DNA of 64,000 bases, taken from Chiloscyllium plagiosum (taxonomy: Eukaryota). Within the stretch, counting starts at the first letter, position 1, and every line of letters starts with the position of its first letter. The notes below the pieces were generated by a model. It saw only the letters and a list, made by a program, of their open reading frames with translations, was not told the origin of the DNA and searched no databases. A program made the position numbers and the translations under genes. Positions 1 through 64,000 of this stretch are shown piece after piece. The stretch is from contig NC_057718.1 of assembly GCF_004010195.1 (NCBI RefSeq), forward strand, positions 101,280,629 through 101,344,628, in the 5' to 3' direction.

Positions 1-1178
1 TTATTCTCAGCACCAGTTCTCTCTCTGTAAGAATAGAGTGGGGTTATGGCACCTTTACCATCAATAAGGCTACCTATTTCTAACTCCAGAGCATCTCTCC
101 ATTCTGCTCCTTTTGCAGTTTTAACTGTTGCAATGAACCTCCATCTTTATTTTCCTCTAAATCATTAGGCTTTCATAACCTTGAGATCACCAATTTTTTG
201 TTCACTGCGTCCCAAGTTGCATTTAATGCAGTTCACTTATTAACCTCAGATGTGCTCCCTTACACTGACTCCTCATTATACACTATGCTGATTTGAAAAT
301 CCTCTTCCCTCTCTTGAAATCCCTCTGTATCCTCACCCACTCCCTATCTCTGTCATCTCCTCCAGCCTTACAAACCTCAGAGATCTCTGCATGCAAACAC
401 CCAGGTCTTAATGCAGCTCCTCCACCAAGAACAATTCTAATGGCTTATATTCCCAAATACTGTACTTTCTCAGTAAGAGAGTTAAGTTGCTATTGGATCC
501 CTAGTGATCTGAGTAGTGGTTGCTTCACTACAGTAACCATTTTAGATTTTCACCACTATCTTTCCAGTTCGGAAAATGGGTTGTCATGTTTGTTTTGGAA
601 TTATTCAACATCCTGTCTGTTTGATGAACTCATTTTAAAATCGGATTTGACCCAGAACTGTCTTCACTATGTTTAATTTTCCACTTTTTTTTTGACTCAA
701 CGTTTACGTCGTAATGAGGAAAAATGTCACAAAACTTGATCTTGGGGCGTGAGCTCAGGATCAATAGCTGGAAGCGCCTGTTGACTTATGGCATATCGCG
801 TACTCTCTGATTATTTTCCTGCTCAGGCACAATTTATCACGATCAATTTTATTAGGAATCAAGGACTGCAAGTCATTGCATGTTCACTTTCATTCACACC
901 CCTTTCTTTTACAAAGCCTCTGTTAATAGTTGTGGTGTATCTGTTGGAGGTTAATGAAAGATTCTGTTTACCTGCCCCACTGCTCATTGTAACAATTACT
1001 GCAACCAATTACAAACACAGCCAATTAATATCAGTCATCATCAATTTACACAGATATAATCAAGCTGCCTAACAAAAGATGTCATAGGCCTTGATAGATT
1101 TAAGGTTCACAAGTTTTTAATGACAATCTGGTAATTTCATGATCATTCAATGTGGGTCAAAGTACACTTTTGGCATCA

Positions 1179-1371
1179 TGATTTGGAGATGCTGATGTTG
1201 GACTGGGCTGTACAAAGTTAAAAATCACACGACACCAGGTTATAGTCCTGCAGAATGAATTGGAAGCACTAGCTCCTTCACAACCACCTTATGAAGGAGC
1301 AGCGCTCCAAAAGCTGGTGCTTTCAATTAAAGGTGTTGGACTATAACGTGGTGTTGTGTGATTTTTTTAAC
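1179..1371. mobile_element. Short PLE-derived hairpin element, family C, with decayed hammerhead motif
   Basis: Inverted arms (aaaaatcacacgacaccaggttatagtcc / ggactataacgtggtgttgtgtgattttt); TSD ttttggcatc at 1169-1178 and 1372-1381; decayed core ttatgaaggagcagcgctccaaaagct. Confidence 0.8.
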
Positions 1372-1567
1372 TTTTGGCATCCTCAGTGTTACTCAGTTTG
1401 TGTGAAAGTGTGCTATCATTTTCAAAGTGGGAACACAGCTCTCTGTATCTGTCCCTATCTAGAGCAGGTTTAGTTGACCTGCCACTAAATTGTAAATTTT
1501 CTTTGTTCTGCTTTTCTGGACAGTTGCATGATTAGGTGGGGAGCAGAGAGATACAGATCCTTAGAAA

Positions 1568-1670
1568 TTGGGCTATAGGTTTAGACAGTGGATTTGGATC
1601 GGCACAGGCTTGGAGGGCCGAAGAGCCTGTGCCTGGGATGTAAAATTTCTTTGTTCTTTCTTTGTTCTTT
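1568..1670 (+). mobile_element. CR1 LINE 3' tail fragment
   Basis: Matches the 3' end of the CR1 copy at 22500-22610 (ggcacaggcttggagggccgaag...ttctttgttcttt). Confidence 0.7.
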
Positions 1671-1910
1671 ATTTAAATACCCTCAAGCAATGTTACATCA
1701 CTAGTCCCCTGTGGGATCTTTTGGCTGTAGCTTTTGGTATTAATTTAAGATTTTGCCATCAATGCTAATTGACATTAATGTGAATGAGTTACTAAATCCA
1801 AGTCTTGAGAATCACAGATACAGGGCCACTTGACCCATTGGGTCAGATTCTGGATCAGTGGTGCTGGAAGAGCACAGCAATTCAGGCAGCATCCGACGAG
1901 CAGCAAAATC

Positions 1911-1938
1911 GACGTTTCGGGCAAAAGCCCTTCATCAG
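1911..1938 (-). ncRNA. Minimal type-I hammerhead ribozyme motif, intact core
   Basis: Minus strand CTGATGA-A-GGGC-TTTT-GCCC-GAAAC-GTC. Confidence 0.8.
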
Positions 1939-2337
1939 GAATAAAGGCAGAGAGCCTGAAGCGTGGAGAGATAAGCGAGAGGAGGGTGGGGGTGGTGAGA
2001 AAGTAGCATAGAGTACAATAGGTGAGTGGGGGAGGAGATGAAGGTGATAGGTCNNNNNNNNNNNNNNNNNNNNNNNNNNNNNNNNNNNNNNNNNNNNNNN
2101 NNNNNNNNNNNNNNNNNNNNNNNNNNNNNNNNNNNNNNNNNNNNNNNNNNNNNNNNNNNNNNNNNNNNNNNNNNNNNNNNNNNNNNNNNNNNNNNNNNNN
2201 NNNNNNNNNNNNNNNNNNNNNNNNNNNNNNNNNNNNNNNNNNNNNNNNNNNNNNNNNNNNNNNNNNNNNNNNNNNNNNNNNNNNNNNNNCCCTCCTCTAG
2301 CTTATCTCTCCACGTTTCAGGCTCTCTGCCTTTATTC

Positions 2338-2365
2338 CTGATGAAGGGCTTTTGCCCGAAACGTC
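2338..2365 (+). ncRNA. Minimal type-I hammerhead ribozyme motif, intact core
   Basis: CTGATGA-A-GGGC-TTTT-GCCC-GAAAC-GTC. Confidence 0.8.
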
Positions 2366-2553
2366 GATTTTGCCTGACCTCGGATGCTGCCTGAATTACT
2401 GTGCTCTTCCAGCACCACTAATCCAGAATCTGGTTTCCAGCATCTGCAGTCATTGTTTTTACCCCATTGGGTCAGAGCCAACTCTTTTAGACATCAGCTG
2501 ATTGGTCCCCTTCTCCCTCTCTCTCTACCCGGGTGTGTCCTTATATTCCCGCT

Positions 2554-2584
2554 CTGATGAAGAGTTATCTAACTCGAAACATTA
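2554..2584 (+). ncRNA. Hammerhead motif, family B (stem III palindrome mutated)
   Basis: CTGATGA-A-GAGTT-ATCT-AACTC-GAAAC-ATTA inside a PLE-type terminal fragment (about 2500-2620). Confidence 0.65.
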
Positions 2585-2621
2585 GCTTGCTGCTTGTTCA
2601 TGGATGCTGCCTGTGATCTCC

Positions 2622-2752
2622 CGGAGAGAGTGAGGACTGCAGATGCTGGAGAGTCAGAGTCGGAAAAGGTGACGCTGGAAAAGCACAGCAGGTCAGGCAT
2701 CATCCGAAGAGCAGGGGAGCTGACGTTTTGGGCATAACCCTTCATCAGGAAT
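2622..2752 (-). mobile_element. PLE terminal fragment, family A-like, hammerhead G12 mutated
   Basis: Shares actgcagatgctgg...gctggaaaagcacagcaggtcaggca...cccttcatcagga with the other copies; core reads CCCAAAAC instead of CCCGAAAC. Confidence 0.75.
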
Positions 2753-3524
2753 ATTGTGATTTCCAGCATTTTTTGTTTTCAATACGGACTCCAGCATCTC
2801 CAGTAATTTGCTTCTTTTATTTCTCCTTTGAATATTTAAGCAATACTGTTTGTTCAGGAGGTATTTCTCACCTTATTGGACGGTGCTGTCTAAATCCTGA
2901 CCACCTGCCACTTATTGTAAGCTCTCTCTCCTCTTGCCCCTGTTCTTTTTCCAATCTGTGTTGTAAATCTGTGCTCTCTGGTTACCATCCCTTTAATGTT
3001 GTAAGGCTAAAGTGGAACACTTCTCTATGTTGATCAAACCAATTTATCACATTTGACATTCACTCAACAAGTTTGAGAATCCAAAGTTGCTATCAGGCTT
3101 TTCTCTCACCCACTTGAAGTGCATGAAAGCTCTTCACCGTTTATTTGGGGACTGCAGTGCTTAATTATTTGATGTCTTGAAGATAGTGTTCCATCATCTT
3201 TTTGCATGAGTGACCATCAGGATTTACTGAGGTTCTCTATCCTGTTAATCTGATCTACTTTATCTGTAGTTTCTGAGAGTCAGGCTGTTATTTAGTGGAA
3301 CTTATCAGCTATGATCATATCACAATATCACCGTCAGCTCCGTGAGTAACACCAAAGGTCAAATGGACTAATAGAGTTCTCCTTCAAATAGTTGTGATCT
3401 GCTATTGAGTGTCCACTCAGGCATAATTGTTGTCATCATCCCTGCTGAAATAAATAGTCCCATACCACTAAAGTAAACATATGTCTCAATAGAATCGTTT
3501 GTTAAATCGATTGAGAAAAGTAAT

Positions 3525-4142
3525 CAGAAAGCACCTTGTAGATCTCCAGGCATGTCAGAGTGCCGTAAAACTGAGGAAATACTTTTGAAGTGTAGTCATT
3601 GTCATAGCATAAACATGACGGCCAATATGTACACAACAAGCTCGCACAAATCACAAAGTGACAATAATCCACTTTAGTGATATTGCTTATGGGGTAAACA
3701 TAGCCGACGACACATGGAATAAGCTCTCTTGCTCTTCATTGGAATAGTAATTTGTTTTCGCATCGAATTGTAATGTTCATCTTTTGAACTTTATTTCTTA
3801 TTTTTCTAACTTGTTCTATGAATAATTGTAAGTATTCTAACTTTTTTCCCTCTGAATTTCTCTATTTTGTATCTAAGACTTGTACCTCGATACTTGGTAC
3901 CTAAAATGGTGACATTGTAAATGTTTCGCTGTACTCCTGTACTTGAGTATCCGTGACAGTAAACCTAATTCTAAACTGAGAGGGAATCAGGGTTCTCAGT
4001 TTAATGTCTTATCTGAAAGGTTCAGTGGCAGCATTGCAGCATTCTTTCAGCACTGCGTTGGAGTATGAGCCAAAACTTTAGTGTATGATCTGAACCCATA
4101 AACATCTGATTCAGAAGCAAGAGTGCTACCTACTGAGCTGCA
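3525..4142 (-). mobile_element. Old Deu-domain SINE (SacSINE1/AmnSINE1-like), interrupted at about 3745-3975 by a probable LINE 3' UTR
   Basis: Minus strand has a tRNA-like head (gctcagtaggtagcactcttgcttctgaatcag...gggttca) and a Deu-like segment (tttgtgcgagcttgttgtgtacatattggccg...gactacacttcaaaagta); family assigned from recalled consensus. Confidence 0.55.
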
Positions 4143-5096
4143 GCTGATACTTCATGGCATATTGTTCAATATTCCACCTACCAAACCACACAAATATCTT
4201 GTGTGCAGTATTTCAGTGTCTGTATTTAGGAATGGATATGTGGAGGCCATACAGTGAAGATGGACTGAATTGCGCCCTGCCATAAAGGGGCTATCCCATG
4301 ATATCGGGCTTATATTTACTCGACTTTAGAAAAATGAAAGGCGATTTCATTGGATTTATAGGGGTCTGGATGGAATAGATGCTGAGAGATTGATTCTGTT
4401 GGTTGGAGAATCGAAAGTACAGGATCCCAGTCTCAGAATAATGGATTGATCATTTCAGACACAGAGTCATAGAGTTGCAGAGATGTACAGCATGAAAACA
4501 CACCCTACGGTCCAACTTGTCCATGCCAACCAGATATACTAAATTAATCGAGTTCCACTTGCCAGCATTTGGCCCATATCCCTCCAAACGCTTCCTGTTC
4601 ATATACCCATCCAGATGCCTTTTAAATGTTATAATTGTACCATCCTCCACCACTTCTTCTGGCAGCTCATTCCATACATGTACCACTCTCTGTGTGAAAA
4701 GGTTACCCCTTAGGTCTTTTTTATACCTTTCCCCTCTCACCCTAAACCTATGCCCTCTAATTCTGGACTCCCTGGCACCAGGGAAAAAACTTTGCCTTTT
4801 TATTCTATCCATGCCCCTCGTAATTTTGTAAACCTCTATTAGGTCGATGCTCCAGGGAAAACAGCCCCAGCCTGTTCAGCCTCTCCCTATAGCTCAAACC
4901 CTCCAATCCTGGCAACATCCTTGTAAATCTTTTCTGAACCCTTTCAAGTTTCACAACATCCTCTGGAAACCAGAATTGAATGCAGTATTCCAAAAGTGGC
5001 CTCACCAATGTCCTGTACAACTGCAACATGACCTCCCAACATCTATACTCAATGCACTGACCAATAAAGGAAAGCATACCAAACACCGCCTTCACT

Positions 5097-5229
5097 TTTA
5101 TTCCTGATGAAGGGCTTTTGCCCGAAACGTCGATTTTACTGCTCCTCGGATGCTGCCTGAACTGCTGTGCTCTTCCAGCACCACTAATCCAGAATCTGGT
5201 TTCCAGCATCTGCAGTCATTGTTTTTACC
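5097..5229 (+). mobile_element. PLE family A terminal insertion nested in CR1
   Basis: TSD accgccttcact at 5085-5096 and 5227-5238; interrupts the CR1 coding sequence. Confidence 0.9.
5104..5131 (+). ncRNA. Minimal type-I hammerhead ribozyme motif, intact core
   Basis: CTGATGA-A-GGGC-TTTT-GCCC-GAAAC-GTC. Confidence 0.8.
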
Positions 5230-7577
5230 GCCTTCACTATCCTATCTACCTGCAACTCTTCTGTCAAGGAACTATGAACCTGCACTCCAAGGTCTCTTTG
5301 TTCAGCAACACTCCCCAGAACCTTACTATTAAGTGTATATGTCCTGCCCTGATTTGCCTTCCCAAAATGCAGCACCTCACATTTATCTAAGTTAAACTCT
5401 ATCTGCCACTCCTTAGCCTATTGGCTCATCTGATGAAGGTCCTTAGATGAGGAGAAACTATTTCACTCATAGGGAAGCAAACCTAAAACCTGTGAGAAAT
5501 TGATTAACACCCAACAGACTTAAATTGACTTAGAGATGGAAAGTTATATTGAGTGTTCCTCAAAAAGGTACAAGTCTTAGATACAAAATGGAGAAACGTG
5601 TCTTTGTCACAACATGAATTTCACTTCCTCCAAAATAGAATTTAAGGATCCCTGATGGGCAGCTTTGACGGTGATTTTAAGTTTATGATTGCTCACTTTG
5701 CAAAAGTAAAATTAAATAAAGTTTAAAGTGAAAGTAAAGTGAGAGAAAAAAGCCTCAACATAATCATATTGGCAAAGGGGAAATAATTTAATTCCATTTG
5801 TTATGAAGAGAATTTATCATAACTTTCTGCCACAAGCTGTGTTTGTTTGATATTATAGAACTCACACATAAGAGTAAAAATATTGCAAGTCCATGACTAC
5901 TCCATTGCCACCTTCCTTTCCCACTCAAAGTTGCATGGCTCCAGCGTTTTTAAAGCACTTCTCTATTTATTTTCTCTGCTCTTCTTTCCTGTCATTTCCT
6001 GCCTGTGAATCCATCCTCTTTTTGTTCCCTGGCTTCAACCCACCAGGAGGTGATGTGAAAATGTTCCTCTTGTTTTCACTTGCATACTGAAGGGGGAGGG
6101 CACCTGATCACCTGCAGTTCGGGTTTCCCGAGAGTGGGAGCTGCCTGACAAACTCTTTAAAGGTTTCTGAATTACACTATTGCTCGAGGCACTGGGTTGA
6201 ATGTAGAGAGTCGTCACACTATTTGCAGAATAGATAGAATTAAAAAAAACATCTAATGTTGAAACTTGCTTGGATTTGCAAACAGCAAAGATCTGCCATT
6301 GCAATGTATAGTAGTCCATAAACAGTGCGACTCTCTGCAAGCATCAGTGCTGAAGCTCTCTGGGCTGTGTAAGTTTTCACATTACTGCTTTTAAACACAT
6401 TCTTTGTCCTAAGAACCCTTAGTGATTCAGAATGAAATTCATTCCTTCAGGCAAAGCCAGAGTGGAATTTGTTGTGAGAACACACTCTCTTGGTGCTGGA
6501 TTTTTAGAGACAGAATGGTTGGTTCAGTTGGCAAGACTACTGGGTCAGTAAAACACCAACAGCACAGGTTGTGTTCCCGTTCTGGGTGAGGTAGATGTAG
6601 GATCTGCCTTCTAGTCCTGCCCCGAGGGTGGGAAACACATTGCCCAGAGAAGTGGCTCGGATTGAAGTGTCAGCAGACAATGAGCTCGGAGGGAGATGAC
6701 TCTATAATCAGCAATGACTTGGACATGTGACCTGGAGCCCCAGGCAGCTGGTGGAATTTAAATACAATTAATGAAATGTAGAGTTGCTAGTCTTGGTGAC
6801 TGTGAAACCATCATCGACTGTTATAGAACATAGAACATAGAAGTTTTTTGGATGTGGGTGGACGGAGGTCGAACCCAGATCCCTGGTGCTGAGAGGCAGC
6901 AGTGCTAACCACTGAGCCACCGTGCCTCTCCTAATCTTGTACCCTTCAAATCATTATGAAAACTCATCCAATTCATTACAGAAGTAGACAATTCTGCAGA
7001 GAGAGAGACTGTTCAGTCAATTGTGTCTGCAATGGTACTTTTACCAAATGTCCTTTTGGGAAATATATTGCTGTTCTTGCCTGGTTTGCCCTACATATGA
7101 AGCACAGCAATATAGTTGACTCTTAACTGTCCCTTAAAATGGCCAAACAAGGCACTCAGTTCATTGGCAAAGAGGGATAGGCAACAAAAGCTCACTTGAA
7201 GGCAATACCTATACATACTGAACAATTGGTTGATTATTGTGAGAATGTGTGAAAGAAAATTACCAGTATGAGAAACATAGTCAAGTTGCATGTTCAACAA
7301 ATCACAAATCTGTCCTTAACCAATGCAATCAAGAAAACAAAGCAGAAGCTAAACCAACATTTTTTAGAATTATCTTTTGTCACTTAAAGTAACATATTCT
7401 ACCAAAATGAACTGGTCAAGTTATTGAAAATAATTTTGTCCTCAGTCGCATTCTGCCAAACTGAACAAATCAAGTTATTGAAAATATTTTTGTGTCTTCA
7501 ATTTTCCCCACAACCAGCCAAATGCACATAGGTTCCAAAATATTGTCGAGTTTGAGCAGAATTGCCAAGTTTCAAAA

Positions 7578-7900
7578 CAGTGGCTCAGTGGTTAGCACTG
7601 CTGCCTCACAGCGCCAGGAACCTGGGTTTGATTTCAGCCCCGGGCGACTGTCTGTGTGGGGTTTGCACATTCTCCCCATGTCTGTATGGGCTCCAGTTTC
7701 CTCCCACAGTCCAAAGATGTGCAGGCTAGGTGGCCATCCAAAATTGCCCATAGTGTTCAGGGATGTGTGGTTTAGGTGAGTTGGCCATGGGAAGTAACGG
7801 GAATAGGATGGGGGATGGTTCTGGGTAGGATGCTCTTTGGAGGGTCAGTGTGGACTTGATGGGCTGAATAGCCTGTTTCCACATTGTAGGGAATCTATGA
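7578..7900 (+). mobile_element. HE1-type SINE
   Basis: tRNA-like head (gtggctcagtggttagcactgctgcctcacagcgccagg), V-SINE-type core (gtttgcacattctcccc...ccaaagatgtgcagg), CR1-like tail (cctgtttccacattgta). Confidence 0.85.
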
Positions 7901-8731
7901 ATAAAATAATCTCATCTTTAAAGCTGGACAATTTCTGTTGGAAGTTCACAAGTTAAATTTTACCTAAAGTTCATGGCTTGAATTTCTTGCTGTAGTGATT
8001 GTAATGAAATGGTTGTGTCCCAGTGTGACTGCTGTTCTCCTTTTGATAGCAGAAGAGTATAAAGTCAGCATGACAACCAATACAAACAAATTACTCGGTT
8101 CATTTAGCATCATAACTTCTTTCTTTTTTGCATTCACTTGTGGGATGTGGGTGTTACTGGCTGGGTCAGCAATTATTGCTGTCCCTAGTTGCCCCTTGAG
8201 AAGTTGGCAGTGAGCTGTTTCTCAGTGTATCAGCCCCACCGGTGGAACTTTATCCCAGTGAATCTGCTCTCACTGTGAATAGAATTGGAAAGCAGCAAGG
8301 TGGCCAGGGTTGTTTATCCATCCAATTTCCCGCTAATGCCAAAGCAACTTCTTGCTCCTTAAAAGAAAACTTTCTCTGCAGCTTTGTAAACAACAGGAAT
8401 CAGTTTGCAAACCACTCCGTTCCCATGCAGGATATTTTCCCAAATCTCATCTCTTTAACATAAAACAACAAACTCAAGTAACTACTATAAGAAAACCAAA
8501 CACTCTCAGTACTAGCTTTTTGAAACACAAACAAGGAAGGCGAAAAGAGTTGGTCAGTGTCATTGGAGGGAGCAGGCACCCGGCTTCTCAGAATCATGTC
8601 CTTCAGAACCAAAAAAACTTAAAGAGACATGCACACTTGTCTCTTTTGGAAGCCAGTACTAAGTCTGAAGGTTTGTCTGGGTCTGTGGTCATTTGCAAAG
8701 AAATTGCTGCTCACCATTGACTTGAAATGGG

Positions 8732-8865
8732 AGGTAAAAACAATGACTGCAGATGCTGGAAACCAGATTCTGGATTAGTGGTGCTGGAAGAGCACAGCAA
8801 TTCAGGCAGCATCCGAGGAGCAGCGAAATTGACGTTTCGGGCAAAAGCCCTTCATCAGGAATAAA
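8732..8865 (-). mobile_element. PLE family A terminal insertion
   Basis: TSD aaatgggaggt at 8725-8735 and 8863-8873; near-identical to the reverse complement of 5097-5229. Confidence 0.9.
8831..8858 (-). ncRNA. Minimal type-I hammerhead ribozyme motif, intact core
   Basis: Minus strand CTGATGA-A-GGGC-TTTT-GCCC-GAAAC-GTC. Confidence 0.78.
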
Positions 8866-9085
8866 TGGGAGGTGTCAGCCCCTTGTGAGGGGAACTTTCC
8901 TTTTCCCTATTTCAGTTTGATATCTGGGGCCAAGACAAGGGGATTCCAGGTATCAGCCTCACTGCTACTAACCTGCAGGGTCTGTAACCAATCATGTTGA
9001 AGTATCGTCACAGACAGCAAACTTGAACCGAATCTTCCACTTAAGATGAAAATTCTTCAGAGAGCAAAAGGAACCATTGGGAAAG

Positions 9086-9397
9086 GAATGTGAAATTAAG
9101 CAAGAAATGCAAACGCAAACCTGTAGAAAGGTTTTTTTCCAAAGAAAAAGTTTTAAATCATGAGGAAATTTGACTGTGTTAAAATCCAAACTCCAACTAT
9201 CCGCAATCATCAGATAGTTGGAGTTTGGATTTTAACACAGTGCCAAAGTATAAATTACTGCTGAGAAACTTACCCCACCTTGAAAACATTCAGTTTATAT
9301 TTGTGGACGTCAAATTTCCTCATGATTTAAAACTTTTTCTTTGGAAAAAAACCTTTCTACAGGTTTGCGTTTGCATTTCTTGCTTAATTTCACATTC
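9086..9397. repeat. Foldback inverted duplication of unique sequence
   Basis: 9086-9201 is the reverse complement of 9213-9241 plus 9311-9397; 11-nt spacer; the same peptide appears in ORFs 8992..9210(-) and 9225..9440(+). Confidence 0.9.
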
Positions 9398-9461
9398 GGT
9401 GCGGACTTGTTGGGCCGAAGGGCCTGTTTCCACACTGTAAGTAATCTAATTATCTAATCTA
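9398..9461 (+). mobile_element. HE1 SINE 3' tail, heavily 5'-truncated
   Basis: ggacttgttgggccgaagggcctgtttccacactgtaagtaatctaa matches the ends of the young HE1 copies. Confidence 0.85.
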
Positions 9462-11164
9462 ACATGCACGCGATTACACAAATACACAACATCTATTTTA
9501 GAGTTTGCCTTGATTTTAATGAGCAAGTTATAATCTGATGGGAAATTGGTCCTGTCACAGATATGGACAAGTAATTCTTTACCTTGCAAGGAGGCATTAC
9601 CCATGTCAGTGATAAATTGGGCAGTTGTGAGGTTGCCTGTTTTCTCTCTCAGTGTCACACCCACGCAACAGATGTGCATGCGGATTTTCTGCTGGCTGCA
9701 ATAGAATTTTCTTTAATAAATGTTCAGTGACAGGATAGCTGAAAAAAAAGTTTCAAACCATGTTAAGAGATGCAACCACACTCATTGTAATTCAAACCAG
9801 AATGGGAGAAACCTTTGGCATATGCTGGACATGACAAAAGATTAGCTGTAATAGCAGCAACAGAGCTGCCAGAGTGATGGATGACGATAGGCTCTTAGAA
9901 CATGACATTTGGAAATTTATATTTTCTTCTACTAAATAAATGATTAGGCCAGTGTATTATACATGGTGAAGAATAATATTTTTGAATCTTTCTGTCCAAG
10001 CTGTCAATAGCAGTTTGAAGCAGCCCTACATAAGTGACCTTACATGGTCGTTGCGCTCTGAGAGACATTTGTATTGTTAATTCTGCTGTAAAATAAGAAA
10101 AGAGGATTTTGAATAACAGGTAATGCTTTCTATAATGCTGCAAATTCAAAAGCAATGTTTTAATTACAGGATTTTGAAGTCATTGAACACCCAACCCTTG
10201 ATTCCCATTGATGCCAGTGAGCAAAAAATAACAATGTGACTGAACCCCAGATAGAGACGGAACTGAACTCTCCTTCTCTGGGTCCCTGTATAAAATGTGT
10301 TTGAGCAGTCTGAACCACAAAACTAACCTTGAACTAAATTTCACGTTTTTTTTTGACTTGGTCTGGATTATGTTGAGTTTTTTTTAAAAGGGTATTTCTG
10401 TCGTGATGCCTTGAGGTTTTCTCATGAAACCTGCCTCATTGACTACCTATCCCATGAGCCTCCACCTCCATGGCATGCCTCATGTCTGATTCCAGTCTCA
10501 TCTTATCATGCAGCTTTTCCAGAGCAACTTGCCACTCAGCGGATAACCGCTGAGTAGGCTGACATCCCGTTGTGCCCGTGCTAACTTTGAAAGACTGCTG
10601 TGCAAATGGGCGTGTGTTTGCTATTGCCCCTCATCAGCAATGTAATGGCACAGAGCTACGCTACCCATGGCACGGAGCCAATGTCTCTGGCACTCTCTCA
10701 TGCATTCAACCCCATTCTCTGACCAGAGGCTTGCTGCCTATTGGAAGTGATGTGGCTAAGATTGGCGTCACAGCAGCATATGCCCACACCCCAGATACTG
10801 CATCAGTTCAAGAAGGCATCTTCTCCAGGGACAGTTGGAAACATGCAGTAAATATTGTGGCCAGCTGTGTCCGCATCCAATGAACAGACAGACAAAACAT
10901 CAACCAGGTTCAACAGTATGGATGCCCCTTTCCAACACCACTGTTCGTGCCCCTAGAGTAGATTTCATTGGCAGGCTGTTGGTTGCCAGGACTCATTGTG
11001 GAGTTGTTGTGGTAATGGCACTAGATTCTGGCAATCCAGAACACCAGGCACATGTTTGTCTTATTATAGTCTCATTAAGTACATTCTAGTCTGAGAAAGG
11101 CAGATTTTTAAAGGGATAAAGGGATGTGGGGAAAAGGCTGGAGAGTGGAGTTGAGGATTATAAG

Positions 11165-11298
11165 AAATAAAACTGAAGAAACTGCGGTTGCTGTAAATCA
11201 GAAACAAGAACAGAAATTGCTAGAAAAGCTCAGCTTCTGGCAGCATTTGTGGAGAGAAATCAGGAGTTAACATTTCAGGTCGAGTGACCCTTCCCCAG
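11165..11298 (-). mobile_element. Older PLE terminal fragment, family D, with decayed hammerhead
   Basis: Minus strand ctggggaagggtcactcgacctgaaatgttaactc; related copies at about 13435-13530, 15780-15900, 31140-31215, 33585-33775, 34455-34660, 40345-40460, 40963-41045 and 47200-47410. Confidence 0.7.
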
Positions 11299-11620
11299 AG
11301 GATTAGAAGGATTATAAAATTGAATAAATGACCAGACTCGATGGGCTGAATGGCCTACTTCTGTTTCTGTGTCTAATATTGTACAATTCTGCCACCAGCC
11401 GTAACAAACCGAACAAGCTCCTTCACCAGAGCTGTTCACAATGGGACACTTGATTGCTCTTCGATTTGGGACTCCTGACTGGTAAAGTTGAAAGTATTGT
11501 GCTGGAAAAGCACAGCAGGTCAGGCAGCATCTGACGAGCAGGAGAGTCGACGTTTCAGGCATAAACCCTTAATCTACCTGACTGGTAGAGTCATCAGAAT
11601 TCTGTATGGATTACCTTACA
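11294..11620 (+). repeat. Copy 1 of a local duplication (copy 2 at 13198-13420); carries a PLE insertion at about 11485-11577
   Basis: Shared cagaggattagaaggattata...tctaatattgtacaattctgccaccagcc...tcgatttgggactcctg; TSD cctgactggta flanks the insertion. Confidence 0.85.
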
Positions 11621-12128
11621 ATTAATGGTCAATGAATGACTGGTGAGGGCTGAGCTATGTACTTACATCCGTGACAGTGAAGTGTTTGGGTTTTGTGGAG
11701 GTGTTCTAACCATTCAGTAAAAGCACTGAAATCTCCAACCCCAGTGCTCCACTGCCTTTCTTTCGGAGGCAAAGTGTCGCCCCCCGCCCCCCCCCCCCCC
11801 GTTTATCATTCAACAATGATTATCAGATCATTTGGTTTCAAGCAGTCCAAATAAAATTTCAAATTTCAGTGCTGTTTTACAAAATACAGGAGATGCAAAA
11901 TGATCGCCAAACTGAAATCAATTTTCATGTAACCCTGCTGTTGGAGAGACAATAACTATCAACCAAATGATTTGTATAAATGGCCTGCCTGATGGTCAAC
12001 AAGGTTGGTTTTGGTATGTAACCTGCTGGCTTCTGCATACATCCAGGGGTTTATTTTATTTCCAAGTAATCATTGCATTCATGCACTCAGCAATCAGATA
12101 GGGACAGAGAGAGGGAGCAGTGTTCAGC

Positions 12129-12318
12129 TCTGATCAAGAGCCTTCTAGACTCGAAATGTTAGCTTGCTCTCCCTCCATGGATGCTGCCTGACCTGCTGTG
12201 ATCTCCATGGAACCACCTGACAAAGGGGCAGCGCTCCAAAAGCTTATGATTTCAAATAAACCTGTCGGGCTATAACCTGTGACTTCTGACCTTGTCCACC
12301 GCAATCCAACACTGGCAC
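12129..12318 (+). mobile_element. Adjacent decayed PLE termini, families B and C
   Basis: ctgatcaagagccttctagactcgaaatgttagc followed by ctgacaaaggggcagcgctccaaaagctt. Confidence 0.7.
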
Positions 12319-12637
12319 GTGAATACCAAATTGTGGAAGTGTCCAAAATACCTTTTAGTCATGAGCAGCTTGGTAGACATCCCACCCGTGTTATGATTTT
12401 TCTCCTAGACCGAACTCGCTGTGGAAAATGGAGAATCCTGTTAATAAACGATAATGTGTCTGTGTTTAATGCGGTGTTTCAGTATTGTGACCATCATGAA
12501 TTTTTTTTATATCAGTGTGAGAATTCTGCAGTATTCCACAGCACCATTAATTCCTTCAGTTCAGTTCACTCACATGGCATTACAAATTAGATCTGAACAA
12601 AAGTAATGGTGGAACTTCTGCATATGTAACTCATGGT

Positions 12638-12940
12638 TTAGATTAGATTAGATTAATTACAGTGTGGAAACAGGCCCTTCGGCCCAACAAGTCCACACCG
12701 ACGCGCAACCCACCCAGACCCATTCCCCTACATTTACCCCTGCCCCTCACACTACGGACAAGTTAGCATGGCCACTTCACCTAACCTGCACATTTTTGGA
12801 TTGTGGGAGGAAACCGGAGCACCCGGAGGAAACCCACGCAGACACGGGCAGAACGTGCAAACTCCACACAGTCAGTCGACTGAGGCGGGAATTGAACCCG
12901 GGTCTCTGGCATTGTGAGACAGCAGTGCCACCGAGCCGCT
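12638..12940 (-). mobile_element. HE1-type SINE, young
   Basis: Reverse complement of head, core and tail; (tagat)n tail repeats. Confidence 0.9.
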
Positions 12941-14621
12941 CCAGAACAGTAAATTTTAAATAGCAGCGTCATTTCTTAAAATATTCATGGTTTAATTCAG
13001 TCGTTGTGTTGATTCAACACTGGGAATGAAAACAAAACAGCAAAAGTTCATTATTATTTGTTGTGTTGTTCAGGTGAAGGGAGCAACAGTGTCCCCACGA
13101 ATAGTTAGGCAAAAGTAAGGACTACAGATGCTGGAAATCAGAGTCTAGATTAGAGTGGTGCTGAAAAAGCACAGCAGGTCAGGCAGCAGAGGGTGATCCC
13201 CAGAGGATTAGAAGGATTATATTAAGGGTTATAAAATTGACTATATGACTAGACTCGATGGGCTGTTCCTGTGTCTAATATTGTACAATTCTGCCACCAG
13301 CCATAACAAACTGAACAAGCTCCTTCAACTAGAGCTGTTCACAATGGGACACGTTTGCTTTTCGATTTGGGACTCCTGTCTGGTAAAGCCATCGGAAATC
13401 TGTACGAATTACTTTACAGAACTCAGGGAAGGGATCTGAGGAAGGGTCACTACACCCGGAATGTTAACTCTGATTTCTGTCCACAATTGCTGCCAGACCT
13501 GCTGAGCTTTTCTAGCAATGTCTGGTTTTATTCATGTAAACGGTATTCCGCTTTTGCGGTATTCCTTGTATGGCGTGTTTCCTTCAGGAAGTATCTGGTT
13601 AGAGGGCATCTTAAGCGTCTCTGGAATGGTGTAGATTGGATCGTGGATCCAGCCCTGAGTTGGACTGGTTGCAAAATGACATTGAAACTTGTGATGTTAA
13701 GCGAGAGTGCAGGCTTCATTAAATACTGATGTTGAACGCAACAACATGAAACTGGGCAGCAAGAAATGGAACTTACTGTGCTGCTTCCAGGTCAAAGGTC
13801 GCAGAAATATGCAATTGTAATTGGCTGTAATCCAGTCGTGAGAATTGTATTATAGTTTTTAATCAGGAAATATGATTACCGGCATATACTTCCTCAGCTG
13901 AAATGACAGCTGGGACAATTTATTGGGAGTTTAATGATAATTGCCTTCAGGCAAAAATGCAAAGGATAATCCATCAGAAACATGGTTAAGTTGATTTACA
14001 GTTGTGGATTTTTTTTGCTGGAGTGATTCGCTTTACTGTACGTGTTTAGTAATCCATCGCCCTCTGCAATGCTGAGTTTACAAAACTGCTGTCAAAGATC
14101 TTTGAAAATCTCAAATACAGCCCTCCCATTCACTAATTTCTTTTTGATTGGTTTTGAGCGCTGGTAGATCTATTGCCGATTTACTGTTTAAAAGATTAAA
14201 GTCACATCACTGTGTGGAAATTGGTAATTGGCAAAAGAAAACCTGCACGAGCAAGTTTAACAGCGCAGATCTGTCATTATTTCATTTGAGAAGAAATAAG
14301 TGTGATTCCACACACATCAATGGGTTCTTAATTCAGGCCTTTTCATTCTGTTTAGCAGAACAGAAAGTAAGTTATATCCACCAGTCACTGGGCCCTGTAA
14401 ACTCAATGGCCTAATCAACATTTTTCAAGAAAAGGCAGAGGATTGAACTGTTTGTTCTTTTCCCTTCTCATAAAAGAGAAAAAGAATGAGGGTATCGATT
14501 TAAAGTTTTGTCCAAAAGAAGCAAGGCTTATGTGAGCAAAAAACTTTCCACACAGCGAGTAGTTGGAATCTGGAAATGCGCTGCTTGGAAATGTGGTGGA
14601 GATCGGTTCAATTGGGGTATT

Positions 14622-14905
14622 GGCACGGTGGCTCAGAGGTTAACACTGCTGCCTCACAGCGCCAGGGATCTGAGTTCGATTCCACCCTCAGGTGAGTTTG
14701 TCCGTTCTCCCCATGTGGGTTTCCTTTGGGTGCTCTAGTTTCCTCCTACAGTCCAAAGATGTGCAGGTTAGGGTGGATTGGCCATGGGAGATGTGGGGTT
14801 ATGGGAATAAGGGTAGGGGTGGGTCCGGGTGGGATGCTCTTCAGAGGGTCTGTGTGAATGGAACAGGATGAATGGCCTGCTTCCACACTGTAGGGATTGT
14901 ATGAT
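14622..14905 (+). mobile_element. HE1-type SINE
   Basis: ggcacggtggctcag...gttcgattcc head, ccaaagatgtgcagg core, ttccacactgtagggat tail. Confidence 0.85.
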
Positions 14906-16021
14906 TCAAAAGGGACATTGGATGGTTACTCAGATAGAAGTGATGTGCAGGGATATGGCAGAAGATTGGCACCAGGGGATAGAACCAGTGCCAGCCTGAT
15001 GGGCTGAATGGTCTCCTTTGGTGCTGTAACAATTCTGCAATTTTCTGGGGGTTGCCTTCACATTGGAGCTTCAGAAATGGTTTGTTCAGGAGGGATGATG
15101 ACCTAAATATTGTCCAAATGCCTACGGTGAGATGAAATCGCTGGACCGGGCATCAAGGCTCTGAAAACCAGTGGCTAAGTTTGCCTGGGTACGTGAACAA
15201 ATGGCAGGTTTAACCGGCTATGTTGTTGAGTGGCGAGCCGAGAAGCGATAGTTTTAGGACCGTGGGGCTTACTGAGATGGTGATGTGATAAGTAACTCAG
15301 AGGGCAATCGATGATGGCAGCAGCTCGACAGAGCAGATCATGTGACTTGATTGAGGTGGTGCTGTGTTTTATCTGTGCTGGGCCAACTGAATCAGGCATT
15401 TTAACGACAAGACAATCTGGGACCTTTTTGAAAGCTCCTCAATGGGAAACAGCTTGCTGTTGCTTTGGGAGTAATCATGAGGATGCAGCAGCAGCTCTGT
15501 GTGTGATTGATGGTACAAATTCCATCCCTCAGTGCTCTTGGGTACATGCACATGGTGGGATGCGTTGCTAGGCTCAGTCACTTGACATTTGTAGTCCCTG
15601 TGGGCTCTTACAATCCAGCTGCAGTGAGATGGCTGGGTAGTTACAAATTGCCAAGGTCCCTTACCCCCTGGAAAGGGACCAGTTTGAAATGTTATCACAG
15701 TCTACTCTCAAAGGCAGTGTGATCCTTCTTTACATAGGTGCCTTCCAGATCCTTAAGATTGCATCATAAGTTAACTAACCAAAAAATTGTGGATGCTGGT
15801 AATCAGAAAGCAAAACAGAAATTGTTGGAAAAGCTCAGCTGATCTGGAAGCATCTGTGGAGAGAAATCAGAGTTAACGTTTCAGGTCCAGAAACTCTTCT
15901 TTGGAGCTAACTTCAACCTCTGACCTTAAACACAGATAAGGGCTCCGGAATTTTCCAGCCAATTATAAAGAGCCTTGTTCAAATTTTTGTTTGAATTACC
16001 TGATGGGCTCGGCCATCATGT

Positions 16022-16256
16022 TATAGACTCATAGAGATGTACAGCACAGAAACAGACTCTTCAGTCCAACTCATCCACGTTGACCAGATATCCGAACCTA
16101 ATCTAGTCCCATTCGCCAGCCCTTGACCCATATCCCTCTAAACCCTTCCTGTTCATATACAAATCCAGGTGCCTTTTAAATGTTGTAATTGCACCAACCT
16201 CCTCCACTTCCTCTGGCAGCTCGTTCCTTGCACACACCACTCTCTAATTGAAAAGG
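16022..16256 (-). mobile_element. CR1 LINE 3' fragment
   Basis: Matches 4463-4700. Confidence 0.85.
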
Positions 16257-16929
16257 TTTGTGGATCTTATACTGCTTTGGATTTTCTACTCGCTCGTAAG
16301 GTTCCCTTAACTAGGATGCAGGATCACCAAGGCTTCAGGGCCCACCACATCATAACTGCATTGAAACTTGAGAATCTGAAGTTGGTTCTTCAAGACAGAA
16401 TCTATGGCACACCTGCCCAATAAGACAAAACCGACTTGTTCCTCATGTCAGTTTAACAATGCTTTAAGCAGAAATGGGTAAGCATGTGTTTAGTATTCCA
16501 ACTGTTATATTTGTCATGTGTTGTGTTATCATCATATCATGTCATCATGATGTGCTTAATGTCTTCAGGAGCTGTGCAGGGGTTGCAATAAAATTGAGAG
16601 ATCCGGGTTTCTGATTTGAGGGAGCGAAACCGATTCACCACTGTTACTTTCAGCAGCATTTTCTTTACTCTATAAAGGGCCACAAAGATATGCATCAGCT
16701 CTTCCAAGGAGCCGGTCAAGTCATCTCTCAAAGCTTTGTATTATTCTGCAGAACTTCTTGATTTCCACAAACTCACTGCAAAGACTTGAACTCAAAAATC
16801 TAGCCTGGCACCCTCTCTCTTACGCCAAATCAGAAGACCCTTTGACACTATTCCCAAGGAGAGCAGGGGATGTCTGCATGCTTGGATCCTCTGACCACTA
16901 TTTATCCTCAACTAATTTGCAGCACAGTG

Positions 16930-17250
16930 GGTGGCACAATGGTTCAATGGTTAGCGCTGCTGCCTCACAGCGCCAGAGACCCAGGTTCGATTCCAGCTTC
17001 GGGCGACTGTGTGGAGTTTGCACATTCTCCCCGTTACTGCATGGGTTTCCTCTGGGTGCTCTGGTTTCCTCCCACAATCCAAAGATGTGCAGGTCAGGGT
17101 GGATTGGCCAGCCTAAATTGCCCCACAATGTTCAGGGATGTGTAAGTTAGGTGCATTAGTCAGGGGTAAACGTGGAGTAATGGGGGAATGGGTCTGGGTG
17201 GGATACTCTTGTTGAGCCGAAGGGCCTGTTTCCACACTGTAGGGATTCTG
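16930..17250 (+). mobile_element. HE1-type SINE
   Basis: Head, core and tail all present. Confidence 0.88.
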
Positions 17251-17287
17251 TGCTAACTTCTATAAACCAGATAACCCGGTGCCACCA

Positions 17288-17420
17288 TCACATTGCTGTG
17301 TGAGAGAGTTTGCACAAATTGGCAGCAGCATTTGCAACATTACAACAGTGACAATACTTCACGTTAGCCATGAACAGGACATCCCGAGGTAGTGAAAGCT
17401 GCAGTAAAAATGCAGCTTTT
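17288..17420 (+). mobile_element. Old Deu-domain SINE 3' part
   Basis: ttgcacaaattggcagcagcatttgcaacattacaacagtgacaatacttca resembles the Deu domain as I recall it. Confidence 0.55.
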
Positions 17421-18220
17421 TTTTCCCTTCCTTTCAATTGCATCTAGCAATTCCCATCATTGGCAGTGTATCATCTACCCAGCGAGACCAGAAATGTTCA
17501 GCTGTAGACTGTATTTTTCTGCTTATTATTTCTGCTGCCAAGCTGATTTCAAGCTAAACCCAGCTATGAACAATTCAATAGGCTTGCTTTTGTTATTTTT
17601 TTTCCATTAGCCTCGTCATTTAAAGCAATGAACATTTCATTTGTACCTTTCTACATGATAAGATGTGCTGTAGCTTTATCACAATTTGATGCTTTAATAT
17701 CGGTATTTGTGCCTTGACTGTACCTGTATTCTCATGTTAAACATTATCAGCCACCAAGCTTGTTTAAGTTAATGGTTATCATGGTGATGTCGTCTAATCG
17801 CTGTGCAGGTGAAGACTTCATGCAGGTCATATCGTGGAAAAACATGCTCTTAACACTCTTTTTCCACTGTGCTTAATTATCCTTAAGACTAAGGGTATTT
17901 AATTATTAAAGATTGTGGTTTCTTTTGTAGAATTTGGTGCCTTTGTCTAACTAGTAGAGTTGTATGCTGATGGTTCATAACTGTTTATCAGTAGTTAGAA
18001 CCTATTGATTTCTAATAAACAGTAATACTTGTTAATTGCCGAAATCTGGTCCATTCTTTCTGTCGAGCTGTGTTTCAACATTTGGTAAATTGGCGAATCC
18101 TGGGGACTGTTTAAAGTCTTTAATTTCTGTGATGTCTCCGTCTATAATTGGATTTGCTTCCCAATTTTGTCCCGCAATCCAAAGATGTGCAGGTTAGGTG
18201 GATTGGCCGTGCTAAATTGC

Positions 18221-18425
18221 GAGGAGAAAGTGAGGGCTGCAGATGCTGGAGATCAGAGCTGAAAATGTGTTGCTGGAAAAGTGCAGCAGGTCAGGCAGCA
18301 TCCAAGGAGCAGGAGAATCGAAATTTCGGACATTCCTGAAGAAGGGCTTATGCCCGAAACGTCGATTCTCCTGTTCCTTGGATGCTGCCTGACCTGCTGC
18401 GCTTTTCCAGCAACACATTTTCAGC
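18221..18425. mobile_element. PLE hairpin element nested in an HE1 fragment
   Basis: Inverted arms gctgaaaatgtgttgctgg / ccagcaacacattttcagc; flanking duplication ccgtgctaaa. Confidence 0.85.
18336..18363 (+). ncRNA. Minimal type-I hammerhead ribozyme motif, intact core (CUGAAGA)
   Basis: CTGAAGA-A-GGGC-TTAT-GCCC-GAAAC-GTC. Confidence 0.8.
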
Positions 18426-18542
18426 CCCGTGCTAAAGTGCCCAAAGTGTCCAGGGTGGGTGTGGGAGGGATGCTCCTTACAGAATGTGCAAACTCCACAC
18501 AGACAATCGCCCAAGGGTGGAATCAAACCCAGGTCCCTGGCT

Positions 18543-18823
18543 CGGTGGTTAGCACTGCTGCCTTACAGTGCCAGGGACCCGGGTTCAATTCCAGCCTGGG
18601 ATGACTGTCGGTGTGGAGTTTTCACATTCTCCCTGTACCTACGTGGGTTTCCTCTGGGTGCTCTGGTTTCCTCCCACAGTTCAAAAATGTGCAGTTAGGT
18701 GGATTGGCCGTGCTAAATTGCTCAAACTGTCCAGGGTGGGTGTGGGGGGGGGGATGCTCCTCAGATGGTTGGTGTGGACTCGATGGGCCGAATGGCCTGT
18801 TTCCACACTGTGTAGGGATTCGA
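18543..18823 (+). mobile_element. HE1-type SINE, preceded by an inverted HE1 head fragment (18481-18540)
   Basis: Head, core and tail motifs. Confidence 0.85.
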
Positions 18824-19039
18824 GATGTTAGTCTTTTACATTGGGAGAGTGAGGAGTGGGGTGGAGTTAGGCCCAGGGCTGCGGAAGTAGATCTTAGCCC
18901 TGTCACCCCTCAGACCCCTTCGTACCCATGCCAACCCATGCCTCCCCTCATCCATTTCAACTCACCGCCAATTTTCCCACTATCGATAAGTGGCAGAATT
19001 CAGAAGCCACATGGAGATGTAAAAAAATAAACCTCAAAC

Positions 19040-19597
19040 GAGGCCTGTTCTGGAGCACTGTGTCCAGTTCTGGCCTCCCTGTTATGAGAAAGATGTTAAT
19101 AAACTGGAAGGGGTTCAGGAAAGATTGACCAGGATGTTGCTGGAGTGGAGGGCTTCAGTTATAAGGAGAGGCTGGCACCTTTTTCACTGGAGTGTGGGAG
19201 GTTGGGGGGGTGACCTTATCATGGTTTATAAAATCATGAGAGGTATGGATAAGGTGAATGGATAAGGGTCTTTTCCCGAGCGTGGGGGAGTTCAAAACTA
19301 GGGGGCATATTTTAAAGGTGAGAGGAGAAAGTTTTAAAAAGGACAGGAGGGGCAACATTTTTACACAGGGAATGGTTTGTATGTGGAATGACCTTCCAGA
19401 GGAAGTGGTGGATGTGGGTGCAATTACAGCATTTAAAAGACATTTAGAAAGTTTGTGAATAGAAAAGGTTTAGAGTGATATGGGCCAGGAGTAGGCGGAT
19501 GGGACTAGCTTAGTTTGGGATTATGGTTGGCATGGACTGGTTGGGCTGAAGGGTCTGTTTCCGTGCTGTATGATTCTATCTCTCTATGACTCTATAA
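19040..19597 (+). mobile_element. CR1 LINE 3' fragment
   Basis: ORF 19258..19458 KTRGHILKVRG...FTQGMVCMWNDLPEEVV; ctctatga tail. Confidence 0.9.
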
Positions 19598-19766
19598 TCT
19601 AATGCCGATCTCAGTGATAGTGGTGGTGTGAAAACTTTCCATTCATAAGACCCATTCAAAGCTTTTAAACCTCCTCTGTTTAATCACTTAGATAGAACAT
19701 CGCTTAGAAAGAACATAAAGTTCTTAATATTTTAAAATCAAACTGTTCCATTGTTTTGTGGCACTC

Positions 19767-20195
19767 TCTAGAACAGGTGAGACTTGAATCCAGCCTTCTG
19801 GCTCAGAATAAAGACACTACCACTGCACCATAAGCATCTTATAGATATTTTCTAATCAACTTGTTCAGAGATGATATTACGTATCCTTGGAGCAGGTGGG
19901 ACTTGAACCTGGGGCTCCTGTCTCAGAGGGAGGGACATTAACACTGTGGCCACACGAGGCAAACCTCTGTTCCGAACCCATGTCAAAGGCAGCTAATTCT
20001 TTAATAGCCTCATTTATGTATGATGAAATCGGAACTTAGAATCACCAGATGCGATAACTTAGCTTTTCAAACTCAATCAGGAATTCAAAATTAGGTTATA
20101 ATAGCCTTTGACAAAGGAATTTTGTGGTACAGTGGTAGTGTCCACCCCTCTAAGCCAGGAGGCCTAGGGTTCAAGTCTCACCTGCTCCAAAGGTG
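19767..20195. mobile_element. Cluster of three related tRNA-like SINE heads (two minus, one plus)
   Basis: About 19767-19833(-), 19886-19958(-) and 20121-20193(+) share gtgg..cagtggtagtgtc...ggttcaagtc(t/c)cacctg(c/t)tc. Confidence 0.6.
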
Positions 20196-20708
20196 TTTCA
20201 TAAAACCTCAGAAATGGGTGCCAGTCCTCAACATCCAGGTCCCGCCAACTATTTTAAACAGTCCTGGAGTCCAGTTGCATGTCAGAAGAATAGTAAGACC
20301 TCAGGGGTATGTCTGATCCCATTGAGCGATGCCGGGACCGAAGGACTGCAGCCGTATGGATGGATAGTGTGGAGAAGCAGGGACTTATTTTCCTCGGTTT
20401 GGAGTGCAGATCCAATACAACTGCTGAAAATCGTGAAGTGTTTGGACAGAACATATGAAGCTATCCTGTTTAGAAAAGGAGGAAAGGATTGGTAACCAGG
20501 GGATGCAGATATAGGATGATTGGCAAAAGAACTGACAAAAAAGTGAGAGTTTATTTTTACAGAGGGAGGGATGATGTTCTAGAATGTAGAGGTGGTTTCA
20601 GATTCTCAATAGGAATTCTCAAAGGGAATTGGATTTGAACAGACAGGGAATAAATCAAGCAATACTGTGGGTGGGGGGAATACCAGTTGAGTGGGACTAA
20701 CGTAGAGT

Positions 20709-20978
20709 CACTACAGTGTGGAAAGAGGCTGTTCAGCCCTCCAAAGAACATCACACTTAGGTCAAGCCCCACCTTATCCCACATTTCCCTTGGCTAACCC
20801 ACCTAGTCTGCACATCTCTGGAGCATTTTAGCCCGGCTAGTCCACCTAATCTGCATATCTTTGGACTGTGGGAAGAAATCAGAGCACCCAGAGGAAACCT
20901 GCGCAGATAGTCGCCCAAGGGTGGAATCGAACCCAACTCCCTGGCACTCTGAGGTAGCAGTGCTCACCACTGAGGCAA
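20709..20978 (-). mobile_element. HE1-type SINE
   Basis: Reverse complement of head, core and tail. Confidence 0.8.
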
Positions 20979-21013
20979 CTTAATTAATTCTCGTTAGATA
21001 GATCTACTGAAGA

Positions 21014-21208
21014 GTTGAAAATGTGTTGCTGGAGAAGCGCAGCAGGTCAGGCAGCATCCAGGGAACAGGAGAATCGACGTTTCGGGCATAAGCCCTTCTT
21101 CATTCCTGATTCTCCTGTTCCCTGGATGCTGCCTGACCTGCTGCGCTTCTCCAGCAACACATTTTCAGCTCTGATCTCCAGCATCTGCAGACCTCACTTT
21201 CTCCTCAA
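21014..21208. mobile_element. PLE hairpin element
   Basis: Near-perfect inverted arms; 14-bp TSD agatctactgaaga at 21000-21013 and 21209-21222; minus-strand hammerhead truncated at C3. Confidence 0.9.
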
Positions 21209-21919
21209 AGATCTACTGAAGAACCAGTATAGGCTCAATAGACCAAATGGCCTCCTATAGTTTACATCCCTGATTGTTCCACTTCTGTCTGCAGTAAATG
21301 AAATCAGATACTAAAACGGCGGTGTGTGGGGTGGGGGTGGGGGGGCGGGCGCCCATGTTCTGGTTTCTCCTCCTCAAAACACAAAGGGCGTCATGACCGG
21401 TTTAGAACATCTTTTGGGCAAAACCTCCCACAAGCGAGTCGTACTGCACAGAGTCACCCGAACACAAGGCCATCCTGCCTTTGTGCGGCTGAGATATTCT
21501 CTGGCTTCACCAACTGAACTTTAAATTACAAACCAATGATCATAGATAAGGGATCTCGTTGCGAAAATAGTCTTGCTCTTTAATGCGTGCATGCCTTGAC
21601 CTCATTAAATTTGGAGAATATTAAATGTTTCTGATCAAGCTCCAGTCGCGTTTTTGGAAACCAGGTCACCATGGGAACAGTTACAGATGCAGATTAGTTG
21701 TGCAGCTAGGCATAGACTGCAAATTGGAATCTGATATTAAAAAAAACACAGTGTAGCCTTAATGAAAAATGAAGTTGAGTTTAGTGTAATCCATTTATTA
21801 TTAGTGAAATCCACCAAAAATGCCCAGTGCACTCTCTTGTGTTCAGCAAAGAAAGTTCTGCAAAGTGAGATTTCCCTGTGAACAGCAGTAATATTTTCTT
21901 CTGCTTTTTCTGGGTGCTC

Positions 21920-22612
21920 AGGTCCACTGTACCGTGAGGGTGGCAACTCAGGTCGATAGAGTGGTCAAGAAGGCATACGGCATGCTTTCCTTCATCGGAC
22001 GGGGTATTGAGTACAAACATTGGCAGGTCACGTTACAGTTCTATAGGACTTTGCATCAGCCACATTTGGAATACTGCATCCAGTTCTCATCGCCACATTA
22101 CCAAACGGGTATGGATGTTTGGGAGAGGAAGTTCACCAGGATGTTGCCTGGTATGGAGGAATCTAGCTATGAAGAGTGGTTGAATAGATAAGGATTATTT
22201 TCACTAGAAAGACGGAGGTTGAGGGGGGACCTGATTGAGGTCTACAAAATCATGAGAGGTATAGACAGGGTGGATAGCAAGAAGCTTTTTCCAAAAGTGG
22301 GGGACTCAGTTACTATGGGTCATGATTTCAAGGTGAGAGGGGAATAGTTTAGGGGAGATATGCGTGGAAAGTTCTTTACTCAAAGGATAGTGGGTACCTG
22401 GAACACTTTGCCAGCGGAGGTGGTAGAGGCGGGCTCAATAGCATCATTTAGGATATATCTAGACAGATACATGAATGGGCAGGGAGCAAAGGGATACAGA
22501 TCCTTGGAAAATAGGTGACAGATTTAGATAGAGGATCTGGATCAGCACAGGCTTGGAGGGCTAAGGGGCCTGTTGCTGTGCTGTAATTCTCTTTGTTCTT
22601 GTTCTTTGTTCT
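21920..22612 (+). mobile_element. CR1 LINE 3' part
   Basis: ORF 21934..22191 VVKKAYGMLSFIGRGIEYK...HLEYCIQF; ttcttg-type tail. Confidence 0.9.
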
Positions 22613-22734
22613 TTTCATTAGACTGTGCCATTACTTTCTCCTCATTCGGGGAAAAGTGCTTGATTTGTGCTTGGGGCAAAACCTGACTGCTTCGACATAC
22701 AGCCATGTCTCCCTCACTTCAAGAACTTGGTGAA

Positions 22735-23245
22735 TGTGACTTGCATTTATGTAGCTCCTTCAACAAAGTAAAACATCCCAAGGTGCTTCTGAGGAGTGGA
22801 ATTTATTTGCCACCTGCCACCAGGGGATGCCTTGGTTTGAGAATTCTCATTCCCACTTCCCATGGTCACACCCATGGAGAGATGCGCCAAAAACTCGGTC
22901 AAAGATGTAGGTTTTAAGAAAGATTTTAAAGGAGAACATAGAGGTCCATAGATATAGGGAGAGAATTTGGGGCCCTGTCAGCTGAAGGCACCAAATAATG
23001 GGACGATTAAAATCGGGGATACTTCTAGAGGCTAGAATTGAAGAGGGCAGAGGTCTGGGAAGATTACAGGGCTGGAGAGGGTGACCAAAACAGGGTAGGG
23101 GTGTGACCATGGAAAGATTCTGAGAAGCAGGAATGAGAAATCTAAAACCAAGGTGTGGCTCAACTGGAAGTCAATCCAGAACAGTGAGCACAAGGGTGAT
23201 GGCAGAGTGGGAAATGGGTGTTAGGATGCCGAAGGTGAGTCCTAA
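22735..23245 (-). mobile_element. Old L2-like LINE 3' relic
   Basis: acttgcatttatgtagctccttcaacaaagtaaaacatcccaaggtgctt is the reverse complement of an L2-type tail; similar relics at about 25525-26450 and 48345-48730. Confidence 0.55.
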
Positions 23246-24027
23246 ACTCCTGTAGCTCTGGGCCCCAGGCAGGAAAATTCAAACAAAAAAGGGTGAAGCA
23301 ACCTGTTGCATTCAGTCTTGGTTGTGAAAGAGTTAATGTTAGGCCCCACCAAATCTGATGACACCACACTGTCTTTGAGTGGAGAAGCCGTTAATCTTGT
23401 ACGAGGTCCTGATGAAATAGACACGACAAACAGGATCTTGGTGGTTGACATTATCCCTAACTGGTTGATGTTAATTGTGCCTATTGTAATCAGCCAATAA
23501 ACTGCATCTTTTGTTATAAAACAAAACCAAATTTTACCTTGGTTATTGTACTTAGAAAAGTATAGCACAGAACAGGCCCTTTGGCCCACGATGTTGTACT
23601 AAGAAGTGTTTCACCTTGTTAAGAGTCTATAGTGGTTACTTTTTATCACTGATTATTAGACAGACCCTTAGACTCAGCATTTCGTTACAGAGTTCCTTAG
23701 GGACTGTTTACACTAATTGTGTTTGATCTTGGACATTTAACAATTATAGAAAGGAGGATTGGTGGTAGTGAATACTAACCACAATCCACTAGAGGTTGGT
23801 GACTGAAAGATGAGACATAAACTATAGGCTTTTTGGTCCCGTTTTAGCCTGTACCTCATCTAACCTCCCGAAAATCGCAATGACCCCTAACCCTTCAGGT
23901 TTGTGCAGAGCTTCTATGGAAACAGCAGCCAATGCAGAATCTGTGTGTTTAGAGAAGGCAGGAGATCCTCTCCATTGCTCAGGAGAGCTGGATAAAGCCA
24001 AAACCTGTTGGAGAGCTGGCAGATTGC

Positions 24028-24570
24028 AGAGTCACAGAGATGTACAGCACGGCAACAGACTCTTTGGTCCAACTTGTCCATGCCGACCAGATATCCTAAA
24101 TTAATCTAGTCCCATTTGCCAGCATTTGGCCCAATTCCCTCTATACCCTTCCTATTCAGATACCCATCCAGATGCCTTTTAAATGTTGTCAATTGTCCCC
24201 CTGATGTGGAGATGCCGGTGTTGGACTCGGGTGGACAAAGTTAAAGATCACACAACACCAGGTTATAGTCCAACAGGTTTAATTGGAAGCACTAACTTTC
24301 GGAGTGACGCTCCTTCATCAGGTGGTTGATCAACCATCTAATGAAGGAGCAGCGCTCCAAAAGCTAGTGCTTCCAAATAAACCTATTGGACTATAACCTG
24401 ATGTGTGATTTTTAACTTTTAAGTGTTGTAATTGTACCAGCCTCCGCCACTTCCTCTGGCAGCTCATTCCATACACGCACCACCCTCTGTGTGAAACATT
24501 TGCCCCTTAGGTCCTTTTCACATCTTTCCCTTCTCACCCTAAATCTCTAGTTTTGGACTCCTCCACCCTT
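24028..24570 (-). mobile_element. CR1 LINE 3' fragment containing a PLE family C hairpin (about 24202-24419)
   Basis: CR1 sequence resumes after a duplicated ttttaa(a/g)tgttgt..aattgt; minus-strand hammerhead CTGATGA-A-GGAGC-GTC-ACTCC-GAAAGTTA at 24293-24321. Confidence 0.85.
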
Positions 24571-24597
24571 GTATGGGATCCTCAACAAGCAACTGCC

Positions 24598-24768
24598 AAA
24601 ATGACTGAAAATATAAAAGCTGGAGATCACAGCAAGTCAGGCAGTATCCATGGAGATAGAACAAGCTAATGTTTCGAGTCTGGATGACTCTATGTGACTG
24701 AAGAGTCATCTAGACTTGAAACGTTAGATTGCTGTCTCTCCATGGACGCTACCTAACCCGCTGGGTCT
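24598..24768. mobile_element. PLE family B hairpin, decayed
   Basis: Inverted gctaatgtttcgagtctggatgactct / gaagagtcatctagacttgaaacgttag. Confidence 0.75.
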
Positions 24769-25976
24769 ACAATGGGTGGGCAGAATCTCACTCAATTAGG
24801 ACTCTTAATTTTTGGATTCTGACAATTAGGATTTGTATGTAATGTTGGCATTAATTTGCTCTATTTTTCAACAGAAATGCAATCACCTATTTATTCCAAA
24901 ATGCAGATGATGCTTGGATATCACTGTTTGGTAATTGTAAAGATTGCTCCTCCCCACCTCGGCTGTATTCCCTTGTTACAATATTTGATTTGGTTTCTAG
25001 CTCCATTCAGGCCAGTTGACCTGTCGCAGTCATAATGCCGGATGGCCACTGTCCCCCTTACATTATTTTGTTCCTTAATCTTCTCGTGTCACCTTGCTCA
25101 CTTAACGGAGTATACGTTTAGCCTGGTAGCAATCAGCAGTCTGGCTTCTGGACATAAAGGTGCACATGCTTTTGTGTGATAAATGGGCAAGGTCTAGGAT
25201 TCCAAGCGATGATTTTGAAGAATTTACATAAGATTATGTCAAGGTTCCTTCTGCATTATCTACTGGATGCTTTTATTTCCCACTTACTTTTTGATACTTT
25301 TTCTTATATAAAGCCATTAATAAATATTTAATGCCTAAAAAGGCATGACATCCTAATCTTTTTTTTTATTAAAAATGGATTAGAATCTTAAAGTCTGAAA
25401 TAGAATCTTCTGATGCTGCGGTCCTTGCAACCATTTTTTGCTGTAGCATCATAAAGGTAGCTCCCACATGGATAAACAGCTCTGAATAAGACTGAGGTGT
25501 GATGCAGCAGAGCCTACATTCAACAAAAACTTATATTTATATAGCACCTTTAACATGTTAAAGCATCCCTCAGCGCTTCACAGATACATTATGGAACAAA
25601 GCATGACACTAGTGATAGAAGGAGCAACATGAGGGATTACTGAGTGCAATGATTTTTTAAAAAGGCATAGATTTTAAGAAGTACCTTAAACAAGGAAAAC
25701 AAGATCACAAAATTGAAATGTTTACGGGTGGAATTCCAGAACTTTCAGCCAAGACAGCTGAAGGCTGAGTCACCAATGGTGGAGCGACTAAAACCTGGGA
25801 AAATCGAAAGGTCAGAATGAGATGTTTTAAATTCATTTATGGGATGTGGGTATCACTGACCAAGCCAACATTTATTGTCCGTTCCTAATTGCCCAGAGGG
25901 CAGTTAGGAATCAGCCCCATTGCCGTGGGTCTAGAGTCACATGGAAGTCGACCAGGTAAGGACATTAGTGTACCAG

Positions 25977-26104
25977 GGTCTAGATTAGAGTGGTGCTGGA
26001 AAAGCACAGCAGGGCAGGCAGCATCCGAGGAGCAGGAAAATCAACGGTTCGGGCAAAAGCGCTTCGTCAGGAATGAGGCAGGGAGCCTCCGGGGTGGAGG
26101 GATA
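25977..26104 (-). mobile_element. PLE family A-like fragment with mutated hammerhead
   Basis: Minus strand ctgacgaagcgcttttgcccgaaccgttg. Confidence 0.75.
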
Positions 26105-26496
26105 GTTGACAATGGTCATCATTAGACTCTTAATTCCAGATTTGCCATGGTGAATGCAAGATATGGTATGGCCTGGGAGGACATTAGGAAAGGTCTAGTA
26201 GGTGGAAGGATTTGAAAATAAGGATGAGAGTTTTAAAGGCAAAATGACGCTGAGCCAAGAACCAATGCAGGTCAGGGTGATGGGAGAATAGGACTCACTG
26301 CAAATTCAGATGAAGACAAAGGTTTACATGACTTTAAGTTTCATGTTTGAGACAACCAGCAATGCAAGTCTCAAGGTAATGAAGATCTGAAAAGGAGTTT
26401 TAGCAGCAGGTGAGCAGAGTTGGAGTGAAGATGACCACAATGCTGTGAGTGGAATAGGCTGCCTTGGTGGTGATAGCACCGAAGATTGGAAGCTCA

Positions 26497-26815
26497 TTAG
26501 ATTAGATTAGATTCGATTCCCTACAGTGTGGAAACAGGCCCTTCGGCCCATCAAGTCCACACTGACCCTCCGAAGAGTAACCCGCCCAGACCCATTTCCC
26601 TCTGACTAATGTACCTAACACTATGGTCAATTTAGCATGGCCAATTCACCTGACCTGCACATCTTTGGACTGTGTGAGGAAACCGGAGCACCCGAAGGAA
26701 ACCCACGCAGACACGGGGAGAATGTGCAAACTCCACACAGACAGTCACCTGAAGTTGGAATCGAACCTGGGACCCTGACGCTGTGAGGCAGCAATGCTAA
26801 CCACTGAGCCACTGT
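26497..26815 (-). mobile_element. HE1-type SINE
   Basis: Near full-length reverse complement with (tagat)n tail. Confidence 0.9.
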
Positions 26816-29478
26816 GGATCCGTAACGATATCAATACTGTCAACAGATTGGTCTGAACCTCTTACTAGGGAGAGTCAGTAAGTGGTGAATGGAGTTTGAA
26901 AATGAAGCCTTTACTTTGCCCAGAGTTTAATTGAGGAAATTTCTGTTTTTCTCGACCAATCTGTGGATCCACCAGGTATGATCATTTTCCTACAACCTCT
27001 GCCATCAGTGTGCAGAGTTTGGGAAGAGAATTAACATAATGCTTAATGATTATTTAACTCGCCCCACCCCCTCACCATTATCACCCTCTTGTCCCAATAC
27101 TCTGCACTCACTCCTAATACACATCCCAATTAATAATCTACATACAATATTATAGTCTGTATTCAACTTTCAGTGATTCGTTACAAAAATGAACTTTGCA
27201 TTGAATTTTGGGCACTACTTTACCTTTCCTATTTTCGGGTAAAGTCTTCTATCAGGATATGGTGGCTTCAGGAAAATAGTGAAGTCTGGCGAAGGATGGA
27301 TAGCAAGGTCCAGATTTCACTAAGTCAAAACATGTCACACCTCCAAATATCTTCTTATGTGCATTTACCGTGCATTTGAGAAAATATATTTATTGTGGGA
27401 TTATGGTCAGCGTAGACTGGTTGGACCAGAGGGTCTGTTTCTGTGCTGTATGACTCTATGACTATGAGTCTGTCAGCTAGCTACAACAGAGGGGACTGTT
27501 GAAAGCAGTTTTCAGAAGTCTGAAAGACCACTTTACTAAAGGGCTGAGCTTTGAAAGTTGACCTACTTTACTGAATCATTTTTCAATAAATCTTTCATCT
27601 TTGGACAATTTATCTTTGGTTTACCAACCTGTGTTACCAAGACTTTGATCGCCTGACCCTTTATTTCCTTATGTGGCTCGGTGTCAAATCTGAGAGCTTC
27701 TGTGATGTGCTTTAGAAACTGTAGCTGTAGTATTGGATCTTATCATTTTGGGAAATACTTTCAGAGCTTCTCATCTCCCAGGTATATAACCCCTGAGACC
27801 TCCTCACTCCAACTAGAAGCTAGGTGCAGTTCTTGGGATTAAAGGGATCACAGGGAATGCGGAGAAAGCAGGAACAGGGGACTGATTTGGATGATCAGCC
27901 ATGCTCATATTGAATGGGGAGCAGGCGAAAAGGGCCAAATGGCCTACTCCTGCTCCTATTGTCTATGTTTCTTGCCTTTTCTGCTTCTCCAACTTTTAAG
28001 GTCCCCACTCGCTGCCTAAGGACCTGAACATTGGAATTCACCCCTCGGTACCCTACTTTCCTTCTTCAAGATACTCCTTCAGACCTAGCTCTTTGACCAG
28101 CCTGTCCACGCATCTCTCTCTGAGGCTCGGTTCTATTCTGAAAATACTGTGAAGAAGCACCTTCGGAACAAAGCGGCAACTGTTGTAGTATTTGCAGTCT
28201 TTCTGCTCAGAAAAATATGCAAAAAGACCATCCTTATCTTAAATAAAGCTCATTGACTGTGGGATGATTTAATGGTCTTGCTTAAGGGAAAAAAAATTGC
28301 AATATTAATCAGGCTTCGATAATTATACTTAGTGAGAACTTTGGATACCATCCTACCAAAACAAAGTGGATGAGAGGTTTGAATCTGATGATGTAGCTTT
28401 TCCACTGTCTTAGAAATATAATTTGGATCATTGTAGGGACTTGACCCACTCCTGTTCAAAAATAATGGGCTTATCACCATTGAATGGCACCATAGACTCG
28501 ATGGGCTGAATGGTCTACTTCTGCTTATACATTTTATGGTCTTATGGTATCATCAGCAGGGAAGGAGCTCTAAAGTTTTTTTAAGTCAAGTTATTGACTT
28601 GGGCTAATGCTTAATGTGGAACAGGCAATATTTTGCGGCTGTACCTATCTGGGAAATGGAGTGTTACATTTTACAACGTGGTTAAGGTATCAACATCTCC
28701 CACATTTCCCTGATTTTGTTGAAAAATGGAGAGACAATCTTTCCAGTGGCTAAAGAGCAAAGACCAGGTTTGAACTGCTTGGCAAAAACACATGCAAACA
28801 TACAATTTCAGTACAAACCATTCAGTCCCTCAAGCCCTACTCCACCATTCAGTGGAACATGGCTGATCTGGTTAGTCCACATTCTTGACCAGTTCCAATA
28901 ACCTTTTCACCCTCTTGCTTCTTTATCAGGCAGAGTGGATATGAGAGATGCCTATTGTTTTCAACAGAACAAGATAAGATTTATAGTGCACTGCCTAAAT
29001 TGTTTTTTCTCTCTCTTCTTTCACGGGATGTGTGTATATCTGGCTAGTCCAGCATTTATTGCACATCCCTAATTGCCCAGAGGGCAGTTAAATGTCAACC
29101 ACATTGCATTGTGGGTCTGGATCAGCTCATGACATTAGATTATTTTTATTATTGAATTCAATCTCCAACATCTTCCATGGCAGTGTTTGAACCTGACACC
29201 TCAGAACATTATCTGGATCAACAGTCCAGCGATAATACCACTAGACTATTGCCTCCCTAAAGTGCTGGGAATTAAACTCAAAAGTAGCCTTCAAAAATAC
29301 ATTGGACCAATTCTTGAAACAGAAGAATTTGCAGGGATGTAGAGAAAAGAATAATGCAGACTCAGCTTGTCGAATGACTTCCAAGAACAACAGGAGTAGG
29401 CTATTCAGTCCCTCATTTTGGATTAGTGGTGCTGGAAGAGCACAGCAGTTCAGGCAGCATCCAAGGAGCTTCGAAATC

Positions 29479-29506
29479 GACGTTTCGGGCAAAAGCCCTT
29501 CATCAG
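29479..29506 (-). ncRNA. Minimal type-I hammerhead ribozyme motif, intact core
   Basis: Minus strand CTGATGA-A-GGGC-TTTT-GCCC-GAAAC-GTC. Confidence 0.8.
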
Positions 29507-30265
29507 GAATAAAGGCAGAGAGCCTGAAGCATGGAGAGATAAGCTAGAGGAGGGTGGGGGTGGGGAGAAAGTAGCACAGAGTACAATGGGCGAGTGGGGG
29601 AGAGGATGAAGGTGATAGGTCAAGGAGGAGAGGGTGGAGTGAATAGGTGGAAAGCTCCTTTAGGGCCTTGGATAGAGGTGAGGGAGGAGGTGTGGGCGCA
29701 GGTTAGACGCGAGGAGGTTGAGCAATTCATCCCGCGAGGAGGTTGAGCAATTCATGATGACTGCATTGGCGCCACCTCGTGCTCCCGCGAGGAGGTTGAG
29801 CAATTCATACCGGCACCACTCCCCACCTCTTCCTCCGCTACATTGATGACTGCATTGGCGCCACCTTGTGCTCCCGCGAGGAGGTTGAGCAATTCATCAA
29901 CCTCCCTCACCTCTATCGAAGGCCCTAAAGGAGCCTTCCACATCCATCAAAGTTTTACTTGCTCATCCACTAATATCATTTATTGTATCCGTTGCTCCCA
30001 ATGCGGTCTCCTCTACATTGGGGAGAGTAGGTGCCTCCTAGCAGAATGCTTTAGGGAACATCTCCGAGACACCCGCACCAATCAACCAAACCGCCCCGTG
30101 GCCAACATTTCAACTCCCCCTCCCACTCTGCCAAGGANNNNNNNNNNNNNNNNNNNNNNNNNNNNNNNNNNNNNNNNNNNNNNNNNNNNNNNNNNNNNNN
30201 NNNNNNNNNNNNNNNNNNNNNNNNNNNNNNNNNNNNNNNNNNNNNNNNNNNNACTGCCTTTATTC

Positions 30266-30293
30266 CTGATGAAGGGCTTTTGCCCGAAACGTC
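30266..30293 (+). ncRNA. Minimal type-I hammerhead ribozyme motif, intact core
   Basis: CTGATGA-A-GGGC-TTTT-GCCC-GAAAC-GTC, downstream of the GIY-YIG coding fragment. Confidence 0.82.
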
Positions 30294-30408
30294 GATTTCG
30301 AAGCTCCTTGGATGCTGCCTGAACTGCTGTGCTCTTCCAGCACCACTAATCCAGAATCTGGTTTCCAGCATCTGCAGTTATTGTTTTTACCTCATTCAGT
30401 CCCTCAGC

Positions 30409-30629
30409 TAGGTGAAAGTGAGGATTGCAGATGCTGGAGATCAGAGTCAAGATTAGAGTGGTGCTGGAAAAGCACAGCAGGTCAGGCTACATCCGAGGCG
30501 CAGGAAAATTGATGTTTTGGGCAAAAGCCCTTCATCAGGAAATGATGAAGGGCTTTTGCCCAAAATGTCGATTTTCCTGCCCCTCGGATGCTGCCTGACC
30601 GGCTGTGCTTTTCCAGCACCACTCTAATC
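30409..30629. mobile_element. PLE hairpin element, both hammerheads mutated
   Basis: Inverted arms gattagagtggtgctggaaaagcacagc / gctgtgcttttccagcaccactctaatc; both cores read CCCAAAA. Confidence 0.85.
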
Positions 30630-31125
30630 ATTCCACCATTCAATGAGACTATAGCTGATCTGTGTCCTAACTCCATACTCCTGCCCTTTGTCTATATCCT
30701 TTAATACCTTTACTTAACAAAATATATTTATCTCAGATTTAAAACTAACAACGATTCTGCATCCACTGCCCATTTGTGGAAGAGAGTTACAGACATCTCC
30801 CACCCTTTGTGTGTTGAAGTGCTTCCCCACATCTCTCCTGAACGGTCTGGCCCTAATTCTCAGACTATGCCCCTAGTTATAGAATCCCCAACCAGTGAAA
30901 ATAGTTTATCTTTATCTACCCTGTCTTTTCCTTTAACATCTTGAAGACTTTAATCAGATCACCCCTTAACCTTCTAAATTCTAGATAAACCAGACATATT
31001 TTGCATTCTCTGTCCTCATAACACCTTGGACACCTACACTGTACTCCTTCCAAGACCAATATATCCTTCCTAAGGGTGTGGTGCCCAGATCTGCTCACAG
31101 TATTCCAAGTGGGGTCTAACTAGTT
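30630..31125 (-). mobile_element. Older CR1 LINE fragment
   Basis: ORF 30916..31098 LRKDILVLEGVQ...LEFRRLRGDLIKVFKML. Confidence 0.8.
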
Positions 31126-32275
31126 CTATGATTCAGTTCGCTAACTCTGATTTCTCTCCACAGATGCTGCCAGACCTGCTGAGCTTTTCCAGCAATTTGT
31201 CTTTTTCTGATTTTCAGTTGCTGTGAGTCTGCAACCACAATACATACACCCTCATCTTAGCGCTGTTGGAATTTTGTTCCTTTGGAAAATCTGGGAATAT
31301 CAGTAACTTGGAGAGTTAGGATCAGACGAAAATCCAACTCTTACTTAGATCAGTCTGTGGCATGAACAATCAACGTAGTGCTGCTTGAAAGGAACAATTG
31401 GGGACAATGCTGTTTGTTCATTGTTTAAGATTTGCACCCGTTACCGTCCTGGCGTGGTCGTTAACTGTAGGTTTCATTTCCTTCTTTGTCGGGCCCAGGA
31501 TTGCCAGATTTAGGTTTCAGTTTGTGTTTTTCTGAATCATGTAACAGCAGCTTAAATTATTTTCATGGGACTGGTCCCTCATTTTTTAAAAATATAAACC
31601 CAAGTAGTTATTTTAATCCAAAGCTTTTGTGGGGTTGGCAATTATTACGTGTCCTCTGCATTCGTTCACAAGACGTTTTACTCCACCCAGGGCAGAACAG
31701 AAACTTATTATTGTGAGTTTAATTTTAACGAACCTAATTGATTCTCCCTCTCCTGTTCATTCAGACTTTCGGGTGCCACTTTGTACCACAACAGCTGCGA
31801 GAGTTGATTTTGAAAGTCCAGATTTGTGCCTCAAATATGTCTCTCTGGGATTTTGCCAAGAGTCAGTGCTGACAATTGGTGTTTCAGCCTGGAGACAGTT
31901 TCTCATTTACTTTTCGATAATCGGTTCAAGCAACATATTTCAGAGAACTGTAGTGTGTGCACTAATACAAAGAAGTTGCGAGGAAACTGGTTTCTCCCCC
32001 CCAACAAATCTACGTCAGCATTTCCTCTCCAAAGCAGCAAGTATTTCTCATCACACTTACCTGCCCTGTTCGCAGATCCCCTCAGTCTTTTCCTTTATCC
32101 ATCTTTTCAATTCAATCTAGAATGTCGATTTAGTTTTGATCTGATCCAGGAACCCTCGAAGAGCATGGTGTTTCATTCATTCTCACTTTTACGTTTCTCA
32201 TTGTCCCCTTCACTGTCACCCAGACCACAGTGGTTCAGGATTTAAGCCTCAGTCCAGGCCTGTTCAGCCGCAGTT

Positions 32276-32346
32276 GTATTGGTGGTTCAGTGGTGGAATT
32301 CTCGCCTCCCACACGAGAAGCCAGGCTTCGATTCCCGGCCAATGCA
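32276..32346 (+). pseudogene. tRNA-Gly(CCC) pseudogene
   Basis: 71 nt GTATTGGTGGTTCAGTGGTGGAATTCTCGCCTCCCACACGAGAAGCCAGGCTTCGATTCCCGGCCAATGCA follows vertebrate tRNA-Gly; anticodon CCC; mismatches in the anticodon and T stems and an altered B box. Confidence 0.85.
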
Positions 32347-32362
32347 TGACAGCCCTTTCTTT

Positions 32363-32752
32363 GGCGGCTCAGTGGTTAGCACTGCTACCTCTCAGCGCCA
32401 GCGACTCGGATTCGAGTCCCACATTGGGCGACTGTCTGTGTGGAGTTTGCACATTCTCCCTGTGTCTGCATGGGTTTGCTCTGGTTTCCTCCCACAATCC
32501 ACAGATGTGCAGGTCAGGTGAATTGGCCATGCTAAATTGCTCATAGTGTTAGGTGCATTAGTCAGGGGTAAATATAGGGTAGATTAGAGTGGTGCTGGAA
32601 AAGCACAGCTGTTCAGGCAGCATCCGAGGAGCAAGAAAATCAACGTTTCGGGCAAAAGCCCTTCAAATGGGTCTGGGTGGATTACTCTTTGGAGGATCGG
32701 TGTGGACTTGTTGGGCTGTAGGGCCTGTTTCCACACTGTAGGGAATCTAATC
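32363..32752 (+). mobile_element. HE1-type SINE containing a PLE fragment (about 32581-32665, minus)
   Basis: HE1 head, core and tail, interrupted by agattagagtggtgctgg...cgtttcgggcaaaagcccttca. Confidence 0.88.
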
Positions 32753-33067
32753 TCACCTTTAACATCCTGGGCTAGACAAGAGTGATAGGGATCAGGCAAA
32801 TTTTCAAACTGTGTGCTTTCACCTGTGCGAATGTGGGACTCCAGCTGACAATAAGGTTTCTGTGTGATCCACCCAAGTGTGTAGACTGCCAAACCTGTGT
32901 AGTGAGGCCACAGATAAGCCATGGTCTCTATGATCAAGCTGGAGGGGCTGAATGGCCTACTCCAGTTCCTATGTTCCTCTGTAACAGTACAGCGTAAATG
33001 GAGGGCATTCAACAAGTTGAGTCTGCATTATTCTTTCCCCTACATCCCTGCAAATTATTCTTTTTCA

Positions 33068-33198
33068 AGAAGGGTTTGGAAGGATATGGGCTGGGTGCTG
33101 GCAGGTGGGACGAGATTGGATTGGGATATCTGGTCGGCATAGATGGGTTGGACCGAAGAGTCTGTTTCCGTGCTGTACATCTCTATGACTCTATGACT
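33068..33198 (+). mobile_element. CR1 3' tail
   Basis: Matches 57520-57643; (ctctatga)n end. Confidence 0.85.
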
Positions 33199-36100
33199 CT
33201 AATTGTTCTGATGAACTTTTGAAGGCTGATATTGAGTTAAATTCCCCTCACTTTGGGAAGACAATGGTCTAGTGGTATTATTGCCTGACTTAGTTAATCC
33301 AGACACCCAGGAAATGTTCTGGGGACCCAGGATCAAATGGTAGTGTTTGAATTCAATTTTAAAAATATAATGCCCTTTAGATTTACGGAAGAAGGCTGCA
33401 GTCACTTATCAGAGTAAGCACGTGCTAACCTCATCGCTCCACTCCACTTTATCCTCATATGGGTTGTGATTGTTGGAGGGACAGGTCAGGCTGAATGAAA
33501 AAATTGTGCCTTCAGGAACCCTCTATACAAATTGATGTTAACACCTGCTGGAGTCCAATTTGTGAGACCTTAGCTAAAATTAGAGAACACTGGTGAAACT
33601 CAGCAGATCTGACAGCACCTGTAGAGGGAAAGCAGAATTAACGATTCAGGTCCGTGACCCTTCTTCACGGCTGAAGTTAACTGATGCGCTTTCTCTCCAC
33701 AGATGCTGCCAGACCTACTGAGTTTCTCTAACATTCCTTGTGTTTGTTTCAGATTTCCACTGTATCTTGCTTTTATTATTGCGAGATATTAACCTTGTTA
33801 AATGTGTCTCTGTAGTTGTGCCACCTTACTTGGCAGTATTCCATTCACCCTTGCCCTGAACCAAATCTCAAAGCCTTATGTGGATTAAAATTGCCAGAAA
33901 TTTCAATCTGTTCTATGTGCTTCCTTTTCAAAGCATGTTCCTCCTTACCTAATATATATCTAATGTAGTGTTCTGCAGTGTTATAGCGATGTGCTAATAA
34001 ATAAGAATGTTGTATTAATTGGTCATTCACACACTACATTGCAAGGTGAATGAACCCGGTACATTTCCACATAGCCTTACCTACGTTTGCAGCTTTTCAT
34101 ACTCTCAATCCTGCATTTATCAAAGAAAAATCAAATTTAAAGCAATTGAATGCCCTAATCTAGGTCCAATTCTCATCCTTTTCAACCCACCTGTCGCCTG
34201 CTCTTTGGCACTCGCTTCAGAGTGATGTTGATTTGCTACAACTACAGTTTAATGAATTCTGAAAGGGCTGTTAAACTCAATGTTAACCGTCTGTAGGCTT
34301 TGCCAGATGGGGCGGTTGGTGCTCGAGGAGTTGCCAGGGTTACCTCTGCATGCTCCTGGCAACGTTCTCTTGATGTAAGAATTAGGAACAGGAGTAGGCA
34401 ATTCTGCCCCTCAAGCCTGCACCAACATTTAATACAATTGTGGCTGATCTCAATAAAATCTGAAAGAACTGCGGATTCTGCAAATCCGAAAGAAAAACAG
34501 AAATTCCTGGAAAAGCTCTGGCAGCATCCATGGAGAGAAATCAGAGTCAACGCTTCAGGTCCAGTTCTAAGGAAGGGTCATTGGACCCAAAATGTTAACT
34601 CCGAGTTCTCGCCACAGACGCTGCCAGACCTGCTGAGCTTTTCCAGCAACTTCTGTTTTCATTTATGGCTTATCTCATCTCAACCTCAACTCCACTCTCC
34701 TGCCCTCACACCATAACCCTTCAACCAGTTACGAATTAAAAATCCGTCTGTCTCCTCTCTAAATTTATTCAGTTTTCCGGTGTTCACTACGCTCTGGGAT
34801 CGTGGATTCCACAGATTCAGGACCCTTTGAGGAAGTAATTCATCCTCAACTCTATTTTAAATCTGCCATTGCTTCTCCTAAATTTACAGATGTAGAGATG
34901 TTGAAGGAGTGAGCAGGGAAATGGAGTTGAAGCCGAGATAGATCAGCCATGATCGTATTAAATATAGCAGGCTTGAGTGGCCTACTCCTGCTCTTACCTC
35001 TTATGTTCTTATAATGAAAACTGATGATAATGAAAGCTATGTTGGTGCACTTTGGTGCAACTATATTGTACAAAAGCAATCACAACTCATATTTATGTCG
35101 CGGTATAACATCGGAAAACATCCCAATGCGTTTTACCAGGTTGTCAACAACCAGAATTTGACATTGAGCCACAGAAGAAGATATAAGGTTAATTAACTGG
35201 AAGCTTAGTCAAAAAGATAGGTGTTAAGAAGAAGTTAAGTAACAGAGAGTGTGAGAGAAAAACGGGCAAATGGGGAGCTTTAAAAACTGAGAAAGGGAAT
35301 TCCTGAACTTTGGCACTAAGAAATGCCAATAATTAAAAATGTTTAACAAATGGTAGCTGTTAATTACACATCAGAAAAATATACTTGCATTTATAACTTT
35401 TTTCCCAACATACTTAGAATGATTAGATCAATTCTTGACTCCATTAGTATGTGACTCCAGTAAGCAGCCTTAATCTAACCCTACATTAAAATGTTGATTT
35501 GTTCACTCCAGTGAAGAGCTTGCATGAAGTATTCATTATAGTCCTCCTGATTAAACAAGTTCATGAAATGTTCTTTCTATTTATTTAATAACTGACAGTA
35601 AATTGCGAAGCAGATTTGTGTCTTTTTCCCCAGCTCAGAATTGACAAAACTTTCTGAATTTGAGACCACATTCCCAACACAGAATACAAATAGAGAAAGG
35701 GCTCTTTCGTTGATGGCGGACAATTTTTGAAGTTTTAGTTCATGTAAGTGAGCTTGAAACCACACCCGGCCCTGTTTCAGCCCTCTTTTTGTTGGAATCT
35801 GTGACCCTAATTTCATGGTTTAAGCACCATTGCCAGCACCATATGAACCAAGTGCTTCCCTATACTTTAGCTCATTTATCATTTACCACAAGGACTGGGT
35901 TCATGTTGAGACAGGTATCTTGAAGTTTATTAACAATATCATTGACAATGCTATAATGTCTCAGACTGAAACATTGTCTGGGTTCTATGCCTACTGATTA
36001 TGTAGCTTAATGATACAGGAAGTGCGAGCAGGATACCATTCCTGTTACGGCTGAAGGCGTTTCTGGGGCTTTATACTGGAATGTTACATGTCGTGCTGTC

Positions 36101-37159
36101 ATGTGATTGTCTCCAAAGTACGCTGCCAGTCTGTTCTGGAATCTGGGCATGAGCAGAACAATCCACTCAGTCTTTGATCTGGTTACGAATATGACTGCAG
36201 GGGGTGTTTATTAAATGCACTTCCTGTCAGACCAGAAGACAGGCAGAATTAGCCCATCGAGTTTCCGCCACCATTTGTGGCTGTTTTGATAACCCTCAGC
36301 TCCAATTTGCTGCCTTTTCCTCATGTCCCATGATCCATTTCCTCATTGGAAAGGCGATTTAGGGTCTTCTCATTGTCATCCTTATCCATTCGGAGTCCAA
36401 CTCCATAGGGAGTGCAGGGGTGCTGCACAGGTTTGACAAACTGGTTAAAAAGCAGGAAGCTGGTCCTGTCCACACAGTGCCATTTCCTCTGGAATGCGAG
36501 GTGTGGTTGTGCCATCTTGGAAAAGCGACTTTGATGGGAAAGGGCCAAAGAGTTCCTGCTCTGCACTTTGAAGCCTGACGTGCATGTACTGGCTGCTGGT
36601 CAGAATGCCCCGGGCTCTGGGAACCAGGCAGCTAGGTGGAGGCTGCCAGCAGCAGCTAGAGCTCCTTTACACCCCTCCTCGTGGGCTGAGAGAGATAGGA
36701 CTGGAGCCTCCACTCCCCTGCCCTCTGCAGCTAACCTTCAGCCTCCCTCTGGGACCCCTGTACACTCCTCTCTGGGGACCTCTGCCCCCCCTCTCTCCGA
36801 ACCCCAATCTCTCCAAATGGCTTGCTTTCCCAAATCCCTCTTACAGGCTCACTGGGGTGGGGGTGGGGGTGGGGAGGGGCGCAAAGTCTGACGAGATTGC
36901 CGATTCAGAGCTGAGAGTCTTACCAACTGAGCCACACCTTTCGCATAATGGGTTCAAACTTTCAACCTGATCAAAATGCATCATTTTAATCCCTTGGCAT
37001 CAGAAATTGATCAGAATTTTTGGCAAGCTGCAAATCTGAATTAAATCTTAGACAGGCAAGGCCTGAAAGGTAGATTGCCTGTGTGTTCTGGAATCTAACA
37101 GAATAATCCACTCGGTTTTGATCTGCAAGGGATGTTTAATCGATGCACTTTTCCTAAGG

Positions 37160-37352
37160 CCAGAAGTCACACGACACCAGTTTATGATCCAACAGGCTTC
37201 TTTGAATCCACAAGCCTTCTGTGCTTTCGTCATCTGATGAAGGGGCAGCGCTCCGAAAGCTTGTGATTTCAAAAAAACCTGTTGGACCATAAACTGGTAT
37301 CATGTTACTTCTGACTTTGTCTACCCCAGTCCAACACCAGCACGCCCACATC
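37160..37352. mobile_element. PLE family C hairpin element
   Basis: Inverted cagaagtcacacgacaccagtttat / ataaactggtatcatgttacttctg arms. Confidence 0.8.
37234..37262 (+). ncRNA. Minimal hammerhead ribozyme motif, family C, intact core
   Basis: CTGATGA-A-GGGGC-AGC-GCTCC-GAAAG-CTT (AGCT palindrome). Confidence 0.75.
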
Positions 37353-39062
37353 TCAAGACCAGAAGACACAGGGGCAGAGGTTGAACAAATGTCCTGACCA
37401 CAGGCCTTTCTGGGCTGTCTCACAGCAGCACCTCTGTCTTGTAAGATCTCGGGGCGGTAATGGGAGTGCGGATTTTTCTGCAGCAGCAAATATTGCATAA
37501 CGGGCTGTAGAATGATCACATTGTTAGTTTTGACTGTGCAGAATTTCTTCATTTTCCTTCTCACCCCCTAATTTAAAACGACGTTGAGTATTGATGTTAC
37601 AGTTGTACAGATTGATGGGAGATGCCCCATACATTGTGTAATAGCTGCAGTGAAGTTGAACACGAGCAATTTTCTTGAATAATGCATTCCAGGATTGTTT
37701 CAGACACATATTCTACCTCATACTCAAATTAATTGTGGCATGCATTATTCACCGGTGGTGCAAATTCTCTCTTTTATTATCACTTAATCTCCGGTACTGA
37801 ATCATATATGACATTTTGCCTGTTAAATCCATGGATCTTTTACCCTTTTGCATCTCGAACTTAAAAGAAAGCCACACAAATGTGGGTATTATGTTTGAGA
37901 TGAACACCCCAGTATTAACTGGCAGCCAAATCAATAATGAGAACAGTGTTGAGTATTTTTTTGATACAAATCTGTTGTTATAGATGCAATCTTTTTCCTC
38001 AGCCCGGTTTCTATAACCTTGCGGAGGCTCATTCACACTGGGTTTGCAAACAACAGTGAAGAGACTTCTGAATGCGTAGCATCAGTTATTGTTTCAATCT
38101 GCTGTCTACAAGCTTTCTTTCTACTTAGGATCATGAATCTCTTGAGACCTTGAGGCACCTGAGTGTGTTGATGGCAGGATGGTGGAGTCAGAGTTTGTGC
38201 TTTCTGCAATCTGCTGTAATCAGAAAGTCGTGTTTATCACATTATTCTAAATGAGCCTACGCCTCCAATCCTGATGAATCACTGCACATCGGACATCATA
38301 TTGATTATGCAGGGGCAGTAACAAACACTTTTGCATTAAGACAAATGTTAGTGAGTGTAGAATTTTTTGGGATGTTATCATTTTTCTGTGTTATACTAGT
38401 TATGTATTTTGAAAACTATTTTTTGTCAGATATCCAGTGCAGTAAAAGGCCTAACTAATCCATGATGATGTTTATGTTCTCATTGAGCTTCCGTCATCAA
38501 AATGTACCATCAGAAACGTCTGTGCCTTCTTCCCTCATCTACTTATCTGGCATCCACTCAGACGCCTCGCTGCTGTTCCCCTCAACCACAACTACTGGAG
38601 TAGTAAGCTCCACAATCTCCTCACTCTCTGAGTAAAGGCATTTCTTCAGAATTCCCTCTTGCAATTCTTTATTGACAACCTTATCCTGATGGCCTTTGGA
38701 TGTTGTCTTCCCCACAAGAGGAAACATTCCCACTGCATCCTGTCAATCAAATCTTTTCATCATTGGGACATCTGTCCCCAGCCTCATTTTTTCAAGAGGA
38801 AACAGATTCTGTTTGTCACTCCTTTCCTTCTCATTACTGTGCAAGTCCTCTTCACAGCCTCTCTACTGTCTCTGTATCCTTTTTATAATATGGTTTGTAT
38901 GCCTTCCGCCGTTTCACACTTGCAGCACTTTGAAGGATTTTGGATGTGAAGAGCGTACATTAGTCATTGTCTCGTCTTTGGGTTTTTGTGGCCTATCCTG
39001 CTGCAGGTTGCCTGAGCTGGTTATCAGGAAGCAGTGGATATGTTCAGGCATCATTCCCTGAA

Positions 39063-39282
39063 CAGCATCCCATCCAGAATCACTCCCCTACCTTATCCCT
39101 GTAACCCTGCATTTTTCATGGCTAACCCACCTAACCTGCACATCCCTGGGCAATTCAGTACGGCCAATCCACACTAACCTGCACATCTTTGGAATGTGGG
39201 AGGAAACCAGGGGTAACCCATGCAGACACGGGGAGAATGTGCAAACTCCCCTAGCACTGTGAGGCAGCAGTGTTAGCCACCC
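39063..39282 (-). mobile_element. HE1-type SINE, partial
   Basis: cctgcacatctttgg...ggggagaatgtgcaaactcc. Confidence 0.8.
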
Positions 39283-40478
39283 GAATGATGTACCATTGAT
39301 TATAGATCCATTATCATTAGATGGCATAGACTTCTCTTGGTCCAACCTGAAGGTCCCAGACCCATTTCCCATTATTGAGATTGCATTGCTGTTATAATCT
39401 TCCCCACAGCTTTTGTGGACAGAGTTTCAATCAGCTAATTGCATTGTGGAGGCTGTAGTCACACATGCACATCCTCCTCTCCATATTACACTGCCTCACA
39501 GCTCAGAATCTACTTATGTTTTAAATGATTAAAAATGTTTCTTGATCGGGGCTTCCCAGAGTCAGCGGGTAGTGGTTGGAACCACGGGCAGGAGTCGCAG
39601 ATTGAAATTTTGGAGGATCGAAGGCAGCAGTATCCAACACCCCTCCTCCCATTCTCCTCCCTCTCCTAAGAGGTAGTGACCGTCTTGAAACCTCGAAATA
39701 CTATCCCATTGGGGGTTCTGCTCCAATTGCTTTGAACAGGGAAATCGCCGCAAAACCTGGACTACAATAATCACTGCAAAAACATAACTGAGACAGTTTG
39801 TTAACCCCTTGCTGTTGTTAAGACCCTCCTGCGCTCGAATTGGCTGCTGCATGTTGAAGCAACATTTCAAAAGTGGCTGTAATACACATCTGGAGATCCA
39901 GAGGTCGGATGGCTTTGCTCACACTGGTTTGAATTGTGAGCGTTCTGTGTCGTTTGTTGTAATCTGCAGCATTGTCAGAGGATAACTGTTCCTGAAATGA
40001 AGGAAGCTTTAACAAAATAAACAACTCTGAATTATTATCACTAAAGAATGTGTTCTTTCTCTTTAAACCCTGAAAATAACCCCAATTAGGTTTTGGAGAT
40101 TCGGTTTTGGCATTGCAGTGTTTCCGTAATTAGAATGTTTGTTCAGAACTGTGCACACATACAACATGATATAAAGAACAATTTGCAAGTTGCACTTTCT
40201 GCTATCCATCCTTTTGAGTGACAGGATGCAGGTGGGTGTGTTGAAGCTCTGGTACAGCAGTAATTAAAGAACTGTATTCTTACTGAAGGAAGTAGAGGCA
40301 TGACCTTAGTGGAAATCCAGCAAAAGTTCACCAGACTGACAGAAAACAAAGAGCTGGAAATCTGAAACAGAAACTGCTGGAGAAACACAACAAGTCTAGC
40401 AGCATCTGTGGTGGGAGAAACAGAGCCAATGTTTTTGAGTCCGGTGACCCTTCTACAGAACATCCTGAAGAACATCCT

Positions 40479-40797
40479 GGGCGGCACGGTGGCACAGTGG
40501 TTAGCACTGCTGCCTCACAGCGCCAGAGACCCGGGTTCAATTCCAGCCTCAGGCGACTGACTGTGTGGAGTTTGCACGTTCTCCCCGTGTCTGCGTGGGT
40601 TTCCTCCGGGTGCTCCGGTTTCCTCCCACAGTCACAAAGATGTGCGGGTCAGGTGAATTGGCCATGCTAAATTACCCGTAGTGTTAGGTTAAAGGGGTAA
40701 ATGTAGGGGTATGGGTGGGTTGCGCTTCGGCGGGTCGGTGTGGACTTGTTGGGCCGAAGGGCCTGTTTCCACACTGTAAATAATCTAATCTAATCTA
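40479..40797 (+). mobile_element. HE1-type SINE, young and full-length
   Basis: A box tggcacagtgg and B box ggttcaattcc; CpGs retained; (atcta)n tail; near-identical to 49819-50135. Confidence 0.93.
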
Positions 40798-41601
40798 AAG
40801 TGGTGTTTGTGGGTACAGTTGCAATGTTTAAACGACATTTAGATGATTACATGAATAAGAAACGTTTGGAGGAAGATGAGCCAGGCACAGGCAGGTGTGG
40901 CGACTTTAGTTTGGGATTATGGTTGGACTGAAGGGTCTGTTTCTGTCCTTTATCACTCTATGACTCGAAACATTAACTCTGTTTTCTCCCCCACAGGTGA
41001 TGCCAGACCTGCTGAGTTTCTCCAGCAATTTCTGTTCCTGTCTCTCAGACTGATTCTTGGTGTGAGTGGAATGAGGGGTGACTGTGTGGAGTAGATCTCT
41101 GACTCCAAAGTTCAGAAGAATGGGAGGTTAATTTATCGAAATTGATAAAATCCTTCAGATTTTAAGGTTCTAAAGAAGTGCTGCTTCGGCTGGAGAGGGC
41201 TAGGATGAGGGCTAACGGTTACAGGTTCAGAATTAGAGGTCAAGCCAAGTACTACTGAGATGCTGAGAAATATTCCCACACAAAGTGTTGTACAGTAAAT
41301 CTTTGAAATGCTTTATCCCAAAGACCTCTGGATGCTCATGTTCTAAATGTAGTTAGCTACTTTGACTCTGAGGGAATTAACAGATTTTTGGTCAGGGTGA
41401 GAGATTTGATTTGCAGTAAAATATCAGCCAAGATCTGATGCCGGTGTTGGACTGGGGTGGACAAGGTCAGAAGTCACATAACACCAGGTTATAGTCCGAC
41501 AGGTTTTGATGAAATCACAAACTTTCTGAGCAGTGACTGGACAAAGGAACAATGCTCCAAGAGCTTGTGCTTTCATGTAAACCTGTTGGGCTATTACCTA
41601 G

Positions 41602-42239
41602 TGTTATGGATGAAGCCAGGCCACTCAGAACATTCTTGAGCAGGTAGCCCAGACCATAACTTTGCAATTTGTTTCGGTAAGTGTACAGCGAAAATTACCT
41701 GGAGTAAGTTAGCTAGGCTGACTATCACATTTAAAACAGACAAAAACATTTATTCACAAAATTACACAATGGAACACAAAGAACAGAATAAAGAACTCCT
41801 ACAGAACTCAGTCTCTCCAAACTAGACTTAAGTATGTTGTTCCGAATATACACAACAGTCCCAATAAGCAAACCCCCTTTAAAACACAGGACAAAAAAGG
41901 GTCAAGTGCTTACAGGTTGAAGTTAGAAGGGCAGAAAAGAGAGTTTCCACACAGCTCAGTGTTGAACTCCCAACCAGTCCTGGACTGAATTAAACTGCTC
42001 AGCTAGAGAGCTTACCGCTCCCCTTTCATTCTACAGGCCACTTTTAAAACATGACCACTTTGGCCTGAAGTCTCATCTGCTTACATATAAACAAAAGGCC
42101 TCTCAAAATCCTTTCCATCTCTGTACCAGACCAGACTGATCGGAGCCCGGGCTTGTTTATTACCCGAAAAAAAATCAAGTACAGAGTATCTTCGAGCCAA
42201 GGGACAGCTTTTAGAAAAAAAAGGACTAGCTTTGTGACA
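41602..42239 (-). mobile_element. Probable solo LTR inserted in a PLE family C element (41437-42260)
   Basis: TGTTA...TGACA termini; 4-bp flanks ctag/gtag; host sequence continues across the insertion (ctattacc|tagtgtcgtgtgactt); TATA-like and AATAAA signals on the minus strand. Confidence 0.75.
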
Positions 42240-44282
42240 GTAGTGTCGTGTGACTTGTGATTAAGATCTTACTGGCCAGTCGAGCCAGCTCAAAGGGCTT
42301 ACTCTATCTAGTTCCTTTTTCTCGTGTTCTCAATCGAACATTTAAGTCAGAGTCGATTTCACAAAATAGGTTTGAGCTACGTACATTAGGCAGTAATGGT
42401 GAGGCAAAATTAAACCAAACGAACACTGAAGGTCCAAGTGGATTGCGGACTGCTATTGATTTAATGTTCTGCGTGAAAAATAATTGGGAATCTATGGCAT
42501 TGATCGCAAGGAAATTATTGCAATTGTATAATAGCTTTACAATCTCAAACTTAATCAAATGAATAAAATCTCTCATTTGTCAACCCATTACTGGAATTCA
42601 ATCCAGTAGTTTGGATTCTACAAGGAATACTGTCTAAACTTACTTCCTGGAATGCTGTGCACAATGTAATTGCCCACAATTGGCCTTCAACGTATTGAGA
42701 TCAGCTGTTGCTAAGAGAGACAGTAATCCCTGCGTCAGCTGCTTTGTGTGTGAATAGCCTCGAAGCAGGGGTATATTTTTTCTGTTCTAATGTTTTCTTC
42801 AATCATGCTGAAGAATTTAATGGGGTACGTGGGTGGCATGGGGGATTTTATTGTTAGATTTGCATTTATTTTCATTCCATCGTGGGGTGAAGCTTCACTA
42901 GCAAGGCCAGCGTTTCTTTCTGTCCATCCTTAATTGCTCATATTTTTCATGTCTTTAGACTTACCTTGACTTCAAGGGCAGACAGGATTGAAAAATTTCA
43001 CTAGGAAGACAGCCGACTGAGCCTGGTATTCTGAATTCCATCTGAAAGTAATGTGAACTCCCACGGGGGTCACTGCTTTCTTTTACTTTATCACTGCGTA
43101 GTCCTTTATTTCAGTGTAATACAAAGAGAAAACCATTTTACTAGGGCTTGTTAGGTGGAGTAGGAGAGGTTGAAGGGAATTCGAGTTCTTATTGCAGATT
43201 CAAAGTTTAATTAGAAGTCTTCTTTGCCTAACTTGAAACAGGAAATTCTGATGTCTCATGAGAGGAGCCTAGGTTTAACAAAGGGCGAAATTAAAATTGG
43301 GACGTATTGCATGGGATTAGCGCAACCTGAAATATCCTGGATTTTGTCACATCGAAGGAATGTGGTAATTCATAAAAATATAACATTTATTTATCAGAGC
43401 CAGGGAGGTTGTTCTATGGTAATTATGAAGTTAGTTCATCACAATAAGCCCAGTGACACTTCCTTCAACAAAGCTTTTACTAGCATTTGTATGGGGAGAC
43501 TGATGGAGTGCAAATGGAACTTGCTGTCAATTACAAAGGTTGATTGCTGTGTGTGGGAGATTAATACCACACCCGGAGGCAAATGTTGCCAGCAGTTTAA
43601 GACCATAGGTCATAGGGTGCAGAAGCAGACCATTCAGCCCATTGAGTCTGCTCTGCCATTCAATGAGATTGTGGCTGACTTGAGAATCCTCTCCTCCACT
43701 TTCCCGCCCTTTTCCCTATCACTCTTGATTCCCTTCCTGATTGAAAATGTGTCCATCTCAGCCTTGAATATACTCAGTACCCAGCCTCGACAGTTGTCTG
43801 TGGTAAAGTATTCCACAGATGTGAAAATTTTGGGTTTGACTTTTACCCAGATTTGGATTTTGCTCAGGTGCTTCTGGCAGTGGATGCTAATGTCCATGGA
43901 TGTGGGATATGTGTGGAAAATACTCATGAAGCCCTCCTGTCTCTAGCATGGAGATCCTTTAAAGTTAGTGCCAAGTTAAAATTTCCAGAGTTCGGCCCAG
44001 ACTTTCATGTCAATAATTCTTAGCATCAGAGTTTGTTCAGCTCCCTTGATTAGATGAGAAGCTGCATATTAGTGAGGCAAGACATACTGTTAATAAGGAA
44101 AGTTAACAAACAAAATGCTCCCTTTATTGACAACTCATCGTCACCTAGCAAGAAACTTGCCTCAGTACAGTGTTGATGACAGCACAAAAGTACCACTTGA
44201 CAAAGGAGGAGTGCTCCAAAAGCTTGTGATTTCAAATAAATCTGTTGAACTATAACTGATGTCATGTGACTTCTGACCTAGC

Positions 44283-45238
44283 ATAAAATTCTAACAAGAT
44301 ATTGATAGATTCGGTGAATGGGCAAAGCTGTGGCAGGTGGATATTAATCACAATCAGAGTGGTGCTGGAAAAGCACAGCAAGTCAGGCAGCATCCGAGGA
44401 GCAAGAAAATCGATGTTTCGGGCAAAATCCCTTCAGGATGGATTTTAACACAATTGCGAGGTTGTCTACTTCAGATTGAGAAAGGATAGATCAGAGTATT
44501 GTTTTAGAAGCCACAAATTAAATACAGTGGATGTCCAGTGAGATTTGGAGGTACAGGTGAATTGCTCTTTAAATAGCCACAAACAGATGTGGAAAACAGT
44601 CAAAGCAGCTAATGGAATGTGGGCCTTCATATCTAGAGCGCTGGGGTATAGGGATACAGACATTATGCTGCAGTTACACAAAACCCTAGTTAGAGCCCAC
44701 CTCGAGTACTGTGAGCAGATCAGGACACCACATCTTAGAGAGGATGATTTGACCCTGGAGGGAGTACAACACAAGTTTATAAGGATGAAACCAGGACTTC
44801 AGGAGTTAGGTTATGAGGAGAGATGAGACAAATTAGGCTGTTATTGTCTAAAATTTAGAAGGTTAAGGGGGTGATCTAATCGAAGTCATCAACATATTAA
44901 CAGGGAAAGACAGGCTAGATAAAGATAAGCTATTTCCACTGGTTGAAGATTCTAGAACTGGGGGCATAGTGTGAGAATTAGGGCAGGCCATTCAGGAGAG
45001 CTGTTAGAAAGCACTTCTACACACAACGAGTAGTGGAAGTTGGGAACATTCCTCCTCAAATGGTGGCCAATGCTAATTTAGTTGTTAAATTTAAATCTGA
45101 GACAAACTTTTATTAAACAGGAGTATCAAGGAACATGGACTCAAGGCAGATGTCTGGAGATAGGCCACAGATCAGCCATGATCTTATTGAATGGCGGAGC
45201 AGGGGTGAGGGGCTGAATGGCCTCCTCCTGTTCCTTTG
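44283..45238 (+). mobile_element. Older CR1 LINE fragment with a PLE insertion at about 44354-44437
   Basis: ORF 44545..44826 VKAANGMWAFISRALGY...LVRAHLEYCEQ. Confidence 0.85.
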
Positions 45239-45265
45239 CTTAAAATGCAGTGGGTTGCTCCTGAT

Positions 45266-45704
45266 TTTGGATGTAGGTTTGCTCGCTGAGTTGGAAGGTT
45301 CATTTCCTGATGTTTCGTTACCTTACTAGGTAACATCTTCAGTGGGCCTCATGCGAAGCAATGCTGGAAATTCCTGCTTTCTATTTATATGTGTGGGTTT
45401 CTTTGGGTTGGTAATGTTATTTCCTGTGGTGAAATCACTTCCTGTTCCTTTTCTCAGGGCGTGGTAGATGGGGTCTAACTCAATGTGTTTGTTGACAGAG
45501 TTCCAGTTGGAATGCCATGCTTCTAGGAATTCTCGTGTGTGTGTCTTTGTTTGGCAGGAACTTTCAGCATTGCTTCGCCTGAGGCCCACTGAAGATGTTA
45601 CCTAGTAGGGTGACAAAACATCTGGAAATGAACCTTCCAGCTCCCTGAGCAAAACTACATCCAAAACCACAACCTGAGGAACAAATCTTCTCAAAACTCG
45701 CTCA
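45266..45704. mobile_element. Penelope-like element, family E, with inverted arms and endonuclease C-terminus
   Basis: 12-bp TSD gttgctcctgat at 45254-45265 and 45705-45716; minus ORF REFLEAWHSNWNSVNKHIELDPIY resembles the C-terminus of PLE GIY-YIG proteins. Confidence 0.88.
45309..45342 (-). ncRNA. Hammerhead motif, family E
   Basis: Minus strand CTGAAGA-T-GTTACC-TAGTAA-GGTAAC-GAAAC-ATC; the mirror copy at 45589-45622 has G12 mutated. Confidence 0.7.
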
Positions 45705-47654
45705 GTTGCTCCTGATGTTGAGACAGTCCATACTGTGTTTCATGTCCAATTCTGCTGCAAATCTCACCATAAACCCTCTGGCTTAGGCCACTTTATGATT
45801 CCAGCCACAGTTCTGACACAGAAGTGTAACACTGTTGAACCGGTGATAGACTGTTAGGGAAAACAGCAGAATCTCTGAAAGATTGTTTTATCACTCATAA
45901 AATGTCTGGAAATAAAACCTTTTGGCAAAATGTCAAACGTGGACATTTGAATATAACAAGAAAAATTGCTCTTAATTTCCACTGGGACATTAGTGTTTTT
46001 TATAGTCCAGAGAAGCAGTTCCATAAAGTGAAACGTTTATTCTTTAGGAAATCATACGTTTAAGCAATGTTAGCAATAAACATTCCTCTGTCCACGAAAT
46101 TTAATTTTTTAGAAAACCGCCCTCTCATCTGTTTTGGTGGTTTTTGAGTCCAAGGGAATCAGTGTCACATTCTGATTCCCTTGTGACACCAGAGGAACCA
46201 GAGGAACGTCACTGATCATTGTGGAACGATAGTCTTCATTTCTTTGAAGGAGTTTTGCCAGGCCTCATGTCAAACATCACCGTGTTTACTTGACTAACAC
46301 AAATGCAGAAAGAAAGCACTAAATGTGATTGACTGGGACACATGCTAATGCTTGACGTTTTCAATGTCAGCCCAACTCCCAGTCTAAACACTAAACATGA
46401 GACCAATATATTCCTGTGTGGTTTGCGTTGTACAATGTAATACGTGCTCCTGGTGTGGAACATGCACCTTGTCAGCATGCAGCAGGACCTCCCAATGGGC
46501 AAAGGAGAGGGAATTCACCCTGCTGTATGTCAATTCAGTGCATGAAAGGAGCAGTGTTCGACACATTAAATTTAACCTTTGCTCCCTATCTTTGAAGCTT
46601 CTCCTCTATCGTGTTACATCTCTAGAAACTGCCTATGAAGGGTTAAAAAAAAAGTCACTGACTGTTTCTTAAACTCTGTGTGAAGTTAAAATCGTGTTTA
46701 ATACGTCTGCGGTGTGTTGAAATGTCCTGTGGTCATGTGGAAATATAAAAATGTATATATTACAGGAAAAATAATCTGCAGTTTGCTGATTAATGTATAC
46801 TATGCCCCTTAAGCAGTGGGATTAATTATCCTGTGAATCTTGTGAGCTGTGGGAAAACTCAATGTTTAATGCTTTCTTTTTTTTTTGGAAAATGGCTCTG
46901 TGGTTCGTGATGCAGAATGATGCTAATAGTGTGGGTTCAATTCTAGCACTGGCTGAGGCCACCATAAAAGTCTCTTCTCTACTTCTTCCTGAGGTGTGGT
47001 GACCCTCAGATTAAACCAGCACCCATTGTCTCTCTGTAATGAGAGATGAGCCTTGCAGTCCAGTGGGGCTAGGGCGACTTTACCTTTACTGCTAGATATA
47101 TGATGATAGCTATCCAATCAGGGCAATTCTAGGTACTTTACCTCCATGTGAAAGCCACAGAGATCACCCTGCCCAAATTTTCAATGTGAAAATCCCAAAA
47201 ATAAAGGATTGCAGATGCTGAAAAGCTGAAGTAAAATGCAGAAGTGCTGGAGAAACTCAGCAGGTCTGACAGCATCCTCGAGAAAGAAACAGAGTTAACG
47301 TTTCGAGTCTGGTGTGATCCTTGTATGACTCCTCTTTATCTCAGGCTCAAAACTCTGCTTTTCTTTCCACGGGAGCTGCCAGACCTGCTGAGTTTCTCCA
47401 GCCACTTTTGCAGCCATCTTGAAAATGTTCCTGAGCAGCCCTTGTAAATCAGTTAATGGTTTGTAGCCTTGGCACCTCCACTGAGATCCAGACTGTCAAC
47501 AAATGCTATCAGCAGGATCACTGGAAACAAGCTTGTCTCTCTGGTTAGAAGTCTCCCAGTGGGGTCTCTGCTAGGGGGACATATATGCAATGTGCGAATT
47601 AAGATCTCAGAGTGTTCAAAACTCCAAATAAGGTTATTTTTTTAAAAAAATCTT

Positions 47655-48240
47655 TCATGTGATCTGTTTGCCATTGGCTGGCCCAGCATTTATTACCCAT
47701 CTCTAGTCATAAAGATCTATAGAATGGAAATAGGCCCTTCGGCCCAACCTACCGATGCCACCCAGTTTTCACAATTAAACTAGCCCCATTTGCCTGAATT
47801 TGGTCCATAACCCTCCATCCCTACCCCATCCATGTACCTGTCCAAATGTTTCTTAAATGATAAAATTGTACATGCCTCCACCACTGTCTCTGGCAGCCCG
47901 TTCCAGACACTCACCACACTCTGCGTGAAAACATTGCCCCTTTCATATTTCTCCCCTCTCACCTTAAACTGCCCTTGAGAAGGTGAGGGTGAGCTCCCTG
48001 TTGGAACTGCTGCAGTCCATGTGCTGTAGGTAGACCCACAATGCCTTGATAGGTAGTTCCAGGGTTGTGACCCAGCGACAGTGAAGGAACGGTGATATAT
48101 TTCAAAGTCAGGGTGGTGAGTGGCTTGGACGGGGTGGTGTTCCCATGTAGCTGCTGTCCTTGTCCTTCTAGATGGCCATGGTCCTGGGTTTGGAAGGTGC
48201 TGTCTGAGGATCTTTGATGAATATCTGCAGTGCATCTTGT
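47655..48240 (-). mobile_element. Old CR1/L2-clade LINE 3' end interrupted by a younger CR1 fragment (about 47705-47966)
   Basis: RSFTVAGSQPWNYL motif; FTQSVVSVWNGLPETVV in the insert; related tails at about 8140-8220, 25835-25965, 29025-29250 and 58905-59020. Confidence 0.7.
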
Positions 48241-49658
48241 GCGTGGTACCAGTGATCAGGGCTTGTGTCTTGTATTGATGCTGAGCATGTCACAAAAGAC
48301 ACGGTGCAAAGTTTCCTGTTCTGCTGCTGACAACAGAAACAACCCACCTGCATTTATATAGCAATTTTAACATGGTGAAATATCCCAAAGACTTCACTGA
48401 GGCAGGAATCAAGCAAGATTTGACACCAAGCCACCTCAGGGAAAGTGAGCAAAGATCTATTCAAGGAGACAGACATTATGGAAAGAGGGAGGAAGTGATT
48501 TCAATCGCAATTCCTATTGTTGAGGCAGCTGAAGACATAGTCAACAATGTGGCATAATTAAAATTGGAAATGTTCAGAATTGGTGGCTGTAGAGATCTTG
48601 GCATATTGTAGGACTGGAGTAGATTACAGAGAGAGGTGAAGGCAGTTGAGAAGATGATTGAGGAGCCTGTGAGAAGGGATGAGGATTTTAAAAAGGAGGC
48701 GTTGATGGGCAGGCAGCCAATGTAGGTCAATAAGCGCAGGCGCCATGAGATCCATCTCTGCCATTGAGCTAAACAAACTGGGTCACATCCACCTCTCTCT
48801 GTGGTGAACTGTTCTATTTCTCTGGGCTTTGTTGTACCAAGTGGCCCAGGCATGAACTTGGGAATCTCATTCTGTCTTCTCTTTCTGAGTTAAAAGCTGC
48901 TATCCAGCGGGGACTGCTCAGTGTGGCTGCGTGACAGCTGAGGGACCAATGGTAAAATGTAGCTTTGTAAATGCCTGTGACATTATAGTGTCACCTCCAC
49001 CAAGTAACTTTGAACAAATTATTCCGGCAAGACAGAAGAGTTTCCCAATTTTTTTTTTATGGTGATCGGTGAAGGAAGTGGCATTTCTGCTCCCTACATA
49101 GACAGGGGTCAGCCATTCTCAACCGAAATCTCTCAAAAATAACGAATGGACATTTCTAATTAACCACGTATTAGTCCCTTATCTTGCTCTTGAGCAACAC
49201 CTAGAGGGAGGAATTCAGAGCGACATTAAAACTGCACGTTCATTGTGTAGTGCCTCTGAATAACTGTTATCTTTTGACTTGAAATGCATTTCCAACTTAG
49301 CATTATCCCATTAGAAATGTAAATTTTTGCACGTGTTTACTTTGCTGAACTACCTCAGGGATGTGAATATTGCCCTGAATTCAAAAGTAATGTAGTTGAG
49401 AAGAAAGATAAAAAATGCCGACAGTAGAATTGTTAGGTAATGTATGTTTCCAGGTAGTGAAGAGAGTAAAATGAATTGTTGTCTTCACTGTCGGAGAAAT
49501 GAGCAAGACTAATCATTGCAAGATCCAATTGGATTGTTGTCAGAGTTGATCTGGTTTAGTCATGTCCTTCAGGGAGAGCAATCTGCTGTCTCTACTTGAT
49601 CTCGTCTGCACATAACTCCAGACTTACAGCAATTGATGATTTTATTCCTGTAAGGCAT

Positions 49659-50282
49659 GGACGGCATGGTGGCTCAGTGGTTAGCACTGCTGGCTCACAG
49701 CACCAGGGACCTGGGTTCGATTCCAGCCTCAGGTGATTATCTGTGAGGAGGTCTCCCTCTGTCTCTGGTTTCCTCTCACAGCCTAAAGATGTGCAGGTTA
49801 GATGGGTCGGCCATGTTGTGGGCGGCACGGTGGCACAGTGGTTAGCACTGCTGCCTCACAGCGCCAGAGATCCGGGTTCAATTCCCGCCTCAGGCGACTG
49901 ACTGTGTGGAGTTTGCACATTCTCCCCCTGTCTGCGTGGGTTTCCTCCGGGTGCTCCGGTTTCCTCCCACAGTCCAGAGATGTGCAGGTTAGGTGAATTG
50001 GCCATGCTAAATTGTCCGTAGTGTTAGGTAAGGGGTAAATGTAGGGGTATGGGTGGGTTGCACTTCGGCGGGTCGGTGTTGACTTGTTGGGCCGAAGGGC
50101 CTGTTTCCATACTGTAAGTAATCTAATCTAATCTAACTTGTCTGTAGTGACCAGGGATGTGCAGGCTAGGTGGATTAGCTGTGGGAAATTAGAAGTTATG
50201 AGTCGGGGTGGGATGCTGTTTGGAGTGTTGGTGTGGACTCGATGGGCTGAATGGCCTGCTTTCCCAATGTAAGGATTCTATA
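49659..50282 (+). mobile_element. Older HE1 SINE with a young HE1 nested at 49819-50135
   Basis: Host head 49659-49818 and tail 50137-50282 flank a complete young copy. Confidence 0.9.
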
Positions 50283-50579
50283 ACTCTTAACTGCCTTTTG
50301 AAGTGACAATGTGAGTCAGTCATTAATTTCTAAAAGATCAGTGATGGATACTAAGTGCCAGTAGTCAGGAAAAAATTCAAAAAGAACCTAAGAGGTCAAT
50401 GGAAAATCTTCATTTTCCAGTGTGATGTTGTATATAACAGATAAGGACTATAGGTTTTAAGACTTTCACTGAGGCCTGTTAGAAGGTAAGAAATTGGATC
50501 AAGGTGAGGCCATTCAGCCTTTTGAACCTGCTCCATTATTCATTAAAGGCCAACCAGGGGGTAAACATCGTTCCTCTAA

Positions 50580-51056
50580 AGTCATAAAGATGCACAGTGC
50601 GGAAATAGACCCATCGGTCCAACTTATCCATGCTGACCAGATATCCTAAGTTAATCTAGTCCATATTTGGTCCATATCACTCTAAAACCTTCCAATTCAT
50701 ATACCCATCCAATGCCTTTTAAATGTTGGAATTGTACCAGCCTCCACCACTTCCTCTGGCAGCTCATTCCATATACGTACCACCCTCTGCGTGAAAAAGA
50801 TGCCCCTTAGGTCCCTTTTAAATCTTTCCCATTCACCTTAAACCTATGCAATCTAGTTTTGCACTCCCTATACCTTGGCAAAAGACCTTGTCTATTCACC
50901 CTATCCATGTTGTTACCTTGGGAAAAAAGACCTTACCTGTGCACCCAATCCATGCCCCTCATAATTTTGTAAACCTCTATAAGGTCATCCCTCAGCCTCC
51001 AACGCTCCAGGGAAAACAGTCCCAGCCTATTCAGCCTTACCTATAGCTCAAACCCT
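50580..51056 (-). mobile_element. CR1 LINE 3' fragment
   Basis: Matches 4463-4900; small internal tandem duplication at about 50870-50955. Confidence 0.88.
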
Positions 51057-51944
51057 ATTTGCCCTGTCAATGTGAGATTTCAGTATGTAAGCACAAGATT
51101 CCCTCTCATTTTCCTCATTGCCAGAGAATATAGAGCCAACCCTTCCTCAAAGGACAATCCCTCCATCCCATGAATTAATTTGGTGTACTTTAATTGCTCT
51201 CCCTCTATGACAAATGTATCGTTCCTCCGGTGTAGGGACCAAAACTCTTTACAATTCTCCAAGCGTGAGAGATTGTGTGCAACTGTGGAGTTTCTTTCAT
51301 TTATTAGGGTTGGCTGGAAGTTGCAGAGAATGCCTGATGTACTCCAAATCGACGGTTCCCTGATTAAATGGTACTGCACACTGCTGAAAAGTTCAAAGCA
51401 AATGACAGGCGGCAATCATTTAAGGCTTTTGTGACTAATGGAATTTTGCTACATTTTCAGTTTGTGTTGTACAACTTTCAGAATTGATTGAAATTTAAAT
51501 GATTTTCTCCATTAAAGGAGCTTGTGGTCGCAAAATGTAACTTGTACTGTTCATTTTCTTTTCTTTGTGTTCCAATGACCTTTATAAATACTTAAACAAC
51601 TGTCCCCACATTGTGAGCAAAGGAAAGGTGCCTTTGTCATATCCAGTGTTTGCCTTTTAATTTTGAATATCCTTTTCTCCAAACTATGTTATCATGACTT
51701 TTGCTTTTGCAAACTAATTTGGAAATCTGTCAGAGAGGTAGATTTTTAAGGCCAGTTTCCATTCTGATCTGGTTTTCAGTAATTGCCATGTCAAAATCAA
51801 AAATCTGCAAGTATTTAACATGGCAGCCAGGATTGTAAGTTTGCATCACATTTCTTCAGAGGTTGTTAAATGGCAGGTGATACAACTGCTTCATAAAATA
51901 AGTCCTTGCTGTGATACCAAACCTGTCAATAATACAAATTTTCA

Positions 51945-52258
51945 TAGAATCCCCACAGTGTGAAAGCAGGCCATTCAGCCCATTACGTCCACGTTGACCC
52001 TCCGAAGAGCATCCCACCCTATCCTTGTGTCTCCCATGGCCAGGCTATCAACCTGCACACTATAGGACAATTTAGCAAGGCCAATCCACCCTAACTTGCA
52101 CATCTTTGGATTGTGGGAGGAAACCGGAGCATCCGAAGGAAACCCACACAGACACGGGGAGAATATGTAAGCTCCACACAGACGGCTGCCTGAAGGTGGA
52201 ATTGAACCTTGGTTCCGGGTGCTGTGAGGCAGCAGTGCTAACCACTGAGCCACCATGC
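51945..52258 (-). mobile_element. HE1-type SINE
   Basis: Reverse complement of head, core and tail. Confidence 0.88.
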
Positions 52259-52661
52259 TGCATTTTGATCGAAAACAAAAGATGCTGGAGATCACAGCGG
52301 GTCAGGCAGCATCCACTGAGAGAAAGCAAGCTACTGTTTCAAATCTCAATGAGTCCTCATCAGAGCTATAGCGAAGTGATGTTTAATAAGAGAGACTTAA
52401 AAAATAGAATGGGGAGTGTGTGAGTGTGCAGGGTCTACAATTCTAGAAGGGTTGCAGGAACTGAGAGACCTGAGCGAGATGTGAACAAATCATTGACGAG
52501 GACAGGGAAGGTTAACAAAATAATTAAAAAGCCATACAGAAATTTGGTCTTTATTAAACGAGGCATACAATACTAAAGCAATAAAGTTATGCTGCATTTC
52601 ATTAAAATACTGGTGCAGCTTCAACTAGAGCGTTGTTGGCAATTCTGATTATTGTCCAAGC

Positions 52662-53255
52662 GTGTGGTGCTGGAAATGCACAGCAGGTCAGGCGGCATCT
52701 GAGGAGCAGGAGAATCGATGTTTCAGGCATGAGCCCTTCATCAGGAATGAGGCTTGTGGGCCAAGGGGACTGAGAGATAAATGGAAGGGACAGTGGGGCT
52801 GGAGGAGGCCCTGGACCTGCATGTTCTTGATGGAGTGGGAGGAGGAGTTGCAGTGTTCGGCCACAGGGCAGTGGGGTTATTTAGTGCGTGTGTCCCAGAG
52901 ATGTTCTCTGAAATGTTCCTCAAGTTGGCGTCCTGTCTCCCCAATGTGGAGGAGACCACTTTGGGAGCAGCAGACACAGTGAATGACATATGTGGAAGTA
53001 CAGATCATCTGTCGGGTGTGGAATGATCCTTTTGGGCATTGGGCAGCGGTAATGGGGAAGGTATGGGTGCAGGTTTTGCACTTCTTGCAGTGGCATGGAA
53101 AGGTGCTGGAGTGGGTAACCACACGGCATCAATGTGGATTTCCCCATTTCCCCTCCCGCCACCTTATCCCAGTCCCAAATTCCTAACTTGGCACCGTCCT
53201 CTTGAACTCTCCTACCGGTCCATCTTCCTTCCCACCAATCCGCTCCACCCTCCTA
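52662..53255 (-). mobile_element. Decayed Penelope-like element with Cys-rich linker and GIY-YIG fragment
   Basis: ORF 52877..53122 CHCKKCKTCTH...PKGSFH...CTSTYVIHCVCCSQSGLLHIGETGRQLEEHFREHL, homologous to 29900-30110; decayed hammerhead at about 52717-52744. Confidence 0.88.
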
Positions 53256-53259
53256 GGCT

Positions 53260-53365
53260 TCACACACACAGTCACAGATACACAAGCACATGCACACACA
53301 CTCACACAGACACACATGCTCACACACGCACACACATGCTCACACACACGGACACACACACACAC
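53260..53365 (+). repeat. Imperfect (CA)n microsatellite
   Basis: Visible CA dinucleotide run. Confidence 0.9.
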
Positions 53366-54624
53366 TCTCTGACTCCTCGCCTTCCCACTCTGAAAGCACC
53401 TGACAAACCCGATGTCCTCCCAACGTCTCCATCTGAGCCAATCACAAGGTAGTGACCCCCGTGCATAGATTCTCAATTCCACACTTTTAACAAATTTATT
53501 GAATTCCACAGGATTCAAAGCTGAGTCCCTCAAGTCTCCGGATTAATACCACTTGGCTATTGCCTCCCCATTGCCAGAGAATGAGTGGAGGGAGGTTCAA
53601 GCATAGCTTTCGAAAGAGGGTTAACTAGTTATCTGAAGAGAAAAGATATGCAGGTCTATGGAGTAGAGGCATGACTCAAGTTGATCTCTCAAAGTACCAA
53701 CATGAATACACTGGGCAGAATGGTCTCCTGTATTGTAACTAGACTGATTCTGCTGCTCCTCGGAGCTGTCTGACCTGCTGTGCTTTTCCAGCACCACACA
53801 CTTGACTGTGATTCTCCTCGGCAAAAGATGTTTGTGCTCTATGTTTTCTTTGCAACACTGGAAAGTGCCTTGCCTGCAGTTCATGTTCCTCTTCCATTTG
53901 TACACCATGTTTCAGTACTCAACCCAAAAGGTCAAGTACCGTGCACTCTGACCCTGGCTGTATTTGTATACAGTGACTACCCAAGTTCCTGTACGCCCAT
54001 CGAGGCATTTTGAAATTTGATATGACGTTGCACAGGAGGACGTCTCCACCGCCTTAGAGAAAGGCAAAGCCTTGACGAGGGTGTCACTTTTGCTATTGAC
54101 CTATAATTGAATATACCACTCTCAGGTCATATCCTGGATTGGCCCTAGCTTTGAACTTTTCCAGGATTTGCCTTACGGGCAAGGGATTTCCACCTTTCCT
54201 TTCTGTTTAAAAACGATGCAATCCAGTCCTTGCACGAGCAGGGGTCTGAAAGCTTTAGATTCATGGCAGTGTATCACAAAGACTTTCTGTTGTTCCTCAG
54301 TCATCGCCTGACAATGTTAAGTTGTAACAGTGGCTAAGCTTTGAGACAAGTGACTATAAAGACTCCTTGGGAGATCTTGGCGTTAGGAGAGGCATGAAAG
54401 AAATGCATATCTTTCTTTTAATTTACGTGGAGTTTGATTTACATTTGGTGTATGATTCAGCTTGATAACTTTGAAGGAAGGCAGAGGATTCACTGTCTAC
54501 AGGGAGGATGGGAGGTTAGGGGCCTTGTAAATCCTTTAATTATCTTAAACACCTTAATAAAATATACCCTTGTCATCTAGGTTTGAGGGAACTCACCATG
54601 TCCTCATCATTTAACTCTGGTAGA

Positions 54625-55097
54625 AACATGGAAACACAGAGAATTGGAGCAGGAAATGGCCATTCAGCCCTTCAGGCTTACTCTCCCATTCAATATGATC
54701 ATGGCTGATCATCCAGCTCAGTCAATGTTCCATCCCCTTTGATCCCTTTAGCCCTAAAGAGCCATATCTAACTCTTTCTTGAAAATGTCCCATGTTTTGG
54801 CCTCCACCACTTTCTGGGTGAAGACATTTCTCTCATCTCAGTCCTGAATGTTCTACCCTGTACCCTTATACTGTGCCCCTTGGTTCTGGGCCATTCTCCC
54901 TGCACTGACCCTGTCTGACAATTTTTTACAAGTCCATTCTCTCTTAATACACCAGTCCTGCCATCCCAGGAATCAGTCTGGCAAACTTTTGTTGCACTCC
55001 CTCCATAGCTAGAACATCCTTCCTCAGAAAAAGAAACCAAAACTGCGCGCAGTACTCCAGGTGTGGTCTCACCAAGGTCCTGTACAATTGCAGCAAG
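54625..55097 (-). mobile_element. Older CR1 LINE fragment
   Basis: RTKGHSIRVQGRTFRTEMR and other CR1 ORF2 C-terminal remnants. Confidence 0.8.
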
Positions 55098-55114
55098 ATA
55101 GCCATTTGTAAGCT

Positions 55115-55250
55115 TTGCTGATGAAGGGCTTATGCCCGAAATGTCAATTCTCCTGCTCTTCAGATGCTGCCTAACCTGCTGTGTTTTTCCAGCACCATAC
55201 TTATCGACTCTGATCTCCAGCATCTGCAGTCCTGACTTTCTCCTCGTTGA
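55115..55250 (+). mobile_element. PLE terminal insertion with near-intact hammerhead (55118-55145)
   Basis: TSD atagcc(a/c)tttgtaagct at 55098-55114 and 55253-55269; CTGATGA-A-GGGC-TTAT-GCCC-GAAATGTC. Confidence 0.85.
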
Positions 55251-55534
55251 TTATAGCCCTTTGTAAGCTGCACTGTGCCCCAACGATTGATCAATGGCAA
55301 CTGGTCCCATTATGCATCAAGTGCAAAGTCAACCTCTTTGGCCAGAACCACACTACCAGTTACTGGGACTGGAAGAATCCATCAGCTGGAGCTGGAGGGT
55401 TGTGGGTGGTGGGGGAAGTGGGGCTTGTCACTGAGAAAGCTGAGGTGGTGACCTGATCAAGTACTTTCAGATTGTGAGCGGCTTTGAAAAGATGGATATT
55501 TCGAAGATGTTTAGGAAAGGTGTTTATGTAACAG

Positions 55535-56737
55535 GCAAGAACTTTCAAAAGCTGATTGGGGGCAGATGCTCGCAGGTAAAGGGCCGGCTGGAAAATGGGA
55601 AGCCTTTAGAAATGAGATAACGAGAGTACAGATTACGGTACATTCCTGTTAGGGTGAAAGGAAAGGCTGGTAGGTGTTGGGAAGGCTGGATGATGAAAGA
55701 AATTAAGGGTTTGATTATGAAAAAGAAGGAAGCATATGTAAGGTATAGACAGGAGAGAGCGAGTGAATCCTTAGAAAAGTATAAAGGCAGTAGGAGTATA
55801 CTAAAGTGGGAAATCAAGAGGGCAAAAAGGGAGCATGAGATAGCTTTGGCAAAAATAGTTAAGGAGAATCCGAAGGGATTTTAAAAATACATGAAGGACA
55901 AAAGGGTAATGAGGGAGAGAATAGGGCCCCTCAAAGATCAGCAAAATGGCCTTTGTGTGGAACCGCAAGGGTTGGGAGACGCTCTAAATGAGTGTTTTGC
56001 ACCAGTGTTTACTGTGAAGAAGGATATGGAAGATATAGAATGTGTAGAAATATATGGTGACATCTTGAAAAATGTCCATAATACAGAGGAGGAAGTGCTG
56101 GATGTCTTGAAATGCAAAAAGTGGATAAATCCCCAGGACCTGATCAGGTGTACACTAAAACTCTGTGGGAAGCTAGGGAAGTGATTGCTGGGCCTCTTGC
56201 TGAGATATTTGTATCATCAATAATCACAGGTAAGGTGCCTGAAGACTAGATGTTGGCTAGTGTGGTGCCACTGTTTAAGAAGGGTGACAAGGACAAGCCA
56301 GGGAACTGTAGACCCGTAAGCCTGACATCGGTGGTGGGCAAGTTGTTGGAGGGAATCCTGTGTGACAGGGCTTACATGTACTTGGAAAGGTAAGGACTGA
56401 TTATGGATAGCCAACTTGGCTTTGTGCATGGGAAATCATGTCTCTTGAACTTGATTGAGTTTTTTGAAGAAGTAATGTAGAAGATTGATGAGGCCAGAGT
56501 GATGGATGTGATCTATGTGAACTTCAGTAGGGCATTCGGCAAGATTCCTTATGGGAGACTAGTTAGCAACGTTAGATCTCATGGAATACAGGGAGAACTA
56601 GCCATTTGGATAGAGAACTGGCTCAAAAGTAGAAGACAGAGGGTGGTGGTGGAGGGTTGTTTTTCAGTCTGGAGGCCTGTGACCAGTGGAGTGCCACAAG
56701 GATCGGTGCTGGGTCCTCTAGTTTTCATCATTTATAT
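55535..56737 (+). mobile_element. CR1 LINE ORF2 reverse-transcriptase region, disrupted
   Basis: [48 protein letters not shown]; stops and frameshifts. Confidence 0.93.
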
Positions 56738-57282
56738 AGAGTCATAGAGATGTACACCATGGAAACAGACCCTTCAGTCCAACCCGTCCATGCTGACCAG
56801 ATATCCCAACCCAATCTAGTCCCACCTGCCAGCACCCGGCCCATATCCCTCCAAACCCTTCCTATTCATATACCCATCCAAATACCTCTTAAATGTTGCA
56901 ATTGTACCAGCCTNNNNNNNNNNNNNNNNNNNNNNNNNNNNNNNNNNNNNNNNNNNNNNNNNNNNNNNNNNNNNNNNNNNNNNNNNNNNNNNCAATATTC
57001 CAACAGTGGCCTAACCAATGTCCTGTACAGCCACAACATGACCTCCCAACTCCTGTACTCAATACTCTGACCAATAAAGGAAAGCATACCAAACGTCTAC
57101 TTCACTATCCTATCTACCTGCAACTCCATTTTCAAGGAGCTATGAACCTGCACTCCAAGGTCTCTTTGTTCAGCAACACTCCCTAGGACCTTACCATTAA
57201 GTGTATAAGTCCTGCTGATTATTTGTTTTTCCAAAGTGCAGCACCTCGCATTTCTCTAAATTAAACTCCATCTACCACTCCT
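56738..57282 (-). mobile_element. CR1 LINE 3' part, inverted (N gap 56914-56992)
   Basis: MLSFIGQSIEYRSWEVMLWLYRTLVRPLLEY; 3' tail at 56738. Confidence 0.9.
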
Positions 57283-57645
57283 ATAAAATCATGAGGGGCA
57301 TGGATAGGATAAATAGACAAGGTCTTTTCCCAGGGGTGGGGGAGTCCAGAACTTGAAGGCATAAGTTTAGGGTGAGAGGGGAAAGATATAAAAGAAACCT
57401 AAGGGGCAACGTTTTCACTCAGAGGGTGGTATATGTATCGAATGAGCTGCCAGAGGAAGTGGTGGAGGCTGGTACAATTGCGGCATTTAAGAGGCATTTG
57501 GATGGGTATATGAATAGGAAGGGTTTGGAGGGATATGAGCCGGGTGCTGGCAGGTGGGACTAGATTAGGTTGGGATATCTGGTCGGCATGGATGAGTTGG
57601 ACCGAAGGGTCTGTTTCCGTGCTGTACATCTCTATGACTCTGTGA
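57283..57645 (+). mobile_element. CR1 LINE 3' part
   Basis: ORF 57372..57563 FTQRVVYVSNELPEEVVEAGTI; ctctatga tail. Confidence 0.9.
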
Positions 57646-59519
57646 CTTGTGGACAAGACCAGAACATGAGGCAAAAGCCCGAAGAGACCCACTTGTAAAT
57701 GCAACAGGAAACATGAGAGAGAGGTGAAAACATGAGATTTCCAGCAGATGGAATCAAGGTGAGCAGTGTTGCTGTGTTCAAACCCACACATTGGAGGAAA
57801 GATTTGGAAGTCAGGCTCCGTGGGCTTCAGTGAATTGCTTGGCAGCTGCAATCTCATAAACTCTCAGACTCTTTCTGCTGTAAATATTTGGTAGCTCAGT
57901 CCAGCATTGTCAATACTATCTGAATTAAAAAGCCGGACATTTCATTTGAAGCACTGTTTTAGTGTTAAAATGACGTGTTATCTAAAAATGCGTGATGTGC
58001 ATGCTGTTAATGCTGACACATGCAATGTCAGCCACATAGTGGACAATAAATTAACATGATTGCCCCTTGAAGTGGCATGTGCTGTGACCCTGTGGGAGGG
58101 TTGTGATCATTGAGTATTGTTGTGCATTCCATCTGAGAAACCTGTGGCAGATCTCCCCAAACTGTGACCTGGATGGTCAGCCGTGAGCTGTCATTTCCAT
58201 CATAATGACCACCACCACTGCCTCAAGGGAGTCGTCATGGCCCAAAGATAGTAACAAGAGACAGAACACTGCCAAAGGACTTTGTGCCCCCGGCGTAAAT
58301 GAGAAGTAGACTGAGGAAAGATTGGACATGTTAGCCTACAAAATGGTGAATGGAATACGTTGAGAGCTAAGGGTGCCCACCATAATTCTCTCTAGCTTAT
58401 CCTGAATCAGGAAAAGTTTGTGCTTGACATGGAGTCACTAGTCACTGCTCCTGATGTGTTGTGGTTATGGGCTACAATTTCCCAGTGGTGGTGTTGCCTT
58501 TCATTGCAATGAATGAGGCCTCTGTTTATACAGCAATCGCCACACAAACCAGACAGGAACTGCAGTATCGAAGCTTTGAGCTGGCTCTTCATTGACTCCT
58601 TCAGCAATGACACGTCCAGCAACATAACACAGTCAAAGATCGTTTTTTTCAAACTGTTGTATTAAGTTATGCAGTGCACTTAAAAACATCTTAAACTGAA
58701 GCAGAGTCGAAATGAATTAGTTACATAATTTAGGAACTCCACAAAATTATTCAACAATTTAGAGAAAGATCAAAAGGTTTCTCCTCACGACCCTGCAAAA
58801 TTAATTTTTATTCTCAAGTAACATATTCTCAAGAAAACAATCTTTTATGAACTTGGTTTTCCCTTACTATTCTATGCTGGCACTGAATACTTCATTTAAA
58901 ATCATTCATGGGACGTGGGTGTCGCTGGCTGGGTCAGTATTTATTGCCCGTCCCTAGTTGCCCCTTGAGGAGGTGGTGGTGAGCTGCCTTCCTGAGCTGC
59001 TGCAGTCCATTTGATGGGAGATGTACAATGTTTGAACTTTATTAATGGCTGTCGTTGTACAACAATGTGTCTTTACACAACACTTCAACTGGTTAACCTT
59101 CTCATGAGCCATACAGGAATGATCATTGAGAGAAATTCATTCCAAGCGATGCTAAAATGGTGACCCAAAGCTAGGCCATGAAGAGAGGGTTTAAGACTTC
59201 AGAGGAAGGAAGAAGAGATATGAGCATGTGAGGGGGTGGAGGGAGGGGGGTAATTCCCCAGCTTAGAGCGGAGGGAGCTGTAGGTTAATGGTAGGGCAAT
59301 GAAAGTGGTGGTGGTATTCAGTCCAGCATATCAGGAGATGGTCAACTAGTGGGAGATCACTGGACAAGTCATCCAGTGGGCCTGGCTAATGCTAGGGAGA
59401 TGAGTTCAGATCCCACCACAGCCAGTGCGCCACTTTGGACTCAATGAATAAATCTGGAGTGATAAAACTAGTCTCATGGTGACAATGATCATCGATCGCT
59501 GTGTCCGATTCACTTGGTT

Positions 59520-60069
59520 AGAGACAAAATAAAACTGCAGATGCTGGAATCCAAAGTAGACAGACAGGAGGCTGGAAGAACACAGCAAGGCAGGCAGCAT
59601 CAGCAGGCTGGGGGAGCACAGCAAGGCAGGCAGCATCAGGAGGCTGGGGGAACACAGCAAGGCAGGCAGCATCAGCAGGCTGGGGGAGCACAGCAAGGCA
59701 GGCAGCATCAGCAGGCTGGAAGAACACAGCAAGGCTGGCAGCATCAGGAGACTGGGAGAACACAGCAAGGCAGGCAGTATCAGGAGGCTGGGGGAACACA
59801 GCAAGGCAGGCAGTATCAGGAAGCTGGGGGAACACAGCAAGGCAGGCAGTATCAGGAGGCTGGGAGAACACAGCAAGGCAGGCAGCATCAGGAGGCTGGG
59901 AGAACACAGCAAGGCAGGCAGCATCAGGAGGTGGAGAAGAAATCAATGTTTCGGGAGTAACCCCCCTTCATGTCCTGAACAAGGGTTACACCTGAAACGT
60001 TGACTTCTCTACCTCCCGACGCTGCCTGGCTTGCTGCCTTGTTCCGGCCTCCTGTCTGTACTTTGGATC
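59520..60069. mobile_element. PLE hairpin element with an internally expanded left arm
   Basis: aaaactgcagatgctggaatccaaagtagacag... left arm; inverted right arm at about 59972-60069 with decayed core ctgaacaagggttacacctgaaacgttg. Confidence 0.8.
59565..59931 (+). repeat. 36-bp minisatellite, 10 units plus 7 nt
   Basis: Unit caggaggctgggagaacacagcaaggcaggcagcat repeated head-to-tail. Confidence 0.95.
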
Positions 60070-60726
60070 TGATTCATTGACATCCTTTAGAGTCTCTGAT
60101 TGGCTCTTAACAGTACTGGCAAGCCACTCAGTTCAGGGGCAGTTAGGGACATGTGACAAATGCTGCCATTGCTGGTGATGCCCTCATCCCATGAAAAGAT
60201 CAAGAAGAAGGATTGGGGGGGGGCGGGGGGGTGGGGGGGTGTGCGTGTGGAGTGGGTGTGGTTGTGGTGGTGCTGAGGGGTGGCTAGTTGTTGTACGGCT
60301 GTGCCACTCTCTGTCTCATTGCCCCCCTGACTGCAGCTCAGCCCCTCGGGCAGCTTGGCCAAAGGGGAGGACAGCGTCAATCCGTTCCAGTAAAACCAAG
60401 TACATCTCACCAGTTTATAAACTTCTTCCGCTCTTGAAATCTTCCTTTTGAGCAGGCTTGTGGGAATTCCATTCCTCAGTCTGCCGCCAAAGAGCTGGCA
60501 GCAATACCATCAGCGTAGCGTTCCCCGTTCCCCTCTGCTGTTCCACCTCCTGCTGTCCTCCGCGAGGTGTCCCAAGGCTCCTTCTGATAAGATGCTGAAG
60601 CTTCTTCAGAGTAATTCAAAGCAGCACGAGTGCTTTTGGAAACGTTCTGACGTGGAAAGGTGATACATCAACACAAATCTTACTTACTGGGTCGCAATGC
60701 AGTACAGAACCTGTCAGAGTTATTGG

Positions 60727-60906
60727 GCAAAGTTAAAAATCATGCAACACCAGGTTATAGTCCAACAGATTTATTGGGAAGCACTAGCTTTCAGAGCGCT
60801 GCTCCTTCATCAGGTGGTTGTGGAGCAGAATCATAAGACATAGACTTTATAGCAAAAGGATTGCAGTGTAATGGAATGTAATATTAAACACCGGCACCTC
60901 CAAATC
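60727..60906 (-). mobile_element. PLE family C element
   Basis: caaagttaaaaatcatgcaacaccaggttatagtcc arm plus an inverted tail aacaccggcacctccaaatca. Confidence 0.8.
60785..60813 (-). ncRNA. Minimal hammerhead ribozyme motif, family C
   Basis: Minus strand CTGATGA-A-GGAGC-AGC-GCTCT-GAAAG-CTA. Confidence 0.7.
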
Positions 60907-61402
60907 AAGACTTCTTGGGGTGAGTCTTGCAGCTGTTTGACACCAGGACAGCAAAGTGCTGCTTCATTTTCTCCAACTGCTTTGCCATCGGTGGTCTCTG
61001 GATGGTAGCCTCCAGCGCTGGTAAACTTGCAGAAGCTGTCCGACTGCAAGAACCTGAAGGAGGGTCACTGGATTCAAAACATGAACTCTCTCCACAGAAT
61101 CTAGCCATGATGTGGAGATGGTGGTGTTGAACAGACGTGGACAAGGTCTGAAGTCACACAACACCAGGTTATAGTCCAGCAGGTTCATTTGAAATCACAA
61201 GCTTTCGGAGCACTGCTCCTTTGCCTGACGTAAGCGCTCAGAAAGCTTGTGATTTTAAATAAACAATGCACAAAGAAAATTACAGCACCAGAACAGGCTC
61301 ATTGGCCGTCCAAGCCTGCACCGATCCAGATTCTCTATCTAAACCTGTCGCTTATTTTCTAAGGATCTGTATCGCTCTACTCCCTGCCCATTCATGTATC
61401 TG

Positions 61403-61584
61403 GATTAGTGGTGCTGGCAGAGCACGGCAGTTCAGGCAGCATCCAAGGAGCAGCGAAATCGACGTTTCGGGCAAAAGCCCTTCATCAGGAATAAAGGCAG
61501 AGAGCCTGAAGTGTGGAGAGATAACCTAGAGGAGGGTGGGGGTGGGGAGAAAGTAGCCAGCATCTGCAGTCATTGTTTTTACCT
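61403..61584 (-). mobile_element. PLE family A insertion nested in CR1
   Basis: TSD cattcatgtatctg at 61389-61402 and 61585-61598; long minus arm plus a short inverted tail. Confidence 0.9.
61461..61488 (-). ncRNA. Minimal type-I hammerhead ribozyme motif, intact core
   Basis: Minus strand CTGATGA-A-GGGC-TTTT-GCCC-GAAAC-GTC. Confidence 0.8.
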
Positions 61585-62611
61585 CATTCATGTATCTGTC
61601 TAGATACATCGTAAATGACGCTATGGTGCCCGCCTCCACCACCTCTGCTGGCAATGCGTTCCAGTCCCCCACCACCCTCTGCGTAAAGAGTTTTCCATGC
61701 ATATCTCCCCTAAACATTTCACCTCTCACTTTGAACTCGTGACCCCTAGTAATTGAGTCCCCCATTCTGGGGAAAAAGCTTCTTGCTGTCCACCCTGTCT
61801 ATATCTCCCATGATTTTGTAGACCTCAATCAGGTCCCCCCTCAACCTCCGTCTTTCTAATGAAAATAATCCTAATCTACTCAACCTCTCCTCATAGCTAG
61901 CGCCCTCCATACCAGGCAACATCCTAGTGAACCTCCTCTGCACCCTCTCCAAAGCATCCACATCCTTTTGGTGATGTGGTGACCAGAAGTGTACGCAGTA
62001 TTCCAAATGCAGCTGAACTAAAGTCCTATACAACTGTAACATGACCTGCCAACTCTTGTAATCAATACCCTGTCCAATGAAGGAAAGCATGGCGTATGCC
62101 TTCTTGACCACTTTACTGACCTACATTGGCACTTTCAGGAAACAATGGACCTGAACACCCAGATCTCTCTGTACATCAATTTTCTCCAGCACTTTTCCAT
62201 TTGCAGTATAGTTGGCTATTGAATTGGATCTTCCAAAATACATCACTTCGCTTTTGCCCGGATTGAACTCCATCTGCCATTTCTCTGCCCATCTCTCCAG
62301 TCTATCTATATTCTGCTGTCGGGAGTTGGACTATAACCTGATGTCATGTGACTTCTGACTTGGTCCATGCATGCTGGTACACCTGCTGAGTTTCTCCAGC
62401 AATTCCTCTTTCCTTTCAAATCTCCACCATCCACTGTTCTTTGTTTTATTTAAGTGTATTTGTCTTTGGGGGCACAGGTGATATCAAAGAACTGAACATT
62501 ACTGTAATCGAAGTGCACGTAGGAACTGCAAGAGTATATATAAGGGCTTTCTAAAGTTGGGAGCAGGACCTATAAGTGAGGTCATGAGCTACAACCTTGG
62601 GGTCTTGAATT

Positions 62612-63018
62612 CTGTTGAAACTTTATTGCTGGAACAGCACAGCAGGTCAGGCAGCATCCAGGGAACAGGAGATTCGACGTTTCGGGCACAGGCCCTTCTT
62701 CAGGAATGAGCAGAGAGTGTTCAGCAGGAGAAGATAAAAGGTAGGGAGGAGGGACTTGGAGGAGGGGCGTTGGAAATGTGATAGGTGGAAAGAGGTCAAG
62801 GTGAGGGTGATAGGTCGGAGTAGGATGGAGGCGGAGAGGTCAAGAAGAAGACTGCAGGTCAGGAAGGCGGTGCCGGGCTGGAGGGATCCGGCTGAGACAA
62901 GGTGGGGGGAGGGGGGATGAAGAAACTGGTGAAGTCCAAGTTCATCCCCTGCGGTTGGAGGGTTCCCAGTCGGAAGATAAGACGCTCCTCCTCCGACCGT
63001 CGGGTTGTTGTGGTTTGA
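62612..63018 (-). mobile_element. Penelope-like element 3' part with endonuclease C-terminus
   Basis: Minus strand translates RSEEERLIFRLGTLQPQGMNLDFTSF, followed by a pyrimidine-rich UTR and the hammerhead; CpGs retained. Confidence 0.88.
62676..62703 (-). ncRNA. Minimal type-I hammerhead ribozyme motif, intact core
   Basis: Minus strand CTGAAGA-A-GGGC-CTGT-GCCC-GAAAC-GTC. Confidence 0.8.
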
Positions 63019-64000
63019 TCAGATCCTCCACAGGAGATGACCTCCTAACCCTAACAATGTACCAACATGGATTAACGCCTGACTAGCCACCAGGATACAT
63101 GAACATCAACTAACCACAAAACAACAAGACCCACTCTCACTAGAACTTGTCTTGAATTCTGACCTGTAACAGCCATGCTCCTGCTGTATTCCCCACCTCT
63201 CTATCCCAGTTCTCACTTTTTGAGAGGGGGGGGGGGGGAAGGAGTTGAGTCACGGCATTTTCCAATCCTCCAAAGGGGCTTGCAGTAGGAAAAGGTTTGG
63301 GAAGCCCTGAATGATTAAGGGGGTTGTGTAGAGGAAGAGGAGTAAGCCATTCAGCCCATCAAGCCCGCTCTGCCATTTAAATACGATCATCACAGAATCG
63401 CACTGAATTGTTATGGTGCAGAAAGAGGCCATTTGGCCCATCCTACCTGCACTGATCCTTCGTATGAGCACCATTCCCTAGTGCCAGTCTCCTGCTTTCC
63501 TCTCATATCCTTGCACGGTATTTCTTTCCAAATAACCATCCAATGTCCGTCTTGAATGCCTCAATTGAACCTGCCTCCACCATATTTCCAGGGAGTGCAT
63601 TCCGTGCCCTAACCACTCACTGAGTGAAAAATATTCTCAATTCACTCTTGCGGCTTTTAAACATCCCTTTAAATCCACGCCTCTCTCATTTCTTGTTCCT
63701 TGTGTGAGAGGCAACAGCTTCTTTCTTCTACTCTCTCCAGCCGCCTCATAATTTTGAAAATCTGTATCGAATCTATCGCCGAGCGAACACTTCAATGCTT
63801 TTTACCCATACTATGGGTCATTGGCAGTCAGACATGTATCAATCTCTGTTTTTTTACACAGACTAAAGGCCTCAGCTTCCTCAGCTGTCTGTGGGGCACC
63901 GTTCCCTATACATGGTGCAGCCACTGGAGGGTTCCACAAAAGCAGAACAGTGCACTGATGCATTGGCTTCCTCAAAACACTATTGTGCACTCTGTGCAGC

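Follow-up and report, generated by a model that had tools for sequence, protein, structure and literature searches.

Minimal hammerhead motifs and the ends of Penelope-like element copies in a 64-kb stretch of the Chiloscyllium plagiosum genome

Hammerhead cores and coding remnants in the window

The window, a stretch of 64,000 nucleotides from the shark Chiloscyllium plagiosum, contains leftovers of Penelope-like elements (PLEs) that measure 90–250 bases, together with hammerhead cores and endonuclease remnants (Table 1). An earlier note on this DNA had suggested a hammerhead-descriptor search. Such a scan (CTGANGA, 0–1 extra base, stem II of at least four pairs, GAAA; dinucleotide shuffles as control) detected 16 exact cores in the window and none in 15 of 15 shuffles, and the motif is therefore real. 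Cores with at most one mismatch numbered 28, compared with 1–5 per shuffle, and those with at most two mismatches 76, compared with 22–34.

Table 1. Cores, element copies and coding remnants in the window
Feature	Position	Strand	Remarks
Family C head-to-head pair	1178..1372	.	long + short arm; 12-base flanking repeat; decayed core at 1288
A1 exact core	1911..1938	-	pairs inversely with 2338 across N gap 2054-2289
A1 exact core	2338..2365	+	descriptor scan; other arm of inverted pair with 1911
Family B exact core	2554..2583	+	palindrome decayed to ACAT
Solo A1 stub	5097..5229	+	start 7 bases before C3; core 5104-5131; long tail; 12-base flanking direct repeat
Solo A1 stub	8732..8865	-	core 8831-8858; 11-base flanking repeat; stem I closing pair broken
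Family D copy	11209..11299	-	1-mismatch core at 11298; start 1 base before C3; tail continues below 11209
Family D copy	13435..13530	+	decayed core at 13436
A2 head-to-head pair	18223..18425	.	exact core 18336-18363 on +; 10-base flanking repeat
A2 head-to-head pair	21011..21204	.	+ arm begins at cut site after short junction; 14-base flanking repeat
Family C head-to-head pair	24202..24422	.	both arms begin 7 bases before C3; exact core 24321 (-)
A1 exact core	29479..29506	-	copy reaches 147 bases upstream
Rearranged RT (YIDD) + GIY-YIG remnant	29747..30136	+	upstream of core 30266; Pfam GIY-YIG E 0.062, below cut-off
A1 exact core	30266..30293	+	preceded by N gap 30138-30252
Family A head-to-head pair	30446..30622	.	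decayed cores 30538 (-), 30542 (+)
Family D head-to-head pair	34456..34660	.	decayed core at 34567
Family C exact core	37234..37262	+	AGCT palindrome, CUU triplet, 5-pair stem I
Family E (Poseidon-type) head-to-head pair	45265..45702	.	cores 45342 (-), 45589 (+); 12-base flanking repeat
GIY-YIG C-terminal remnant in family E pair	about 45450-45550	-	motif reading
Family A copy	52691..53128	-	Cys-rich linker + GIY-YIG remnant, then core 52744, palindrome decayed
A2 stub	55115..55242	+	exact core at 55118; stem III decayed
Sixth variant F	59565..60060	.	head-to-head decayed cores 59971 (-), 59975 (+)
Variant F tail segment, 36 bases, amplified 10.4 times	59565-59938	.	repeat within F locus
Family C exact core	60785..60813	-	CUA triplet; G.U at 10.1-11.1
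A1 exact core	61461..61488	-	copy reaches 69 bases upstream
Young A3 copy	62610..63010	-	endonuclease C-terminus, 3' UTR, exact core 62676-62703 (4-bp stem I), short tail

All 11 cores that the earlier note called intact exist, its minus-strand coordinates being the low ends (C3 of the minus-strand cores lies at 1938, 8858, 29506, 60813, 61488 and 62703). Two of them need qualification: at 8858 the closing pair of stem I is broken, and 60813 has a G.U at 10.1–11.1. The extra nucleotide after A9 is present in 16 of 16 exact cores. ACGT and AGCT are indeed the majority palindromes of the families, but in the exact cores at 2554 (family B) and 45342 (family E) the palindrome has decayed to ACAT. 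Only the core at 62703 among the nine family A cores of the window has an uninterrupted 4-bp stem I, and the descriptor scan found no exact core in any family D copy of the window. The Rfam hammerhead models returned no hammerhead family among 16 window matches at E values up to 5. Microrna-like Rfam matches, all below cut-off, fall in several cases on head-to-head pairs.

The core is also the majority form among copies located by their tail only. The majority forms of all seven groups combine G10.1–C11.1 with a loopless palindromic 15–16 (ACGT in A1–A3, B, D and E; AGCT in C), the D majority having G.U at 10.1–11.1. Helix I is short: its first three pairs are Watson–Crick in 19 of 21, A1 and A2 carry U.U at pair 3, and the closing pair changes in a compensatory manner between families (C-G, T-A or A-T). 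In the commonest subfamilies stem I has just 2+1 pairs. Core letters are mutated in 2.5–5% (non-CpG) and 11–45% (CpG) of tail-found copies, and the dispersed copies are likely dead and decaying. Without a stem III the ribozyme monomer is predicted to be inactive; cleavage would occur only as a dimer, for example in tandem read-through RNA, and would probably be protein-assisted. Dimer cleavage of such variants has been described (Lunse et al. 2017, as cited in PMC6765202). The lowest-energy folds computed for our sequences are not the active hammerhead dimer, a calculation that is uninformative for cores with non-canonical pairs.

The four GIY-YIG remnants reported earlier are all present upstream of cores on the same strand, three in family A and one in family E. 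In longer copies, GIY-YIG-type motifs precede the cores of all five families A–E, separated from the core by an insertion in D; the Pfam GIY-YIG scores of the remnants (E 0.0037–0.062) are below cut-off. The CX2-5CxxC linker of Neptune elements lies between reverse transcriptase (RT) and endonuclease in A (52880–53128) and B (locus L161). It is absent from E copies, which fits Penelope/Poseidon, and none was seen for C or D. Each subfamily was found attached to coding remnants too. A full-length element with an intact RT–endonuclease frame between two terminal repeats was sought in 17 stretches, which contained only fragments and deleted units. Of the 105 long frames of the window, one matches Pfam, as an RT, and the other 104 match nothing there.

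Genome-wide, we counted about 95,500 exact cores, 87,506 of them from family A. The "window-wide system" of the earlier note is thus not specific to the window, although with nine family A cores the window exceeds both the expected 1.6 per 64 kb and the 0–4 in neighbouring 64-kb bins. Strands are balanced across the genome (43,730 versus 43,776 for family A). The "at least five families" reduce to about three lineages, because A, B, D and the sixth variant F have a common tail, with C and E separate; from their sequences, A, B, D and F look like sub-lineages of one Neptune-type group. A PLE origin, the minimal type-I architecture and a shark-like host are all supported.

Ends of the copies

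Core-blind, tail-based mapping of 464 kb (the window plus 200 kb on each side) yielded 249 copies. The window holds 54 of these, and since 27 of the 54 extend to C3, the earlier count of more than 25 short insertions holds. In the 464 kb, 94 of 142 copies that extend to position 0 have their 5' end at -9 to 0 relative to C3. The end rate there is 0.10 per base, about ten times the background rate, as compared to 0.003–0.012 further away and 0.023–0.026 in the two adjoining bins. Similar rates were obtained for solo copies (0.076), inverted copies (0.136) and copies of at least 90% identity (0.094). When ends were distributed uniformly in a simulation, the bin rose only from 16 to 24. The 3' ends fall into two groups, about 55–65 and 90–104 bases past the cut site; for E the distances are about 43 and 80. 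The stubs have no flanking sequence in common.

Several other causes of the pile-up were considered and rejected. A hidden subfamily does not account for it, as 38 of 44 solo pile-up copies are without an upstream match and the other six read as missed inverted arms. As to a splice acceptor, B and D do have pyrimidines and CAG at the boundary, but A has no AG, and no common upstream exon was found. An endonuclease preference for ATT is rejected because ATT is missing at this point in B, C and D and does not terminate the flanking repeats of pairs. For the common tail itself, a structure is unsupported (four pairs, no compensatory change, -0.98 kcal/mol).

The base preceding A(-4) is often a G. 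Among the first 100 listed cases of each group in which it is not the genomic C, we counted G55 A32 T13 for A2/A3 and G48 A24 T28 for D. Composition predicts about 27 G, and the control position C3 gave G15 A54 T31, with a bias towards A from fold-back junctions. In solo copies the extra G usually lies inside the target duplication and is therefore evidence for a cap only via a microhomology argument. Among the 30 loci that were read, the 10 inverted ones all carry the G as well, and there it may derive from the other arm. In family C, which lacks an A at -4, the ends lie at -2/-3 and between -7 and -9; those of family E are mostly far upstream (15 copies). The -4 boundary coincides with the 5' edge of stem I, a position that an end defined by structure or protein would fit equally. 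In the parts of the PLE literature that we searched, we found no description of a fixed 5' boundary or of a non-genomic G.

Head-to-head pairs consist of one long and one short arm in 49 of 56 cases (about 28 expected); the inverted truncated copy and one-sided tail of PLE insertions are both present. Flanking repeats of 8–15 bases enclose 29 of the 56 pairs but only 1 of 56 controls. The window contains no tandem core array; a few loci elsewhere have one (L203–L205), and tandem dimers with a 355–409-base period and internally deleted units exist outside the window. In rarer copies the tail continues into a common open frame (L210, L215, L216 and L217). L210 and L214 start at the 5' edge of the core, and contigs from sequencing runs X15 and X9 contain joints from this tail-linked frame back to -4/-5.

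Templates of the short copies

With moderate confidence, we conclude that the copies are 5'-truncated PLEs of Neptune and Poseidon type, flanked by target duplications, and that most of them are likely run-off cDNAs from the 5' end of a capped, uncleaved mRNA. Transcription of the element would start at about -4, and most copies begin just before the motif likely because the capped RNA starts there. The PLE protein would bind the tail near the 5' end of its own mRNA, start reverse transcription internally and run off the cap after 90–130 bases. Priming on both nicked target strands would give head-to-head pairs, and template jumps the rarer tandem and internally deleted units. Frangieh et al. 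(2024, PMC11167929) report for the Anolis Poseidon element PAc that two internal RT start sites match the tail, that both strands are extended, and that RNA which has not been processed is the main template. Run X22 gave no reads. Reads from RNA run X21, a poor test as poly(A) single-cell data, map to both strands, 97% of them continue into unlike sequence, and they reveal no site where many molecules begin or end. In the Penelope element of D. virilis, transcription starts 46 bases plus a 75-base intron upstream of the intron end that maps to helix I, and so not at -4.

The boundary could also be set by the ribozyme fold or a bound protein, with RT stopping, or 5'-3' decay halting, at the stem I edge of a longer RNA. 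We consider this unlikely, even though its position tracks the 5' strand of stem I, at -4 in A, B and D and at -3 in C, and the anole hammerhead is described as protein-assisted (PMC11167929). By the time RT came to this edge, stem II and the 3' strand of stem I would already be open, stem I has only 2+1 pairs in the commonest subfamilies, and the G excess in two families of differing sequence would go unexplained.

The earlier note held that the families "spread mostly as 130–250 bp non-coding units", which implies non-autonomous, SINE- or retrozyme-like ribozyme elements with their own RNA cycle. The huge copy number, the tandem dimers and deleted units elsewhere, the near-complete loss of upstream sequence in family D and the retrozymes reported for one chondrichthyan (bioRxiv 10.64898/2026.07.22.740005) would suit such elements. 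We nevertheless find them improbable: the window has no tandem core array, the stubs have no common flanks, a cleavage–ligation circle would not stop at -4, and every subfamily is also joined to coding remnants. The short copies do not look self-propagating, because their fixed 5' end matches mRNA run-off and the tail runs into an open frame in rarer copies elsewhere.

It is very unlikely that ribozyme-cleaved RNA was the template. Eight ends do fall exactly at the cut site, compared with 0–3 at neighbouring positions, but one is a locus-edge artefact, six of the other seven are inverted junctions explained by stem I or GA microhomology, and most copies retain the entire core upstream of the cut. 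Equally implausible is a system used by the host, such as pairwise cleavage of host pre-mRNA: copies occur in RNA reads and the ACGU palindrome common to four of five families could in principle pair, but the cores decay after insertion, genomic strands are balanced, the predicted lowest-energy folds are not hammerhead dimers, and the long frames of the window, a single RT match aside, are without Pfam matches.

Returning to run-off from capped mRNA, we tentatively put forward a more specific scheme. The stubs, in tens of thousands of copies, may document a strong-stop step of Penelope transposition. The capped mRNA would start four bases before the hammerhead, and an RT dimer would prime both target strands from the two internal sites, copy through the cap, and then either fuse the two short cDNAs or switch template. 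Only where two copies come together could the ribozyme then decapitate the mRNA; it would serve as a tandem-sensing switch and not as a template maker.

Relation to known elements

The motif is that of the minimal hammerheads of PLEs, a class described in 2014 (Cervera and De la Pena 2014, PMC4209133). In the portions of that paper we consulted, these share with the shark motifs the type I core, the extra base between 9 and 10.1, G10.1–C11.1, the palindromic 15–16 and the short helix I, as well as several consensus families per genome and mostly single truncated copies with some opposite-strand pairs. Stem II of the shark motifs has just 4–7 pairs, and the same portions include no shark and no mapping of insertion ends. 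Counts of about 4,000 (coelacanth) and 9,000 (Xenopus) compare with about 95,500 exact cores here, by differing methods.

Anolis PAc resembles our elements in that its hammerhead lies at the ORF start or immediately before it, and in the two RT start sites that bound the tail (PMC11167929). In contrast to PAc, the shark copies mostly belong to the Neptune type, and the sections consulted mention neither a fixed 5' boundary nor a G excess nor target duplications of 8–15 bases. Strong 5' truncation, an adjacent inverted copy, the Cys linker in Neptune and a 30–40-base tail, often at one end only, appear in what we saw of Craig et al. 2021 (PMC8557442), whereas both shark arms are the same 90–130-base segment with the same 5' point and 49 of 56 pairs are one-tailed. 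Non-LTR retrozymes (bioRxiv 10.64898/2026.07.22.740005) are also PLE-derived, non-coding, type I and found in a chondrichthyan, but are tandem arrays by definition, whereas copies in the window are solo or head-to-head.

Since the motif class was already described, the copy number is the unusual part, and the value of these copies is mechanistic. PMC8557442 states that it is unclear what PLE hammerheads do, and PMC11167929 that the steps following priming are unvalidated. The geometry of the ends argues for uncleaved RNA as the in vivo template, predicts the transcription start to single-base precision, and connects the one-sided tail with two priming events within one insertion.

Hammerhead cores and their families

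A descriptor scan of the 64-kb window returned 16 exact hammerhead cores, 28 cores when one mismatch was allowed and 76 when two were, while shuffled-sequence controls gave 0, 1–5 and 22–34, respectively. All 11 cores and all four GIY-YIG remnants listed in the earlier note lie where it placed them, and the extra base that it described after A9 is present in 16 of 16 exact cores. Its designation of the cores as intact is right as to their presence but not as to full pairing: the closing pair of stem I is broken in core 8858, core 60813 carries a G·U at 10.1–11.1, and stem I is interrupted in 8 of the 9 family A cores. Searches with Rfam models gave no hammerhead match for the window cores.

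The exact pattern of family A occurs 87,506 times in the 3.56-Gb genome of the shark itself, followed by those of families C (5,358), E (1,409), D (848) and B (409); reversed-pattern controls gave 0. Hammerhead-bearing copies of Penelope-like elements (PLEs) are real and very abundant. The window holds 9 exact A cores, compared with 0–4 in adjoining 64-kb bins and a genome mean of 1.6, and 54 copies found by the tail, the conserved segment downstream of the cut site, versus 195 across the 400 kb on its two sides. The repeat belongs to the genome as a whole, with the window somewhat richer in it than average, and is not a system of the window alone. A young stretch of variant A3 is also present under three other species labels.

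Families A, B, D and a sixth variant, F, have one tail in common. Across seven groups the palindrome is ACGT or AGCT, and the first three pairs of stem I are Watson–Crick in 19 of 21 cases, with three different closing pairs. GIY-YIG-type sequence lies 5′ of the core in longer copies of families B (L155, L161, L170), E (L137, L149, L150) and C (L110), and also in family D, where another insertion stands between (L081). Pfam matched GIY-YIG in 2 of 12 fragments, both below the cut-off (E 0.0037 and 0.062). One homologue was found for remnant 52880–53128, an uncharacterised bamboo shark protein (63% identity) with a weak GIY-YIG match of its own. The Cys linker, given for Neptune in the accessible part of PMC8557442, is found here in A and B and is absent from E.

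The core is the majority sequence even among copies located without using it. In these, 2.5–5% of non-CpG and 11–45% of CpG core positions are mutated, a lower bound because alignment to −2 was required of copies. Selection has thus been at work in source elements but not in their copies.

In the accessible parts of PMC4209133, every structural feature listed in the earlier note is already described. No sharks were found in the text or supplement searched, and the accessible part of a preprint on non-LTR retrozymes (bioRxiv 10.64898/2026.07.22.740005) covers one chondrichthyan.

Ends of the copies

Copies were located by the tail alone and mapped at both ends (333 matches, 328 aligned, 698 kb); end rates were computed on the 249 copies of a contiguous 464 kb, the window with 200 kb on each side. 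The 3′ ends form two classes, ~55–65 and 90–104 bases past the cut site, or 43 and 80 bases past it in family E, and this bimodality matches the tail given in the accessible part of PMC11167929.

The 5′ ends are concentrated 0–9 bases upstream of C3, the first core base, where 94 of 142 copies at risk terminate. The rate in this bin is 0.10 per base, versus 0.003–0.012 elsewhere and 0.023–0.026 in the adjoining bins. With uniform ends simulated on 251 copies, the pile-up bin rose from 16 to 24 only. Family D references have short upstream parts; the long-reference families alone still give 0.088. Eight copies start precisely at the cut site; six of these starts are junctions of inverted copies, and one is an artefact of the locus edge. 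In the literature searched, which included part of the supplements, no publication describing a strong stop of this kind at hammerheads was found.

Head-to-head pairs and rearranged copies

Head-to-head pairs number 56 and account for 112 of the 249 copies. One long and one short arm occur in 49 of them (~28 expected), and direct repeats of 8–15 bases surround 29 (control, 1). These two features identify each pair as a single insertion event.

In rarer copies the tail runs on into a shared open frame; some of these begin at the 5′ edge of the core and continue into a second unit beginning there again. Families C and E form tandem dimers with a 355–409-base period outside the window, and no full-length element was found among 17 stretches.

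Rearranged copies and other elements (L numbers, stretches of the same genome outside the window; other positions, window)
Location	Strand	Observation	Reading
21103–21108		junction in head-to-head pair	reads as exact core removal between two GA dinucleotides
29660–29930		scrambled PLE RT fragment	YIDD region repeated as several short duplications, some direct and some inverted
59565–59938		36-base unit, 10.4 times, in one head-to-head arm	from variant F conserved tail segment
12123–12217; L039		chimeric stubs: 5′ part of one family, core or tail of another	suggest template switches between families
L130 ~2600–2700	−	two family A cores in direct tandem, ~45 bases apart	candidate double hammerhead in cis
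L206 2300–3560; L217 1–1400		internally deleted A1 units, ORF start joined to 3′ UTR between two cores	retrozyme-like
7569, 14617, 16928, 18526, 32353, 40478, 49658, 49819		abundant tRNA-headed short repeat; also inverted copies	presumably resembles shark HE1 SINE
32276–32346		tRNA-like match, 39.4 bits (Rfam gathering score 29)	probably pseudogene or SINE head
4466, 16020, 24023, 56733		LINE-like 3′ ends	
56481–56744		RVT_1 match, E 9.4e-7	just under cut-off
L208 ~8840–9310	−	cysteine-rich open frame	may be host exon with frizzled-type domain

A possible route of insertion

The base preceding A(−4), the A four bases 5′ of C3, was tallied by hand in copies where it is not C. Variants A2/A3 gave G55 A32 T13 (first 100 of 10,282) and family D gave G48 A24 T28 (first 100 of 2,038 such copies); the control position C3 gave G15 A54 T31 (first 100 of 2,815). 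Among 30 loci read, all 10 inverted copies have G, and the 20 solo copies have G10 A6 T4. In solo copies with a duplication this G is mostly target-derived, the target overlapping the element start by 1–4 bases. A cap-templated C at the cDNA end would select targets with such a G. In families A and D, A(−4) stands in a pyrimidine-A-N-W-pyrimidine context, which we take to resemble the initiator consensus; family C shows no fit to this context at −4. That the 5′ boundary is instead set by structure or protein is the main alternative, and we consider it unlikely.

We favour, with some confidence, a route in which the element mRNA would begin at about −4 and the protein would prime internally near its 5′ end, running off after 90–130 bases; priming on both nicked strands would yield the head-to-head pairs. 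Reads from a poly(A) single-cell RNA run (X21) map to both strands and are embedded in other sequence, with no start or end visible; the run speaks neither for nor against this route. As to ribozyme activity, the accessible part of PMC4209133 gives monomers as inactive and dimers as weak, and that of bioRxiv 10.64898/2026.07.22.740005 reports one active Xenopus dimer out of nine. The main interest lies in the end geometry of the copies, through which the transposition cycle of PLEs becomes open to testing.
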